From the IMG/VR virus record IMGVR_UViG_3300029986_000019, positions 1 through 61,690 of that record: a stretch of DNA of 61,690 nucleotides; one strand, 5' to 3'. Made by a program: the position numbers and the translations under genes. Source of the stretch: a virus. Taxonomy: Duplodnaviria > Caudoviricetes. Under the pieces are notes generated by a model that made no database searches, was not told where the DNA came from, and saw nothing but the letters and a program-made list of their open reading frames with translations. Positions 1 to 61,690 of the stretch are shown piece after piece. Each line of letters begins with the position of its first letter. Within the stretch, counting starts at the first letter, position 1.

Positions 1-235
1 TGTCAAGCCTATTTTCGAAAATAACTAAAAATAGTTTTGATCCATCTAGATTTACTCTAGATCCCATCTAAGCCACACAAAAAAAAGACTACCCGGTTAA
101 GAGTAGTCTTTTTTTTTTGTTTAAGGCGATCTAGAGGTAAATGTTACCAGTTAACACTCTGAGTCTCATAATAGTACTTATCGCCTTCCCGATAGATACC
201 TACTTCCGACAAAGACAAATGGTTCCAGAGTTCTA
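1..235. repeat. Terminal direct repeat, left copy (circular assembly overlap or DTR)
   Basis: Identical to 61455-61690 except one T in a homopolymer (T10 vs T11). Confidence 0.95.
79..118. terminator. Bidirectional intrinsic terminator
   Basis: A8-GACTAC...GTAGTC-T10 hairpin just downstream of the minus-strand ORF 144..467. Confidence 0.85.
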
Positions 236-467
236 ACTCAACTTGATCGTAACCTGGTATACCCGGCATTACCTTGTACAATCTAACGTCTGGTATCTTA
301 GGTTCTGTTACCCCATCCGTTACGACTAGCAACATTGTGTGTAGTGTACCGGCTATTCGTGAGTGTATTGTTGCCTCACTCCATGCAATCATCATTGCAA
401 ACGGTACATTAGGGATTATCTCAGTGTACATACTGTAATTCCGTTTGATACTAACTGTTTGGGCCAT
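144..467 (-). CDS. Hypothetical early protein
   Basis: 107-aa ORF, co-oriented, followed by a terminator; no recognised motif. Confidence 0.65.
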   Translation of the reverse strand: MAQTVSIKRNYSMYTEIIPNVPFAMMIAWSEATIHSRIAGTLHTMLLVVTDGVTEPKIPDVRLYKVMPGIPGYDQVELELWNHLSLSEVGIYREGDKYYYETQSVNW

Positions 468-476
468 TGATCTAAC

Positions 477-698
477 CTATATCCTTACTGCTGTAACATA
501 TGTGACAACACACATAGATTGTAATCTGTCTGCAAGTTGTCTAGCGTTTTGTTCATCAAATAACCCTGCTGCATTAACGTTGTTTGTTAATCTTACTGCT
601 TCATTCTCACGTGCAGAGTATAGGTATGTTTGACCAATACCTACAACAGGTTCAAAAACAATTCGGCATAGCTTAACGCTAGTGTCATTAGTAACCAT
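477..698 (-). CDS. Hypothetical early protein
   Basis: 73-aa ORF with a GGAG RBS upstream, downstream of the promoter at 770-799. Confidence 0.7.
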   Translation of the reverse strand: MVTNDTSVKLCRIVFEPVVGIGQTYLYSARENEAVRLTNNVNAAGLFDEQNARQLADRLQSMCVVTYVTAVRI

Positions 699-769
699 TG
701 TTCAATACTCCATTCTTTAATTGTCAAGTTTGACCGTCTATTGTCCGCGCGTCAATGGCGCTTGCGTCA

Positions 770-799
770 ATACTACTACATACCTGTATGATGTGTCAA
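770..799 (-). promoter_or_regulatory. sigma70-type promoter
   Basis: TTGACA-18 nt-TAGTAT on the minus strand with an AT-rich upstream tract. Confidence 0.6.
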
Positions 800-1241
800 T
801 CCCGTTTTGCCCATTTTCACCCGTTTTCCATCTAAAAAATATATTTTCAAACTATTTTTTCCTGCTTACCCTATCCTGCCAGTTACCTATCCTACTAGTA
901 ACAGTAAGTGTCAATTACGTCTAAAGTCTAGTTTGACTATCAATAATTATTTATGCTATCATTTATCGTGAATAGACTTCAGACAATACTTTTGTATTCG
1001 ACAGACCGAACCTAGCCTTTAGTCCAACACACCCGCCCGTACCCATACTCACACATATACGTGCCTACGTGAACTCACTCTATCCTCTACGCTTATTTCA
1101 CCTGTCATTTTAAAAGTTCAAAATAGCTGCAAACTTTAGCATTCCCATTTTCATTGGTCCCCCAACCTATACTTTATGCTCTAGAGTCTCCACTATAGAC
1201 TTTCAACTATTTACTCTAGTTTGGCTGCTTAAAATACCAAA

Positions 1242-1411
1242 TAAATTAACCGGTGGTTTCGACCTATAATATATACTGTTCTTCTCTGAAAAAATTTAAA
1301 TATAGATATCTACACCCACAAGATAAAAGAGATCTAAAGTCTATTTTAATCATTAGAAAAAAGGGAAAAGTAAATTATATATATGTGGGGTCAAAACCAT
1401 GGGTTAATTAA
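1242..1411. repeat. Inverted-repeat element copy 1 (candidate origin / protein-binding site)
   Basis: Arms AATTAACCGGTGGTTTCGACCTATAATATATA and TATATATATGTGGGGTCAAAACCATGGGTTAATT; homologous to 26800-26932. Confidence 0.75.
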
Positions 1412-1575
1412 TTTCACGTTTTTTAAAATCTATTTCAAATCTTAGAGTAAAATCACCCACTTTTTCACAAAAACACACAAAAATAGGCCAAAACTGAACT
1501 TCTCAAAAAGCCCAATTTTGGCCGAAAACACTCGAAAACACCTAAAAACGAGACCCCCCCCATCTGGCAGAAAAT

Positions 1576-1612
1576 TTTTATATAATGGGGGTCAAAGTTA
1601 CCGGTCAATTAA
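1576..1612 (-). repeat. Additional single arm of the inverted-repeat element
   Basis: Reverse complement reads TTAATTGACCGGTAACTTTGACCCCCATTATATAAA, matching the other arms. Confidence 0.7.
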
Positions 1613-1623
1613 CCATCTAAACT

Positions 1624-2055
1624 CTAGGTTCCATCAACGTAATTATCTGCTTCAACCGAACGGCGACCGTCTAAAATGTCGTCCGGCGGTATATTTTGTG
1701 CATCCTCAGATGAGTTAACGCAATGGATTTTTGAGCCACCATCACACACTTTAGACTTCTTTTTCTTAGTTTTCTTGGGTTTTTCTGTCAGTAATTCATT
1801 AGGTTTCTTAATCCATTCATTATAGGATTTAACAGCATCTAGAGCGTTTCTCAGAGCAATATTTGCCCCAAGATTGCTTACTCCATGAGGTAAAGCAGCC
1901 ATATAGTCTACTTTCCTCTGGATATAATCTAGTACTGTTTGACTAAAATCTGGGTCTTCAGCTGTAATGACTATAAAGGGTACACCACACTCTACAGCAT
2001 TATTTAAAAGACTAATGTTAGTTCTTACAGTTGTGCCTATAGTCTTGTTCTTCAT
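1624..2055 (-). CDS. Hypothetical protein
   Basis: 143-aa ORF, last gene of the replication operon. Confidence 0.7.
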   Translation of the reverse strand: MKNKTIGTTVRTNISLLNNAVECGVPFIVITAEDPDFSQTVLDYIQRKVDYMAALPHGVSNLGANIALRNALDAVKSYNEWIKKPNELLTEKPKKTKKKKSKVCDGGSKIHCVNSSEDAQNIPPDDILDGRRSVEADNYVDGT

Positions 2056-2108
2056 TCAAATCCCTTTCTCATTCAACCTAAACTGTACTCTAACTGGAAG
2101 GAGGGCCA

Positions 2109-2327
2109 TCAGTACCTCTTAAACTCTTCACCACACTTGTAGCACTTGACTGTTACCCCGTCCAGTTGTTGTACCCATCCATGCTGAAGTGTACTGCATG
2201 AAGGTACAGTCTCAACTAACTTATTTGGTACTGTACCCTCTATCTTACCACAAGCCATACACTGTTTGGCATTACCAGTGATAGGCTTCATCGTAGTGTG
2301 TGGACACTTCTCCATATCATCACTCAA
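2109..2327 (-). CDS. Small Cys-rich (zinc-ribbon-like) protein
   Basis: CPH...CMACG and C...H...CYKCG motifs; overlaps the upstream gene's stop. Confidence 0.65.
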   Translation of the reverse strand: MSDDMEKCPHTTMKPITGNAKQCMACGKIEGTVPNKLVETVPSCSTLQHGWVQQLDGVTVKCYKCGEEFKRY

Positions 2328-3216
2328 TATCCTCTACCTCCGTCGTAGTCTTTCCTGTGTTATTAGAGAAGTCTACATTACTGTATGATGGTCTTTTCAA
2401 CCCTACACTTTGTGTAGCTGCATTATTAATATCATTCCCAGAGAAATCACGCGGCTTTTCCTGAGATGCAGAAAAGATCCCCATAGTCTTTTCAACAGCA
2501 GCTAAACTCTGGGCTTGATCCCATCCTCTCTGGGATAGATATATGTACAAGTCATCTGCAAAATCTGCCATAGCCTGTAGCTTAACTATCTTAGGGTACT
2601 CATCACGTACAAACCTTTGAACATCAAAGGCTATGTCAAGCTGTTGTAACCGCGGTACTCGCTCTACGCCAATAATAGCGGCTTTTCGTACCCTGATGAG
2701 TTCTCCGGGCTTTGTGACGTCGTGTAGCTGTACTGTAGCACCATGATCTAATTCCTGTAGTGTGGCTAGTATCTCAGGTTTAAAACTTTCTTTCTCACAA
2801 CCAAAAACATTAGTCATGAACTTAACCATACTAAAGTATGTTTCATCTTTAGGGACTTCAGGCCGTTCAGTAACATGCAACAAACTATATAGCTGCTCAA
2901 ATACTAGATCCAAGTAGTTACGTAACTGGACCATATAGTCTGTCTGTCCAAGCGAGCCTTGTCGATCAGGCTTATTACACTCTAGTCTTTGTAGCAGAGC
3001 ATCAATAGCAAAGCATCTAGCCTTTGCACTGACTTCATGAGTTTGATCCTCATAGTAAGGATCAAACTTGGTGCTATCAAACTCTATAGTAGATGATGAT
3101 GGTGAAGGGTTTAGATCATAGTTCTCATATGAGTGCCTTAGATCCTTCTTAAACTGTTCAACATCAGTATCAATGTCAACTATAACCTCTAGGGCTATCT
3201 TTTTGTATTCTGTCAC
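2320..3216 (-). CDS. Hypothetical protein
   Basis: 298-aa ORF, tightly packed in the operon. Confidence 0.75.
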   Translation of the reverse strand: MTEYKKIALEVIVDIDTDVEQFKKDLRHSYENYDLNPSPSSSTIEFDSTKFDPYYEDQTHEVSAKARCFAIDALLQRLECNKPDRQGSLGQTDYMVQLRNYLDLVFEQLYSLLHVTERPEVPKDETYFSMVKFMTNVFGCEKESFKPEILATLQELDHGATVQLHDVTKPGELIRVRKAAIIGVERVPRLQQLDIAFDVQRFVRDEYPKIVKLQAMADFADDLYIYLSQRGWDQAQSLAAVEKTMGIFSASQEKPRDFSGNDINNAATQSVGLKRPSYSNVDFSNNTGKTTTEVEDIE

Positions 3217-3220
3217 GGAT

Positions 3221-3862
3221 CTAACCTCTTTTCTTTATGACGAAACGCTGTTTCTTTCTGGGAATGATTTTACTATCTACTACCGGTTTGTTAGCTAGTT
3301 CAAGCAACACATCGGCATGACAAAGTTTAGGTGCACAAAAGCACACTAAGTCTTTGCCGCGAAGTGGCTCTAACCAGTCAGGTTCATTCTTTAGCTTATT
3401 CTCTGCATAAACTCTAAACCTGGCAAGGACTAATTCTCTGTCTTCTTCTTTCTTTAGTGGATAGGGATTGCCCCATACACTAGGACGACCTACATACTGT
3501 GCGTTAGCAGGTTTAGTTTTATCATTCCTGTTCCATACTTTAGGTTTTGTTTTCAATGGCCTTAAAGGACTATCCTCTAGTGCTTCATCATAGCTCTTAT
3601 CCCAGAAAGCCTCTGCATTGATGTTGTCGATCAACAACAGTAAAGCATTGTAGAGCATGTTAAAGTTTATCTCACATGACTTGCTCATACCATGCCCATC
3701 ACTAACTTCAGCATGGAGATCGCCGAATATAGCTTGTAACCTTATAGTACAGTCATGTTCAGATACTATCCTAAAGTCTGGGCTATGGAACATAACTTCA
3801 GGATAACTATCCTTGATCTTCTGTGCTTGCTTCTCTGTTAACAAGCCTCTATGTGCCGTCAT
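3221..3862 (-). CDS. DUF4326-domain protein
   Basis: C-terminal YVGRPSVWGNPY...LRGKDLVCFCAPKLCHADVLLELAN signature. Start placed at the ATGA overlap (3862) with a GAGGAG RBS. Confidence 0.8.
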   Translation of the reverse strand: MTAHRGLLTEKQAQKIKDSYPEVMFHSPDFRIVSEHDCTIRLQAIFGDLHAEVSDGHGMSKSCEINFNMLYNALLLLIDNINAEAFWDKSYDEALEDSPLRPLKTKPKVWNRNDKTKPANAQYVGRPSVWGNPYPLKKEEDRELVLARFRVYAENKLKNEPDWLEPLRGKDLVCFCAPKLCHADVLLELANKPVVDSKIIPRKKQRFVIKKRG

Positions 3863-4338
3863 GTTGTAAACTCCTCTCGTATAGACTCTATACTTTTGAG
3901 TAGCCACTCTGCATCAGCAGGAACTTTGACGTAACTACTAAAGACATAGTAGTGGAGTAGAGGCAGTGTATTACGGATAAACTGTCTCTTCATCACTTTG
4001 TTGTTTTCGATCTTTATTCTGATCGCAGCCTTTATCTTGGCTTTAAACCTATGATCTTTCTTGATGTAGTATTTGTAGGTCTCATATCTAGGATCTTTAA
4101 ACTTACGTCCAGCCTTTTGTGCAGCTAAACCGTACATACCTCTCAATACTTCACGGTCTGGATGAGAAGTACCTAGCCAGTGCCAATACCCTTCGATACT
4201 CTCAAAGTGCCCATCAATAGGTAAGTCTATAGGAGTGTGTGCAAAGTTGGATAGGAACCTTCCTAACTCTGTTTTACCTATAGAGTACACGTTGACATGT
4301 TCTTTGCCATCTTTCCATTGGTTCGGTGGTGATGCCAT
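3859..4338 (-). CDS. Phage NADAR-like protein
   Basis: HVNVYS..TELGRFLSNFAHTP..GHFESIEGYWHWL and AQKAGRK resemble the NADAR/YbiA pattern LSNF..F.S.E.Y..AK..GR. Confidence 0.55.
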   Translation of the reverse strand: MASPPNQWKDGKEHVNVYSIGKTELGRFLSNFAHTPIDLPIDGHFESIEGYWHWLGTSHPDREVLRGMYGLAAQKAGRKFKDPRYETYKYYIKKDHRFKAKIKAAIRIKIENNKVMKRQFIRNTLPLLHYYVFSSYVKVPADAEWLLKSIESIREEFTT

Positions 4339-4342
4339 TGGA

Positions 4343-4618
4343 TTATACTAACCTTCCCACTACCATCAGATATACTGTTAGAAGTAGTACATACACTAGC
4401 CACTTAAGTATCTGAAAACCAAAACTAGAGTATTGACCTTGTAGATCACTGAACTCTAGTCCTTGATTGTGTGCTTTTTTCTGTAGTTGCTGCTGCCTAT
4501 CAACATAGTTTGTTGGGGCTAGAGGGTCTGGGTACCTTACAGTACACTCACAATCATTAACAGTGCAACCTTTGCTACAATGCCTTAGCATAGTATGTCC
4601 ACAATAACCACAGTTCAT
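4343..4618 (-). CDS. Small Cys-rich protein with C-terminal TM helix
   Basis: CGYCGH..HC..GC...CEC N-terminus; hydrophobic C-terminus. Confidence 0.65.
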   Translation of the reverse strand: MNCGYCGHTMLRHCSKGCTVNDCECTVRYPDPLAPTNYVDRQQQLQKKAHNQGLEFSDLQGQYSSFGFQILKWLVYVLLLTVYLMVVGRLV

Positions 4619-5115
4619 TACTTTAGTTCTCCTTTCTCAGTAAATACTTTACAGCCACACATTCCGTAGTCGTCACCTGCACCTAAACACTCACCATCAT
4701 TGCAAAGATGGTCGTCATGCCATGACTTAGGATGTCCACAAGTGCATTTAGGGTCAGATTTGAAGATTGGTTCACCATCCACAGGGTATTGATCGGGATC
4801 TATTCTATCCCAGTTAGTAGGCATTAGGTTGCTAGTAATAACCATACACTCTATACATACTTGACCCTTCCAATGAAACCCATCACCATAGTCTGTGTAG
4901 AGTATAGCATCAACTACTATTTGCCCATCACTCCTATGTGGACAATCTTTTACTAAATCCCATCCTGCTTGTTTTTCATCTTCAGTACGCCAATTGGCTT
5001 GAAGTTCCTCATTAGTTTTGTAAACTCTAGGTATGATTACATCGGATGTGCCATTCCATTCAAAGTAACCAAAGAGTTTACTATCTATGTAGACTTTACC
5101 CTGGGTATGCGACAC
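4618..5115 (-). CDS. Hypothetical Cys/His-rich protein
   Basis: 165 aa; CTCGH..H..C..C..CGC C-terminal motif; translationally coupled to neighbours. Confidence 0.7.
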   Translation of the reverse strand: MSHTQGKVYIDSKLFGYFEWNGTSDVIIPRVYKTNEELQANWRTEDEKQAGWDLVKDCPHRSDGQIVVDAILYTDYGDGFHWKGQVCIECMVITSNLMPTNWDRIDPDQYPVDGEPIFKSDPKCTCGHPKSWHDDHLCNDGECLGAGDDYGMCGCKVFTEKGELK

Positions 5116-5519
5116 TATGTTAACCTCGTTCTTTCTATCTTAACCGTGGGTATTGCACCCGTTTTTGCTGCTACTCGTTTCATGATCACATCCACTATGT
5201 CACGTCTACGTACGATCCATACTTCTCCAACAGGGAAGTCAGGATGACATGCAACGTTTAGTTTGTACTTTCTAGCACACCACTCAGCAGCATCTCTCAT
5301 GTCTGTGTTGACAACTATAAAGTCTGGATCAAGTACCTGTCTGGTAAACATGATTTTGAGTATCTTTACCACTAAAGTTTCTACATAGTCTATACGTGCT
5401 GCTTGATCAGCATATGTTTTGAGTTCAGATACTTCAGCGTTTAGGTCGGCTGTTTCCCCAAAGTACCGGTCAAGTTCTTTCTGGGAAAAGGTATCAAAGG
5501 GTTTCTGTCCACTATCCAT
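5115..5519 (-). CDS. Hypothetical protein
   Basis: 134 aa, GGAGG RBS. Confidence 0.7.
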   Translation of the reverse strand: MDSGQKPFDTFSQKELDRYFGETADLNAEVSELKTYADQAARIDYVETLVVKILKIMFTRQVLDPDFIVVNTDMRDAAEWCARKYKLNVACHPDFPVGEVWIVRRRDIVDVIMKRVAAKTGAIPTVKIERTRLT

Positions 5520-5522
5520 AGT

Positions 5523-5627
5523 TTAGGTTCCTCCAAAACAATAAACAATATAGGACACTAGCAATACAAGTAGTAGTACTCCTATAATACATCCGCATCC
5601 TTTGTTTAAACCGGGTTCGTTTGACAT
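5523..5627 (-). CDS. Small membrane peptide (not in ORF track)
   Basis: Manual translation MSNEPGLNKGCGCIIGVLLLVLLVSYIVYCFGGT fills the gap between neighbouring genes exactly. Confidence 0.6.
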   Translation of the reverse strand: MSNEPGLNKGCGCIIGVLLLVLLVSYIVYCFGGT

Positions 5628-5631
5628 TTAT

Positions 5632-6123
5632 TTAATACCTCATAGGTGTAAAGTGTATATTGAGTTTATGCTCAAAGGTAAGTAGTTCATTCCCAGAGAG
5701 ATTACCCGCACCACCAGCCCATTCAAGGATACACCATGCTAGACTTTTGTCTTCAGGTATTTGTGTGTGCTCATATGATAGTTCAGTGACAACATGAATT
5801 ATAGCTTGCCACTCATAATGTGTCCACACTACGTTAGGTTGTTCTTTACTATCATCATGCAATGCTATAGTAGAGGTTATAACAGCTACAACAGGGTTTC
5901 CACCCGCAGGAGTATCAGCAGGAGAACGATGTATACCATACCCTGTAAACCCTCCACCATTAGGTGTTTGGAAAAGAGTAAGATATCTCTTAACTCTTGT
6001 TTGCCCCTTCCTCTTAGTACTACCTCTATGGTATTTCCTATCAGCAGAGACTATAGGACGAACCATAGTTCTACATAGTGCTATATCGTTTAGCTCAAGA
6101 GTTCTCTCGTTTATCAATTGCAA
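5632..6123 (-). CDS. Hypothetical protein
   Basis: 163 aa, AAGGA RBS, within the operon. Confidence 0.65.
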   Translation of the reverse strand: MQLINERTLELNDIALCRTMVRPIVSADRKYHRGSTKRKGQTRVKRYLTLFQTPNGGGFTGYGIHRSPADTPAGGNPVVAVITSTIALHDDSKEQPNVVWTHYEWQAIIHVVTELSYEHTQIPEDKSLAWCILEWAGGAGNLSGNELLTFEHKLNIHFTPMRY

Positions 6124-6421
6124 TTCCTTTCAGAGTGGACGGGTCACGTTTACCATCTAGCGTGACTATAGTGTTTATTTTAATGGCTACCCAAGGATTA
6201 ACATACTTAGGTGTATTATCGCGGACAATACAATACCCATCAAACCCTGTACCATCCTTAATTCTACTTATTACTCCTTCTATGATAGTTGATGGTTGTT
6301 CATTATTAGAGTGTGCGGTAGAGGGCCTTCCACCGCCATACCTACGTTCAGCCCTAACCCTAGTACCATTAGTTACTAGTTTGTCTGCCCATTCTGACCG
6401 TTCTACTTTGCCCTTACTCAT
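6095..6421 (-). CDS. Hypothetical protein (possible SH3/KOW-like barrel)
   Basis: 108 aa; GTRVRAE...IEGVISRI pattern. Confidence 0.6.
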   Translation of the reverse strand: MSKGKVERSEWADKLVTNGTRVRAERRYGGGRPSTAHSNNEQPSTIIEGVISRIKDGTGFDGYCIVRDNTPKYVNPWVAIKINTIVTLDGKRDPSTLKGIAIDKRENS

Positions 6422-6429
6422 TTGTTTTC

Positions 6430-8652
6430 CTATCTGCTGTGAGACAGCATTGATCGACGTTTGATAACTCTAATCTTTAGTCTCTTACGAGAAGACATAA
6501 TGTGTTTGACTTGGTTTCCTTCTCTTACCAGTAGAGCCTCTTTCCAGAGAGCAACTAATTTTGATGTCACAAAGTATATATACGGTTTAACTCCTTGTAC
6601 TGTTGACTGTCCTTGTCTACGTTGTACTGCACCTAGTTCCATTAAGTCATCAAGTTGATCGAGCAGTGTGTTCTTATGTATATCACATTCTTCAGCAAGT
6701 TGAAGTATAGTCTGGTTAGGTTTAGCAATCAATGCTGCTACAGCTTCCATGTTAAACCCTACACAGCTATCAAGAGCTACACGAACAAGTACTCTATACT
6801 CTTCTTCACCTATTGATGGTGGTGAGTTCAACATACCTAAACCCATGATGACCTTCATAAACTGTATGCCAAGTCTGGTACCCATCTCTTTTTGTGGACG
6901 CCATCGGATTGCCCTATGGTTCCCGTCTCTGTTGAACTTGTCCCGGTCCACACTAGCCCTTAGTACTGCAACGATCTGGGCTAAAGAATTGATACGTTCA
7001 AAAAAGTGCTCCGGCACTGTATCTGCTATCTCATTAGGATCTACACTTACATCTAAAAAACGAGCTACCATATCAAGTAGTTCATCACTTATGACTTCTT
7101 TCTTAGCCCTACCTACTCCACGTATCGCAGAGTTTATAGGCTTATGTGCTTCAAAGTCATTGCCTTTAATAACATGAAGCATAAGAAATCTTTCACCTAA
7201 TGCAGCACTACGTTCACCATAGATTGCAGGTGTTACTCCGGTTACAATTGAGAAATGACTTTCATAATAGCGTTTAGCATTGTTAGCGTACTCTTGACCT
7301 ACAGTGCCGTCAAAAGCATCCCTCAATTGTCCAAACAGTTCATCCTTAACCATGACAGGCATTGTTAGACTTGGAGTAAAGTCTTTGATCATAATAGTCT
7401 TACCGTCTACTCTGGGAATGAGAGATGGATCTTCACCATTAGCAGCAATAAAACCTGATATCAATAGTTTAGGTGATAGTTTGGATATGTGGTGTGTTAC
7501 TCCTGACCTACCAGTAGAGAGTATGACCAACGTTTTTCCGCTTCCAGGTGGTCCTACTATATGGCACCATGCCGGAGGGCCGGGTATGAGCGTAGAGAGT
7601 ATAGTAGCATAACAAAGTTTTATTCCGTCTATGAGGTCGGGGGTTAAGTGTATACATGAGGCAAATTGTTCGAGGATGTCTGAGAACTTAGGGCGTAGCT
7701 TAGAGTTTATGTGGATGATATCTGCTGCTTCAGCATTTTGATTGGCCTTGTCATTAGGTGTAATGTATAGCTTAATCATCTCTGACAGCTCTGACATTGT
7801 TCCATCATCAACTACAAAGTCTCTAATATCGTGACCATCTTCACTATCAATAGGCCATGCTAGGTAGTGCAGTGAAGTAACTACTTTATGCACCATAGAG
7901 TTTACTCTCTCAGTACCTTGCTCACCTACTACACCTGCATCATAGCAACAGATAACATGATGGTCCTGAAAGTACTCTACCCATTTAGCTTTAAATATGT
8001 TGGCACCCGGAATACCTAACACTACATTACTAGCACTAGATACTCCATCACGTTCCATCATCCACTCTAGGGCTATTGCATCCCACTCCCCTTCTACGTT
8101 CCAAATCTTAGGTTTTTTCTGGCCCTTTTTTACGGGCTTTAAATTGTGCAGACCATAAATACCTGCTTCAACCCCGGTTAAGCCTCTTAAACGGAACTTG
8201 GTGCCGTTTCTAGGTACCCTGTAGTATCGGAGGTTAACTAGCTTTCCTTCCTGATTTCTGACTGGTATGTAAAATAAGTCACCATCAAAAACAATACCAG
8301 CATTCTTCAAGATCTGAACAGGAATACTACGGTCTGTAGCTAAACCCTGCCATGCCTTCTTGTAAGCAGGAAGTCTACTGTTAGTAGCTTCAGCTTGTTT
8401 CTCATACCATAGTTCCATAAAGGTGTAAAGATTACCATGCTTACCACACACTTTACAGTCCCATAGTTGAGACCTACCAGTGTCTTTATTGTAGTTTATA
8501 TATAGTTTGTTATGCCCTCCACAAAAGAGACAGTCCATAAACGCTTGATCGCCAACTCTACGACTGTCATCGTAATCCACTCCCAACTCTATGAATGGTG
8601 CAAGTTCCTTTGGTGATGTTTGTCTATCCGGCATTATATACCCTACTCCCAA
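6430..8652 (-). CDS. Primase-helicase (Zn finger + TOPRIM + AAA+/MCM-like ATPase + C-terminal winged helix)
   Basis: CLFC...WDCKVC; VEGEWDAIA, CCYDAG and GHDIRDF TOPRIM motifs; Walker A GPPGSGKT; LRDAFDG; ALGERFL; HTH TILQLAEECDIHKNTLLDQLDDLMELG. Confidence 0.85.
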   Translation of the reverse strand: MGVGYIMPDRQTSPKELAPFIELGVDYDDSRRVGDQAFMDCLFCGGHNKLYINYNKDTGRSQLWDCKVCGKHGNLYTFMELWYEKQAEATNSRLPAYKKAWQGLATDRSIPVQILKNAGIVFDGDLFYIPVRNQEGKLVNLRYYRVPRNGTKFRLRGLTGVEAGIYGLHNLKPVKKGQKKPKIWNVEGEWDAIALEWMMERDGVSSASNVVLGIPGANIFKAKWVEYFQDHHVICCYDAGVVGEQGTERVNSMVHKVVTSLHYLAWPIDSEDGHDIRDFVVDDGTMSELSEMIKLYITPNDKANQNAEAADIIHINSKLRPKFSDILEQFASCIHLTPDLIDGIKLCYATILSTLIPGPPAWCHIVGPPGSGKTLVILSTGRSGVTHHISKLSPKLLISGFIAANGEDPSLIPRVDGKTIMIKDFTPSLTMPVMVKDELFGQLRDAFDGTVGQEYANNAKRYYESHFSIVTGVTPAIYGERSAALGERFLMLHVIKGNDFEAHKPINSAIRGVGRAKKEVISDELLDMVARFLDVSVDPNEIADTVPEHFFERINSLAQIVAVLRASVDRDKFNRDGNHRAIRWRPQKEMGTRLGIQFMKVIMGLGMLNSPPSIGEEEYRVLVRVALDSCVGFNMEAVAALIAKPNQTILQLAEECDIHKNTLLDQLDDLMELGAVQRRQGQSTVQGVKPYIYFVTSKLVALWKEALLVREGNQVKHIMSSRKRLKIRVIKRRSMLSHSR

Positions 8653-9197
8653 ACCAATAAGTTTAGAGCCTCTTGTAACAACAAGAATATGGAACTTTCA
8701 TAGTCCCTATTTATTATCCCCGTAATGTTTAGAGTTCTAACTTGATTAATGACTATCCAATATGCAATTTCTTTAGGTGATACCCTACACTCAAACTCTC
8801 CATGCTCATCATCAGTGTACCATGTCTGTTCCATGTACACGTCAAGCAATGGTTTAATGTGTTGACCTTGATAAAGTTCACGGATTATTGATGCTTTATA
8901 GGAACTAAAGTCTATACCAAAGTAGATGGTAGCATCTGACTGTTCAAAGTTGTCTCTATAGTGTGACAGTCGATCTACTGAAGTACCCTTTAACCCATAC
9001 ATCCAACGATAACCCGGACAACACTTACCATTGACCATCATAAAGTCTTTGTAAGTATTACCACCTGTCTTTATTCCCAGAGAACGCGCAGCCTTTAGTG
9101 CTGCTATCTGTGCGCCTTCATCACCGCCGGAAATCACCCGCTGAAGGTGGTGCCGGTTTCTTCTGGGAATGATAGATCTACTAACCTTGAAGTTCAT
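8643..9197 (-). CDS. Circularly permuted YpsA/SLOG ('molybdenum carrier') family protein, diverged copy
   Basis: VISGGDEGAQIAALKAA..IKTGG..NFEQSDAT..TLNITG; paralog of 26062..26586. Start at 9197 has a GAGGA RBS. Confidence 0.7.
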   Translation of the reverse strand: MNFKVSRSIIPRRNRHHLQRVISGGDEGAQIAALKAARSLGIKTGGNTYKDFMMVNGKCCPGYRWMYGLKGTSVDRLSHYRDNFEQSDATIYFGIDFSSYKASIIRELYQGQHIKPLLDVYMEQTWYTDDEHGEFECRVSPKEIAYWIVINQVRTLNITGIINRDYESSIFLLLQEALNLLVWE

Positions 9198-9537
9198 TTC
9201 TATCCTCAAGAGTAGGCATAACCTTTAGATAGGGAAATACTTTAACAGTGCCAAGTATTTCTATTGTCTGTTTACTAGTTGAGATAAGATCATCTAAACC
9301 TTTAACCAATAGTTTAGGTTTTACATAACTCATATAACATACCTTAACTTTAACACTATAGGTACAGCGAGGATGGTTCACGAATGGATCATTGATGTTA
9401 TTCTCACCTTCACTCAATAGTTTACCATAAGAGCCAGTAGTGTACTGCATTAGGTTATCTATTTTTTTTATAGCCTCTACTTTAGAGTTAGCTTCTATCT
9501 CAACAATAGAACTGTTAATTGCAAATCTATATCGCAT
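9181..9537 (-). CDS. Hypothetical protein
   Basis: Start re-placed at MRYRF (AAGGA RBS), just after the polA stop. Confidence 0.6.
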   Translation of the reverse strand: MRYRFAINSSIVEIEANSKVEAIKKIDNLMQYTTGSYGKLLSEGENNINDPFVNHPRCTYSVKVKVCYMSYVKPKLLVKGLDDLISTSKQTIEILGTVKVFPYLKVMPTLEDRNELQG

Positions 9538-9548
9538 TGGTCTATCCT

Positions 9549-12029
9549 TTATTCCTTTGGTATTAGAAGTCCACTGTCTGTCAATTTGAAATGTCGCTCT
9601 GCAACACTCCATTGATGGTCTATCACATCAACACCTACTGGCATCTTAACGTTTAGCCTTCCATCATTACTTTCCATACGATCTACTATAGACGCTATGA
9701 ATGGTGCAGTAACCAGCTTCTTAGGTGCTTCAACGTACAATGCGTCGTGTATAGTTAAGAGTACTTGTGCATCTGTGTTTGATCTTTCAAGGAAGTCATC
9801 AACTTTGATTAGACTATCCTTCATCATACCAGCAGCACTACCCTGTATCATGTAGCTAACACCACGATACGCAAAGTTACGATCTACCCTTAACTTACGA
9901 TCATACAGAGTTATAATGAAACCATCTTTCTCTGCCTTCTTCGTAAGTTCACGCATGTAGACTTTCATCTCAGGCATGGACGCATTATAGTCTGCATCGA
10001 ACTGTTTAGCTTCGTCTAGAGTACACATTAATAAGTGTGCATAAGAACCAGGTCCGCCACCAAAGATTTTAGCATATGTGATATGTTTACATCGTTGACG
10101 ACTAGCTTCCTTACCTAGAGTATGCTCTGCCTGAATAATGTTGTAATTATTCTCTGCTAACCACTCTTGAACTATACTGTAGATGGTAGGATTATCAGGT
10201 CTATACTTTGCTGCTTTACGTGCAGACCATTCTATCTTCTTCCAGTAGTTGCCAACAGCAGAACCAGAACCCCCACAATGTTCACATATATACCCTAGTT
10301 TGTCTTCTCCATCGCCATTACACTTGTCACAGTTAGATGGACTATCACGGAACAACTCTAGGGCTATGATACCTGCTCTAATGCTATCAGGGTTATCTCT
10401 ACCACCCCATGCCTTCTGTGCCATCTCTTCAAAGATATCACGATCATACTTTAGAGCATCTAGCATCAACGTGATACCGGCTAACTCTGCGAAGATCCTA
10501 CCTTCTTGCTGTGAGAAGTCAAACGCTAACCATACATAACCCTCTCTAGGACCAAATACTTTTTGGCTAGAGTATTTACCACCACCTAGAGACTTTTTAC
10601 CTCCGGCAGTAGCTTGTTGAGGGTTAAAGCCCATTTCACCGCCAGCACTAAAGCGACTAGTCTTTGTACCACATTGGTTAAGGCTAAAGTGTACGACCCA
10701 ATCACCGCCTTTATAGGTGTCGTGCTTTATGTCACCTTTACCGTACTCCCATGGTGTACGTTTGATTATCTCTTTCTCATCACCAAGTATAGGATCAAAG
10801 AATAAACTCTTAGTATGACTTGCACTACGGTACCCAACTAACTCTTTCACAAAAGGGATATACATTAGCTCTTTAAGAGCATCCTTTTCGGTAGTCAGTC
10901 TTGCAGTGCCATCCTCTATACTCTGTGGTGTTCCTTTGTACTTTCCTTTACGTGGGTAATGTGGTTCAATGTTTAGTGTACCTGGGCCACCTTCACCTTC
11001 AGGACCATACATTATTGCTATAAGCTGCTTAGTGCTGCCGGGGCTAAACTCTTGGGCTTTTACCTTTGTTCTACTTACCCGACCTGTAGGCGTAAGTTTA
11101 GGTTCGGGTGGTCCTTCTGGGAATGGATTTAATTTAAGTTCATCAATAATCTGTTCCATAGCTGCTTTATGTTCAGCCATAGCCTCTATACATTTATTGC
11201 TTTCTTCTCTAGCGAGTTCCGGAAAGATCCTTAACCCTCGCTTTTCCATTCTGTTGACTATAGGCCATACTTGACGCATCTCAAGTTCATAGGCTCTACG
11301 TAAATAACCACCCTGTTCCATCTCATCAAACATTACACGTTCATAGTGCCTGTATAGCAGCATGGTTCGGAAACCATCACGTATACAGTAGTTTTTATTT
11401 ATCCCTTCCCAGTGCTCAACGCCGTGATGTTTAGCCATATAAGCAGGTAGCCAGTAATCCTCTTTATAGTTCTCCCCAAGAACGATTAGAGGCATACCTT
11501 CTTTAGCAGCTAGAGTATTGTATCGTCCTGCCATAGTCCTAGCTTGCTTTACAATGTCTGCTAGTTCTTTTTCATCGCTATCATCAACACCTAGCCTTCG
11601 AGCTAAAGGCTTAAGGCCATAGGTGAGTTCCAGTGTGAAGCAAACTCTAGCCATAAACAAAGTGTCTTCAATGGACTTAGCCAGAGCCACAACGTCTATA
11701 CCTACAGTGAGCAACAGCATTATAACGTCAAACTTGCTGTTATGAAAGACTACACGTTTACCTTTAATGGTATCACGTATAAACTTTACATCTCTTTGAT
11801 TAATTTGAGGAATTCTAGTGTGTGGGTTGACTTCCCATTCGCAATAAAATGAGTTACCCTTCTCATCACACATGGTAACAGAGAATACAGCATCTTGTAC
11901 TAACACTCCTTTAAGAAGTCGCTTACCCCACACTGCGACCCCGCAAGTTTCTACGTCCAATGATACAGTATGTTGTGGGTTAAAAAGAGGATATTCTTTA
12001 GAGACAGGTTTCTTTAGCAAGAAACGCAT
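9549..12029 (-). CDS. polA: Family A DNA polymerase with 3'-5' exonuclease
   Basis: Exo motifs LDVET, FHNSKFD and YCIRD; motif A FDFSQQEGR; motif B RQRCKHITYAKIFG; IQGSAA; motif C IHDAL. Confidence 0.93.
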   Translation of the reverse strand: MRFLLKKPVSKEYPLFNPQHTVSLDVETCGVAVWGKRLLKGVLVQDAVFSVTMCDEKGNSFYCEWEVNPHTRIPQINQRDVKFIRDTIKGKRVVFHNSKFDVIMLLLTVGIDVVALAKSIEDTLFMARVCFTLELTYGLKPLARRLGVDDSDEKELADIVKQARTMAGRYNTLAAKEGMPLIVLGENYKEDYWLPAYMAKHHGVEHWEGINKNYCIRDGFRTMLLYRHYERVMFDEMEQGGYLRRAYELEMRQVWPIVNRMEKRGLRIFPELAREESNKCIEAMAEHKAAMEQIIDELKLNPFPEGPPEPKLTPTGRVSRTKVKAQEFSPGSTKQLIAIMYGPEGEGGPGTLNIEPHYPRKGKYKGTPQSIEDGTARLTTEKDALKELMYIPFVKELVGYRSASHTKSLFFDPILGDEKEIIKRTPWEYGKGDIKHDTYKGGDWVVHFSLNQCGTKTSRFSAGGEMGFNPQQATAGGKKSLGGGKYSSQKVFGPREGYVWLAFDFSQQEGRIFAELAGITLMLDALKYDRDIFEEMAQKAWGGRDNPDSIRAGIIALELFRDSPSNCDKCNGDGEDKLGYICEHCGGSGSAVGNYWKKIEWSARKAAKYRPDNPTIYSIVQEWLAENNYNIIQAEHTLGKEASRQRCKHITYAKIFGGGPGSYAHLLMCTLDEAKQFDADYNASMPEMKVYMRELTKKAEKDGFIITLYDRKLRVDRNFAYRGVSYMIQGSAAGMMKDSLIKVDDFLERSNTDAQVLLTIHDALYVEAPKKLVTAPFIASIVDRMESNDGRLNVKMPVGVDVIDHQWSVAERHFKLTDSGLLIPKE

Positions 12030-12059
12030 TTAAATCACTCCCAGAGAAACAACTACAGT

Positions 12060-12299
12060 CTAGACTGTAGACTCTACACTAGATGTCAGAGAAACAGACT
12101 GATCATCAGTTATGATCTTATACATTCTCTTACCAGTGCTTTTACTACTTCTAACTCCATGCTTATTGGTGGCTATATTAGCTGCTTTTAACATCCTTCT
12201 TACAGTCTCAACACAACAACCTAAACTATTGGCTGTCTTAAGTAGAGATCCTTCAGACCTATACATTTGCTCTAGTTGCGTTCTTGTTATTTCTTTCAT
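12060..12299 (-). CDS. Small helix-turn-helix protein
   Basis: LEQMY..EGSLLKTANSLGCCVETVRRMLKAANI HTH pattern; AAGGAG RBS. Confidence 0.7.
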   Translation of the reverse strand: MKEITRTQLEQMYRSEGSLLKTANSLGCCVETVRRMLKAANIATNKHGVRSSKSTGKRMYKIITDDQSVSLTSSVESTV

Positions 12300-12387
12300 A
12301 GTTTTCTCCTTAAAATAAACAACTATAGCCTGTAGGTTTCTTGTTAGGGAAATCCTACAGGCTTGTTTGGCACGTCCATTGCTGAAA

Positions 12388-13464
12388 CTACTCAGCTTCT
12401 TCGTTGCTTGTGTCTTCCGTTAATCGTATAGTCTCTGGGATGACAATGGTAGCTCGATCACGTCCACCAATCTCCCTCTTAAGTTGATGAACAAACTTAC
12501 CAGTTCCATTAGGACTTGGTAACTGTCCGAGATATATACCGTAGACATACCCATCTTTATCAATTCCACTAGCCTGAGAAGACAAAGGTTTAGCCTTGAT
12601 ATCATGAAGATGAATACCCTCAAGATATGATTCCATGTCGTCTTCAGTTTCCCAAGGTGTAGCCTCTAGTTCAGGAATGGGATCTTCCTCAACCTCAATC
12701 ACAGCACTAGCCTTTGGCGTTGACTTAGGAGCAGCCATCATCTCAAGACCCAATGCCTTGGCTAACTTCCGTTTGGTCCTAGCGTTTAGAGTTCCACCAG
12801 TATTAATCCTCATCCACTCTTCGTCATTTAGCACACTCCCTAGAGAAGAGTTCGCTTTGACTTCCCGAATGTTGTCTAAGAATGATCTAGTGCTTAGGAA
12901 GTTCTCTATGTCCTTGTCCGTAGCGTGTGGCTTGATAGCGTTAGGGTTCTCTCTGGTAATGATAGTATTATCAGAACCAAAGATTAGGTCTGGTACATTA
13001 GCCAGCAGCACTGTAGAGATTGCAGTGTGTATAGCCTCTAGGGCAGTATCGCAGACCTTGCTGATTACATGCCATCCAAACTTATCACCACCCCGGTCAA
13101 GTATACTATTCCCAGAGAAACGTTCTGCCTCATCATTCCCATTCATCACAACTTTTTGGATGTTGCAACCACTATAGTCTTGTCCTGCATCTTCTACTAA
13201 ACCCAACACAAAGAAACCATTACGGCTAGACCAGAGTAGAGAGTTTGGGATCAATCTACGTAGACTGTCGTAAGCGTAGTTGATATCGTTGCTGTTGTTC
13301 CATCCGGGGCGTTCAGCTACAGAGTATGCTGCAGCTGTGTATTTATTACCACCCTGAACATCCTTTAGTTGTTCTTCGGATGGTTCAGCAGCAGTTAACG
13401 TGTCCTGCTCATCATATGTCTGTTCTGGATCTGTAATCTTCTTTTTCTTCGTAAACGTAGCCAT
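12388..13464 (-). CDS. Hypothetical protein
   Basis: 358-aa ORF followed by a hairpin at ~12327-12364. Confidence 0.75.
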   Translation of the reverse strand: MATFTKKKKITDPEQTYDEQDTLTAAEPSEEQLKDVQGGNKYTAAAYSVAERPGWNNSNDINYAYDSLRRLIPNSLLWSSRNGFFVLGLVEDAGQDYSGCNIQKVVMNGNDEAERFSGNSILDRGGDKFGWHVISKVCDTALEAIHTAISTVLLANVPDLIFGSDNTIITRENPNAIKPHATDKDIENFLSTRSFLDNIREVKANSSLGSVLNDEEWMRINTGGTLNARTKRKLAKALGLEMMAAPKSTPKASAVIEVEEDPIPELEATPWETEDDMESYLEGIHLHDIKAKPLSSQASGIDKDGYVYGIYLGQLPSPNGTGKFVHQLKREIGGRDRATIVIPETIRLTEDTSNEEAE

Positions 13465-13496
13465 TGTGTTTTCTTATCCCTTTCTGTGGATAGAGT

Positions 13497-14231
13497 TTAG
13501 TCTTGTACTAATAAGGTATGATCGACAGTAACAATAGAAAGTACATCGTCTAAAAAGACTTCCCAAAGATCATCCTCATTAGGATCAGGCTCACTAAAAG
13601 CGTTATCCCTACAGTATAGTGTTCTAACCTTAACACTGTATTCATCATCAGATATTGGATCTAGTACCTCTACTATTGTTCCTGATATAATCCTTCTTAG
13701 TGTAGTGTCAACTTCGGATGTTTCAAAGGTGATGATATCACCTTCTTTAAGTGCCTCTAGATCCCTCTGTGATGGTCTCTGTGGAGTTTCAGGGCTTAAT
13801 CTGGGTAAAGTCTCAGTGTTAATGACTTCAGGTAGTAGTCCGATCTTCACTAGGAACTCTGCCACACCAAAGTCTAGTTCAGCTTCAACTTGTGCAACTA
13901 GAGAAGAACGGCACCATGAAGGTATAGCAGCATCCACTATATTCTTTAAGCACTCATGCTCTTCTTTGGAAAAGCTAACGTGTGGGGTTGCCGCCGTTTC
14001 TTTCTCTGGGATAAGCTCTATCTCTGCTCTGTATACTTTGTGGTGCCGGCCATCATCAGAGTGTACTTCAAAGTTACCATAACCATAATAATGTAGAGTT
14101 CCTTCAACAGTTTCAGGTTCATCAGAAGACATATCGAGCATCTTACCTGCTCTAACCTTTAGTCCTTTTGAAATCCACTCATCAAGTTGTTGAGCTGTAG
14201 GAACTTTAGGTGCAAACTTTTCTTTCGTCAT
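13497..14231 (-). CDS. Protein with two Tudor/KOW/SH3-like barrels
   Basis: KGLKVRA..VEGTL..FEVHSDDGRHHKVYRAEIELI and LKEGDIITF..ISGTIVEV..SVKV..EVFLDDVLSI. Confidence 0.6.
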   Translation of the reverse strand: MTKEKFAPKVPTAQQLDEWISKGLKVRAGKMLDMSSDEPETVEGTLHYYGYGNFEVHSDDGRHHKVYRAEIELIPEKETAATPHVSFSKEEHECLKNIVDAAIPSWCRSSLVAQVEAELDFGVAEFLVKIGLLPEVINTETLPRLSPETPQRPSQRDLEALKEGDIITFETSEVDTTLRRIISGTIVEVLDPISDDEYSVKVRTLYCRDNAFSEPDPNEDDLWEVFLDDVLSIVTVDHTLLVQD

Positions 14232-14246
14232 TGTGGTGCTCCGCGG

Positions 14247-14283
14247 CCAAAAAAGACAGGGCCAGCGTTTAGCCAGCCCTGCC
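14247..14283 (-). terminator. Intrinsic terminator after the SSB-like gene
   Basis: Minus strand GGCAGGGCTGGC-TAAAC-GCTGGCCCTGTC-TTTTTT. Confidence 0.75.
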
Positions 14284-14319
14284 AGTATCTAAGTTAGTGG
14301 TGTTAACCTAGAGACTATA

Positions 14320-15879
14320 CTACTCAGGTTTCATGACGGTGGAAATCTGTTCCCACTTGATCGTCTTTGTAACCGTTCCAGTCTTAACCTTACAGGTTTC
14401 CGCTTTCTCATCAACTGATAGAACAATACCGGTTACAGGTTTCTTGCTACCTACGTTGAGGTACTCTACAGTATCGTCCTTCTCGATACTGTCTGTAGTC
14501 TCTTCTTCGTCTGTTTCGTCGTCACCTTCTTCATCGTCACCTACAGTAATGACTTCGGAAGTTTCAATCTCGTAGATTTCAGCTTTCTTGCCAGTACCTA
14601 CTTTGACGTTCAGGTTTCCACTGTCCTCTATAGAGTCTACGATGCCCGATACCTCTTCATCGTCAAGCATGAAGGAGACTTCATCACCTTCACTGTAGGA
14701 TGCTTCTTCTGCATCTTCGTCACTGTCTTCATCCTCATCATCACTATCGTCTTCGTCTTCACCTTCTTCATCTTCAGAAAGTGTCAACTGAGAGGCTGCA
14801 ATGACTTCAGTAACAGCAACTTCAGTCTTCTTGCCCTTGACGGTCTTTGTGGTAGTCTCACCAGTGTCTACGGTGACTTGCCACTCTTCATCTTCATCCT
14901 GTTCACAAGAGACTACAGTACCGGAATGCTCAGTAGCTACAGTCTTCTTTCCTACCTTCTCTGAAGTAGTCCATGATACAGTTTGGCCTTCTTCAAAAGG
15001 TTCTGCATCCTCATCCTCTTCAGTCTCTTCATCCTCTTCAGCTTCGACAAGCGAGAGTTCAGAGATATCGACAGCAGGATGTGTCTTGCCGTCACTATCC
15101 TTTATCTTGGCTGTTTCAGCCTTCTCGTTAATAGAGATGATGGTTCCTTGGAACTCTACAGTCTTCTTTGCTTTGCCAGCACCTGTTGTGACAGACCATG
15201 AGACTTCAGAACCCTTCTCCAACTCTATAGTCTCTTCTTCTGTTTCATCCTCATCATCATCTTCTTCAACAGTGACGGGAGGCTTAGGTTTAGCTGCACC
15301 AGCTTTCTTCTTCTGGGAAGAGTATACGCCTTCGATAGGCTTTCCAAGTCTAACGTTCTGAGAAGTACCAGACTTGCCGGTTTCTGCATTCTCCCAGTCG
15401 TTAGTCTTGAGTGTAAGCTTGAAGAACTTGTCGGGACCGGAGTACGCATCCTTTAGGATCATCCCCAGGTTACGAATATCGAGTTCATCAGCTTCAATAC
15501 CGGTCAACTTCTCTAACCGTTGTACCAACCATGGGTTGATCAGTGTAGGGTCTTTGCTGTCCATTAACCCAATCCAATCGTAGACTGTCTTCTTGGCATG
15601 AGGGCCGTCCATGATGGTGTGAGTGAAGGTTACTCCTACTCTGTCGCCCTTCTCTGTAGGCTTAGGACCATCGTATCCAGCCTCTAGCACGTCGTATGTG
15701 CCATCTTCAAAGTCAAAGCCTGATTGCTTTGTCTTTTCTACGGTTTGGTCCCACGAACGGGCACCTACTTCCAACAGGGCATCTATGTCAAATGGGTCTG
15801 CTGAAGCTGCTGGTTTCTTTGCGGCGGTGGATGGTTTCGATGCAGTCTTTGCTGCTGTCGATGTCTTAGGTACAGGCAT
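14320..15879 (-). CDS. SSB-like (DUF669-type OB-fold) protein with four Tudor/KOW-like repeats separated by Asp/Glu-rich linkers
   Basis: DFEDGTYDV..VTFTHTIMDGPHAKKTVYDW..FKLTLK..SQNVR resembles phage DUF669 SSBs; lies near Sak4. Start at MPVPK with an AAGGA RBS. Confidence 0.65.
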   Translation of the reverse strand: MPVPKTSTAAKTASKPSTAAKKPAASADPFDIDALLEVGARSWDQTVEKTKQSGFDFEDGTYDVLEAGYDGPKPTEKGDRVGVTFTHTIMDGPHAKKTVYDWIGLMDSKDPTLINPWLVQRLEKLTGIEADELDIRNLGMILKDAYSGPDKFFKLTLKTNDWENAETGKSGTSQNVRLGKPIEGVYSSQKKKAGAAKPKPPVTVEEDDDEDETEEETIELEKGSEVSWSVTTGAGKAKKTVEFQGTIISINEKAETAKIKDSDGKTHPAVDISELSLVEAEEDEETEEDEDAEPFEEGQTVSWTTSEKVGKKTVATEHSGTVVSCEQDEDEEWQVTVDTGETTTKTVKGKKTEVAVTEVIAASQLTLSEDEEGEDEDDSDDEDEDSDEDAEEASYSEGDEVSFMLDDEEVSGIVDSIEDSGNLNVKVGTGKKAEIYEIETSEVITVGDDEEGDDETDEEETTDSIEKDDTVEYLNVGSKKPVTGIVLSVDEKAETCKVKTGTVTKTIKWEQISTVMKPE

Positions 15880-16050
15880 TCTTGTTTCCTTTATAGTAAC
15901 GTAGATGTATCCGAGATGTAGACCAAAGTCTACGAGGTTGCTCATTCTCTGGGAATGAACATGTTTAGTGGCAGTAGTAGTGACCCTATTCTACTCTCTT
16001 AGCTTGTAGACCTACTACCTATACTGGCAATCAACAATAGGACTTACTTT

Positions 16051-16284
16051 CTAGTGTCTAGAGTAGCCTAGATGAATGGTAGTAGCATCGGTCCCAAGTA
16101 CCCGTAGTGGCTGTGTAATAACTCTGCATACATATACTGTGGCTATATTTCCATCCACATCATCTAAGATGCCGAACATTACACATTTAACTCATGTCAT
16201 GATATCGTCATGGGATATGAGCACCACAAAGTCTAGTGGCTCCATTGGACAGTATGACGAACCGACTTATCGGCACGTAAACAT
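16051..16284 (-). pseudogene. Possible decayed small ORF
   Basis: GGAG RBS plus ATG, then MFTCR*VGSSYCPMEPLDFVVLISHDDIMT*VKCVMFGILDDVDGNIATVYV... with two internal stops, filling an otherwise empty gap. Confidence 0.25.
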
Positions 16285-16339
16285 ACTGCACTCCATGTTA
16301 CTTAGCTACTGGGTCTTACCAGCAGTACCACCACAAAGT

Positions 16340-16522
16340 CTAGGCTTTTCGTCGCTTGCAAGTGCATGGGTTGAAACGAGTGCATCCGCAATTGGAACAA
16401 CGGTGAAGGAGATACGTCTCGCTACGAACACCGTGTGTCATATTCTTTAGCCCAAAGTTTGGAGCGGCTTGTCTAGCCTTCTCCCTAGCTGCTTCATACT
16501 TGTTACTCGTTGTGGTTGACAT
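16340..16522 (-). CDS. Small Cys-rich protein
   Basis: CSNCGCTRFNPCTC motif; GGAG RBS. Confidence 0.6.
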   Translation of the reverse strand: MSTTTSNKYEAAREKARQAAPNFGLKNMTHGVRSETYLLHRCSNCGCTRFNPCTCKRRKA

Positions 16523-17039
16523 TGGATTGTTCTTTCTGCATATGCATACCTCGTATGCTGATGATGTCGGAGATGCTTACATGGTGTATTTCTTCCATGA
16601 TAGGCTCTATGGTGATGACACTATGATCATGGGTGATATCGGTGACTTTACCGTGAAGAAGTAAAGTGTTATCTTTTATGAACCTTGCTGCACTAAACTT
16701 GTACTGTACTTCATCACCTACCTTAAGTTTAGATAGGTCTGCTAGCAGTTCCTCAGTCTGCTCTGCTTTCATTCGTTTCTTGTGCTCTTTTTCAGGCAAG
16801 AGAAGAGTTATGCTATCGTCTTGAGGAATGACTTTAGTCTGTACTACTCCATTCCTTACAGGACCAATACTTACAGTTATGGTATCGTTTGTGTAATCAA
16901 TACCCTTTATGGTTCCTATTTTCTCTTCACCGTTATCTGCATATGAGATTGTGTCTCCTACTCTAGCCTCTACATGCTCATAATCATCATCAGCGTAGAT
17001 ATCAGGAGCAGTCATCTCTGTCTCTACTTTACTTTCCAT
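16503..17039 (-). CDS. Protein with two Tudor/KOW-like barrels
   Basis: RVGDTISY..KIGTIKGID..ITV and LKVGDEVQY..HGKVTDI..HVSISDIISI. Confidence 0.65.
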   Translation of the reverse strand: MESKVETEMTAPDIYADDDYEHVEARVGDTISYADNGEEKIGTIKGIDYTNDTITVSIGPVRNGVVQTKVIPQDDSITLLLPEKEHKKRMKAEQTEELLADLSKLKVGDEVQYKFSAARFIKDNTLLLHGKVTDITHDHSVITIEPIMEEIHHVSISDIISIRGMHMQKEQSNVNHNE

Positions 17040-17944
17040 TTAGCTTTCCTTGTAGACAATTCCGGCACACGGTTTAGTATGCAAGGATCATCTTGTTTGT
17101 TGTTGTACGCAGCCATAAAGTTTGCGTAACTCTCATCAGCACTGTCACCCATTGGTATGGCAAATACTTGCTCACCATCAGGAGTTAGGAAATGGTCGGG
17201 TATCCTACACTTTGCAAAGACGTTATCACTGCCTCTAATTATCAGGTAGCGTTCGCCATTAACATAAGTGTAGCACATGACTAAATCGCAGAAACCATCT
17301 AAGAACTCTCTACCTCGTTTCTCGGTATAGCCTATCATCTTAGTAGACTTTATACCTGTTACCTTCTCAAACTCTTCATACTTAGAGTGAGAGATAAACA
17401 TAGCTCCACGACCAGAGCCTGTAATCTTTAGGATGGCTTTACGGAATGTAGCAACATGGCGCTTATTACCAACATTATACCCTAGCTTGCCAGAGTTTAT
17501 ATCAGCTTCACCTGCTGCTTCATAAATGTCTTGGGCACAAAGATCCCACGCAAAATCTGCGGTGTCATGAATTACATTATCATACTTACCGGAACCTATA
17601 AGGTTGTCTATTGCCTTGTCATATTGTGCCCAATGAACGAATTGTCCTTGCCGTGGTATACGTGGTATTTGTAGCCACTCTGCACCCGGCTCAAACATCA
17701 TATGGATAGCCTTTGGAAACTTAGAGCTAAACTCTGTTTTCCCTATGCCACTTTCTCCATATAGGTAGATTGCTGCTGTAGCTAATGTCTTGCTTACTGG
17801 AACAGGTCCATCTGGTATTGACAAGTCCATCTCATCATCAATAACTCTTTGACGTGTTGAGCTGGATACCCTAGTGGATACCCTAGTGTTCGTGGTCGAG
17901 GGCTTACCACCTGTCTTTACTACGGACCTTTTTACAGTTACCAT
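17024..17944 (-). CDS. Sak4-like AAA_24 ATPase / ssDNA annealing protein
   Basis: YLYGESGIGKT Walker A; VIHDT Walker B; MFISHS; DLVMCY; FAKCR. Confidence 0.8.
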   Translation of the reverse strand: MVTVKRSVVKTGGKPSTTNTRVSTRVSSSTRQRVIDDEMDLSIPDGPVPVSKTLATAAIYLYGESGIGKTEFSSKFPKAIHMMFEPGAEWLQIPRIPRQGQFVHWAQYDKAIDNLIGSGKYDNVIHDTADFAWDLCAQDIYEAAGEADINSGKLGYNVGNKRHVATFRKAILKITGSGRGAMFISHSKYEEFEKVTGIKSTKMIGYTEKRGREFLDGFCDLVMCYTYVNGERYLIIRGSDNVFAKCRIPDHFLTPDGEQVFAIPMGDSADESYANFMAAYNNKQDDPCILNRVPELSTRKAKWKVK

Positions 17945-17997
17945 TTATTCTCACTTTCTTTTGTGGGGAAAATTAATCTCAATAGAGTGTAGACTTG

Positions 17998-18112
17998 TCG
18001 AGGGAGCAGGACTTGAACCTGCAATTGAAGATGCTAACATAACTGATCAAGAGGATAGCTTATCTTCACTAGACCCTAAGTCTAGCGTGTATTACCATTT
18101 CACCATCCCTCG
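17998..18112 (-). tRNA. trnL: tRNA-Leu(UAG) with a 46-nt variable arm
   Basis: Acceptor CGAGGGA/TCCCTCG plus discriminator A; D arm GTG/CAC; anticodon arm CTAGA-CTTAGGG-TCTAG; T arm GCAGG-TTCAAGT-CCTGC; no encoded CCA. Confidence 0.85.
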
Positions 18113-18283
18113 CTAAAGTCTATATTGCACTTATTGGATCACATCAGTCACTCTACGTCGTGTATTCCATCAGACTAAACGCTAGGACTGTTTGTTTCGT
18201 AATGAACAACTAAGTCTAAAGTCTAGCCCGGTACCCTGCGCCTATCGGAGTGCTTACGGCGTGCTTGCCGAACGAACAGGGAT

Positions 18284-18343
18284 AGTATAATCCATTCCGA
18301 TTAAAATGTCAAGGGATTTTGAAAAATAATTCTTCTTAGATGG
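18284..18343 (-). promoter_or_regulatory. sigma70 promoter with conserved upstream block
   Basis: TTGACA (18307-18312)-17 nt-TATACT (18284-18289); upstream ~30 nt nearly identical to those of the 26687 promoter. Confidence 0.85.
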
Positions 18344-18373
18344 GAAACAGCCATTTTTAGGTGGCGCCTTGCA

Positions 18374-18622
18374 TCATTTCGAATATAAGCATTGTTGGCA
18401 GACTTCTTCACTATCTAGTGCTCTATTGACACTAGACTTTACAGTAACTGTTCTATTTGGCTGACATAGAGTATAGGTTACTGTATAACCTAACATACCT
18501 AGAAATAAATCACTCTCTTTACTTACGTGTACTTTATTGTCTTCCTTTATAGTTACGAAGATCTTTCCTTTAGGTGCCAACAACACTTCTTCTTTTGGTT
18601 CATGTGTTACATTGTTTTTCAT
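18374..18622 (-). CDS. Hypothetical protein
   Basis: 82 aa, GAGGA RBS. Confidence 0.6.
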   Translation of the reverse strand: MKNNVTHEPKEEVLLAPKGKIFVTIKEDNKVHVSKESDLFLGMLGYTVTYTLCQPNRTVTVKSSVNRALDSEEVCQQCLYSK

Positions 18623-18625
18623 TTA

Positions 18626-19723
18626 CTAATCCTCTATCATAGTCAACTCTTTGAAAAGAGTGTCTCGTTTAGTGTAGCCTATAGTGTCACCATAAGCACA
18701 GATGTTAAGGTACTCACATGGCTTGCGAAACATAGAGCAGCTTTTAGATTGCTTCACACTTGGCTCTAAGCCTCTGTCCCACATGTACATTCTTGTTAAC
18801 CAATGATTAAGTTCAACATTCCTGAACTCTTCTATCTCTCTAGGGTATAGTCTAACTCTGTACCTACAAAAATACTCATCACCTTTCTTTACTAAGTCAT
18901 CCTCAACTCTAGCTAGAAATTGTGGAATACTTTCAGGCTTACGATTGTAAGTTCCTTTGAAAATCAATCCGGGGCGTTTTATTAAGTTGTATATGACACC
19001 TGCGGGATACTCGCCATACTTCTCATAGATAGCTAAAGCGTAGGTATTGACTTGAAGTTCATAGCCCATCTTCTCAGTAATGGCTTGACATGAGACTTTA
19101 CCGTTCTTATTAATCATCTCAGCTATTTCAGCTTTTGTTTTGTGCTCGACAAGATAAAGTCTACCATTGTAACGAACTAGACCATCTATCTTACCTCTAA
19201 CCCTAATAGGAACTACTAAATCACAACCACCAACCCCTAAATAAGGCATACTAACGTGTATAGTGTAATCAAAGATTTCTTCAACAGCTATCCACTCTAG
19301 CTTGCTATCATCTTTCTGCCAACGTCTGAAGTAGTATGGAAGTACGGTTCCACACATTCCCCATAGACGTTCAAACTCTTGTTCTTGTGATGGTGTTAAC
19401 TCTTGGCTCTCTAGAGTATCTGTGTACCATTGCTCTAAAGCCTGCTCACATAACTCTTCCCAGAAAAGAAGATTGCTGTCCCGTTTTAAAATGCCGTGAC
19501 CTATTCTCTGGGAGTAAACTGTATCCAGCACTCCATGAAATAGAGACCCGAAATCTAAAGCAGGATTGTATTGTCCATGGTCTAGTCCTAACTTTAGTTT
19601 ATACTTAGCCTTCATTGAACAGTCTATGAAAGTCTGTATACCACTTTGTGTAATACCGTCACGGGGCAGACTAAAGAATACACTTGGTTGTTTAGGTTTG
19701 GGTTTGAACTTTACGGGTTTCAT
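18626..19723 (-). CDS. Cas4/AddB/RecB-like PD-(D/E)xK exonuclease
   Basis: FIDCSMK, FGSLFH, RGKIDGL..LVEHKT, QVNTY, and C-terminal C..CEY..IC (putative Fe-S cysteines). Confidence 0.85.
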   Translation of the reverse strand: MKPVKFKPKPKQPSVFFSLPRDGITQSGIQTFIDCSMKAKYKLKLGLDHGQYNPALDFGSLFHGVLDTVYSQRIGHGILKRDSNLLFWEELCEQALEQWYTDTLESQELTPSQEQEFERLWGMCGTVLPYYFRRWQKDDSKLEWIAVEEIFDYTIHVSMPYLGVGGCDLVVPIRVRGKIDGLVRYNGRLYLVEHKTKAEIAEMINKNGKVSCQAITEKMGYELQVNTYALAIYEKYGEYPAGVIYNLIKRPGLIFKGTYNRKPESIPQFLARVEDDLVKKGDEYFCRYRVRLYPREIEEFRNVELNHWLTRMYMWDRGLEPSVKQSKSCSMFRKPCEYLNICAYGDTIGYTKRDTLFKELTMIED

Positions 19724-19901
19724 AGCTTAATCCTTTATCTAACACTTTGTTAGTTCTCTCTAGTAATCGTTGGTAAGGTAGGTGCTTGAGTAAAGCGCCT
19801 CTATCTTCTTCTCTACCTGTTCTACTGTGTTGGCATAACATCTCATAGAATATGCAGTAGAGTAACTGTAGTACTAGTATCTGAAATACTGTTAGTTTCA
19901 T
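19692..19901 (-). CDS. Hypothetical protein
   Basis: 69 aa, ATGA-coupled to the upstream gene. Confidence 0.55.
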   Translation of the reverse strand: MKLTVFQILVLQLLYCIFYEMLCQHSRTGREEDRGALLKHLPYQRLLERTNKVLDKGLSYETRKVQTQT

Positions 19902-20248
19902 TTTGGTTTCTTCTTCATGGTGAACCGTTTCTTTTCTGGGAGTAAATTACTATGTTGTCGTTCCATTGGTGACATAGGTTCAAACTCTAGTTCTGTTTGG
20001 GTAAATGGTCTGATCTTTACTTTAGTTCTACGCTTTAGTTCTACAGCTGCTGAGACAACATTAAAGAGTTCATTAAAGTCTAGTGTCTGTGAGTAATCTT
20101 TACTGCTATCTTGTGAGCATAGTCTGACACAGAGACCATCTTCAGTTAAGTGTAGATCCATGTACCTGTTAAGATCACCTACGGTGGCTTGAATGAACTT
20201 GTCAGAGTACATAGTAACATTGATGTACGGGTTTGTTTGTTGGGCCAT
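19898..20248 (-). CDS. Hypothetical protein
   Basis: 116 aa; basic C-terminal tail KKRFTMKKKPK. Confidence 0.65.
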   Translation of the reverse strand: MAQQTNPYINVTMYSDKFIQATVGDLNRYMDLHLTEDGLCVRLCSQDSSKDYSQTLDFNELFNVVSAAVELKRRTKVKIRPFTQTELEFEPMSPMERQHSNLLPEKKRFTMKKKPK

Positions 20249-20253
20249 AGTGT

Positions 20254-21027
20254 TTACTCTGCAAAATAGTCATCTAAAGTGTAGTTAGGGTTAGGAATAG
20301 GCATTCCGTTATTTACAGTTGGTGGTTTGTATTCTCTCTCATAACCTTCAGTATGCCAGCAATCCCAATAGTGGTGGAACATACTACTTATCTGATCAAC
20401 ATATTTATGGTTATAGTCTAGACCACCTCTACGAAGTATGAAGGATGGGTGTAACAGCTTTTCTAGCCTTACAGTCATTCCTCTAACCTCTAGTTGTTCA
20501 CGTATCGTCCACATATATGATTGTGCTACATTTCCTAGAAAGACAAGAGTTAAGGGATTAAAGGCTATGATGGTGTCTAGCAGTCTTTCCATACAGTTCA
20601 TAACTTCTATATGGTCTGGTTCTCGGTTCTTTAGGCATCTAGGGTTTTTAGGATCTTCATATGGTCTACAAGCTATTAGGTTGGTCAAGCCTATAGTTAG
20701 CCTACCATAACCCCAACATGCTTTACACTTACCTACACCACAACACACAGGACACTCTACACTACCAGACAAGTCTATTGCTTTACGGAGCAAATCACCT
20801 GCCGGTCCTGTGAATGGAAATCCTGTAATGTCTTCAGTAACTCCGGGTGCTTCACCTATGAATAGATAGTGTAGTCTGTTATTCCCAAAGTCTAACACAG
20901 TCTTAGGTATGGTGTCAATAAATACGTGGTGTCTACAGTGCTCACCTATCTCACACCTAACACAATGACTATAGCCTTCAGTCACCATCTTTAGTAGATG
21001 GCTCTTGTGTCTAACTTTGAATGCCAT
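20254..21027 (-). CDS. Family 4 uracil-DNA glycosylase-like protein
   Basis: CVRC; FIGEAPG..E...G.PFTGPAG; TNLIACRP; NREP..E..C; LHPSFILR. Confidence 0.85.
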   Translation of the reverse strand: MAFKVRHKSHLLKMVTEGYSHCVRCEIGEHCRHHVFIDTIPKTVLDFGNNRLHYLFIGEAPGVTEDITGFPFTGPAGDLLRKAIDLSGSVECPVCCGVGKCKACWGYGRLTIGLTNLIACRPYEDPKNPRCLKNREPDHIEVMNCMERLLDTIIAFNPLTLVFLGNVAQSYMWTIREQLEVRGMTVRLEKLLHPSFILRRGGLDYNHKYVDQISSMFHHYWDCWHTEGYEREYKPPTVNNGMPIPNPNYTLDDYFAE

Positions 21028-21304
21028 TCTTTGGTACTCCGCACCACATGATAGGACGCCAGTTCTTGTACTCTACACATACCCTAACACCACACTCTAG
21101 TAAGTACCAACAAGATACTCCACTAGCGTTAGGAGTGCAAGATACTATCCTACTTTTATCCTTTGATCCGAGAGATACAGGAAGTAGTTTTCCTATACGC
21201 TCTTTAGCCATCGCAACTCCAGACTTTAGTTTAAACTGTCTAGTTGGAGTTGTACGTCCTGTTATCTTTCCTTTAGTGGTTGTCATAGTCACAACTTTAG
21301 CCAT
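21011..21304 (-). CDS. Hypothetical protein
   Basis: Start at MAKVV with an AAGGAG RBS. Confidence 0.6.
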   Translation of the reverse strand: MAKVVTMTTTKGKITGRTTPTRQFKLKSGVAMAKERIGKLLPVSLGSKDKSRIVSCTPNASGVSCWYLLECGVRVCVEYKNWRPIMWCGVPKNGIQS

Positions 21305-21512
21305 CTCCTTTATCCCTTTCTCTACACTCAAGACACTGATCTGGACCAACATAGATATTGCCTATGCCGTACATACTGTTATGGTATATAGGGTCTGGTA
21401 TGATCATACTACATAGTACTGTAATGGTTTCTGGTTTATCATGCCCAGATTGTCTATGCCATTTTCTAGGATTATTAAAAGCACTGGTTACAAACCGATT
21501 AGTTAAGTTCAT
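21297..21512 (-). CDS. Hypothetical small protein
   Basis: 71 aa; H..LC...CLEC pattern similar to 18374..18622. Confidence 0.55.
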   Translation of the reverse strand: MNLTNRFVTSAFNNPRKWHRQSGHDKPETITVLCSMIIPDPIYHNSMYGIGNIYVGPDQCLECRERDKGDG

Positions 21513-21527
21513 TCTTGTCCCTATACC

Positions 21528-21779
21528 CTAGTATATAACTAGTTCCCACTCATACAAAGCATCATACTTGTTGTGCTTTTGTTCTCCTAATTCATTAGTG
21601 TATTTTACATTAACACTGCCATAACCACGTCTACTAAACCCTGTAACCTCACCAATTAACTTTTGGTTGATATGAGACTTAACTACCAACCCTATCTGTA
21701 AGAACTGAGGATATCTAGATAATGATAAAACGGACAATGGGCTATTTCCTAGCTCGCCTACTTCTATTACTATTTTCAT
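21528..21779 (-). CDS. Small KOW/SH3-like protein
   Basis: LQIGLVVK..IGEVTGF..VNVKY..WELV; ATGA-coupled start. Confidence 0.55.
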   Translation of the reverse strand: MKIVIEVGELGNSPLSVLSLSRYPQFLQIGLVVKSHINQKLIGEVTGFSRRGYGSVNVKYTNELGEQKHNKYDALYEWELVIY

Positions 21780-22441
21780 TCTTGTTCCTTTTCTGTAGAG
21801 TTTGGTTGAAATACTTTTTTCACCCACAACCCTATACCTATACTATCTATACAATGAGATGAGTAAATTACAACTTCTGTGGTACCAGTACAGAGTGTAG
21901 GTTCTTCTTTTGTTCCTTTCCTGACTAGATGACTGTTAGAGGGTAACACATCATTTAGTCGTCGAGCTATCCTAGACGCTACAGCTGGCTTCTTCATTGT
22001 TCCTTTCCAACCCTCAGCACCATTAATACGTACGTAGGTTACTGATCTACACCCTAGACATAATAGCATTCGTCTAAGTTCACCTACATAGGTAGCAAGC
22101 TTAACTAGACTACTATCATCACCATTCTGTCCTGTAGCACATAGTTGCCCTTTGGCACTCTGGAAGTAGTTAGGTAGCTCTATGTAGCAGTCTAGCCAAG
22201 GAAACAGAGTATTGGTATCTCCTATGTCATTAATGTCTAGTGTTACTAGTAGAGTTTCTAGTTGATCTATTAAGTCATCAACTCTCTCTTCCCATGAGAC
22301 CTTCCTAGACTTTAGGATACCCGTTTTCTCTGGGATAAGGTATTCTTTTTTCTTCGGGTCTGTTATGTCATGCTTAAATAGAGCATAACCTGTTCCACCA
22401 GTCCCTCTAGACTGTCCAGGGTCTATACAAAGTATATACAT
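21776..22441 (-). CDS. RuvC-like Holliday junction resolvase
   Basis: ILCIDPG..TGYA, YIELP, WKG..K, H.IDSIGIG RNase H-fold catalytic pattern. Confidence 0.8.
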   Translation of the reverse strand: MYILCIDPGQSRGTGGTGYALFKHDITDPKKKEYLIPEKTGILKSRKVSWEERVDDLIDQLETLLVTLDINDIGDTNTLFPWLDCYIELPNYFQSAKGQLCATGQNGDDSSLVKLATYVGELRRMLLCLGCRSVTYVRINGAEGWKGTMKKPAVASRIARRLNDVLPSNSHLVRKGTKEEPTLCTGTTEVVIYSSHCIDSIGIGLWVKKVFQPNSTEKEQE

Positions 22442-24042
22442 TATGCTGCGTCCTTTCTTGTTCTAGTCTTGGGTTTAGTTTTAAATGACACCCGTTTGTA
22501 GAAGTTAGTTTTTATCCTAGCCATTAGCTGCTTAGCATTACGGATCTTATCTCTAGTAGCTTCAAAGTAATCTTCATCTATAGTATCTTCTGCCAGTAAG
22601 TAGATATACATCATAGTACATCCTGTCTTACGTACAGCAACTATACGATCTTCAAACTGGTTCATCTCTTCACCACTGTAAGTACAGCTATAGAAGACCA
22701 TAGTATCACAAGCTGATAAGTCTACACCATACTGAGCTACCTTCTTTATCTGAACAAGAATAACTCTAGACTTAGTAGTCGAGTTCATAAACCATTCAGT
22801 CTTCTCAACTCTAGTTTCTCTACTGTCTACACCTGTTAGAGTAGCACAAGCTATGTTCTCATGCTTCAATCTAGCAGCTACGGCATGTATCTCAGCATCA
22901 TACCTAAACCCTACAACAATAGCTTGATCCTTGAGTTCACCTTTAAGTAGGTTCACAAGTTCTGTAGTTTTGATAGCCCATTTGTATGTGCCTTCAGCAT
23001 CACATCCACCCGTAACTCTACCTAACCAAGTAAGTTGAGCTATGATATGATCAGTCTCTAGTACCCTATCAGGACTAATCTCTGCTACAAACTCATCTTC
23101 AATACGATCATAGACTTTCCTTTGTATCTCAGCCATCTTAACATATCGAGGTACTCTAACCTTTTTGACGTTAATTCCTGCCTGAAATCTGGTAAGCACA
23201 AAAGCATTATCGTGAACAGCTTGTTTAATTAAACTTTTCCCAGAGAAAGGAGTGTAGCCTTTACACTCACAGTTAGGACAACATATACGTTTGTCATACT
23301 CATTGTTGCAGTAAGTACAGAGTTCACGTTTCTTTGGTTTCCATCCCTCGTACGTCAATTCAAACATACCTAAACGGTAGTGCCAGTAGCTTTTATAGCC
23401 CATAAAGCTACCGTATAAGAACTTGAATTGTTGGAATAGATCTAGCTCACCTTCAGGTGAAGGAAGTCCAGACATTATCACTCTATGCTCTACAGTTCTA
23501 AAGTGTCTCTCGCATAGTGTGCTTATCTTAGACTTTACATTCTTGATTATAGTGCTTTCATCAAGGACTACACTAAACCATTTGAATGCAGAATTAGCTA
23601 GCCCAGGTGTAGCCCTTAGACTATCATAGTTTATCAGTATCCAAGTTCTGCCACAAGGTTTGTCAAAACCCTCTACCACAGCAGCAGCTACTCGTTGATC
23701 TAGTGTCTTGCCATGAAGTACTACGTATTGTTCACCTTCTAACTCTAGTTCTCTCTGCCATGTCTTTATAACAGACATTGGACAAACTATAAGTATAGGA
23801 TGGGGTCTACTCTCTACACCTTCTATATTAGACTTCTCAATAAGAACTCTAATTACCCCCAAACTCTTGCCTAATCTCATTTCTATGAATGATGCAAAGT
23901 GTTGACGTGGCATGGCCCAATTGTGGAAGTCCTGCTGGTAAGGGTAGTATTTACGGGTACCTGTTCTTACCAGTTTGAAACGTTTACGCCGTTGTACGGA
24001 CATTTCAGGGGGCTTTACACGTGGGTTATAGACGAACTTCAT
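22441..24042 (-). CDS. SNF2-family (SF2) helicase
   Basis: EMRLGKS, LIVCP..V..TW..E, INYD, VVLDES..IKN, MSGLP, GVDL, QFEDRI. Confidence 0.88.
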   Translation of the reverse strand: MKFVYNPRVKPPEMSVQRRKRFKLVRTGTRKYYPYQQDFHNWAMPRQHFASFIEMRLGKSLGVIRVLIEKSNIEGVESRPHPILIVCPMSVIKTWQRELELEGEQYVVLHGKTLDQRVAAAVVEGFDKPCGRTWILINYDSLRATPGLANSAFKWFSVVLDESTIIKNVKSKISTLCERHFRTVEHRVIMSGLPSPEGELDLFQQFKFLYGSFMGYKSYWHYRLGMFELTYEGWKPKKRELCTYCNNEYDKRICCPNCECKGYTPFSGKSLIKQAVHDNAFVLTRFQAGINVKKVRVPRYVKMAEIQRKVYDRIEDEFVAEISPDRVLETDHIIAQLTWLGRVTGGCDAEGTYKWAIKTTELVNLLKGELKDQAIVVGFRYDAEIHAVAARLKHENIACATLTGVDSRETRVEKTEWFMNSTTKSRVILVQIKKVAQYGVDLSACDTMVFYSCTYSGEEMNQFEDRIVAVRKTGCTMMYIYLLAEDTIDEDYFEATRDKIRNAKQLMARIKTNFYKRVSFKTKPKTRTRKDAA

Positions 24043-24116
24043 GGCCTACCTTGAAACGGAAATAAGCCGGTACCAGTTAAGGCACCGACTTTATTAAAAA
24101 TGTACTAGAGTTTAGT

Positions 24117-24455
24117 CTAGATTTTACGACCTACAATTTTATGTAGATAGTCTAGTTGATCAGGATCTAACCTATACTTTGGGTCATTCTCATTAACTAC
24201 TGTTGGGGTGGTACTAGACTTTGGATTATAGAACTGCGATAGAAACTCTATAGCCCGTTGTACACAACCACTATCGTCCATATAAAAAGAATAAAGTCTA
24301 GCTTCAAGTATGAGATAATTATAGTTGTATTCTCTGTTCTCATTATTCTCAGCAAGAAGCTTCGTGTATGACATTGGTGAAGTCATTATAATGTTAACTA
24401 TTGTTGGGCGTAACGCATCAAGAAGTATTTTAGCCTCTTCTTTAGTTAGTTCCAT
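24117..24455 (-). CDS. Hypothetical protein
   Basis: 112 aa, GGAGG RBS. Confidence 0.65.
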   Translation of the reverse strand: MELTKEEAKILLDALRPTIVNIIMTSPMSYTKLLAENNENREYNYNYLILEARLYSFYMDDSGCVQRAIEFLSQFYNPKSSTTPTVVNENDPKYRLDPDQLDYLHKIVGRKI

Positions 24456-25291
24456 TATTTTCTACCTCCCCTAAAGGCTATCTTCTTTGGAGTAGTTGGT
24501 TCAGTAAATCTAGAATCTACTACTACTTCTACTTCACCTGAACCTTTACACCTATTACATAGTGAACCTCTATACTCTCCACTACTCTTACAAGTAGGGC
24601 AATCTTTCATAAGCTTAACTCTAGGTGTAATCACTTTAGGTAGTGAAGTGAACTTTTTTGGTTCAGCAAGTTTGGCTAATCTCTCAGGATTACTTCCTTT
24701 TCCAATAGCCGCCCATCCTAAAGGCTTGGCCGGTTTATTCTCTGGGAATGATGATACTTCTTTTTTGACTGAACCTTCACCATTACAAACTACACATATC
24801 TTGCCTCGGTAGTCGCCAGAGCCTTTACACTTACTGCAATCTTCTTCGGAGGTAATAACAGGTACTATCTTACCATTACTATTCATAATGTGTGGAGTAA
24901 GACCGTTATCCTCTTTATACTGATCCCTAGCAGCACGTATAGCCTTTAGCCCTTTAGCTGTTAGTCTGTATCGCCATACTGGTACGCCTTCCCGTGGGTT
25001 AGGCTCTAGTCGGCACATATAATCCAAGAACACTAAAGCACGTACAGCATCTAGATTATCCACTTCTTCATTGAAGGTAAACCCTAGTGAAGATATTCTG
25101 ATACTAACCTCTAATGGTGTCATCCATTGGTTTTTACATAAAACCCATGAATGAATAATGTCAGTCATAAGTCTAGGCATCTTAGTATCAAACTCAATAC
25201 TAAGTATAGAGGCTGTAGATTTGTTTACCAGTATAGGTTGTTCTGGCGTTGGTTTAGAGTTTGTGATGTTTGTTTTACGAATGAACTTCAT
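24455..25291 (-). CDS. Winged-helix-like protein with two DnaJ-type zinc fingers
   Basis: WMTPLEV..VWRYRLTAKG; CSKCKGSG..CVVCNGEG and CPTCKSSG..CNRCKGSG. Confidence 0.65.
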   Translation of the reverse strand: MKFIRKTNITNSKPTPEQPILVNKSTASILSIEFDTKMPRLMTDIIHSWVLCKNQWMTPLEVSIRISSLGFTFNEEVDNLDAVRALVFLDYMCRLEPNPREGVPVWRYRLTAKGLKAIRAARDQYKEDNGLTPHIMNSNGKIVPVITSEEDCSKCKGSGDYRGKICVVCNGEGSVKKEVSSFPENKPAKPLGWAAIGKGSNPERLAKLAEPKKFTSLPKVITPRVKLMKDCPTCKSSGEYRGSLCNRCKGSGEVEVVVDSRFTEPTTPKKIAFRGGRK

Positions 25292-25474
25292 TGGATTACC
25301 TTACTTGGATTGAACAAAACGATCTACACAGTAGTTATTGAAAGCTCTGTCTGATACTGTACTGTATACTATACTATAGGCTAGAAGTATAGACATTATT
25401 AATGCTACAGCAGCACCATCACTCATTACCTCAGAGCGCCTACCCTTTAGATACCTACTCACTACTCTTTTCAT

Positions 25475-25759
25475 CTAATCTCCTTTAGTTATTCTAACGT
25501 ACAAATCAGTGTCAGATATAGCACTGAAGTTTGCTATAGTTGCTTGCCTGTTACACTTAGCACACCTAAGTCTAACTCTAGACGTGGTATGTGTTATTTG
25601 TCCAGTGTTTAGGTCAAACCCTGTTTCCTTCTCGGATGTGAAGGACCATTTACTGCTACCACACTGCCTACAAGACAATGGATCAGTAGCTAGTACCTGA
25701 GACTTTGCACCTAACAAAACGGAGCCACCTGCCACAGCCTTTATTGATGGGACTGTCAT
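25475..25759 (-). CDS. Zinc-ribbon protein
   Basis: CRQCGS...LRCAKCN. Confidence 0.65.
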   Translation of the reverse strand: MTVPSIKAVAGGSVLLGAKSQVLATDPLSCRQCGSSKWSFTSEKETGFDLNTGQITHTTSRVRLRCAKCNRQATIANFSAISDTDLYVRITKGD

Positions 25760-25840
25760 TGTTTTTTTCCTTTCATCACAAACGTTAGACGTTTAACTAT
25801 TTTTCCTTGTCGCTTGATGTCAATGAATTGTTTGGCACCC

Positions 25841-26071
25841 TTAAGTGTACGTACGGTCTTTAGGCCACCCAATAAACTCTAGGTTACTATCGTAGATGCT
25901 GTACTGGCACAACTCACCTTCTACTAGAGCAGGGAATACTCTAATGAGCCAACCCTTATACTCTATGTCCTTATGTGGTACCTTTACAGGTATTGAGATT
26001 GCACTTGACAGTAGTATAGAGTGTATTCTACCTCCACTCATGCTTTTATTAGCCCCAGACATTAGATACAC
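25841..26071 (-). CDS. Hypothetical protein (start uncertain)
   Basis: 76-aa ORF in the operon. Confidence 0.45.
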   Translation of the reverse strand: MYLMSGANKSMSGGRIHSILLSSAISIPVKVPHKDIEYKGWLIRVFPALVEGELCQYSIYDSNLEFIGWPKDRTYT

Positions 26072-26586
26072 ACCTGCACTAACTCGCTGAATACTGCGAC
26101 AAGTAACTCATATATAGGTTTCTCAAGTTCCACATTAGCATTACCTGCAATGTTTAGTGTAGTTACTTGATTGTAGATTATAAAGTCTACAATATCATCT
26201 GGGCCTATGTAACGATTATAGTTTACCATGTCCACATCATAGTATGGCTTATCGTAACGCTTTATAGCATTCAAGGTACATAACTCACCACGACTACTGA
26301 AGTTAGTGGCAAGTCTTATAGTAGCATCAGACTGCCCCACGTTCTTAAAAGTACGTGACTTATATCCTGCACTGTCATCAACCATACCATATAATTTAGC
26401 GTACTCTGGATGTAAACCATCTAGAGCCATAAACCTATTTGGCATGTTGCCACCTGTCTTAAGACCAACATGTTTAGCAGCCCTTAACCCTGCTATGTCT
26501 GCGCCTATCTGTCCACCACTTATAACAGTACTAAACTCTAGTGGTATCTTAAGTTTAGCCGTTCTTTTAATTTTGAAGTTCACCAC
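26062..26586 (-). CDS. Circularly permuted YpsA/SLOG ('molybdenum carrier') family protein
   Basis: VISGGQIGADIAGLRAA..TGG..Y..RT..NV..SDAT..GELCT..KPY..TLNIAGN. True start is probably GTG at 26586/26583 (GGAG RBS), because the longer ORF runs through the promoter. Confidence 0.8.
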   Translation of the reverse strand: MVNFKIKRTAKLKIPLEFSTVISGGQIGADIAGLRAAKHVGLKTGGNMPNRFMALDGLHPEYAKLYGMVDDSAGYKSRTFKNVGQSDATIRLATNFSSRGELCTLNAIKRYDKPYYDVDMVNYNRYIGPDDIVDFIIYNQVTTLNIAGNANVELEKPIYELLVAVFSELVQVCI

Positions 26587-26686
26587 AAACTCCTGCAAAC
26601 TAGACTTTAGGGTTACTCCGTCGTCCCTAATATGCCGGGACCATGCTTCATTCCATGCGAAATTGAGACGGAGTAACCCCGGCATA

Positions 26687-26746
26687 ATTATAGCAGAACG
26701 GTTCAAACTTGTCAAGGGATTTTGAAAAATAATTATTCTTAGATGG
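26687..26746 (-). promoter_or_regulatory. Consensus sigma70 promoter of the replication operon
   Basis: TTGACA (26710-26715)-17 nt-TATAAT (26687-26692) with an extended -10 TG. Confidence 0.9.
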
Positions 26747-26799
26747 GGAATGCTCAAAAAGTAGGGGAATATTCATGGTCGTGCATACGATTGCCGGGC

Positions 26800-26932
26800 T
26801 TAATTAACCGGTAGCTTTTACCTATAATATATACTTTTCTTCTCTGATAAATCTAAAGTATAGATATCGACGTGTCTGATAATATTATCCGGCAAAAGTA
26901 TATATTATGGGTAGAAATGGCCGGTTAATTAA
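26800..26932. repeat. Inverted-repeat element copy 2
   Basis: TTAATTAACCGGTAGCTTTTACCTATAATATATACTTT ... AAAGTATATATTATGGGTAGAAATGGCCGGTTAATTAA. Confidence 0.8.
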
Positions 26933-26936
26933 TGAC

Positions 26937-26973
26937 AAAGAAAAAGCCCGTAGAGCCTAAACTCTACGAGCAA
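26937..26973 (-). terminator. Terminator at the end of the late operon
   Basis: Minus strand GCTCGTAGAG-TTTAGG-CTCTACGGGC-TTTTTCTTT. Confidence 0.85.
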
Positions 26974-26978
26974 TTTTA

Positions 26979-27389
26979 CTAAGCAGTTTTTACACTACCA
27001 TCGTCATCAATGTCATCGGCTGTTAGGTGAGAGACTAGGCTATTGGCTGGATCAGCAGCATTAGCAGCAGGAGTTACTCCACGTTTAGGAGGATCTATGA
27101 TTGCTGCATGAAGATCCGTAAACGATAGGTTCTTTACTTGTGTAACACTAGCACTTAGCCCATCTATTAGCTCATGCAGTTCTGGTTGAGCATCACCATA
27201 CAACTCTATAGTCTTCGCTTTAATAGCTGCTACTTTGGTTTCCCAATCTGCAATCACAAGTTTGGTAGCTGCTTCACCGTTCATAAACTCTGTTTTAGCT
27301 TTAGCCACAGCAGACTTTAGATCGTTAAATACAGTAAGTGGAAGTTTTACTTCAGGGTCTGGCGTATTTGTTGGTTCAACGGGCGGCAT
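26979..27389 (-). CDS. Hypothetical late protein (coiled-coil)
   Basis: 136 aa, last gene of the late operon. Confidence 0.65.
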   Translation of the reverse strand: MPPVEPTNTPDPEVKLPLTVFNDLKSAVAKAKTEFMNGEAATKLVIADWETKVAAIKAKTIELYGDAQPELHELIDGLSASVTQVKNLSFTDLHAAIIDPPKRGVTPAANAADPANSLVSHLTADDIDDDGSVKTA

Positions 27390-27446
27390 AGAGATCCTTC
27401 TTTCTGGGAGTAAATAGAGTATGATATTATATCATACCCAGAGAAA

Positions 27447-27698
27447 CTACACGGTGCCTTCCGGCGCGGTCGTCGGAGTAGGTCCAGTAGTTATATTGTT
27501 TACAGTGGTGGTAAGTGATGGTGTCTGGTTCGCTATAGCATTGTCAAGTGCCTTATGTGCAAACTCTGGAGGTATACTGTTTGCTGTACTGTTAGTTAAA
27601 TCACTATTTGATTTAAGCAACTTTACTATAGTGTAGATGGTGCTAGCTATTCCTGCTACTATCATTAGGGTTTGGTCAACTGCTTGTGGTGTCCACAT
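27447..27698 (-). CDS. Small single-TM protein (lysis-module candidate)
   Basis: N-terminal hydrophobic helix; adjacent to the holin. Confidence 0.55.
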   Translation of the reverse strand: MWTPQAVDQTLMIVAGIASTIYTIVKLLKSNSDLTNSTANSIPPEFAHKALDNAIANQTPSLTTTVNNITTGPTPTTAPEGTV

Positions 27699-28275
27699 TT
27701 TGTTCTTTCCTTTCTACCAATACTTTAGGTCTATGTAGTGGTATAGTTTCTGTCTCAGAGAAATGTATCTCTGGTTCTCGGGGATCGTTAGATATAATGG
27801 CAGTGTGCCTAACTACAGTTTGTCCTGGGTCAGGCTTATCACTACCGGGGTTATGGTATGATATGTCAAATCCCGGAGCTATAACGGATAGGAACTTATC
27901 AAGTAACCCCATAGGTAGCCCAGAGTATTGTTGCATCTTGATTAGTTTCTCTACATGAGAAGAAACTTCACAAGCAATTATGATACCTAAAGTAAAGACT
28001 TCAGTTTGGTAGTAACCAAATAGTATAGTTGCTAGACAAGACAGGATTACACATACATAGTATATACCTATCTTACTGCACCACTTTAATCTCATCCTAC
28101 TTGATCTAAACTCTTTACATACCCATGAAGTTACAACTCCAAAAAAGAAATCTGAGACTGTTAGCCAAAAAGCAAAGAAGGCCATAGTCTTTATTTCTAC
28201 AGGAGTTGTATGTATAAAGGCTACTATACCGGGTAGTGTAAATATCACAAAGTTTTGTCTCATAAGTACTCCCAA
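27676..28275 (-). CDS. Holin (phage holin 4-like)
   Basis: Multiple TM helices; DFFFGV..EFRSSRM..K, and EVSSHVEKL..G.P (cf. D..TG..SS..E..SI.EN). Confidence 0.7.
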   Translation of the reverse strand: MGVLMRQNFVIFTLPGIVAFIHTTPVEIKTMAFFAFWLTVSDFFFGVVTSWVCKEFRSSRMRLKWCSKIGIYYVCVILSCLATILFGYYQTEVFTLGIIIACEVSSHVEKLIKMQQYSGLPMGLLDKFLSVIAPGFDISYHNPGSDKPDPGQTVVRHTAIISNDPREPEIHFSETETIPLHRPKVLVERKEQNVDTTSS

Positions 28276-28283
28276 AGAGTTAA

Positions 28284-29081
28284 TTAAAAAGCTGCTGAAT
28301 TAGTTGTAGTCCAACTAATAATATCAACATCTAAGAAAGGAAAACCACCACCGGTAAGACACAAACCTCCGAATGCAATACTGTTAGGAGTAACGTATGC
28401 ACTTACCAATTGGCTATATAGATTATGCCAGTTACTTCCATCAAGTGAGATATCATAGTAGAGTGTAGTTCCATCATTCCTTAATCTCATCCATGTAGCT
28501 GATGTATCTGGCCCTCTCCATGTAGTTCCTGGGGACTGATACACTATAGTACCACCACTAGTAGGATTTGGGAAGTTTCTTACAGTCCATGCACGGACAC
28601 TACCTGCTTGTGTAAGAAACTCAAACCCTGATAGATCACCAGAGCCTGTATCATAAAAATATATACCAGAAGCTTGAGAGTTAAAATTAGACATTATAGA
28701 GGAAATACATACTACTAAACTATAGGGTGGAGTAGGTGCTGCCTTATATAGTAATCTCCAATCCAGACTAGACCCTGAGTCTGGTATACTCATTAGTAGA
28801 GTACTTCCATTATTAGAGGCTACTGCTCCGCCTTGATTTAGCCAAGTAAAACTAGACAATATAGGGGGAACATACGGGCTAATAGCTCCTACTATTACCC
28901 ACGTTGGAGTAGTAGCTACTAGTAACCATAGTGTTTGTGTATCTATTTGGTAAGCTACTTTTAATACATCTCCTGATACAAACCCTGTAGCTGCTAATCT
29001 TGTTGTTGCGTCTGCGTATTGCCAGTTAGGGACTATATGTATATCTCCTAAAGGTTGTGCATCATGATACGATGTAGACAT
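28284..29081 (-). CDS. Putative receptor-binding / tail fibre protein (ConA-like C-terminus)
   Basis: Directly after the central tail-tip gene; WMRLRNDGTTLYYDISLDGSNW lectin-like strands. Confidence 0.6.
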   Translation of the reverse strand: MSTSYHDAQPLGDIHIVPNWQYADATTRLAATGFVSGDVLKVAYQIDTQTLWLLVATTPTWVIVGAISPYVPPILSSFTWLNQGGAVASNNGSTLLMSIPDSGSSLDWRLLYKAAPTPPYSLVVCISSIMSNFNSQASGIYFYDTGSGDLSGFEFLTQAGSVRAWTVRNFPNPTSGGTIVYQSPGTTWRGPDTSATWMRLRNDGTTLYYDISLDGSNWHNLYSQLVSAYVTPNSIAFGGLCLTGGGFPFLDVDIISWTTTNSAAF

Positions 29082-29091
29082 TGATTATTCC

Positions 29092-31272
29092 TTAGCTAAT
29101 GAATATTTGATTTCCTGTTGATCTTTGAATTACAAAAGAACCTGTTGATCTAGTTACTAATGGTGTACCACCTGACGGTATATCCACCCATCCTGTACTT
29201 GTTAGTATTCTCCCGTCACTAGCTGGTGAAGCTATAAGTACACTCTGTGGTGTTACTGTTGTAGGGTCTATCCTATCCGGTACTACTTTGATTAGAACAA
29301 CTTGACCTATTAGGTTTGAACTAACGTTTATTCTAGCTATATTGTTTGTAATACTCACAAACATATCAGAACCAGTATGGCCTGTAGACACAGTTCCTTT
29401 TTGTGCTCTAAGTAAATAAGATAGAGTATAGTTATTAGCTGAAGTTAGAGTAGCATCAGTGTAAGCAAATAGTTCATAGTTACCTAAGTTAGACACTGAC
29501 TGATCTATTGCAGTAACTAAACCATAGGTACCTATTCCTGACAATCCTTCATGTTCACTACTTGATGTAAGAGTACCATTGACATTTACACCTACAGTGT
29601 CAGTTATGTCAAATCCATAACCATCTAGAGTTCCTGGCCCTGCTGCTAGTGTACTTGTACAGTTACCAAATACTGTCTTAGTAGTGACACTACCTATACT
29701 ATAGTATGTAGTACCTCCATCTATAGACATTAGTACACTGCCGTTGACCCATTCTCTAAATATATTTCTAACCATTGGTTGAGCAGACACTACATAGATA
29801 CCTGCACTTATGCCATCAGTCTTGTTTATCTCTAGTCCAGACCATGCAAAGAAGTCTAAAGGTACGGGTGTACTTGTAGCTACACCACCTGACGGAGCCG
29901 TAACACTAGTTATAACAGGAATAAGTAAAGTCTCATCATCAGGTAGGAACTTACATTTAATCTCGCCGGGTAATCCTGCTTCTGCTTCAATAACCCTAGC
30001 TCTAACCAGAGTTCCTTCTACATCAGTCTGTAGCATGATAACGTCTGAAGCAATAAGTGCTGCCCATTTAGGCATTAGATTTCCAGCGTACTTAACTCTT
30101 TCCACCCATGCAGTGTAGATAACCCTGTTAGCAAGTTGTACAGCTTCATTATCTGTAAGAGTTAAAGGATAAGACTGACTTACGTATAGATTAGACTTAG
30201 CTGATTGACGTATGGCACTTTGTGTGGCTTGTTGAAAGTCTATTGTTGGGGAGTAGTATGCGACATCTACTCTCTGGGGTAAAATTAGATCATCTGCTCT
30301 AGTCTTTATAAGTCTCTGAGTACTTGGGGACATCCCTGATCCTATAGTTTGTGCTCCAAGATCGTCAAAAGTTATTGTAGCTACCGGGTCCATACCTCTA
30401 GGCACAGCTTTTACTTTTCCATCAACATCAATCAAGTCTACAGTATAGGCATCAAGTATAGGTTGTATTCCTGATTTACCATCAATCCTAGAGGCTGATA
30501 TAAGTCCTGTAACTGGTATCGCAGTAACTAGAGTTACATCTAGCTGTGTTGAAGGGTTTACTCCAAGTTGCCTAACAATATCAGTTATGACTTGAGATGC
30601 ATAAGTAACTCCTGAACTTAACTCTACAGAGAAGTTAGGGATGCTATCACCAAAACTAGTAAGCAGCATATCCTGTATGACCATATAGTTTAGGCCACGG
30701 AATGCAGGATTATCTGTACCAGCAGGAAGCATAGTGTTTCCAGCAGTACTAATTATCAGAGGATCAGCAAGTTGTGTTTCTGTTCCTTGATAGAAACGTG
30801 GTGTTATTATGTTATCAGCAGAGGGTTGATTTACATCATAAACAACTATATTGTCAGCGTATATTTTTTGAACAGTGTTTAGAGTATTAGGTTCACCTGT
30901 ACATAAAGCAATTGCTAAAGACACTGTATAAGTATAAACTCTAGTTGTTACTGTAGGTCCACCACTACCTCCACCACCTGAGTGTTGATCCTGTTCGTGT
31001 TCAATAAGATCTGTTCCCCAGATCATACAACCCGGAACCCTAGTCTTCCCCCAACACTGAGGTATTGAACTACCATAAGCAGCAGTAGTCACTCTAAGAT
31101 CATTAGTGCGTCCCATATCAGCAGTGTAGTAGTGCTGCATTGACTGATCTACTACTGCACCTACAGTAGACCCTATAGACCAACCAAGCATAGCACCTTT
31201 AGCTGCACCTGCCGGTCCTGCTATTGCTGCACCGCCTATTGCACCTACGATACCTAAGACTATAGTTGCCAT
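29092..31272 (-). CDS. Central tail-tip protein (RcGTA megatron / Phage-tail_3 type)
   Basis: AYGSSIPQCWGKTRVPG, YTYTVSLAIALCTG, PAFRGLNY, LP.RVDVAY, YTLSYLLRAQKGT. Confidence 0.85.
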   Translation of the reverse strand: MATIVLGIVGAIGGAAIAGPAGAAKGAMLGWSIGSTVGAVVDQSMQHYYTADMGRTNDLRVTTAAYGSSIPQCWGKTRVPGCMIWGTDLIEHEQDQHSGGGGSGGPTVTTRVYTYTVSLAIALCTGEPNTLNTVQKIYADNIVVYDVNQPSADNIITPRFYQGTETQLADPLIISTAGNTMLPAGTDNPAFRGLNYMVIQDMLLTSFGDSIPNFSVELSSGVTYASQVITDIVRQLGVNPSTQLDVTLVTAIPVTGLISASRIDGKSGIQPILDAYTVDLIDVDGKVKAVPRGMDPVATITFDDLGAQTIGSGMSPSTQRLIKTRADDLILPQRVDVAYYSPTIDFQQATQSAIRQSAKSNLYVSQSYPLTLTDNEAVQLANRVIYTAWVERVKYAGNLMPKWAALIASDVIMLQTDVEGTLVRARVIEAEAGLPGEIKCKFLPDDETLLIPVITSVTAPSGGVATSTPVPLDFFAWSGLEINKTDGISAGIYVVSAQPMVRNIFREWVNGSVLMSIDGGTTYYSIGSVTTKTVFGNCTSTLAAGPGTLDGYGFDITDTVGVNVNGTLTSSSEHEGLSGIGTYGLVTAIDQSVSNLGNYELFAYTDATLTSANNYTLSYLLRAQKGTVSTGHTGSDMFVSITNNIARINVSSNLIGQVVLIKVVPDRIDPTTVTPQSVLIASPASDGRILTSTGWVDIPSGGTPLVTRSTGSFVIQRSTGNQIFIS

Positions 31273-31277
31273 AAAGT

Positions 31278-31751
31278 TTAATCCTGTGTGAGTACATTAA
31301 TGAACCATACAGAGTGTATATTGTCCCACCACTCATCTATCATTAATGTCTCAGTAACTTTCCTAACTGCCGGAGAGTTCCATGCGTGTACTATAGTGTC
31401 TTTATCAGTATAGTATGCAGCATGGTGGTACATATACCCTGATTGCCTAAAGTTTGGTTGCCGCAAAAGTATTAGGTCGCCTTCTCTGGGAATAGTTTTA
31501 TTTACTTTGTATGAGCCGCGATGTCTACAGGCTAGTACAGGATCATTAGACATCACCGTATCTACATAGTTTATCTGATCTGCTCTACTGTTGTATCTTT
31601 CAGGCTCTAGAATGTTTATTCCAAGTTCACTAGCAGCACAAACTATTAACCCTATACAGTCTATACCTGCACCTTTAACTCTTTGGTTGTTCTCAAAAGG
31701 AGTTCCTATGTACTCTCTGACTTTGTTAGTCATGTCTCTAACTGTAGGCAT
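31278..31751 (-). CDS. Tail-associated NlpC/P60 peptidase
   Basis: YIGTPF..RVKGAGIDCIGL..HAA..IVHA. Confidence 0.85.
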   Translation of the reverse strand: MPTVRDMTNKVREYIGTPFENNQRVKGAGIDCIGLIVCAASELGINILEPERYNSRADQINYVDTVMSNDPVLACRHRGSYKVNKTIPREGDLILLRQPNFRQSGYMYHHAAYYTDKDTIVHAWNSPAVRKVTETLMIDEWWDNIHSVWFINVLTQD

Positions 31752-32959
31752 TAGTTTGCTCCTGGGTTAACAGAATACCCTGTAGTTAACAGATAGTCGT
31801 TACCGGGTACATAAGGTTCACCATGGAAGTTGACAAGGTTGTTGAACTTTCCTCTACACTGTGTGGATTGTCTATTACACCCCGCTTGTATAGTGAATGT
31901 GTCCGCAATGCTCACTCCAAACGGCATAGGCTGTACTAGAGTTATTTGCATCACTGTTCCACCAGATGTAGTTACTAGACACTCTGATGCAATTCCTATT
32001 GTTGTTCCGCCAGTTAGTAGAGTTCCATCCCCAACAAATATAACAAACAATCCAGCTAACAACCCTATAGGTGTTATTGTGTATGGCCCTCTTGCTGATC
32101 CTGTGACAGTTACATTACCTACTCCAACATTCGTGAGTGCCTCTAGAGCGGCCTGTACGGTACTTCCCACAGCGTTGTAAGGTATTGGGGCAGTAGTTTG
32201 GGGTACCCCACCTGTTGAAGCTGTCAGCGTGAAAGTCCCTGCTGTTGGACTTCCATACAACGTAGCTATACAAACACCATTAGACACTGAAGATTTTACT
32301 TCCATCATAAGGTTGTGATTAGATCCACCACCTGCACCTAAAGAGTTGAAGATAATCATTCCGTAATCATAGTAACCAGTAATGTTGGTGTCACTAAAGG
32401 TTATTATTCTTTTCCCAGAAACAGTACTCACCATTCCGCTAAACGTAAAATCTCCAATGATTACTTTGCACTGTCCATCACCTAGTTGCTTAACCCTACA
32501 CATTGGGCTTATTACATCCCCAAATGTTTGATTTAATCTCTGTCCCAGAGAATTAATGGCAACCGTCAATTGACCTTCTGCATAGTCTACACTTCCTGTG
32601 TATCCAACAAGGTCTATGATAGGCCCCATTGTGATATCAAAAGGATTAACTCTAAACACTGTCCAGTAAGCCATATCGTATCGACCAGCATCTATATCAG
32701 CTTCAGTAATATAGACACTATCTATAGCGGCTATAATATCCATTTGATCTGTGGTTAGATCAGAGTTTCCTTTAACTCCTGATGGTGACATTGATATTGC
32801 TGGAAGATATGTGTTACTGTCACTATAAAGTACAGGCACATCCCATGATGTAAAACAAAGAGTTACGCCATCTGTTCTCTCTATCTTTATTAGTGTTGTA
32901 AGTGTCACAACTCTTTTGGCAAGATGAGCAAGCATTGGTCCCGATATATCTCTGGGCAT
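31751..32959 (-). CDS. Baseplate hub (DUF2163 / BR0599-type) with an inserted domain
   Basis: IERTDG..FTSWD; CR..LGD.QC; AGCNRQSTQCRGKFNNLVNFHGEPYVPG. Confidence 0.85.
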   Translation of the reverse strand: MPRDISGPMLAHLAKRVVTLTTLIKIERTDGVTLCFTSWDVPVLYSDSNTYLPAISMSPSGVKGNSDLTTDQMDIIAAIDSVYITEADIDAGRYDMAYWTVFRVNPFDITMGPIIDLVGYTGSVDYAEGQLTVAINSLGQRLNQTFGDVISPMCRVKQLGDGQCKVIIGDFTFSGMVSTVSGKRIITFSDTNITGYYDYGMIIFNSLGAGGGSNHNLMMEVKSSVSNGVCIATLYGSPTAGTFTLTASTGGVPQTTAPIPYNAVGSTVQAALEALTNVGVGNVTVTGSARGPYTITPIGLLAGLFVIFVGDGTLLTGGTTIGIASECLVTTSGGTVMQITLVQPMPFGVSIADTFTIQAGCNRQSTQCRGKFNNLVNFHGEPYVPGNDYLLTTGYSVNPGAN

Positions 32960-32970
32960 AATGTATGTTC

Positions 32971-33657
32971 CTATCCAAAGGTTAGTTGTATCTCTTGGAG
33001 TTTAATTGACTTCCACTCCATGACATCAAAATCTACCCATGCAGCATCTTGATCGTCTACATCAAAGCGTGTAGGTTGATCCCAACTACCATACCATTCA
33101 AAAGTATGTCCTGTCTGATCTGAAGCAAAAGTTACTATACCTTTAGTTACGTCTAAAGTCCAGTTACTAGCTGAAGGCCATGGAGTTGGTGAACCATCAC
33201 GATATAAATAGAATGGTACTGAACCATCACCTGTAGTTCCACCCATAGAGTTTATATCAGGTTTAGTAATCAGTACTGTTTCAGGATCACCAAACTGTGT
33301 ACGTATATGTGTTAACTGCATGGAAGTACCTGAAGTATAGCCTGGAATACTTTCTGGCGCTTGTATCCCTCCAACACCTGCATCGGAACTTGTATAGTAC
33401 TCTCTTAGGTTTCTGTATCGCCACCCTACACTCTTGCCTTTAGCTGCTGCCCAAAAAGCAGTTATGGCTTTCATTTCATTCTTACTTCTCTGGGAAAGAT
33501 CTAATTCTGTTTTCCAATAACCTCTAGATGTTTGTGGGAATGTAGTATCTAGGACAGAAGGGTTAGTGACAACTATGCTGATGTAGGATAGTCCGCCTTT
33601 AGATCCACTTATCCTAGTAACTAGTTGCATCTCAAGAAAATCATATATAGCCATCAC
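32971..33657 (-). CDS. Distal tail protein (DUF2460-like)
   Basis: AFW.AAKGK..GWRY; ITKP; DVTKGIVTF; PTRFD.D; I.L.EI; directly after the tape measure gene. Confidence 0.75.
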   Translation of the reverse strand: MMAIYDFLEMQLVTRISGSKGGLSYISIVVTNPSVLDTTFPQTSRGYWKTELDLSQRSKNEMKAITAFWAAAKGKSVGWRYRNLREYYTSSDAGVGGIQAPESIPGYTSGTSMQLTHIRTQFGDPETVLITKPDINSMGGTTGDGSVPFYLYRDGSPTPWPSASNWTLDVTKGIVTFASDQTGHTFEWYGSWDQPTRFDVDDQDAAWVDFDVMEWKSIKLQEIQLTFG

Positions 33658-33670
33658 TAACCTCTCTATA

Positions 33671-36600
33671 CTATGGTCTAATTAGCTTCAGTGCTTGTTG
33701 TCGTTGAGTAGCTGCTGAGGATCTAAACCCTCTAATGTCAGGAGTAGTAATGTATTGGTTAACAGTATTGTTAGTCACATTCATACCACCACCAATGCCA
33801 GATGCACCATTAGCAGCTATCATACCCTTTAGCCCTTTAGCAAGTGGTACAGGTAGTACTACTTCTTTGGGCTTAAGCATTGCAGGGTATACATCTCCAA
33901 GTCCCTCCATGCCGGGAACTTCCCATCCATTAGCCGCTGTAGGTATTCCCATGAATGGTGGTGTAGACCCTCCACTAGTTCCACCACTTTTAGCACTACC
34001 CCCGGCTATACCTAACACAGCACCTATACCTGAAGATACTGCTCCCCAGAAACCTCCACCACCTGAACTAGACCCTAGACCAGATAAACCCTTTTGCAGT
34101 AACTGCATTAATTGAGACTGTATATAGGCCATAGCAATCTTCTGTAGTGTCTTCACAAATGTTTGGTATATACTATCAAAGATACGTGTAAACACTGCAC
34201 CAAATGAGTTACCCATTTGGTTTAGCTGATCTTGTGTCTTTTGTATCTGCTGTTGTATCTGCTGTATTCTCTGGGTATAGGGATCATTTGCATCATTAGG
34301 GTATGATTGTTTCCATTGTAATTGCTGCATCTGATACTGCATCAACTGAGACTGTTCATCGTACTTCTGTGTTTGCAATTGTCCTGTAGCTTGTGGGTTA
34401 CCAAATAGTCCAGCCTGTAGACCTCCCATTATAGCCTCTACACTACCACTAAGTAAAGTTTGTCGCGCTTGTTCTGCTACTGCTAAAGCAGCTTCAGCAT
34501 TAGTTACTTTCTTTATAGCAGCTTCATGGTCTAGTATAGCTTGACTATCTGCCCCTAGAGAATTTATGAAGGACTTACCTTCAGGACTGTTTTCCCATGC
34601 TGCTACTGCTTGATCACCAGAACTAGAATAAAGTCTATTCATATTCTGTTCACCACTCAACTTGTCTGTCATAGTTTGTGTGGATAACTGAAGATCTGAT
34701 TTCTGTTGAGCTACAGTGTAGGCTCTAATCATGTCTTCAGTACTACTTATAGCAGTGTCAGCAGCATCACCTAAGTTCTTACGTATGCTAGCAATCGCAA
34801 CAGAGTTTGTGTTAGCCCATTCATCTACTGCTTTCTGAGCAGGATTGTACATGTCTGATAGGGCAAACTTTAGACCTTCTGTACCTTCTTTTACTTTCTG
34901 TATCTCAGACATTATAGGGTCATAAGAACTTTGCGCCTCAGTCTGGTTAGCATTAGCCCTTATCTGATCTTCTACTTGTCCACCGCCACTAATAGGATTA
35001 GTCTTATGGTACTCATCTACAGCTTCTTGTCCGGCATCATATAGTGAAGGGTTGTACTTCTTATTAAAATCAGAGATTGCCTTCTCATGTGCAGCCTTTA
35101 GATCCCTTAAGAACTTTTCATCCTCAGTGTTTAGTTGCTGTTGAGCACCTTGTAAGAATACCTTCTGAGCAGGTGAAGAACCATCACCCATTTGCATCCA
35201 CTTATCTACCCCACCGGCATCGCCCACAGCAGTCTTTAGGGCTTTATTTTCTGGGAGTGATAATCTATCATCATATTGCGCTTTTACTAAGGCAGCATGA
35301 GCTATAGTGTTTGCGTTAGCTACTTCTATACTTTCAGAGAATACTTTAAGTTTCTCTTGTGCTTCAGTAAGCCCATCAGCAAGTTTCTTACCTACAGTAC
35401 CTAGTTGTTTCCACATGTCTTGAGTAATGCCCGGTATATTAGACATTAGGTTCTTAAGCCATGTAGGGGTAGGGTCTTGTGCTTTATCAAGAGCACTTGA
35501 AGCTTTATCTGTTATGTTTTCTGCGTACTTTGCATGAGAAGCAGCATCTAACTGATTGGCTACACCCTCTAGTACTTTTGCATGAGCAGGAGTATTCACT
35601 GGACCTAGTTTGTGATGAAGGTCAAACATCGCACTGTCTAGATAGTTGCTGCTATCAAAAGGTTGAGCCTTAACCTTTAGAGCAAGTATCTTTTCTAGCT
35701 TAACTATCTCATCATTATATTGAGTAAGTGCTTCTTTCTTTTGTTTAGCAAGTTCTTTTGCATCAGTCAGTGCAATCTTTTGATTAGCATTGAACTTATC
35801 TAAGTAGTCAGGAGTAACAGGATTAACTCCGCCACTAGTATTAGATGTATCAGAGCCAGTATAGTATTTATTGAGTAATGCTTCAGCATCCAATTGGTGT
35901 TGATCATAACGTTTAGGGAATGCAGATACTTGCACTTTCTGAGCATTTTCACCCGGTGTTTTGCTGCTATCCCACCCAGGTATTAAATGCCTATAGTATG
36001 ATGCTGCTGATTTAGCAGGGTCCATCATATCAGCAACACTACCCCATTTGTCTGTCTCACCTGCACGTTGCTGAAACACACCTACACTGTCATGATCATT
36101 ATGCTTACCGAGATTAGGCAAGTTCTTTAAGTTACTCTCAACTATACCAGTCTCTATAGCAGATAGTATCTGTGCTTTAGTAGCCCCCATCTTTTCGCCA
36201 GTCTCTACTATAGTCTGGGCTATACTACTCGAACTATCAGACCCCGTATAAGTAGGTGCAGACCTTAGATCAAGTTGTTTAAGTTCATTGTATGTAGATA
36301 GAGTACTGTTAAGTTGAGCAAGTCTATCCTGAACCTTTTGCATATTGCCTTGAAGTTCATTATTCCTTTGCCCTGCCGGAGTAGAGTATTGGGCTTGCAT
36401 CTTAGTAAGGTCTGCCTGATAAGCAGCTATCTTACCTGTAATGTCTGTAATTCTAGTATCCAAAACACTAGTATTACCTGTCCCCATATTAGCTTTAATT
36501 TGACTTAACTCTGTGATGAAGTATTGATCCTGAGCATCTCTGTTCTTCACATTGTCAGGCATGGTGCGGAAACGATAGGTAGACTGATCACTGGCTAGTT

Positions 36601-39088
36601 CCGTTTGTCTCTGGGATAGACTGTTATTTAGATCCGTTAACGCATTACCTGTATGTGTTGAGTTATAGAAATCATCTTGTTTCTGTTTTGCATCACTAAA
36701 GGCTTTAGATATACCCCATATAGCTGCACCTAAAGCTAATATCCCCACAATAGCTAAAGCTACTGGTCCTGTTCCTGCAAGTACCGTAGCCCCTAGAGCC
36801 TCACCAAATGTACCAGCACCACCGGCTGCAAGTGCAACAGCTTCATTTATTCCACTAAAGAGTTTAGTCACTGTAGTTAGAGCCACAGGTATCTTAGTTA
36901 GAATAGAGAATAGACCAGTGAATTGATCTATAAGAACAGCAGCACCTAGACCTATTACAACTTCTTGCCATATCTTTGGTAATCCTTGGAACTGTTTCAT
37001 TAAGTCTAGGATTACATTAGCAACACCTTCAATAGCAGGTGCCATCGCTATAAAGATTTTTGTAGCTTCTATCCCAATAGGGATAAACTCTGTCTTCAGC
37101 TGATTACTAAGCCTACTAAATTGAAGTGTAGGGTCTTCAGCATTAGCTCTGTTAAAGATGGTATTTACAGATGATCCTGTATTCTCTAGTTGTCTAGCTC
37201 TTAATTCAGCTATTTCCTTTTGAAGTGCAGGTAAGTTCTGGATTTCAGATACCCCACCAATGCCCCCACGTAACGCGGACAGCTCTGGGAAGATTAAAGT
37301 TGCATTTCCCCCGGTTACGGTAGCTAAATCTTGAAAAATACCAAGCAAGTGTTTAGCTTGAATACCTTCTTGAGTGAAGTCCTTAAGAAGATCAATGTTA
37401 GAGTTTGGATTACGTAACTTGAATGCTTCCTGTAAGGCAACCAAGTGTTTAGTTGCTTCATTAGTTGGGTCTGAAATATGTGAAATAACAGACTTAACTT
37501 GTGTTACAGCTTCAGAAGCATTAAACCCTTGTTTGGATAGCTCACTGATAGCACCTGCTGCATCATAGAATGGATCTTTCATTTCAGCAGCAATAGCTAA
37601 AGCTGGACCAGCACTTGAACTAAAGTCTTGTACAGTTAAATTACCTTGTGCAGCAGCATCATGCAGTACATCCATATACCCTGCGGCATTTTTAGCACCT
37701 GCTCCCCAAATGTTTAGAGAGGTAGCTAGAGCATTAGCAATATCTTCAGCATTAGCGCCAGTTGCTACAGCCTCTTTAGTAGCTAGAGTTAATTCCTTAG
37801 TGGTATCCGCAGCATCATTTCCAAAGTTGGAAATGTGCATATAACCTTTAGCTATATCATCAAAGTTACCACCTACATTATCGCCCAGAGAAAGAACCGT
37901 AGACTTCATCTTCTCGATGTCGCCTGTTGTCATAGTGGTGTTGTCGCCAATACTCACCATATCATGTTCAAACTGATTAGACATTAATGCAGAGGCTGCA
38001 CTGACAGCTGTTATTCCAGCAGCTACGTTACCTAGTCCTGTAAATGTAGATCCAACTAGACTTGAGCCAGCTTGTTTTCCAGCCTGAACTTTATCTCTAT
38101 CAGCAAATTGTTTGGATATAACAAACGAAGAACTTGCAGCAGCTTCTTTTGAAGCATCAGCAACCATCTTCTCATACTCTATCCTGTTCTTTGCAGACTG
38201 TTTCCAACTTTCATCTATACCCTTTGATACTTTATCATTGTAGGCTTGTATCTCAGTTAGTTGATCTTTTTCAACAGCCATTAGCTGAACTTGAGTAGCT
38301 TTGTAGTCAGCACCATACTCTGTATCAGCAGCTAGTCTACGCTCTAGGAATACTTTGTAAGCTTCAGCACTAAGATTACCCTGCTCGTACTCAAACCTAG
38401 CAAGATTAGCTACAGCAGCTTTTCGTCGAGCTACTTCATCCTCTGTAGCCTTAACTTTAGCCGCTGCATCCTTTTCTATCTGTGCAGTAAGTTTCTCATT
38501 AGCAAGTTGTTCTTCTTTAGCTAATGCTATTAGTTTTTGGGATGCAGTCTCTTGTTCAGCAGTAGAGTATACTCCTGCAGGGTTAGTTAGTATTTTGGTG
38601 TTAGAATAGGTTTCTCTATCTCTAAGGTTTTGTCTCCAATTCCCACCACTAGCCACTACACTAGCTCTAAGGGCATTCTCACGTATATGTAGTTGTGCCT
38701 GAAACTCTCTAGTCTCTGCTTGCATCTGTGCTTTGCGGATATCAGCAGCAGTACGAGCCATTGTCATTTGCTCGTTGTTCAAGAGTTTAGTGTAGTCTAA
38801 CTGAATGTCAACAAACTTTTTATAAGTGTCAGCAGTCTCTTGTCCAGATCTATAGGCTAGTTCTGCCTTCTGGTTAGCTGCTTTAATCTCAAGTTCTGCC
38901 TGTTTCTGTATTGCTGCTGCTATCTTAGCAGCTTCATCAAGATAGGCTCTAGATGTAGCATCAGCGGATTGTTCGCCAACACTACTAAACTGTTTCATAA
39001 GAGCAATGGCGTCATTCAAGCTTTTTATGAATTGTCCGGCATCGGCTCTAAGCGATGCAACAACTTCAGCTACTTCATAAATAGACAT
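33671..39088 (-). CDS. Tape measure protein with an internal lysozyme-like domain
   Basis: 1805 aa, Ala/Gln/Lys-rich helical; TP901-like core; ESNLKNL..DHDSVGVFQQR..WG..AQKVQVSAFP segment. Confidence 0.92.
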   Translation of the reverse strand: MSIYEVAEVVASLRADAGQFIKSLNDAIALMKQFSSVGEQSADATSRAYLDEAAKIAAAIQKQAELEIKAANQKAELAYRSGQETADTYKKFVDIQLDYTKLLNNEQMTMARTAADIRKAQMQAETREFQAQLHIRENALRASVVASGGNWRQNLRDRETYSNTKILTNPAGVYSTAEQETASQKLIALAKEEQLANEKLTAQIEKDAAAKVKATEDEVARRKAAVANLARFEYEQGNLSAEAYKVFLERRLAADTEYGADYKATQVQLMAVEKDQLTEIQAYNDKVSKGIDESWKQSAKNRIEYEKMVADASKEAAASSSFVISKQFADRDKVQAGKQAGSSLVGSTFTGLGNVAAGITAVSAASALMSNQFEHDMVSIGDNTTMTTGDIEKMKSTVLSLGDNVGGNFDDIAKGYMHISNFGNDAADTTKELTLATKEAVATGANAEDIANALATSLNIWGAGAKNAAGYMDVLHDAAAQGNLTVQDFSSSAGPALAIAAEMKDPFYDAAGAISELSKQGFNASEAVTQVKSVISHISDPTNEATKHLVALQEAFKLRNPNSNIDLLKDFTQEGIQAKHLLGIFQDLATVTGGNATLIFPELSALRGGIGGVSEIQNLPALQKEIAELRARQLENTGSSVNTIFNRANAEDPTLQFSRLSNQLKTEFIPIGIEATKIFIAMAPAIEGVANVILDLMKQFQGLPKIWQEVVIGLGAAVLIDQFTGLFSILTKIPVALTTVTKLFSGINEAVALAAGGAGTFGEALGATVLAGTGPVALAIVGILALGAAIWGISKAFSDAKQKQDDFYNSTHTGNALTDLNNSLSQRQTELASDQSTYRFRTMPDNVKNRDAQDQYFITELSQIKANMGTGNTSVLDTRITDITGKIAAYQADLTKMQAQYSTPAGQRNNELQGNMQKVQDRLAQLNSTLSTYNELKQLDLRSAPTYTGSDSSSSIAQTIVETGEKMGATKAQILSAIETGIVESNLKNLPNLGKHNDHDSVGVFQQRAGETDKWGSVADMMDPAKSAASYYRHLIPGWDSSKTPGENAQKVQVSAFPKRYDQHQLDAEALLNKYYTGSDTSNTSGGVNPVTPDYLDKFNANQKIALTDAKELAKQKKEALTQYNDEIVKLEKILALKVKAQPFDSSNYLDSAMFDLHHKLGPVNTPAHAKVLEGVANQLDAASHAKYAENITDKASSALDKAQDPTPTWLKNLMSNIPGITQDMWKQLGTVGKKLADGLTEAQEKLKVFSESIEVANANTIAHAALVKAQYDDRLSLPENKALKTAVGDAGGVDKWMQMGDGSSPAQKVFLQGAQQQLNTEDEKFLRDLKAAHEKAISDFNKKYNPSLYDAGQEAVDEYHKTNPISGGGQVEDQIRANANQTEAQSSYDPIMSEIQKVKEGTEGLKFALSDMYNPAQKAVDEWANTNSVAIASIRKNLGDAADTAISSTEDMIRAYTVAQQKSDLQLSTQTMTDKLSGEQNMNRLYSSSGDQAVAAWENSPEGKSFINSLGADSQAILDHEAAIKKVTNAEAALAVAEQARQTLLSGSVEAIMGGLQAGLFGNPQATGQLQTQKYDEQSQLMQYQMQQLQWKQSYPNDANDPYTQRIQQIQQQIQKTQDQLNQMGNSFGAVFTRIFDSIYQTFVKTLQKIAMAYIQSQLMQLLQKGLSGLGSSSGGGGFWGAVSSGIGAVLGIAGGSAKSGGTSGGSTPPFMGIPTAANGWEVPGMEGLGDVYPAMLKPKEVVLPVPLAKGLKGMIAANGASGIGGGMNVTNNTVNQYITTPDIRGFRSSAATQRQQALKLIRP

Positions 39089-39106
39089 AAACTCTCGCCA
39101 TCTTTC

Positions 39107-39334
39107 TTACTCATAATCCGGGTAGGTTTGTCGGATTATATTAGTTACTTCTGCGCAGACTATACCCCACTGTGTCCAGTCACCATACTCAGTATCTATT
39201 GGTCGATCTACCAATTCAAATGTTGAACAGTTTAATGCTTTAGCTGCTCTAGACAACATGAACTGATCACAATAGATACCGTATGACCCACCGGACAGTA
39301 CCCATTCGGCTATACCCTGCGCTATTCCTTTGGG
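39107..39334 (-). CDS. -1 frameshift extension of the tail assembly chaperone (gpGT-like)
   Basis: Slippery C CCA AAG at 39328-39334. The -1 frame is open (GIAQGIAEWVLSGG...TYPDYE) to TAA at 39107, 19 nt before the TMP start. Confidence 0.85.
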   Translation of the reverse strand, partial: PKGIAQGIAEWVLSGGSYGIYCDQFMLSRAAKALNCSTFELVDRPIDTEYGDWTQWGIVCAEVTNIIRQTYPDYE

Positions 39335-39885
39335 GGTGAGTAGACTTCAGTATGCTTGTTAAGGATAGCATAGAGAATATCCCTATCTGGATCTGCTTTC
39401 ATCACAGCCTCTACAGTTAGTGGAATTGGTTCACCTTCAAAGGTAGCATCCCACTTACCTACTAGACGAACTACAGTGTGTACTGTAGCATAAAGCCCTC
39501 TAGTGGCTACCTTACGTTTCTCCATGATAGGCTCTTTAACACGTTCACCTTTATCGTTTACGTATTCTTTGAACTCACCTGTCTCTACAAGTTGTTCTTC
39601 CGTAAACTCTTCGCTGATCCGCTGCTCACGGAATGCTTCCTCCATACCTGGAGTAGCATAGTTTTTTCTAAACCATATAGTGACAAAGCTTTCCTTTTCC
39701 AACTCACGACGTTGCTTATCTTCATTGGTAATAGGGTCTACATAACTCTCCATGATATACTTACCATCAGGGCCTACATTGTTGGTAGGAAGGAAGATAT
39801 CATAGGGTCCACGTAGTTCATTCTTGCGCGAAGCAAAATCGCCACGTACAACAACATTAGGTTGTACTGTTTTCTTTGTAGTCAT
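39322..39885 (-). CDS. Tail assembly chaperone (gpG-like)
   Basis: Between tail tube and TMP; WDATFEGEPIPLTVE motif; ends at the slippery site. Confidence 0.8.
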   Translation of the reverse strand: MTTKKTVQPNVVVRGDFASRKNELRGPYDIFLPTNNVGPDGKYIMESYVDPITNEDKQRRELEKESFVTIWFRKNYATPGMEEAFREQRISEEFTEEQLVETGEFKEYVNDKGERVKEPIMEKRKVATRGLYATVHTVVRLVGKWDATFEGEPIPLTVEAVMKADPDRDILYAILNKHTEVYSPPKE

Positions 39886-39958
39886 CAGGGTGGTGTCCTT
39901 TCAAGACGTGAAGGCCAAAGGTTAGTTTGGCCCTCGGGGTTATTTTCTCTGGGAATGA

Positions 39959-40954
39959 TTATAGTGTAGCTAATCCACAAACTGCTGTACAGTTTATGTC
40001 GCCATTAACTACATCTTCTGCGGAGTAGAAGTCGTACTTTGAAACATATAGACTGTCTGTTTCGTCATTAGTTTCACCGCTAACACTCATGCACATAGTG
40101 TAGAGTATACTGGCGTAGGTGTTAGCCATAGATACAGTAGCTAGTAATGGTCCTGTACCTTGTATCTGAAGATACCCTAGAGCACCTGTCTCTAGTTGTG
40201 CAAGGAACTGATCACTCTCAGTACCTTTAGCTACAGTTATTTGTCCTGTTATGTCAGGGATTTTCTCTAGAATGCCACCAAAACTTGTGGTAGCATCGTC
40301 AATGAAGAACTGGCCCATGTACTTGGATTTCACGTTAAACTCTATCTCTTTGCTTGTCAAGAGTTTACCAGTACCTAAGTCAGAGTATGCAGCTGCATAG
40401 CTAACCCTAAAGTCTCCGAAGTTAACTAGATTAGCAGCAATGACTGTTGGGCTAGCAGTAAGAGTAATGTTTTGTGAAGGGTATAGACCAAATCCTGTGA
40501 GACCATACTCGCAACTTGCTTGGCTTACCTTAAAGGTAAAGTCCATAGCAGTAGCAAAAGCTATCCTGTCGTTGAACCCTTGATTATTACCATACTCTAT
40601 AGTCATGGTTTGCGGAGTATCAACGTTTGTTGAGCTCATTGTCTTTCCATAAGAGAAAGCTTCAGAAGCAACAACAACACTAGGTGTAATAGCAGATATC
40701 CCGTAGATCATGCTGATCCAATAAGGCATGATATTGTATGATGTTTTTCCTGCTATGTCAAAGCTAGAACTTCGCTTACCTAACTGAGTTCCAATTGCAG
40801 ACTTGTGACCGTCGTTATCCGCCTTCTGAGTATTGTTATCTCTCTTAGTCGGTTTCATCGTAGCGTTTTTGAACTTCTTATCAGCAGGTACAGCCGTTCC
40901 CGGTGTAGTCTCTAGTCCAATTTGAAATCCACGCATTGTCTTTGCAATAAGCAT
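39959..40954 (-). CDS. Major tail tube protein
   Basis: QIGLETTPGTAV N-terminus, TMTIEYG; position before the chaperone. Confidence 0.8.
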   Translation of the reverse strand: MLIAKTMRGFQIGLETTPGTAVPADKKFKNATMKPTKRDNNTQKADNDGHKSAIGTQLGKRSSSFDIAGKTSYNIMPYWISMIYGISAITPSVVVASEAFSYGKTMSSTNVDTPQTMTIEYGNNQGFNDRIAFATAMDFTFKVSQASCEYGLTGFGLYPSQNITLTASPTVIAANLVNFGDFRVSYAAAYSDLGTGKLLTSKEIEFNVKSKYMGQFFIDDATTSFGGILEKIPDITGQITVAKGTESDQFLAQLETGALGYLQIQGTGPLLATVSMANTYASILYTMCMSVSGETNDETDSLYVSKYDFYSAEDVVNGDINCTAVCGLATL

Positions 40955-40972
40955 TGTAATTCCTTTCTCTTT

Positions 40973-41755
40973 CTATCCCAGAAAAGTAGCAGACGCTATA
41001 TTAGAGGGTCCACTTTCAATTGTACCTATCCTATACACTATACGTGTATCAGACGATCTATGATCCCATGCAGGTTTTATACCAATATCTATTCCTGCTA
41101 GACTATTGATACCAGCTATGACCCATGGCCCCCCAACAGGGCCGCTAACACTTACATTACCTGCACCAATGTTTACACAACTCTCTAATGCAGACTGTAT
41201 AGCTATAGCGGGTGCGGTATATGAGATAGCTACTGTTGAGGTATCAGAAGTGTCTGGTACTGAAACCTGTAAACTAAACATACCAGAAGTGTTGTGAGGA
41301 TTTACTAATCTAAGTTGATTAGACACTACAGCAGTTGTCATGTAGTAACTGTATAATTTACCTATGTCTAGGTAATGAGTGCCTACACTCTTGTCTGTAT
41401 ACGTAACATCTTCTAGTCCTTCAAACACAAAAGGCTGTACATGAAGTCTTTTGAATGTTCCATTACCTACCTCTCTTAATTGATAACGGTATATAGAGTA
41501 GCCTCTGTACACGTAAGGAGAGAGTGATCTTGGAATTCCCCAGTCTAATCTTATGCCTTCATTAGCTACATAGGTTGCTGTTAGAGGTAAAGGAGAAGGG
41601 ATACCGTATGCACAAACAATGAGACCTAGTTGTCTTATCTTTACGTTTGAGGCATTTCTAGCGGAAACAATAAGACCTAGTTGTCTTATCTTAGCTATAG
41701 GGTCTTGTCTTACTGATACTATTAACCCTAACTGGCTTACTTGTGCTATATACAA
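40973..41755 (-). CDS. Putative virion protein (N-terminal QLGLIV repeats, Fn3-like part, inserted repeat domain)
   Basis: Three ..QLGLIVS/C.. repeats; LDW..GYSIYR..YTD..YSYY..ESGPSN Fn3-like pattern. Start codon uncertain. Confidence 0.6.
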   Translation of the reverse strand: MYIAQVSQLGLIVSVRQDPIAKIRQLGLIVSARNASNVKIRQLGLIVCAYGIPSPLPLTATYVANEGIRLDWGIPRSLSPYVYRGYSIYRYQLREVGNGTFKRLHVQPFVFEGLEDVTYTDKSVGTHYLDIGKLYSYYMTTAVVSNQLRLVNPHNTSGMFSLQVSVPDTSDTSTVAISYTAPAIAIQSALESCVNIGAGNVSVSGPVGGPWVIAGINSLAGIDIGIKPAWDHRSSDTRIVYRIGTIESGPSNIASATFLG

Positions 41756-41757
41756 TT

Positions 41758-42786
41758 TTATGCCGTCCTTTTAACACCAAGTTCTAATTGTGTCTCAATT
41801 TCTGTAGGTGTCCATGCAATTCCAGTAAGTGGACTTAGACTATAGTGATCTGGGATGAACATCTGCTCTGATGTAGTAAAGGCTATACTTGTTCCAGAAG
41901 CATCTCCTGCTCCACTATGGAGAACAGAGTTTATAGTTGATCCACCACCACTATCGTTGTTTCCACAGTAGACAGGAGAAACACATAATATAGTTGAAGC
42001 AGTTCCGGGTAGAGTAAATGAAGAAACTCTCTCAGTTAGTGGAAGTCCAGTAGGCGGAGCACTTATGTAGTCAGTGTTTGTTTCAGGAGTAATAGTGTTT
42101 ACACTTTGCCATGCTGAAGCTCCACCACTATACGACCATTCATCAACAGTTCCTAGTGCTTCTCCTGTAACAAAGTATAGAGATTGATCTCCATCATATG
42201 TGTTACTGTATGCTCCTGTAGTATCATTGATGTAGATATCATCACAGTATACTGTACCATTTACTCCACCTGAGATATAAGCAATCTGATCTGCACTTGT
42301 GTTTAGACCGGTAAGAGTAAGAATTACATCTCCTGCTTGTTTTACTTCTATACTCCCTACTGTTGCACTTTGCACTACATGGAACTCGTAGTAATTCCAT
42401 ACTCCTGCTACAACAACACCTGTTGCACTTGTTCCAACTAGGGTATTGTTGTGGTCATATACTTCAAGTGCCCCAGAAGTAGTACACGCAACAAAGAATA
42501 CTTGTGCTTGAGCAGTGTCTAGCATTCCCCATCCTGTGTTAGAATACCCAGGTAGTGTGTTCCATTGAAGTCTTACACCATGTATCACTTCAGAAGATGT
42601 AAACCCTATTGGTTTCTTTATAGCACCATTACCAAATTGAGAAACTTGTATACAGTTTCCAGTAGCCCCAGAAATACCACTAACTACTCCGGGTGGCGGA
42701 GATCCTCCATACACTGACCATAGTCCTAGTGAGCCTATAGCAACACTATATACATCTCCACATGTATCTACAAATCTCCTTGCCAT
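41758..42786 (-). CDS. Putative virion protein (ConA/LamG-like beta domain)
   Basis: G/S/T-rich; WNYYEFHV, YCDDIYIND, P.TG.AWT..E. Confidence 0.65.
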   Translation of the reverse strand: MARRFVDTCGDVYSVAIGSLGLWSVYGGSPPPGVVSGISGATGNCIQVSQFGNGAIKKPIGFTSSEVIHGVRLQWNTLPGYSNTGWGMLDTAQAQVFFVACTTSGALEVYDHNNTLVGTSATGVVVAGVWNYYEFHVVQSATVGSIEVKQAGDVILTLTGLNTSADQIAYISGGVNGTVYCDDIYINDTTGAYSNTYDGDQSLYFVTGEALGTVDEWSYSGGASAWQSVNTITPETNTDYISAPPTGLPLTERVSSFTLPGTASTILCVSPVYCGNNDSGGGSTINSVLHSGAGDASGTSIAFTTSEQMFIPDHYSLSPLTGIAWTPTEIETQLELGVKRTA

Positions 42787-42791
42787 ATCGT

Positions 42792-43298
42792 TTAGCCTCC
42801 TGGCTGGTAATAAGTTATCTCGTACTCACCACCTAGATGAGCATAGTTTACACCATCTTGAAATACTATATACTTTAGTGCTTTCTTCCTTACCATACTA
42901 ACAACCATAAGTTGTTTAGCACTATTGTCAGGGTCAGTATATAGCTCTTGGCATTTAGGTCTGCCAGCACTAATGTCTATTTGGTTCTGCCAGTCAAATA
43001 GTCTATCTATTTGATCCGCTGCATCCTCAAGAACACTAAAGTCTGTACCTTCAATAACTACCTTTACTTGATACTGGTCTATATTCCACAATCTTTGCCC
43101 AAAATTACCTAAGTCTGGTTTGTCACTACTGAGCACAAACATTGCAGACATTGCTGTTAGAGATAATCCCGGATCAATAGGGATTACTTCTTCGTAAAAC
43201 ATTGTAGTAGGGTATGTGGTGTGCCAATAAGTATCAGCAGTTAGAGTACTGTATATGAACTTAGCTAAAGTACTTAGTTCATTCATAGGGACTGTCAT
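42792..43298 (-). CDS. Tail terminator / completion protein
   Basis: YQVKVV..AADQIDRL..HLGGEYEI; synteny. Confidence 0.65.
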   Translation of the reverse strand: MTVPMNELSTLAKFIYSTLTADTYWHTTYPTTMFYEEVIPIDPGLSLTAMSAMFVLSSDKPDLGNFGQRLWNIDQYQVKVVIEGTDFSVLEDAADQIDRLFDWQNQIDISAGRPKCQELYTDPDNSAKQLMVVSMVRKKALKYIVFQDGVNYAHLGGEYEITYYQPGG

Positions 43299-43798
43299 TC
43301 TGTTTGTCCTTTAGTGATAACTGCTTTAACTAGAAGTCCACTGTATATAGTCTTTATCTCATTAGCAAAAACTTTACTAGTAGTAGCAACAGCAGGTGAC
43401 ATAAAAGGTTTCCTACCTTGATGTCCTTCTTCATTAGCCATACCGTGTACTGCTCCAACTACTACCCATAACTCTTCTGGATTTTCAGGTCTGACTTCAT
43501 CAAAGAAATTATACCTAGACTTCTTGCTAATTCTCACACCTTTAGGTGTTCTCCCTAGCTTAAAAGCTTGAGCACTTAGGATTTCAGCATTAGCTTTAGC
43601 TTCAGCGTACTCTGAGTAGTCAACGCCGACTATATGAATACTTTCAGCCATGAACCCTGTGTCTTTTTCAGCTATCTCATAGGCTTTATCTTTTAAGGCT
43701 TGAGCACCTACCATAGTAGCTGTACCTAAAGACTGTGTTATTTTATCTTTAAGGACTTGTAAGCCTCTAACGTTCATGGTGATACGTTTGTTAGACAC
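43295..43798 (-). CDS. HK97 gp10-like neck protein
   Basis: A..DTGFMAESI..V.A.HG..NE.G..KPFMSPA. Confidence 0.75.
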   Translation of the reverse strand: MSNKRITMNVRGLQVLKDKITQSLGTATMVGAQALKDKAYEIAEKDTGFMAESIHIVGVDYSEYAEAKANAEILSAQAFKLGRTPKGVRISKKSRYNFFDEVRPENPEELWVVVGAVHGMANEEGHQGRKPFMSPAVATTSKVFANEIKTIYSGLLVKAVITKGQTE

Positions 43799-44211
43799 TA
43801 CACTACTACCTCTATTAGTATTTCTATGTCGATGTCATCACTTTCTATATCGACATTAAGTACCCTGTACCTTTCAACAGTACCTAAAGGATTTCCTGCT
43901 GATGTTTCGAACTCATCTTTTATCTTAGGCATGATAGAGTTCTGTTTAACCCATACCCTAGATAAGTACAGATACCGGATAACTTTTTCAGCTTCAATGT
44001 TATCTTTTTCTCTTTGAGGAATTAATCCTTTAACCTGAACATCTACCCTACAGGGTATGTTGGTAATAGCTGTGCTAAAACTCTGTTGCACTCCGCCTCT
44101 ATTACTCATGACAACTACAAAAGGGTATAGTGTACCAGTATCGACATTAGTGTCATCGTTAAGAGCAACCATGTCATCCCACATACCTGATACCATTAGG
44201 TCTGTAAACAT
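43798..44211 (-). CDS. Head-closure (stopper) protein
   Basis: IPCRVD..KIKDEF..YRVLNV; synteny. Confidence 0.6.
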   Translation of the reverse strand: MFTDLMVSGMWDDMVALNDDTNVDTGTLYPFVVVMSNRGGVQQSFSTAITNIPCRVDVQVKGLIPQREKDNIEAEKVIRYLYLSRVWVKQNSIMPKIKDEFETSAGNPLGTVERYRVLNVDIESDDIDIEILIEVVV

Positions 44212-45050
44212 TACATTTCACTCCCACCTTCACCACCAAAGTTGTCACCCCAACCAGCAAAACCTCCATAGTAGTCCCAAACTCCATTAAGACTAAACCC
44301 TCGACCACCGCCGGGTAGTACTATCCATCCAGCTAAAGGATGGAAATTACCTCTAGCAAGATCCCCCCTACTCATAGTCTCATCCCCTGCTCTGTCTTTA
44401 GCAGCAGCACATCTAATCTCTGGGATGTTACTTTCTAGAGTTTCCATACCTTGATCCCACCAAAGCTTTTCAAGTGTAAACTCTTGTTTAGCCCCAGGGC
44501 TATAGTTTACTTGTGTTGTTCCTTTTTTAAACAACAGTACTTCGCCTGTAGGTCTCTTACCTCCAATATAGGGTCTTACAGTAGAAGCCAATAGTTTAGC
44601 CCCGCCTTGATCAAACCCTTGTTGGTATGTTGTTGTAAACTGGTAGTATGGAACTAAACCTTGTCCTGCATAAGTAGCCATCTTCAGTACAAGGTTGGCA
44701 TACTCATAGTCTAGTTTACAATCCGGCATCTGTTGTATATTCGTTCCCAGAAGATTACGGGCCACCGAAAAAACATCGGTCCATGGAACAAAAAATATAA
44801 ATGTAAAGTTTACAGTCTGTCCACTAACTATTCCTTGAAACCTACCTTGATGTAATCCACCCATAGTAGGCACAAACATTGCAGTAAACTTTTGTCCAGT
44901 AGGACTTGTACCGGAGGGAGAGATAGATGCTACCGCAGAGTATATAGTGCCATCTGGTTGTGTCACTATAATGTTAGGACTTGTAAGTGTGAATGTTACA
45001 TTTAAATCTACATTCTTTGTTAAAGCCATTAATGATCCTACATTAGACAT
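44211..45050 (-). CDS. Head-tail adaptor with an N-terminal Ig-like extension
   Basis: Synteny after the capsid gene; VTQPDGT..F..FVPT.GG.H Ig-like N-terminus, helical C-terminus. Confidence 0.55.
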   Translation of the reverse strand: MSNVGSLMALTKNVDLNVTFTLTSPNIIVTQPDGTIYSAVASISPSGTSPTGQKFTAMFVPTMGGLHQGRFQGIVSGQTVNFTFIFFVPWTDVFSVARNLLGTNIQQMPDCKLDYEYANLVLKMATYAGQGLVPYYQFTTTYQQGFDQGGAKLLASTVRPYIGGKRPTGEVLLFKKGTTQVNYSPGAKQEFTLEKLWWDQGMETLESNIPEIRCAAAKDRAGDETMSRGDLARGNFHPLAGWIVLPGGGRGFSLNGVWDYYGGFAGWGDNFGGEGGSEM

Positions 45051-45071
45051 TAGTTCTCTCCCTCCTTTACA

Positions 45072-45446
45072 TTAAGCGTTAGGTTCGTCGTCCACATATC
45101 TGTCAGGATCAAGCACTCTAGGCTTGTTGGTTTTAGGATCAATGTCATCAACATCAATCTCATGTCCTTCAGCATTTACAGTCTCACCAAGTTTAGTGTG
45201 ACGATAGTTATGGGCTATAATAAGCCCACCCTTTACAGGACTTTGATCATAGAGTGGAGCACCAGTGTCTGGATCAATACTCCCATTGTGTTCAACATCC
45301 CAATCTTCAGTAGGGTCATAGACACTAGCCTGAGATACCATTCTAACAACAGGTATATCAGACTTTGCTTTCTTCACTGGTATCTGTGACTTTCCGGTTC
45401 TCACCTTATCCACAGTAGATGCTACTTTATCTTTCAGTACCGGCAT
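45072..45446 (-). CDS. Hypothetical protein after the capsid gene
   Basis: 124 aa, AAGGAG RBS. Confidence 0.65.
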   Translation of the reverse strand: MPVLKDKVASTVDKVRTGKSQIPVKKAKSDIPVVRMVSQASVYDPTEDWDVEHNGSIDPDTGAPLYDQSPVKGGLIIAHNYRHTKLGETVNAEGHEIDVDDIDPKTNKPRVLDPDRYVDDEPNA

Positions 45447-45533
45447 TTCAGAACTCCTTTAAGCGGTGGGTCCGCTTTTTCTGGGAATGATTATAGTGTA
45501 GTATCTATAGACTAAACACTACACTTAATCTAA

Positions 45534-46646
45534 TTACAATCCTAGCAGTGCAGGACTTGGCATAACGTAAGTGGAACCGTTGATATATCCAACGGCCGCT
45601 GATGTGCGGTAGTAGATACCCATACCAAACTCTCTACGCCATTCCTTACCATATAGCGGGAACTTCTCATCCTCATACGCTATACCTAATTCACCAGCAC
45701 CTTCAGCTTCAGGGCCACCATTAGGCTGAGTACCGCGAACACGCATCACGACCGCAGGCTTTTTGGTGTTCTCCATGAATGACCATATGTAGCCCTGTAG
45801 CATGTAGGGTTTAACCCAAACTTCAGATCCCCTGAAGAAACCGACAAGTCGGTTGTTTACAGGAATAGGGTCTAGAACACCATCTCCATACTCTTGGTTG
45901 TTGGCACGAATAACGTGAGTTTCAACCAGAGCCTTGAAGTCTGCCAGTGCAGATACTGCTGGTAGGTCTGCTCTGTTAATCCAGACTGTACACTGTCCAT
46001 CAGCTTCATGCTCTACTACCGTTTCTACTAGAGCGGCTAAGAAGGAGTTTGTAACTCCCGCAGAGGCTAGGTAGTGGTTGTGTACAAGTGGGTCATAGAT
46101 TTCACCGTTTGGTCCGGGAGGTATGTTTGCACCATCAGCATTGACTAGAGCCTTTATAGGCAGTACAAACGTACCATCAACATGGTCTACCAAGTAGTCA
46201 GGAAATGAATAGTTGATACCCATCATCATGGCTAGCTTTATGTGAGCAATAAGCGCGATCTTATCAGCAGTAACCGCAGCATCAATCTGTGCAGCTAGTT
46301 CTGAAGCATTCTTATTCTTCCAGTATAGTCTTGACCATTGCAAGGCAATACCGTAGTCCTCTAGAGGGAAACCAACCCTAGAGAACTTTTTGCTTTTCTG
46401 TGGGTTTGCAACTCCCATTTCATCTATACGCTGCATCTTCATGGTAATTGATCCACCATAAAGTCTCAGTCGGTCTGTACTCCGCCCAACAAACTTATCA
46501 AGAAACAGTCTAGACTGTTCGTTGTAAGTGTTGAGTAGAGATGCTACTGCATCCCACGCATGTTCAATACCAAACGTTGGGATACTTTGCTGTGAAGAAG
46601 CTAGGGTATCCCACGAGGTATTTGTGCCAAAGTTAGGCAAAGACAT
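45534..46646 (-). CDS. Major capsid protein
   Basis: 370 aa after scaffold and decoration genes; DEMG..QK..GFPL, HNHY, RREFGMG. Confidence 0.8.
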   Translation of the reverse strand: MSLPNFGTNTSWDTLASSQQSIPTFGIEHAWDAVASLLNTYNEQSRLFLDKFVGRSTDRLRLYGGSITMKMQRIDEMGVANPQKSKKFSRVGFPLEDYGIALQWSRLYWKNKNASELAAQIDAAVTADKIALIAHIKLAMMMGINYSFPDYLVDHVDGTFVLPIKALVNADGANIPPGPNGEIYDPLVHNHYLASAGVTNSFLAALVETVVEHEADGQCTVWINRADLPAVSALADFKALVETHVIRANNQEYGDGVLDPIPVNNRLVGFFRGSEVWVKPYMLQGYIWSFMENTKKPAVVMRVRGTQPNGGPEAEGAGELGIAYEDEKFPLYGKEWRREFGMGIYYRTSAAVGYINGSTYVMPSPALLGL

Positions 46647-46691
46647 AGTAATAATCCTCTTTCTGTTTGTTACCTACCTATACACTAGATA

Positions 46692-47474
46692 CTAGCGGAT
46701 AGCATACACATATATTCTCTGTGTGTCCATAGCAAACGCTATAGGCTTTTGGCCTGTTAATGTTGGTGCAGTGTCTAGTCCACCAGGTACAGTACCTGAC
46801 AGGTATAGGTCTGCTCCGGGAGTAAGAAGGTCATCACTATAGCTCATGATGACAGCATCATATAGAGTAATTGGTTCGCCTCTCTTTGTTTTGATAACAG
46901 CGATACCACGTACTCTAGATGCAGACTGTTCTGCACCTGATGCACCTACAGGCTGTCCTACAGTTGTATGTACCATACTGAGTACTGCTGGCTGAGGATC
47001 AGTACTGTCAAGAAGACTAGAGTCTACTTCAATTAGCTCAAGTTCTTGTCCAGCTAGTCCACTAGCCGCAGTAAATACAAAGTTAGGGAATGCTCCGCTA
47101 ACTGTCATGTTTCCTGCACCTACTGAACTCAGACCCTGCATCGCAGTCTGTACATCTCCACTAGTGTTAGCAGGTGCGAGAGGGGCAGTATATACTCCTC
47201 TAAACCCTAGGACATAAGTTGATGTACCAAGTATATTTCCACTTGGTTGGTTACAACTCATAGTCTGTACATCGTTAACTGCTGCTGTAGTACCTGTCTG
47301 ATCCTCAAGTGCTCTCATTACAGAGCCATCAGACATTACAGTACAGAAGTCTCCAAAGTCTATGGTCTCTCCTACACAACCACCAAATGCACCAAATGGT
47401 CCTATCCGGTGGTTATTGTCCGGAAATTGTGTTGCTAGGGAAACTCCACTAGCAGACTTAACAACGAGTGTCAT
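46692..47474 (-). CDS. Head decoration / cement protein with an inserted domain
   Basis: GETIDFGDFC..DG.V.RA / RGIA..GEPITL..LTPGADLYLSGTVPGGLDTAP, split by an insertion. Confidence 0.7.
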   Translation of the reverse strand: MTLVVKSASGVSLATQFPDNNHRIGPFGAFGGCVGETIDFGDFCTVMSDGSVMRALEDQTGTTAAVNDVQTMSCNQPSGNILGTSTYVLGFRGVYTAPLAPANTSGDVQTAMQGLSSVGAGNMTVSGAFPNFVFTAASGLAGQELELIEVDSSLLDSTDPQPAVLSMVHTTVGQPVGASGAEQSASRVRGIAVIKTKRGEPITLYDAVIMSYSDDLLTPGADLYLSGTVPGGLDTAPTLTGQKPIAFAMDTQRIYVYAIR

Positions 47475-47492
47475 TACTTTCTATTCCTTTCT

Positions 47493-48161
47493 TTAGAACG
47501 CGAACTTTTTCTTTACAGTAGCAGCAGCAGCTTGTCTCTGCTTATCTACTGAAGCAGAAGCATTATTGTTACCACCCTCAAGGCTAGGACCTTTATGTTT
47601 GTTACCTAGATCCTTAGCAAGTAGTTTAGCATTAGCCTCATACTCTTCAGGGTCAGATCCTAACATCTTATGGTACCCATCAGGAAGTTTGTACTTAGCT
47701 GCCATCTGAAGTCTAGTATTCTCATCAGACTGTTTTGATGTAGTCTTTAGGAGATCCTCATACTTCTGTTTCCAACTGTCTCTATCAGTCTCAGTAAGCT
47801 TTAGAGCATCCTTTAGGTTACCATCAGTTATAGCCTTTTGCCTATCAGCTTCTAGTTTGTCAGCAGCCTCTTTATCAGAAGTAGCCTTTTGATCAGCTAG
47901 TAACTTTAGTCTAGCTTTCTCTGCTGAAGCAGCAGTTCGTTTAGCTAGTTCTTTCTTTGTCTTCTCATCTAGTTGACTGTCATCAAACTCTTCATCATCA
48001 CCTTCTTCGTCTGTTGGTACATCCTTGTCTTTAGTCTTGTCTCCATCGGCTGGTTTATCAGCAGGTTTGTCTGCTGGCTTGTCAGCAGGTTTATCACTAC
48101 CACCATCCTTTGGTGCCTCAAAGTATATACCTCGTTCGTGTCCTAGTCTATTCCCCCACAT
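47493..48161 (-). CDS. Capsid scaffolding protein
   Basis: DKPA repeats, charged coiled coil, A.KY.LP..L.G..EE.EANAK.L; just before decoration and capsid genes. Confidence 0.8.
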   Translation of the reverse strand: MWGNRLGHERGIYFEAPKDGGSDKPADKPADKPADKPADGDKTKDKDVPTDEEGDDEEFDDSQLDEKTKKELAKRTAASAEKARLKLLADQKATSDKEAADKLEADRQKAITDGNLKDALKLTETDRDSWKQKYEDLLKTTSKQSDENTRLQMAAKYKLPDGYHKMLGSDPEEYEANAKLLAKDLGNKHKGPSLEGGNNNASASVDKQRQAAAATVKKKFAF

Positions 48162-48176
48162 AATGTTTATTCTCCT

Positions 48177-48818
48177 TTAGAATGTTTCAATCTCAGACCC
48201 TAGCTTATCGTCAGGGCCAACTCGGTAGATAATGGTACAATGACATCTAGCTTGGCATATCCTCAACCCTATAGGAATAAGAGTACCTATCGGTACCCAT
48301 CCTTCGCCTGTCATATCAGTGCAGTCTATACAGTGATCAGCCCCACCTAGAATGTTTAACTCTTGAGTAGAACCTGCTTCTGTCTCTAGTATACGTCTTT
48401 CATTCTCATAGGTTTGTCTAGATGCTTCAGCGTATAGTGATGCCCTCACAGCCATTGAACCATTAGGTAGTTGTTTACCAGTGTAGATATCTTCAGCAAA
48501 GCCTTGAAGATACTGGTACTGTTCTGCAATGTAACCCTCAAGTCTAGAGTAGTCTTCAGGGTCCATTTGTTCCCATCCACCATTAGCAGCAACAGACATT
48601 ACAATCTGTAGGTTCTTTATCTCACCGGCCATTAGCGTTTGCCATTCAGCAATACTTGAGTAGCCGTTACGTAGATTTAAAGTCCAATACTGCATTTCAG
48701 CGGATGATTGATCAATGATACTGTCTAGTTCTTTACGAACTTCAACCCTCCCAACATATCGTCCTGTAGTAGTATCATGGTAGCGTTTACTTTTGGTGGA
48801 GTAGGTAAAGCTAGGCAT
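48177..48818 (-). CDS. MuF-like minor head protein
   Basis: YL.GFA.DI; RA.LYA; DHCIDC..GW.PIG..C.ARCHC. Confidence 0.7.
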   Translation of the reverse strand: MPSFTYSTKSKRYHDTTTGRYVGRVEVRKELDSIIDQSSAEMQYWTLNLRNGYSSIAEWQTLMAGEIKNLQIVMSVAANGGWEQMDPEDYSRLEGYIAEQYQYLQGFAEDIYTGKQLPNGSMAVRASLYAEASRQTYENERRILETEAGSTQELNILGGADHCIDCTDMTGEGWVPIGTLIPIGLRICQARCHCTIIYRVGPDDKLGSEIETF

Positions 48819-48821
48819 GAG

Positions 48822-49106
48822 TTATGTTGTACTCCCTTCTGCACTAAGTAGGTTGTTGTATCTGATAATAGAGTTTGTCACAAAATAGGAATGTGCCGCG
48901 TCTATATCTTTCTGCGAGATTGCCGCGAGTTTTTCTCTCTGGGAATGATCCCATACTGTAGGTAAGCCTTTAGCTTTCGGTTTACTAGACCGCTTTTGAA
49001 TAAGGCTTCTTTTTGTTAGCTGTAGTTGAGGCTTTATTGCCGTTAACGTTTGTTGGTCCTGTTTTTGTTTTTCCTCTGCTAGCGGAAGGTGTTGGGTTAA
49101 TAACAT
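48822..49106 (-). CDS. Hypothetical protein overlapping the portal 3' end
   Basis: ATG with an AAGGA RBS inside the portal gene; LAAISQKDIDAA motif. Confidence 0.55.
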   Translation of the reverse strand: MLLTQHLPLAEEKQKQDQQTLTAIKPQLQLTKRSLIQKRSSKPKAKGLPTVWDHSQREKLAAISQKDIDAAHSYFVTNSIIRYNNLLSAEGSTT

Positions 49107-50649
49107 TCTGTTGATCCTTTAGATCAGATAAGTTCTGTGATAGCTGTTTAGCTACATCATTCTCTAGGTCTTGAAGTAGTTCTTCATCCCATCCAGCTAC
49201 TACCCTTAAGTATGTAGCTAATGGAAGTCCAGCAGCTACAGCAGCATCAGCACCTTGCCAGAAGGATAGATCAGCCATTGCAAGTGCTAATGGGTCTCTA
49301 TCACCAGCATCTGCATAGTCTGCGGTCAACATTGCATCTTCATCAAGTCCACCTTCACCGAAGGTATTCTCTAGTTCTATACAACGATGCATAACCTCTA
49401 CCCATGCTGGTTTGAACCTCTTTTGTCTAGCCTTTGTTCTACCTCTTATAGGTTGCTCAAGCATGTATACACTTTCGCCTGAAGGCCAGTTACCAGAGAT
49501 TGCATTATAAGGTGTGCCAGTACTTCGACAGAAACTTTCAACCTTAAGTTTATACACTGCTAGTAGTTGAGTAGGATCACCCGGCTCTATAGTTCCCCAT
49601 GCTGCTTCTTCTTCATCAGCATGATAATGTGTGCCAGGTCCAGTCTTTGGCCTAACACGTTTACCATTAATGGTCTGTAGTTTATAGCCTTTAGACCATG
49701 TACGTTGGTATCCTGTCATTCTAGCAGCAGCAGAGATATCATATTGAGTGTCGTTGATTTGATCTTGTGAGCCTAAACCACCACCGTCAAGTATAGATGC
49801 TCCGTAGTTTTCAAACTCATCAGATGGGTTAGAGAAGTGGATAAAGGGTATACTTAGTGGTTGGCCATCTTCATCAACATAGGGTATAGCTACAGGTTCA
49901 GTACCTGCTGGTTGAACACCTGCTTGTGTACCTGCTGTAGTATAGCCACTAGCTATGTCATCAGCTACAACAAAAGGTAGCCAGTTACCTAGACCATTTG
50001 CTAGATAGCGTTCGATACCACCTTCATAGTAAACTGTACGTCTCTTACCAATTGGGCTATCCCATTCCTTAACGGCGTATAGCATTTCACCATAAGCATC
50101 GTAGCCTATGAACACTCCTGTAAAACCATCCCACCACTTTTCTCTATGGATTATTATCTTTTCTTTTTCATAGTTGTACTCAACCATGAGACAGAAGTTT
50201 CCATCCCGTATAGTGTTACGATGTGTACGTTGCTGTAAGTCATCAAACTTAGACTTCTGCCAGAACATGTTTATCCAAGTTTGTGTACTATCATCTTTAC
50301 ACAGTATACCCTTTAGTTCAAGTCGATCAGCATGTTCACTGAGGATTTGTCCACAAACGTTATCGCAATACTCGTGGCCTAAAACACCTTCCATCATTCT
50401 CTGTTGATCCATAGTTAAGGTAACATCTTGTCTACCCATAGCATAGTTTCTAAAGTTTATGATGTTTCTAAAAGAGTTTAGTGTCTCAGTACGATCAACC
50501 GTTAGCTGCTCGTTTATATCTGTAACGTTTGTTCGGAGCTTTCCCAACATCTTTTTTCTCGCGCCTTGTGCGGGGTTTGAAAGATCTTGCTGTTTCGATT
50601 TTCGTGTTATAGCTATACGTTTGCCCGTCGAAGTCTTCAGGATTGCCAT
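48985..50649 (-). CDS. Portal protein (SPP1 gp6-like)
   Basis: NVC.QI....DRL, IPFIHFSN, G.S.L, QD.IN, PSGES; follows terL. Confidence 0.85.
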   Translation of the reverse strand: MAILKTSTGKRIAITRKSKQQDLSNPAQGARKKMLGKLRTNVTDINEQLTVDRTETLNSFRNIINFRNYAMGRQDVTLTMDQQRMMEGVLGHEYCDNVCGQILSEHADRLELKGILCKDDSTQTWINMFWQKSKFDDLQQRTHRNTIRDGNFCLMVEYNYEKEKIIIHREKWWDGFTGVFIGYDAYGEMLYAVKEWDSPIGKRRTVYYEGGIERYLANGLGNWLPFVVADDIASGYTTAGTQAGVQPAGTEPVAIPYVDEDGQPLSIPFIHFSNPSDEFENYGASILDGGGLGSQDQINDTQYDISAAARMTGYQRTWSKGYKLQTINGKRVRPKTGPGTHYHADEEEAAWGTIEPGDPTQLLAVYKLKVESFCRSTGTPYNAISGNWPSGESVYMLEQPIRGRTKARQKRFKPAWVEVMHRCIELENTFGEGGLDEDAMLTADYADAGDRDPLALAMADLSFWQGADAAVAAGLPLATYLRVVAGWDEELLQDLENDVAKQLSQNLSDLKDQQNVINPTPSASRGKTKTGPTNVNGNKASTTANKKKPYSKAV

Positions 50650-52330
50650 AGTAGTCTACCTCTATAAAATCATTATCATCTAGGATCTCAGCCAGAGTAT
50701 AGCCCTGAGAGTTTCTTTCTCTCATGTCCATATCTTCTCCACTAAACCCTACAGTGTCAAAGTCCTCTCCGGGTAGTTCATCAATTTCTAGCGCAATCTC
50801 TGAGAACGCATCAGCACTAGCGTCTACTTGGTCCTTCTTAGTATTAGGACCGCCGGGAAATACCCTTAACTCTTCGATGTATGGAGGTATCCAAGATACG
50901 TATTCTCCGTCTTCACCTTTCTCAAGTACATCTTCCCCAGTAAACACTAGCCTTACTAGTCCTGCATTTACGTAGTTAGAATATGGATCGGCTCTAGTTG
51001 GTTTGTCTTCATTAGGCACATGCTTGAAGATGATAATGAAACCTTTAAGAAGCTTTCTAAACATTACAGCTTGATCTTTACCAGCCCCACCTGGGTCAAT
51101 AGCAAACCTAATGTTTACGTTCTTATATTTTCTTCTGTCTTCTTTAGCAGCGTAACGTATCTTTTTGTTTCTAAGATCCGTGTTATCTCTAAACCTTAGT
51201 ACATCAATGATATACACATAGTCGTCATCACCCAGTCCCATTAAGACACCTACAGTCCAGTCACCATCTTCTGTAGAAGCTATATCCCATGCTCTACAGT
51301 ATTTGATGATAGTGACGCCCATAGGTATCTTCTTGATAACCCTTAGAGATTTGATAGAGAAGAAGTTGCCTTCTTCTTTAGATGGCTTTCCTTGGAACTG
51401 TGAGAGCCATACAGCGGGGTTTCGCTTCATTTCGCGATAATACCCGGCTTGTCGTGATTTTCTGGGAGAGAGGTATTCACCTATCTTCCGTTTCATAGGG
51501 TCTGGACCACCGACTTCCATGCGTTCGTCGCCGTCCCACTCTGCCCTATAGGATACAAGTTCCCAAACTCCACCGTGGTACTGTAGACCCTCTTCTCTAA
51601 TAAGCTGCCCTACAAAATCGTCATCGTCATATCTGTGAAACATAACTATAACGTTTGCATTATCATCAATACGAACCTTAGCACCTTTAGCCCAGAAATC
51701 CCAAACGTTTTTACGTATCAATGCAGAAGCTGCTTGTTGTGGACTAGCGTATGGGTCGTCAATAATTAAATGGTCTGCACCACGACCAACGAACCCTGTT
51801 TGTAACCCTAGAGCTATTAGTGACCATTGGCTGTCATTGTATTTACGTCTAGCTACTGTAGAGAACTTTTCATCTGAGCATTTTGTAGGTATCCTAGTGT
51901 CTGCTTCCGGAAACATCTCTTTGTAGTCAGCACCTTGCATGATGACTTTATTGACACCAGTAAACTCTCTAGAGTGATCAATGTTATAACCAGCTAGCGC
52001 AACTCTTGTAGTAGGGTCATCACCTATTAGGTAAGAGGGTAAACGCTGTGATACTACAATAGATCCTCCGTGCTGTGGTGGTTTGTGTATAAGTACTCTT
52101 TGGCCTTTTTGGTGGGTAAGTTTTTCTAGCCGTCGGCACATGTGGTTTTGCCAAGGCTCTAGGATTAACTTGGAGGTTTCTTCTACATAAGTAGAAAGAG
52201 GTAAACGACGTGGTGTATGTCGAGTTCCTGCAACATTTGTATCTGGACTTAACTGTGTGGTTAACTCTCTAATGGCTGTTTCTAGTAGAGTATCTCCATC
52301 CATTAGATCGAGCATCCTACTGTATGCCAT
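50495..52330 (-). CDS. terL: Terminase large subunit
   Basis: PPQHGGS (Walker A position), GRGADHLIIDDPY, RAWDIAS..GDWTVG, KDQVDASADAF nuclease motif. Confidence 0.92.
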   Translation of the reverse strand: MAYSRMLDLMDGDTLLETAIRELTTQLSPDTNVAGTRHTPRRLPLSTYVEETSKLILEPWQNHMCRRLEKLTHQKGQRVLIHKPPQHGGSIVVSQRLPSYLIGDDPTTRVALAGYNIDHSREFTGVNKVIMQGADYKEMFPEADTRIPTKCSDEKFSTVARRKYNDSQWSLIALGLQTGFVGRGADHLIIDDPYASPQQAASALIRKNVWDFWAKGAKVRIDDNANVIVMFHRYDDDDFVGQLIREEGLQYHGGVWELVSYRAEWDGDERMEVGGPDPMKRKIGEYLSPRKSRQAGYYREMKRNPAVWLSQFQGKPSKEEGNFFSIKSLRVIKKIPMGVTIIKYCRAWDIASTEDGDWTVGVLMGLGDDDYVYIIDVLRFRDNTDLRNKKIRYAAKEDRRKYKNVNIRFAIDPGGAGKDQAVMFRKLLKGFIIIFKHVPNEDKPTRADPYSNYVNAGLVRLVFTGEDVLEKGEDGEYVSWIPPYIEELRVFPGGPNTKKDQVDASADAFSEIALEIDELPGEDFDTVGFSGEDMDMRERNSQGYTLAEILDDNDFIEVDYYGNPEDFDGQTYSYNTKIETARSFKPRTRREKKDVGKAPNKRYRYKRAANG

Positions 52331-52446
52331 GAGACTGCTCCTGAAAAGTATTGTGTGGTGGTGTTTAAAAACAGTAGAGACTATAGGGCTATAATCTCTA
52401 CTGAGTATTACTAAGGAGTAAAGGAGTGTAAACTCCTGAGTAATCC

Positions 52447-52809
52447 TTATACTGCTGTTGGTGGTGGTAAAGCAGACCCTACGAGAGATGCAGCTTCATT
52501 TTGAACATAAGCCATAAGTCCATTAACCAGAGGACTGATCATAGAGTTTATAGCCATGTCTGCAAACGATGCTAGGAATGGGTTTCCTCCAAGTGCTGCG
52601 TTGATGAAGTCATCAACATGGGCTGTAACAAACGACTGTATAGTTGAGCTGTTCACTGTAGACTGAGTTGTTACCCACTTGTCTATAGATTGTGTGACAG
52701 AGTTCCAGATCTTAGTCTGCCACTGTGAACCAAAGAGTTGAGATACTGCCCATTTCTCAAAACCATTAAGTTTCAGTTTCAGTAGAGGGTTTGCGGTTGG
52801 GGTTGCCAT
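52447..52809 (-). CDS. Hypothetical protein
   Basis: 120-aa amphipathic helical ORF between terS and terL. Confidence 0.65.
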   Translation of the reverse strand: MATPTANPLLKLKLNGFEKWAVSQLFGSQWQTKIWNSVTQSIDKWVTTQSTVNSSTIQSFVTAHVDDFINAALGGNPFLASFADMAINSMISPLVNGLMAYVQNEAASLVGSALPPPTAV

Positions 52810-52817
52810 TGTGGTTA

Positions 52818-53162
52818 TTACTCTTCATTCTGCCCATTGTCTTCAGTACCGGGCTTAGGTTTAGTATACGGTTCCTCAACTTTAGGTACCGTAAAGGTTG
52901 CTTCATCTACATCTTCTATTCTAAAGTGCGTGATAGAGATGTTCACTGATGCGTGACGTTCTAGTAGGTCACTCTGGCTATCTTTACCTGAATGACCGTA
53001 GGCTGTAACGTCTACACCTGTATTACCCCAAGACTGATCCTTAGATAGTTCTGAGATAATACAGTATTTAGCATTTTCCTGTTGTGCTTGATAACTAGGC
53101 ATAGCAAGTATCTGTGCGAGCACAGCAAGACGCGGACCTTTCGAGCGAATTGACCAAGACAT
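52818..53162 (-). CDS. Hypothetical protein
   Basis: 114 aa; MSWS..V.VTAYGH..ASVNIS. Confidence 0.65.
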   Translation of the reverse strand: MSWSIRSKGPRLAVLAQILAMPSYQAQQENAKYCIISELSKDQSWGNTGVDVTAYGHSGKDSQSDLLERHASVNISITHFRIEDVDEATFTVPKVEEPYTKPKPGTEDNGQNEE

Positions 53163-53228
53163 TGTGGTGGCCCTTTCTCTGGGAGTAAATTATGCTAGCC
53201 TCTTGGTTAGAAGAGGCTAGACTTGTGT

Positions 53229-53807
53229 CTAAGTAGATCCACTTTTCCAACTGATGTAACCGACTACATCACCTGATGCAGCGGATACGTTATCTGTGTC
53301 AGCATAACCTTTAGATAGAGAGTAACCAAATCCTTCTATAAAAAGGATGGCTTGTCCTAACTTAAGGGTGTCTGAAGTGGTTGAAGTAGCGGGAAGTTCA
53401 ATTGTTATAACCGGGACATCAGTTCCACATACTGGAACTGTAGCCTTGTTATACAAGTGTAAGTATACAGGATAGGCTGCTTTATTGTAAAGCGACCAAC
53501 CTGTAATGTATGTAGGTGCAGGAACTGTAGCCCCTGCTACTGTGAATGGTCCCTGTGGGATGAACTGCCCTGCTATAGGGCCATTTACTAGAAAGTTATC
53601 TAGTGTATTGCCTGACGAGTATTGTGCAATTACTTTTGCAAGGTTTGCAATGTCATACTTCTGTCCTGAGTTCATAGACTGTGCGCTTACAGATTTTACT
53701 TGCAGTATAGGCGCTGCAATAAAAACTGATGCTGCTATACATAGTCCTAGAACTAGTATAGACACTATCGGCGACCTGATATTCTTCATGCTAAAGTTTC
53801 CTTTCAT
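53229..53807 (-). CDS. Exported / membrane-anchored beta-rich protein
   Basis: N-terminal signal-like hydrophobic stretch; GWSLYN..YLHLYNKATVP..GTDVP jelly-roll-like C-terminus. Confidence 0.6.
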   Translation of the reverse strand: MKGNFSMKNIRSPIVSILVLGLCIAASVFIAAPILQVKSVSAQSMNSGQKYDIANLAKVIAQYSSGNTLDNFLVNGPIAGQFIPQGPFTVAGATVPAPTYITGWSLYNKAAYPVYLHLYNKATVPVCGTDVPVITIELPATSTTSDTLKLGQAILFIEGFGYSLSKGYADTDNVSAASGDVVGYISWKSGST

Positions 53808-53977
53808 TTGTGTCGGGCATATAGCAGCTAGGGATAGAGGTCCACAGTCTCTACTCTAGGTCTGTTTATATGCCCGTTTGATGGGTGAGGTTTGTTTTTG
53901 GCTACCACTTACCCCATCAAAGGTTATTTGCTGTCAATCCGACTATGTGTATTATATATAGTCGAAACTTTATTTAA

Positions 53978-55156
53978 CTAATCATCTTCCAGTTCTATTG
54001 GTTCTGATTGTTTTGATTGTGCTGCTAGTCTAGCGTTTATAATAGCATTAGCCCTGTTTAGTTGACCTGCTTTAGCACTAGAGGCTGCACTGGGTTTAGG
54101 GTGATCACTAACAGGTAATGGTGGAGGGCTAATGGCTACAACACTTTTCTCTCTGCTATCACTTGAAGTACCTATGATGCTGTCTCTAGGTTTACTAATA
54201 AGACTACTCAAGCCTGTAGCTACATTAGATAGGAAGTCCATCTTCAGTGATACATCAATACCTGTCACTTTAAACTCTTCTAACAAGAGTTTAGCATCAG
54301 GTGTTAATCCTGCTTGATCCCTTTTGATGAGAATGTACTTCTCATTAACAGCGTTCATGAAATAACCTATACACTCTTTACATGTAGCTGCTATTCCAGT
54401 AATCAAAGCCATGGCTTGATCGGCTTTAATCATTGTCTTAAGATCACGTTCACGGTGGTGTGCAGTGTCTACAAGTCGTCTACGCTGTTCTGTAGCAATG
54501 TCTATCTGTTTCCATGTATGTTCTTGGTTTATGCCTTTACGATAGACATCCACTAACACCTTTAGAAAGTCTTCTGTTATTTCCCCATCGTCTGTTAACT
54601 TATCAGCCAAGCTAGTGATTAGGTTGTTTAGTTTCTTTCTAGTGTTGTAGTCTACATCAAAGCCTAGACCTTCCTTCAAAGTGTTGATACGTACATCTTG
54701 AAGGGCTATCTCATGGTTTAGGGATAGTAGGTCTGGATCATTTAATGCTCGTTGAAAGTCTGACTTCAAGTGTGAAGGCATACTCTCTGATGTTCTTAGG
54801 TGAGTAGCTCTAGGGTGTAGTGATCCTGTTAGTGCTTTACCCCCGTGCCTAAAACATCTGCCATTATCCATTATAGCCATAGACTGGCATCTAGCATTTT
54901 CTTGTGTTACAGGGTCTATTACGCCGGGGCGTCTAGAGTAGCATATAGGTTGTTGTTCATCATTGTAAGCAAAAACCCTTTTTCCATCTTCAGTGTAGGC
55001 CACAGGTGCATCACGTAGTTGTTTATCATTACGTTTGATGTACAATTTACCTATCTGTGCAGGTGTAATGTCTCGCTCTATTAGATGTTTACGTCTTCCG
55101 GGCGGAGCGTTCATATCCTTTAGTTGTTGTGGAGTGTAATTTCTTAGTGTTGCCAT
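53978..55156 (-). CDS. terS: Probable terminase small subunit (HGGxSTG-type)
   Basis: C..RC...NGRCFRHGGKALTG zinc/HGG motif, LSL..EIAL coiled coil; upstream of terL. Confidence 0.65.
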   Translation of the reverse strand: MATLRNYTPQQLKDMNAPPGRRKHLIERDITPAQIGKLYIKRNDKQLRDAPVAYTEDGKRVFAYNDEQQPICYSRRPGVIDPVTQENARCQSMAIMDNGRCFRHGGKALTGSLHPRATHLRTSESMPSHLKSDFQRALNDPDLLSLNHEIALQDVRINTLKEGLGFDVDYNTRKKLNNLITSLADKLTDDGEITEDFLKVLVDVYRKGINQEHTWKQIDIATEQRRRLVDTAHHRERDLKTMIKADQAMALITGIAATCKECIGYFMNAVNEKYILIKRDQAGLTPDAKLLLEEFKVTGIDVSLKMDFLSNVATGLSSLISKPRDSIIGTSSDSREKSVVAISPPPLPVSDHPKPSAASSAKAGQLNRANAIINARLAAQSKQSEPIELEDD

Positions 55157-55426
55157 AGTGTTTAGATCCTTTTCGAGCAGGGCGACCGTCCTAATCGCCC
55201 TTACTCGCAGGGTATAGGGGACACTTCCATAAAGTTAAGGCCCGTAACTTCCTAGACTTCAGGCAATCAACGCTCTATACCCTGTGTACGACAACAGCCA
55301 CCACCACTGTTGCCGCACATTATAGCAGAGCCAGCCTCTACTACGCTATCCATCTAGACTTCTCTTCGAGGTTTGGCTCTACAGTTTAGTGGAATGGCCC
55401 ACATTTTTCTCTGGGAATGATTTATA

Positions 55427-56023
55427 CTAGTAACCACTCACAGGATAACTAAAGTCTGTGTTAGATAGTAGTGGTCCTAGTACTACTACTAGATCACAAT
55501 GTTCCTCAAACCACGATGCAGTGATGTGTTCTTCGCCGGGTCCATGTCCACCATAACTCTCAACGCTATGGTCATGAGTATCCATCCAAACGTGTCCAGT
55601 GTTGTCACCACCACGACCATTAGGGTAGTGGAAGCATACTCTCAGCAAGTTGTAGCTAGGGTCTGTAGGTGAGATTGTTGCAGCATCGTTATACTGTTGG
55701 CTGGAATTGATTACGTGGTGCTTAAACCCTTGATCTATAAGCCATTGTGCTTGAGTGTATGAACCGTCTGGTAGTCCTGCACTCTGAAGTATACCATGAG
55801 TAGAGTAGTCTGCTAGTGTACGGAACCATCCTGAACAGTCTATCCCAGAGAAACCTATGGTGCCAGACCCAAGGTTAGGGTCTTTACCTCCAAAAACATA
55901 TCCTACATGAGCATCGTAAGCTTTTTGTTTGAAATTGGCAAACTCCATAAGGTCTATAGGTACATAGGTGAAACCTGCAAGCAATCCTGTGATAGCTTTC
56001 TTCAATGGTGTTTGAGTAGACAT
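55427..56023 (-). CDS. NlpC/P60 cysteine peptidase, probable endolysin
   Basis: YVFGGK..IDCSGW..GHVW..VESYGG catalytic Cys/His. Confidence 0.75.
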   Translation of the reverse strand: MSTQTPLKKAITGLLAGFTYVPIDLMEFANFKQKAYDAHVGYVFGGKDPNLGSGTIGFSGIDCSGWFRTLADYSTHGILQSAGLPDGSYTQAQWLIDQGFKHHVINSSQQYNDAATISPTDPSYNLLRVCFHYPNGRGGDNTGHVWMDTHDHSVESYGGHGPGEEHITASWFEEHCDLVVVLGPLLSNTDFSYPVSGY

Positions 56024-56120
56024 TGTTGGTGTATCCTTTGTGGTTGGGTGAAATAGATATCGTTCATCTAAACCGTAGGTGCCTATTGCTAGGCCAATTA
56101 GTCTTGTGATGGTTGTGGTA

Positions 56121-56945
56121 CTACATCGTATGGTCTAGAGGTAGATGAGGTTCACCTTCAAAGTTTGGTGTGGGTTGTTTAGCTTTACAGGTTTCTGCTG
56201 AATGATCACCATACTGTAGATTATTGATTGGTTCTAGTATACTGTCAAGTATAGCCTTTTGTTTTTGAGTTAATGGGTTGTTCTTTAAGTATTCTCTGTC
56301 TGAGGTAGACAATATAAAAATACCGTACTCTTTAGGTTCTACTGGATAGGACCAGTGTTTAGTTGGGTTTTCCTTTTCATACTGTAGTCTTCGTAGTTCA
56401 CCTACTAGGAAGTTAGCCAGTGTAGTGTCTGGTGTGTCTAGTTTAGTGTCAATGCCATGATAGTTAATGATTGCAGCTAGATCATCAACAAATGTTCGTT
56501 GGTTTGATGTTTCTGCATAACCTTTAGTCTGTGGTTCGTGATTACAATCACAGTACTGATTAGTATTATGGTTAGTGTCTAGACCTAAACCTATCCAATC
56601 TACTACAATGTAGTGAACAAACATGTTGCATAGCTTAAGGTGATGAGTGCCGGGTAGTAATTTGGCTACAGTCTTGTCTACTCCTAGTGGTAGGTCTTTC
56701 TTTAGTGAGCAGTTGCAGACTTTAGGTTGAGGTTGGGGTTCAGTGTTAGGGTTAGGGTTAGGGTTAGGTTCGGATTGCTGCCAGCCTATTGTTGATGTCG
56801 TTGATGTTGGACTATACACTGGACAATCTGTTTGGTGAGCAGAGTTTGGTGCATCAGACCAAGTTATTGGGGCTAGTTTGTGCATAGCTTTTACCCATTT
56901 TGATCTATGGTTTGGTTTACAGATGCAATTACTTATGTCAGTCAT
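56121..56945 (-). CDS. Hypothetical protein with CxC..H..C repeats and a Pro-Asn linker
   Basis: CIC..H..C, CNC..H..C, CDC; IN.HGID..LDTPD..LA.FL. Confidence 0.7.
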   Translation of the reverse strand: MTDISNCICKPNHRSKWVKAMHKLAPITWSDAPNSAHQTDCPVYSPTSTTSTIGWQQSEPNPNPNPNTEPQPQPKVCNCSLKKDLPLGVDKTVAKLLPGTHHLKLCNMFVHYIVVDWIGLGLDTNHNTNQYCDCNHEPQTKGYAETSNQRTFVDDLAAIINYHGIDTKLDTPDTTLANFLVGELRRLQYEKENPTKHWSYPVEPKEYGIFILSTSDREYLKNNPLTQKQKAILDSILEPINNLQYGDHSAETCKAKQPTPNFEGEPHLPLDHTM

Positions 56946-56984
56946 GGTGTTTGGTTTCCTTCGTTACGGGAGGGATTAGTTGTT

Positions 56985-57520
56985 AGACTAGAGTTTAGAC
57001 TAGAGAAAGTTTGATAGTTGGAAATTTTACATATTTTTGTGATGAGGGTCATCCTAAACTCTAGTTTAGTAAAGATTTGGTGTATACTCTAGATGTATAA
57101 GGTTTTATTTATAAAATCCATCCTAAAGTCTAGAGTAAAGAACATTTCAACTATACCCTAGATAAGTATGGGACCTACCTGCCCTCCCGACCTTCATATG
57201 AAAAGGGGGATACCCCCACCATAGACTCTATAGTGACTGTAATATCATGCTAGAGTTTAGGCTAATCTCATGCTAATGTTTAGGGTAATTACTACGCATA
57301 CTCACTGCATAGTTTAGGGTTAATTGGCCCTATGGTCTAGCTACTATAGTATATATACTATAGGACTAGCAAGGGCCAAACTCTACGGCGGGAAGGCTAG
57401 AGTTTAGGCTTAATTAGTCTAGAGTTTAGGGTAAATAGTGTCTCATATTTGTCTCAATGGGCTTGAAACAAATAACCAAACTAGAGTATAGTCTCATTAA
57501 TCAAACCTAAACTCTAGAAA
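56985..57520. repeat. Cluster of CTAGAGTTTAG-like repeats in a non-coding gap
   Basis: About 10 exact or degenerate copies in both orientations (e.g. ~56988, 57054, 57250, 57398, 57419, 57507). Confidence 0.7.
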
Positions 57521-58371
57521 AATATTGATGGTTATACCACTCCAAACTATGCGCTATTTTGTCCTATCCACGAACTATCTACATGGTCCACCATGGCACT
57601 GCCGGCCTATCCTGCGCCTATCATGCCGGCCTATGATACGCTCAACAATCACTAGTCTACGACGACTAACCTATCGTTGTCAAGTCCGAATAATTCTAAC
57701 GAATTATGAACAGTTATTGATAGTTATTGACACTCCATCTATGCGTCCATCCAAATGCCTCAATCTGTATTAAACTATCTCATATTCGTGTCACATTAAC
57801 CCGTCAAACACCCGTCAATCAAGCCGGCATATCCTATAGCCTACTACTAACTAGACTATACGTTCTACCTACTAATCATACTATACACTCTAGTCTAGTT
57901 ACTAATAACTATACTACACGTTCTATCTAATCTACTCACTATACTGTAGTGTCTAGTTATCTTCGCTAGTGTGTGACTACTACCGTAGTATAAAGTATGC
58001 ACTAAACCCTATACTAGTTGTATGGTCACTACAGAGACATTACAGGCTATTCCTAAAAACCATGATATTGTACTCATTGTGTAATTTACTCTGTACAGAC
58101 TAAACTAGACCGTATGGTCTACTACCCCATATTCACCCCATACCCTAACTAAGTGTAGACTATACACTAACTCTGCTCATTATCACACTACAATCAACGC
58201 ACACATGCCTAAAAACCTACGTATAGGCAATCACTCCACAAAACCGCTATACCCGTCTCAAAACGCACTACAGGGCCGCGTAGAGCCATGTCCATAATCC
58301 TGCCTTATTCCACAAAATCCTACCCGACATATCCATTATGACCTATCCCATCTATAGCCCATCTATCCAGA

Positions 58372-58403
58372 CAAAAAAAAAGACTGTACCGAAGTACAGT
58401 CTA
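58372..58403 (-). terminator. Intrinsic terminator
   Basis: Minus strand AGACTGTAC-TTCG-GTACAGTCT followed by a T run. Confidence 0.9.
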
Positions 58404-58430
58404 ATCTCTATTTTCGTCTCTCTCAAAAAT

Positions 58431-58682
58431 CTACGCGGAAATCTCTACTAAGTCCCTTTTCAATCCAGTAGGGACCATGTACATACCTACTACCCCATTG
58501 TACTGACTAAACCATATCCCATTGTTCCTATGCAGACCATTCAGTTCGTAGACAAGCATTTTAGCTTGCTTAAGTCTAGTTACCTCCGCCAGTTTAGATC
58601 CATCAGGATTGAAAACGTTCCATGTTCTCACTTTCCCGCCTAGTGTCCGATACCCTACTGCCCATGTGTACTCTGATTTCAT
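58431..58682 (-). CDS. Hypothetical early protein
   Basis: 83 aa, upstream RBS-like sequence, followed by a terminator. Confidence 0.65.
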   Translation of the reverse strand: MKSEYTWAVGYRTLGGKVRTWNVFNPDGSKLAEVTRLKQAKMLVYELNGLHRNNGIWFSQYNGVVGMYMVPTGLKRDLVEISA

Positions 58683-58828
58683 AATTCTATACCTTTCCTT
58701 AGAACCAATACTTACGTGGTTGCATTATCCAGACTAGCAAACACACTATTGCCAGTATGCATAGCATCCTAATTAGACACTCTGCTATGCTACCTGAAAG
58801 TAACCATTCCAACATTGCATTCACCACA

Positions 58829-59062
58829 TCAGTTACCTCCCGAAAACCGAACAATACTAGTGATGTCAACTTGCACATCAGATTGATACCCTTTAGCTGT
58901 ATTCACTACAAACTGTTCTGTAATATCACTTTCACGAAGTACCAATGCTACACTATAGTCTATTTGCGCTATGCAAGTAAATCTATCCGTATAACATTGG
59001 CTCATGTGATTGTAAAACGACTGAGCACATGTTACATGTGCAAACGTAAACTTTATAGTCAT
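58829..59062 (-). CDS. Hypothetical early protein
   Basis: 77 aa, downstream of the promoter at 59164-59193. Confidence 0.55.
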   Translation of the reverse strand: MTIKFTFAHVTCAQSFYNHMSQCYTDRFTCIAQIDYSVALVLRESDITEQFVVNTAKGYQSDVQVDITSIVRFSGGN

Positions 59063-59163
59063 TTTGTTACCTTTGTTTCCTGCGGTTCTGAGCCGCTAAA
59101 TTGTCAATGTGGCAGAATACCGGTTCAATACTGGTGTAGCTCGTCTATGCAAGCTACACGGTC

Positions 59164-59193
59164 ATTCTAACACCATTCCACAATCTTTGTCAA
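59164..59193 (-). promoter_or_regulatory. sigma70-type promoter
   Basis: TTGACA-18 nt-TAGAAT with an extended TG. Confidence 0.75.
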
Positions 59194-59296
59194 GTCCACT
59201 TGGCGAACTATCCGAACATCCGCAAAAATGGCGGATATTTTTCTGGGAATGAATTATATGGTCCGCGTCCGATTGCGACCGGTCTATAGTTCAGAC

Positions 59297-59330
59297 AAAA
59301 AAAAGGAACTAACCATTTGATTAGTTCCTT
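59297..59330 (-). terminator. Intrinsic terminator
   Basis: Minus strand GGAACTAATC..GGTTAGTTCC-T8. Confidence 0.85.
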
Positions 59331-59351
59331 CTGTTCAATCCTATGTAGTGT

Positions 59352-59642
59352 CTAGTTTGCGCCGTATTGCTCATTGAAGCATTTTTCTGAACAGTAGCAC
59401 TCTTTACCCTGTTCTAACACTTGCGCCTCAAGCATATTCCAAAACGTACTACTGTCAGTGTTACCACCAAAATACTCTGCTTCAACTTCTGCCTTGACGG
59501 TCAGATATAGTTGTTTGTCAATTACAGCTATGCACTTGCTTGCGATATCCTTACTATCGCCGCAATGGTCACAAACAAAGTCGCGATACGACTTCTTGAT
59601 TGTAATACGTCGTAGATTGTCGAGATATAGATAGTTCGCCAT
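59352..59642 (-). CDS. Hypothetical early Cys-rich protein
   Basis: CDHCG ... YCSEKC (TRASH-like) motif. Confidence 0.65.
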   Translation of the reverse strand: MANYLYLDNLRRITIKKSYRDFVCDHCGDSKDIASKCIAVIDKQLYLTVKAEVEAEYFGGNTDSSTFWNMLEAQVLEQGKECYCSEKCFNEQYGAN

Positions 59643-59685
59643 GGAGTACCCCGTTCGTTTAAAGTCCGATGGACTAATACCTAAG

Positions 59686-59715
59686 ACTATACTCTAGTCT
59701 GCTAATCCTTGTCAA
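59686..59715 (-). promoter_or_regulatory. sigma70-type promoter
   Basis: TTGACA-18 nt-TATAGT. Confidence 0.75.
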
Positions 59716-59726
59716 GCCCTTAGACC

Positions 59727-59759
59727 AAAAAAAAACCTACTCTCATTTTGAGAGTAGGC
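59727..59759 (-). terminator. Intrinsic terminator
   Basis: Minus strand GCCTACTCTC-AAAAT-GAGAGTAGGT followed by a T run. Confidence 0.85.
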
Positions 59760-59782
59760 TATAGTGTTTGGTTCGTCGTCGG

Positions 59783-60814
59783 CTATTTGCGAATTGGTGC
59801 CCTGCGAACGGCCTTTTTAGGCGCGCTAACAACCGGGTACAGAGTAAGTAGTTCTTCGTTGATACCGGTTAGCTTGCTAGTCTTTGGATTGACTATCTTA
59901 GCCTTGTCGGCATGCATCCAATGTTCAGGCTCGGAGTAGTAATCAACATACCCGGCAAGGTCATAAACGTCGTTATCGAGTTCACTTAGCGACTTACCGA
60001 AGATTTGGTATTCAAAGTCTTTAGGTTCCTCAATTACGCTATCCTCAACTTGCTTGCTGAACCGTTCCTCAGCTTGATACAATCGCTCTACACTCTTGTA
60101 GTAGCTGTTTTGACCAATCGGCGTGTAAGGATGTGACTTAGCATGTTCAATGCTGTACGCTAGACTACCTATCGCATTGTTAATCTGCGATAGTGCATAC
60201 TGTAGCTTATCACCTTCGCCGAAATTGTGCCAAACTTCGCGACCGTATCGCTCTTCTTTTGAAACCGGTTCGGCAACAACTTTAGGTTGCCTTGCCGTTG
60301 CAGTAGACTTCGGAGTGCTAGCACTTGCACTTGCCGTTGCAGTAATGCCGTTAGCCTTATTGTATGCACCCTTCGCTCTTGCATACCCCATGCGGTGGCC
60401 TTTTACAACCTTGGCATATTCCTCTGCTGTCTGCTTGCGTGTTTTGGCCGGAGTAGGATTATCTTCAAGCCATTGATCAATGGTCATAAACTCTTTTGGA
60501 GTTTTAGCCTTGACCGTAGGTTTTGCAATCGTTTGTGTACCCTTCGCAATGCTTGCGGCTGGTATCTTCGCCGTTCGTGCAGTAGACTTTACGGCAATTC
60601 CTGCTTTAATAGCGGGATCAAAATCCTCATCAGTGTCAGCAGGTTCATTCGCTTGTGCTTTAGCTTGAGCGTTGACTAGTCCTTTGACTTTGCCAAGTAC
60701 ACTTGTACCCTGCTTGACTGTCCATAGACCGTTAATCAGTGCAAGTACGTACTTTCCTGCATTTCCAACAGCAGTATAGCCACCGGAAGTGTTTTTTTTC
60801 CATATGAGTTCCAT
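59783..60814 (-). CDS. Early protein with Ala/Lys/Thr-rich linkers
   Basis: 343 aa; codon and base composition differ from the bulk of the genome. Confidence 0.75.
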   Translation of the reverse strand: MELIWKKNTSGGYTAVGNAGKYVLALINGLWTVKQGTSVLGKVKGLVNAQAKAQANEPADTDEDFDPAIKAGIAVKSTARTAKIPAASIAKGTQTIAKPTVKAKTPKEFMTIDQWLEDNPTPAKTRKQTAEEYAKVVKGHRMGYARAKGAYNKANGITATASASASTPKSTATARQPKVVAEPVSKEERYGREVWHNFGEGDKLQYALSQINNAIGSLAYSIEHAKSHPYTPIGQNSYYKSVERLYQAEERFSKQVEDSVIEEPKDFEYQIFGKSLSELDNDVYDLAGYVDYYSEPEHWMHADKAKIVNPKTSKLTGINEELLTLYPVVSAPKKAVRRAPIRK

Positions 60815-60911
60815 TTGTTTATAGTTCCTATCTTTTTGTGATTGCGATTGCGATTAGACTAAGGATAGAACAGGCTAAACTAGTCTAGTGTTTAGCCTGT
60901 CATGAAGTAGA

Positions 60912-61145
60912 CTACTTACCGATAACGTTGACACTGATTGATACATCCAAACCAGCGTATTCAATACCCGCATCCTTAAATCCACTTGTAGTAGCAATGA
61001 TCTTGCTTTTGCCACTAGCGGACGGTTTAGGTACCTTATTGACTGGCAACGTAATGACAATGTAACCATTCTCGATTACTGTACCCTCAGTGAGGGTAGA
61101 CTTTGCAGTGCTTGCAGTGTTTGCGGATGTTTTTGCGACGGCCAT
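60912..61145 (-). CDS. Small early protein (PSASGKS..IATT.G motif)
   Basis: AAGGA RBS; IVITLP..PKPSASGKSKIIATTSG..ISVNV pattern, which I recall from small conserved bacterial and phage proteins. Confidence 0.75.
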   Translation of the reverse strand: MAVAKTSANTASTAKSTLTEGTVIENGYIVITLPVNKVPKPSASGKSKIIATTSGFKDAGIEYAGLDVSISVNVIGK

Positions 61146-61430
61146 TTGATTAAGTTCCTTGTGTGTAGTGTGTGTGGTGATTAGATAGTTTTACAATGAT
61201 CTATACTCTAGCGTGTCATGTAGACACATTCAAGCGAATATAGTTGACACTGTAACTATAGAATTGTTGCAATTAACCGTGTAGTACGTTGCATGACGGG
61301 GTATAGCTGTCCCCGGCATACTTCCAGACCTACCCGGCAACGCTTGCTAACGTTTATAACCGAAATTGAATACAATGCACTAACCGTGTCTACTTTAGGG
61401 TAGCTTACGTTAGCGTATTGAGCATGAGAC

Positions 61431-61460
61431 ATAGTAGCATACCTTCTCAATTCTTGTCAA
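61431..61460 (-). promoter_or_regulatory. sigma70-type early promoter
   Basis: TTGACA (61455-61460)-18 nt-TACTAT with an extended TG and an AT-rich UP tract. Confidence 0.75.
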
Positions 61461-61690
61461 GCCTATTTTCGAAAATAACTAAAAATAGTTTTGATCCATC
61501 TAGATTTACTCTAGATCCCATCTAAGCCACACAAAAAAAAGACTACCCGGTTAAGAGTAGTCTTTTTTTTTTTGTTTAAGGCGATCTAGAGGTAAATGTT
61601 ACCAGTTAACACTCTGAGTCTCATAATAGTACTTATCGCCTTCCCGATAGATACCTACTTCCGACAAAGACAAATGGTTCCAGAGTTCTA
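61455..61690. repeat. Terminal direct repeat, right copy
   Basis: Matches 1-235. Confidence 0.95.

Follow-up and report, generated by a model that had tools for sequence, protein, structure and literature searches.

The window, the whole stretch of 61,690 nucleotides that was analysed, is the complete 61.7-kb genome of a lytic siphovirus whose genes all lie on the minus strand. Its terminase and portal belong to headful-type families, and its genes include a Sak4-type annealase, an exonuclease (18626-19723) and an SNF2 helicase (22441-24042). We compared this genome (G000) with three independent relatives (G001, G002 and G003), using assembled contigs only as phage material. All four genomes are collinear; the relatives' TerL proteins are 50-60% identical, GC content across the lineages is 36-54% and protein identity is about 40%.

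A short DNA word shared by the family

A short DNA word, present at about 45 copies per genome, is a DNA-level recognition word of this uncultivated lytic siphovirus family. No words of the window genome are more over-represented than TCTGGGA and its extensions; TCTGGGA itself has 42 copies (29 plus, 13 minus; Table 1) against 6.25 ± 2.43 expected and a maximum of 13 in 100 dinucleotide shuffles. The 15-mer, allowing up to three mismatches, occurs 39 times in the window (5.5 ± 2.3 expected). All 32 copies listed in an earlier sequence-only reading are present, 21 of 21 plus copies and 9 of 11 reversed ones carrying exact TCTGGGA within 1 nt; in the other two reversed copies, at 27437 (given there as 27447) and 37884, TCTGGG holds and is followed by T or C.

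Coding copies exceeded 200 synonymous-codon shuffles in one orientation (22 versus 4.1 ± 1.9) and in the other (12 versus 3.8 ± 1.9), a 3-5 fold excess within genes, and they fall in all three reading frames in each orientation. The signal is therefore one of DNA rather than protein, and the earlier claim that protein sequence does not explain the copies withstood this codon-preserving control.

The core is a strict 8 bp, YTCTCTGG. The top-ranked 8-mer contains CTCTGG in each of the four genomes, and the word of the three relatives has the core YTCTCTGG. Pooled over lineages, TTCTCTGG was found 90 times against 12.6 expected, and each single substitution at core positions 2-8 lowered the observed/expected ratio to 0.3-1.4, abolishing the enrichment. 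The informative part reaches well past 8 bp and differs among lineages: the 3′ tail is purine-rich and lineage-specific (GAATGA in the window genome), and an oriented meta-plot revealed an A/T block at +10 to +19 (GC 0.28 versus 0.41, z -6.7). The same plot, with CG and CCG/CGG commoner at -50 to -1 (z up to +6.8), recovered the one-sided CG-rich flank described earlier, although the CTAG depletion attributed to that flank was not significant (|z| ≤ 1.8). In G002 and G003 the flank resolves into a second box of the element, GGTT(Y)CCCG; the CG-rich flank is a degenerate second box, GGTnnCCG, in a subset of copies, clearest in G002. The flank belongs to the element itself, instead of being adjacent DNA protected or selected by an occupant as first proposed.

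Table 1. Copies of the word and candidate readers in the window.
Feature	Position	Strand	Context
motif copy TTTCTCTGGGAATGA	2432..2446	-	in ORF 2320-3216
motif copy, weak tail	2525..2539	+	in ORF 2320-3216
motif copy	3253..3267	+	36 nt ahead of ORF 3221-3907 stop; ~40 nt upstream of next start
motif copy, weak tail	3596..3610	-	in ORF 3221-3907
motif copy	5476..5490	+	in ORF 5115-5519
motif copy	5687..5701	-	in ORF 5632-6123
candidate reader 1, primase-helicase	6430..8652	-	CxxC...CxxC Zn-ribbon aa 41-72, TOPRIM
motif copy	7407..7421	+	in primase-helicase gene
motif copy	9071..9085	-	in ORF 8643-9209
motif copy	9158..9172	+	near 5′ end of ORF 8643-9209; hairpin on T-rich side
motif copy	11112..11126	+	in DNA polymerase A gene
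intergenic sense-oriented copy	12035..12049	-	PolA start codon 10 nt downstream; purine tail Shine-Dalgarno-like
motif copy, weak	12430..12444	+	in ORF 12388-13464
motif copy	13106..13120	-	in ORF 12388-13464
motif copy	14001..14015	+	in ORF 13497-14231
motif copy	15308..15322	+	in ORF 14320-15945
motif copy	15944..15958	+	abuts start of ORF 14320-15945
motif copy	19454..19468	-	left half of divergent pair with 19503
motif copy	19503..19517	+	right half of divergent pair with 19454
motif copy	19931..19945	+	in ORF 19898-20248
motif copy	22325..22339	+	in ORF 21776-22441; position common to G001 and G002
motif copy	23234..23248	-	in SNF2 helicase gene
candidate reader 2	24455..25291	-	winged-helix lead aa ~35-130, two CxxCxGxG zinc-finger units
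motif copy	24737..24751	+	in wHTH/Zn-finger gene; coincides with conserved peptide S-x-P-E-K/N; position common to G002 and G003 directly, to G001 via those two
intergenic copy, convergent pair	27399..27413	+	11 nt upstream of ORF 26979-27389 start
TTTCTCTGGGTATGA, convergent partner of 27399 copy	27432..27446	-	pair surrounds palindrome TATGATATTATATCATA
motif copy	31481..31495	+	in ORF 31278-31751
motif copy	32409..32423	-	in ORF 31751-32959
motif copy	32539..32553	-	in ORF 31751-32959; position common to G001
motif copy	33485..33499	+	in ORF 32971-33657
motif copy	35246..35260	+	in tape measure gene
motif copy	36606..36620	+	in tape measure gene
TCTGGGA without T-rich head, weak, possibly chance	37280..37294	+	
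TTTCTCTGGGCGATA, copy listed earlier	37879..37893	-	
intergenic perfect copy	39944..39958	+	between ORF 39959-40954 stop and ORF 39322-39885 start
sense-oriented copy	40972..40986	-	directly upstream of ORF 39959-40954 start
TCTGGGA without T-rich head, weak, possibly chance	41845..41859	+	
motif copy	44415..44429	+	in ORF 44211-45050; position common to G001
motif copy	44741..44755	-	in ORF 44211-45050
intergenic perfect copy	45476..45490	+	hairpin at T-rich side; 31 nt upstream of ORF 45072-45446 start
motif copy	48934..48948	+	between portal gene and ORF 48177-48818
motif copy	51457..51471	+	in large terminase gene
intergenic copy	53174..53188	+	13 nt upstream of ORF 52818-53162 start
intergenic perfect copy	55406..55420	+	heads structured gap 55157-55426
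motif copy	55839..55853	-	in ORF 55427-56023
intergenic perfect copy	59238..59252	+	hairpin at T-rich side; downstream of canonical terminator

Spacing, orientation and turnover

Across the four lineages, density is kept (38-51 copies per genome) while positions mostly turn over: of the coding sites in G000, 5 of 19 are matched at the corresponding place in G001, 2 of 20 in G002 and 1 of 22 in G003. On the template strand, opposite the genes, mean gaps are 1.9-2.3 kb and the copies are spaced more evenly than random in every lineage (CV 0.65, 0.46, 0.58 and 0.68; P 0.008, 0.0003, 0.0013 and 0.017), in keeping with the earlier description of an asymmetric site about every 2 kb. Coding-strand CVs are 0.61 in G000 and 0.25 in G001; for G002 and G003 the coding strand showed no evenness (P 0.50 and 0.19). 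Fisher's combined P for per-strand evenness is about 1e-9, and 5424 control hexamer sets had a mean CV of 0.98, with 2.5% at 0.65 or lower. Under an identical strict site definition, per-strand CVs undercut merged-strand CVs (0.72-0.89) in six of eight sets, an indication that reading is strand-specific.

Close pairs on the same strand are rarer than expected (2 versus 6.4) and divergent pairs commoner (7 versus 3.05, P 0.03); at 10 places across the four genomes, copies of opposite orientation are separated by 17-50 bp. Plus:minus counts are 26:17, 24:14, 27:18 and 26:25, about 60:40 except in G003, where the ratio is about 50:50. Relative to genes, orientation is 70:57 inside them (p 0.29) and 32:18 between them (p 0.065). 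The proposed "polar" site is upheld as an asymmetric motif, whereas its polarity relative to genes is weak.

Gene context and alternative readings

Copies fall at most 80 nt upstream of start codons in 24 of 102 (p 1.5e-5) and 14 of 75 cases (p 0.008), a 2-2.6 fold excess over the 9.2% expected. Intergenic enrichment is 1.4-2 fold in all four genomes (significant in three), the best G000 matches are intergenic with seven of nine in one orientation, and some intergenic copies sit at the same place upstream of an orthologous tail gene in more than one lineage. Such a layout would suit sites for a phage DNA-binding regulator controlling expression at many places, whether as elongation roadblock, temporal regulator or translational operator, stoperator-like without lysogeny. 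The tails are, moreover, specific to each lineage, as is true of cognate stoperators (PMC6550527). The multi-module wHTH/double zinc-finger protein, kept in all four lineages, could be the binder; its zinc-finger units and winged-helix lead agree with the earlier description of it, whereas the ORF of the other suggested HTH, at 12060, matched no family. Against regulation, about 70% of copies (71/102 and 54/75) lie at least 150 nt from any start, orientation within genes is mixed, and operators are not expected to show per-strand even spacing and positional turnover. The upstream excess may itself be a by-product, because both motif strands carry Shine-Dalgarno-like purine runs. Integrase, Cro/C1-type HTH and PHROG repressor were not found among the phage proteins, matching the earlier remark that no repressor/integrase pair is evident. 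Overall, we regard regulation as unlikely.

An over-represented strict 8-mer, genic and intergenic, on both strands, evenly spaced and turning over in position, is the statistical profile of Chi. A Chi-like word would attenuate or redirect a helicase-nuclease entering at DNA ends, either host RecBCD/AddAB or the phage SNF2 helicase with the exonuclease, and so shield permuted genomes, packaged by the headful mechanism, against attack from either end; the penalty on every core substitution and the headful-type terminase and portal agree with this. It is nevertheless improbable, given the long, lineage-variable informative part and the genome scans, in which no cellular genome proved rich in the word. 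Across a collection of 185,579 species, 16 unrelated genomes had a single G002 17-mer each; for the G000 17-mer, the matches listed from that collection were all single. In a sample of 26 Bacillota genomes, the core reached at most about three times the reversed-word control and about 1 per 12 kb. These scans also lent no support to a host protein as binder, which had been suggested earlier.

Sequence-specific single-strand nick sites in packaged DNA, as in T5, phiKMV-like phages and phage tf, are a slightly poorer match still. Nick consensus sequences of 7-19 bp, conserved within phage groups, at 4-14 or more per genome and with a function not known, are described in PMC3517423; the asymmetry of the word here and its strand-specific spacing fit such sites. 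However, that source places 14/14 nicks and 17/17 consensus-like sites of phage tf on one strand and those of phiKMV-like phages on the non-coding strand, whereas both strands carry copies here. Nicking both members of the close opposite pairs would bring the duplex near to breakage, and a nickase family was not detected among the phage proteins.

Phage-specific promoters, or conserved transcript-start or leader elements, are very improbable: intergenic G000 copies do follow a gene-strand order of hairpin/terminator, TATAAT-like hexamer (beside 5/8 antisense-oriented copies), 3-4 nt, TCCCAGARAAA, Shine-Dalgarno and ATG, but TATAAT is not conserved at copies in the relatives, sigma-70-type sites show no enrichment (42 versus 47 ± 8) and in no case coincide with a copy, most copies are genic, 40-50% face the wrong direction, and neither a phage RNA polymerase nor a sigma factor was found among the phage proteins. 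Equally remote is a word with no function of its own, left by biased gene conversion or templated mutation among dispersed copies or by codon or peptide bias, for although each lineage has one tail, resembling concerted evolution, the phage has a Sak4-type annealase and an exonuclease, and a few sites common to lineages coincide with conserved peptides, the excess outlasts synonymous-codon shuffles, one strict core persists across these divergent lineages, and per-strand even spacing is not a product of drift or conversion.

Measured against stoperators, one-strand nick sites, promoters and uptake sequences, the word failed the tests applied for each.

The primase-helicase as candidate reader

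The primase-helicase, a third candidate binder absent from the earlier list, carries a Walker A motif (GPPGSGKT) at aa 367 and a C-terminal winged helix at aa ~636-697. Its orthologues retain the Zn-ribbon in four of four lineages and Walker A in three of four. TOPRIM passes the Pfam cut-off in the orthologues from G001 and G002 and is weak in G000 (E 0.013), the wHTH match appears in all four lineages, each time under Pfam's cut-off, and comparison with PDB profiles yielded DnaG at weak scores (E 0.03 and 0.22). Across lineages the recognition helix of the wHTH is conserved, matching the conserved motif core. With these domains the protein is a suitable candidate reader.

From the motif and its conservation in the family, its density with turnover, its per-strand regularity and the primase's domain make-up, we tentatively propose, with a probability of roughly 0.35, that this Zn-ribbon-TOPRIM-P-loop-wHTH primase-helicase preferentially primes or loads at the copies. 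The word would be read by a phage-encoded machine tracking along single strands, most likely the phage's own primase-helicase; the genome scans, which turned up no host that owns the word, also favour a reader of the phage's own. DnaG uses CTG, and its primers start pppAG. Primers would start at copies of the word, CTG within the invariant core may be the template trinucleotide, and the pyrimidine run on its 5′ side would serve as template for a purine primer, 5′-AGAGAAA. The spacing scale of about 2 kb fits Okazaki fragments, which we count in favour of priming. The tail and 5′ box may raise the reader's affinity, comparable to T7 primase, whose binding is altered up to 10-fold by flanking sequence according to PMC6136900.

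Several features count against priming. The winged helix suggests duplex (origin-type) binding over template recognition, and the weak G000 TOPRIM and DnaG profile matches and the lack of even coding-strand spacing in G002 and G003 weigh on the same side. A primase requiring a site of 8-30 bp is not known. Priming predicts neither the upstream-of-start excess nor the TATAAT-like hexamers beside antisense-oriented intergenic G000 copies. With the motif strand as template, the slight majority orientation would imply forks running head-on to transcription.

A siphovirus genome and its collinear relatives

CheckV rated the 61,690-bp IMG/VR record as 100% complete; end repeats were absent. Almost all long ORFs of the window lie on the minus strand, and family searches point to a siphovirus, whose assigned genes are listed in the table together with other proteins discussed here.

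Proteins and modules of the window and the basis of their assignment
Feature	Position	Basis or remark
Large terminase (TerL)	50495-52330	Family search
SPP1-type portal	48985-50649	Family search
Tape measure	33671-39088	Family search
GTA-like tail module		Present in window; family search
Family A DNA polymerase (PolA)	9549-12029	Family search
Primase (primase-helicase)	6430-8652	Family search; 740 residues; Zn-ribbon, TOPRIM, Walker A, C-terminal winged helix
SNF2 helicase	22441-24042	Family search
Sak4-type annealase	17024-17944	Family search
Exonuclease	18626-19723	Family search
wHTH/double zinc-finger protein	24455-25291	
cpYpsA/SLOG proteins (two paralogues)	8643-9209, 26062-26757	
DUF4326 protein	3221-3907	
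UDG-superfamily protein	20254-21027	

Among deposited phages, no near-identity match to the window was found, and tblastn with the TerL and PolA queries returned distant matches only (~30% identity or less). Single-protein locus searches for relatives found nothing, and no prophage relatives were present in the cellular genomes searched. Alignment of TerL yielded three further complete, collinear genomes, which we compared with the window (G000): G001 (61.7 kb, GC 54%), G002 (68.1 kb, GC 38%) and G003 (63.9 kb, GC 36%). A further contig, G004, was left out of all counts because it is a 99.997% identical fragment of G001. Matches to the 81 model ORFs of the window numbered 36 in G001, 29 in G002 and 32 in G003, with a median identity of ~40%. 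A metagenome scan for relatives returned the same three large contigs again, plus fragments. The family consists of uncultivated phages that are apparently strictly lytic.

Two ORF-free parts of the window carry features of their own. An Rfam tRNA match at 17998-18112 on the minus strand (49.5 bits, E 1.3e-7) lies in the gap 17945-18373; it spans 115 nt against the 71 positions of the model, so that ~44 nt must be inserted or form an intron. With ARAGORN, no tRNA was detected in the window. The same gap holds, beside the tRNA-like element, one copy of a 38-bp direct repeat with one mismatch (18307-18344 and 26710-26747, plus strand), the other copy of which lies 8.4 kb away at the 5′ end of the second cpYpsA gene. 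The other ORF-free stretch, ~270 nt long (55157-55426, between ORFs 55427-56023 and 53978-55156), folds very stably on the gene strand (-108.7 kcal/mol over 290 nt), matches no Rfam family and may be a structured leader or non-coding RNA.

An asymmetric word shared by four lineages

The TCTGGGA-type motif is genuine: a strand-specific DNA word that is conserved across the phage family and evenly spaced. TCTGGGA occurs 42 times in the window, 29 times on the plus and 13 times on the minus strand, where dinucleotide shuffles give 6.25 ± 2.43, and the 15-mer, with up to three mismatches allowed, 39 times against 5.5 expected; TCTGGGA and its extensions occupy first place among all k-mers. This bears out the abundance claimed by the sequence-only reading, and the core was present at all 32 places it had named. 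The claim that copies lie in different frames also held, with three frames occupied in both orientations. Against 200 synonymous-codon shuffles, coding copies numbered 22 versus 4.1 ± 1.9, and those on the other strand 12 versus 3.8 ± 1.9. All 24 sequencing runs listed are peat metagenomes stored as contigs; four of them, compared over 2001-22000, carried the same sequence, free of variants and of joints at motif copies.

In the position matrix a T-rich part is followed by (C/T), TCTGGGA, A/G, T, G/A, A and then an A/T stretch, and in an oriented meta-plot positions +10 to +19 form an A/T block (z -6.7). The same plot recovered the one-sided CG-rich flank proposed earlier as an excess of CG and CCG/CGG from -50 to -1 (z up to 6.8); the CTAG-poverty ascribed to this flank did not hold up, its depletion being non-significant. 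Flanks reached a minimum free energy of -10 or below in 38% of copies versus 13% of random 46-mers, and barely differed from their own shuffles (mean z -0.47). A hairpin is therefore found at some copies and is no general part of the element; we rejected it as a universal component, the extra stability coming mostly from GC content. Rfam gave no family match at any motif copy.

The top-ranked 8-mer of each of the four genomes includes CTCTGG (CTCTGGGA, TCTCTGGG, TCTCTGGT and TTCCAGAG, the last being the reverse complement of CTCTGGAA). Taking all four genomes together, TTCTCTGG was observed 90 times against 12.6 expected, and in an in-silico mutational scan any single substitution at positions 2-8 brought the ratio to 0.3-1.4, with C tolerated at position 1 only. 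The 3′ tail differs by lineage (GAATGA, GAAGAG, TAGAAGAA and AAGAGAA). In G002 the element is plainly bipartite and ~30 bp long, comprising GGTT(Y)CCCG, a few pyrimidines, TCTCTGG and TAGAAGAAT, and this form is found within genes too, in both orientations. In the window, a CCG ends 2-10 nt upstream of TCTGG at 22% of copies, compared with 4.2% of random places. Taken with the bipartite G002 form, this excess indicates that the CG-rich flank is the degenerate second box of the element. More distant TerL loci of small size lacked a clear excess of the core, and across 60 unrelated viral loci the pooled ratio of the core 7-mers was 1.22.

Each genome carries 38-51 copies, or one per 1.3-1.6 kb. 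Genes contain 70-80% of these copies, 40-50% have the reversed orientation, and intergenic DNA is modestly enriched in them (1.4-2 fold). Plus and minus strands share them 26:17, 24:14, 27:18 and 26:25 in G000 to G003. Relative to the genes, the two orientations occur at 70:57 within genes (p 0.29) and at 32:18 in intergenic DNA (p 0.065). In G000 and G002 a stop codon in one frame of the sense orientation would be enough by itself to bias this ratio. Along the genome, no flip in orientation of the kind expected around an origin was seen in G000-G002, and G003 alone showed a weak trend. No iteron array was found in the window. Just past its PolA gene, G001 has a tandem array (21119-21364; L249:1119-1364) of ~88-95% identical units with an 18-bp period, which may represent either an origin of the iteron type or a repeat within coding sequence.

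Positions within genes mostly turn over. With a shared site defined by the same orientation within 4 residues in the relative, 5/19 window sites had a counterpart in G001, 2/20 in G002 and 1/22 in G003 (null 0.2-0.5), and the single site common to all four genomes falls on a conserved peptide. Copies within 80 nt upstream of start codons are in excess (24/102 and 14/75 in the two orientations, against 9.2% expected), probably because both motif strands contain purine runs located where a Shine-Dalgarno sequence would sit. Most copies (71/102 and 54/75) lie at least 150 nt away from any start.

Other compositional features accompany the word. CTAG is in excess in the window (1.83), an unusual feature given that bacteria and their phages commonly avoid it. 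CpG is depleted there (observed/expected 0.50, versus 0.57-0.59 in G002 and G003 and 1.03 in G001). TAAA(C/G)TCTA(G) and its complement make up another family of over-represented words, found on both strands (for instance, TAAACTCT: 24 and 19 copies versus 2.2 expected). Where the tail module meets the next gene block, the palindrome TATGATATTATATCATA (27414-27431) stands between convergent motif copies (27399-27413 and 27432-27446) and may be a regulatory or origin-like site.

Per-strand spacing and the primase-helicase as a candidate reader

Spacing is the most telling property of the motif. The placement at roughly 2 kb noted from the sequence was upheld: on the template strand, opposite to the genes, the mean gap is 1.9-2.3 kb, and per-strand spacing is much more even than random. 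The coefficient of variation (CV) of template-strand gaps was 0.65, 0.46, 0.58 and 0.68 in G000 to G003 (P 0.008, 0.0003, 0.0013 and 0.017). On the coding strand it was 0.61 in G000 and 0.25 in G001 (P 0.025 and 0.0003), and the sets of G002 and G003 showed no regularity. Over the strand sets, mean per-strand gaps range from 1.9 to 4.2 kb, and Fisher's combined P is 1e-9 under a loose site definition and 1e-8 under a strict one. Across 5424 sets of control hexamers with similar copy number, the CV averaged 0.98 and was 0.65 or less in 2.5% of sets. When both strands were merged the gaps became less regular (CV 0.72-0.89); regularity is thus a property of each strand. Close same-strand pairs are depleted (2 versus 6.4 expected), and divergent pairs are enriched (7 versus 3.05 expected, P 0.03). 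A limited literature search, in which sequence strings matched primers only, found no phage description of per-strand even spacing on the Okazaki-fragment scale.

A maintained density, evenness on each strand, presence on both strands, indifference to the direction of transcription and conservation by lineage are together what would be expected of a site read by a machine on single strands, one that would travel along them in replication or recombination. The reader may be the phage-encoded primase-helicase, which seems equipped with extra sequence-reading parts. Its CxxC...CxxC Zn-ribbon is present in 4/4 lineages, as is the putative recognition helix of its C-terminal winged helix. Toprim_2 scored 29.6 and 26.2 bits in the G001 and G002 orthologues (Pfam cut-off 22.1) and E 0.013 in G000, and the PHROG 'DNA primase' match has an E of 1.8e-17.

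E. coli DnaG recognises CTG and starts with pppAG. The invariant core of the motif holds CTG after a pyrimidine run, and a DnaG-type rule would yield the primer AGAGAAA on this template. The best single explanation, with a probability of about 0.35, is that the copies are sites at which the phage primase-helicase preferentially primes or loads. A more tentative proposal is that the phage family hard-codes its lagging-strand starts, each 8-bp core with its context, selected to lie ~2 kb apart per strand, acting as a 'super-site' for its own primase-helicase.

Known primases offer likenesses on several points. Recognition sequences of DnaG- and T7 gp4-type primases are asymmetric, like the motif, and are read on a single strand, with a short obligatory core, a cryptic 3′ base and affinity-tuning flanks. 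According to the excerpt of PMC8599759, primases of the DnaG type recognise a trinucleotide of the template, the 3′ base of which is cryptic; E. coli DnaG starts a fragment every 1.5-2 kb, using no more than ~3% of its sites, and T7 fragments measure 1-6 kb. Effective start sites are 1-6 kb apart in these systems, a scale comparable to that seen here, where sites on both strands have Okazaki-fragment-scale spacing and the phage encodes a Zn-ribbon/TOPRIM primase. The same excerpt treats as open questions whether a longer recognition sequence selects start sites and why primases ignore most trinucleotide sites, while flanks alter T7 primase binding up to 10-fold in the excerpted part of PMC6136900.

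Unlike DnaG and T7 gp4 sites, the phage core is 8 bp long, has a context of up to ~30 bp and forms the top over-represented word of its genome, and the phage primase bears an additional winged helix. To our knowledge, primase cores are trinucleotides that are neither over-represented nor evenly placed in their genomes, and a site of this length is not known to us for any primase. G4-type single-strand initiation signals, which are also comparable, combine hairpins with a CTG start. Priming is weakened as an explanation because regularity is missing from two of the eight strand sets and because it does not explain the excess of copies near start codons; the winged helix, which suggests duplex binding, also counts against it.

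If the copies do mark priming sites, this would be the first known genome with dedicated, evenly spaced priming signals, and a natural experiment on how primases pick a few per cent of possible starts. A single purified protein and short oligonucleotides would then suffice for a direct test of why primases pass over most of their sites.

Known classes of dispersed sites and alternative explanations

Dispersed oriented words—Chi, KOPS, uptake sequences, stoperators and nick sites—have each exposed a directional DNA-reading machine. The motif fails the tested criteria of known phage classes.

The strongest alternative, itself unlikely, is that the copies bind a regulator such as the wHTH/double zinc-finger protein, which would account for the copies near starts and would leave the per-strand regularity unexplained. 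Stoperators of the Cluster A mycobacteriophages L5 and Bxb1, as far as the excerpt of PMC6550527 describes them, are likewise dozens of asymmetric sites of at least 13 bp in siphoviruses with a family A polymerase, and their motifs are similar, not identical, between related genomes, as here. The 38-51 copies per genome of an asymmetric core plus tail agree with such a pattern of many asymmetric ~13-bp sites. However, stoperators lie mainly in one orientation relative to transcription and form part of repressor-based immunity with an integrase or parABS (same excerpt), whereas the motif is nearly unbiased, without a predominant orientation, and neither a repressor nor an integrase was found in the four complete genomes.

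The lack of an evident repressor/integrase pair, remarked on earlier, was confirmed by domain searches: PF00589, PF00239 and PF01381 occur in 0/4 genomes, tyrosine/serine integrases and Cro/C1-type HTH proteins being absent from all four. Repressor, sigma factor, RNA polymerase and nickase families were not found in 50 further ORFs scanned with Pfam and PHROGs, out of 60 model ORFs that earlier searches had left. As no integrase, Cro/C1-type HTH, repressor or prophage relative was found in these searches, the motif does not fit a temperate immunity system.

Chi-like attenuation of a host or phage helicase-nuclease is improbable. Chi, KOPS and uptake signal sequences have strict short cores, are over-represented in coding and non-coding DNA, and are evenly spread and held at a density rather than at fixed positions. 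The motif shares each of these properties, so its statistics agree with a Chi-like role; its long, lineage-specific context does not suit one. Those words, moreover, belong to the cell, whereas the motif varies with phage lineage, does not flip in orientation along G000-G002 and was not found at high density in the cellular genomes represented in the scans.

The scan with the G002 17-mer ran through all 185,579 species and gave 16 matches, each single, in a collection where the host may not be represented. The G000 17-mer gave single matches only, among the matches listed for cellular genomes, and an exact 14-mer gave single chance matches only, among those listed for viral and genome collections. 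In 26 genomes of Bacillota, the one phylum in which the 8-mer was sampled, the core reached at most ~3x its control. Within the reach of these scans, no represented cellular genome was seen to own the word. Atlas and PDB searches gave weak leads only.

Less probable again are nick sites, for which there is phage precedent. Those of T5, phiKMV-like phages and phage tf, in the excerpt of PMC3517423, are likewise dispersed, with a conserved asymmetric 7-19 bp consensus that recurs throughout a phage group and has no known function; the motif, too, is a short asymmetric consensus common to related phages. In every case described in that excerpt the nick sites occupy one DNA strand, whereas the copies here lie on both, with close opposed pairs. 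Should the motif mark nicks, roadblocks or nuclease attenuation on both strands, those classes would be extended.

Promoters are very unlikely: promoters would be intergenic, gene-co-oriented and accompanied by -35/-10 elements or by a polymerase or sigma factor of their own, a pattern that the copies do not show, canonical sigma-70-like sites number 42 against 47 ± 8 expected with 0 at a motif copy, and the TATAAT-like hexamers adjoining 5/8 antisense-oriented intergenic G000 copies are not kept in the relatives. That the word is a non-functional by-product is just as hard to credit.

The idea that the motif is connected with the cpYpsA/SLOG, DUF4326 and UDG genes was considered and dropped; NAD/ADP-ribose counter-defence roles are predicted for viral SLOG and DUF4326 domains in the excerpt of PMC9503650. 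In G003, the DUF4326 domain is fused to the orthologue of the wHTH/Zn-finger protein (locus L398).
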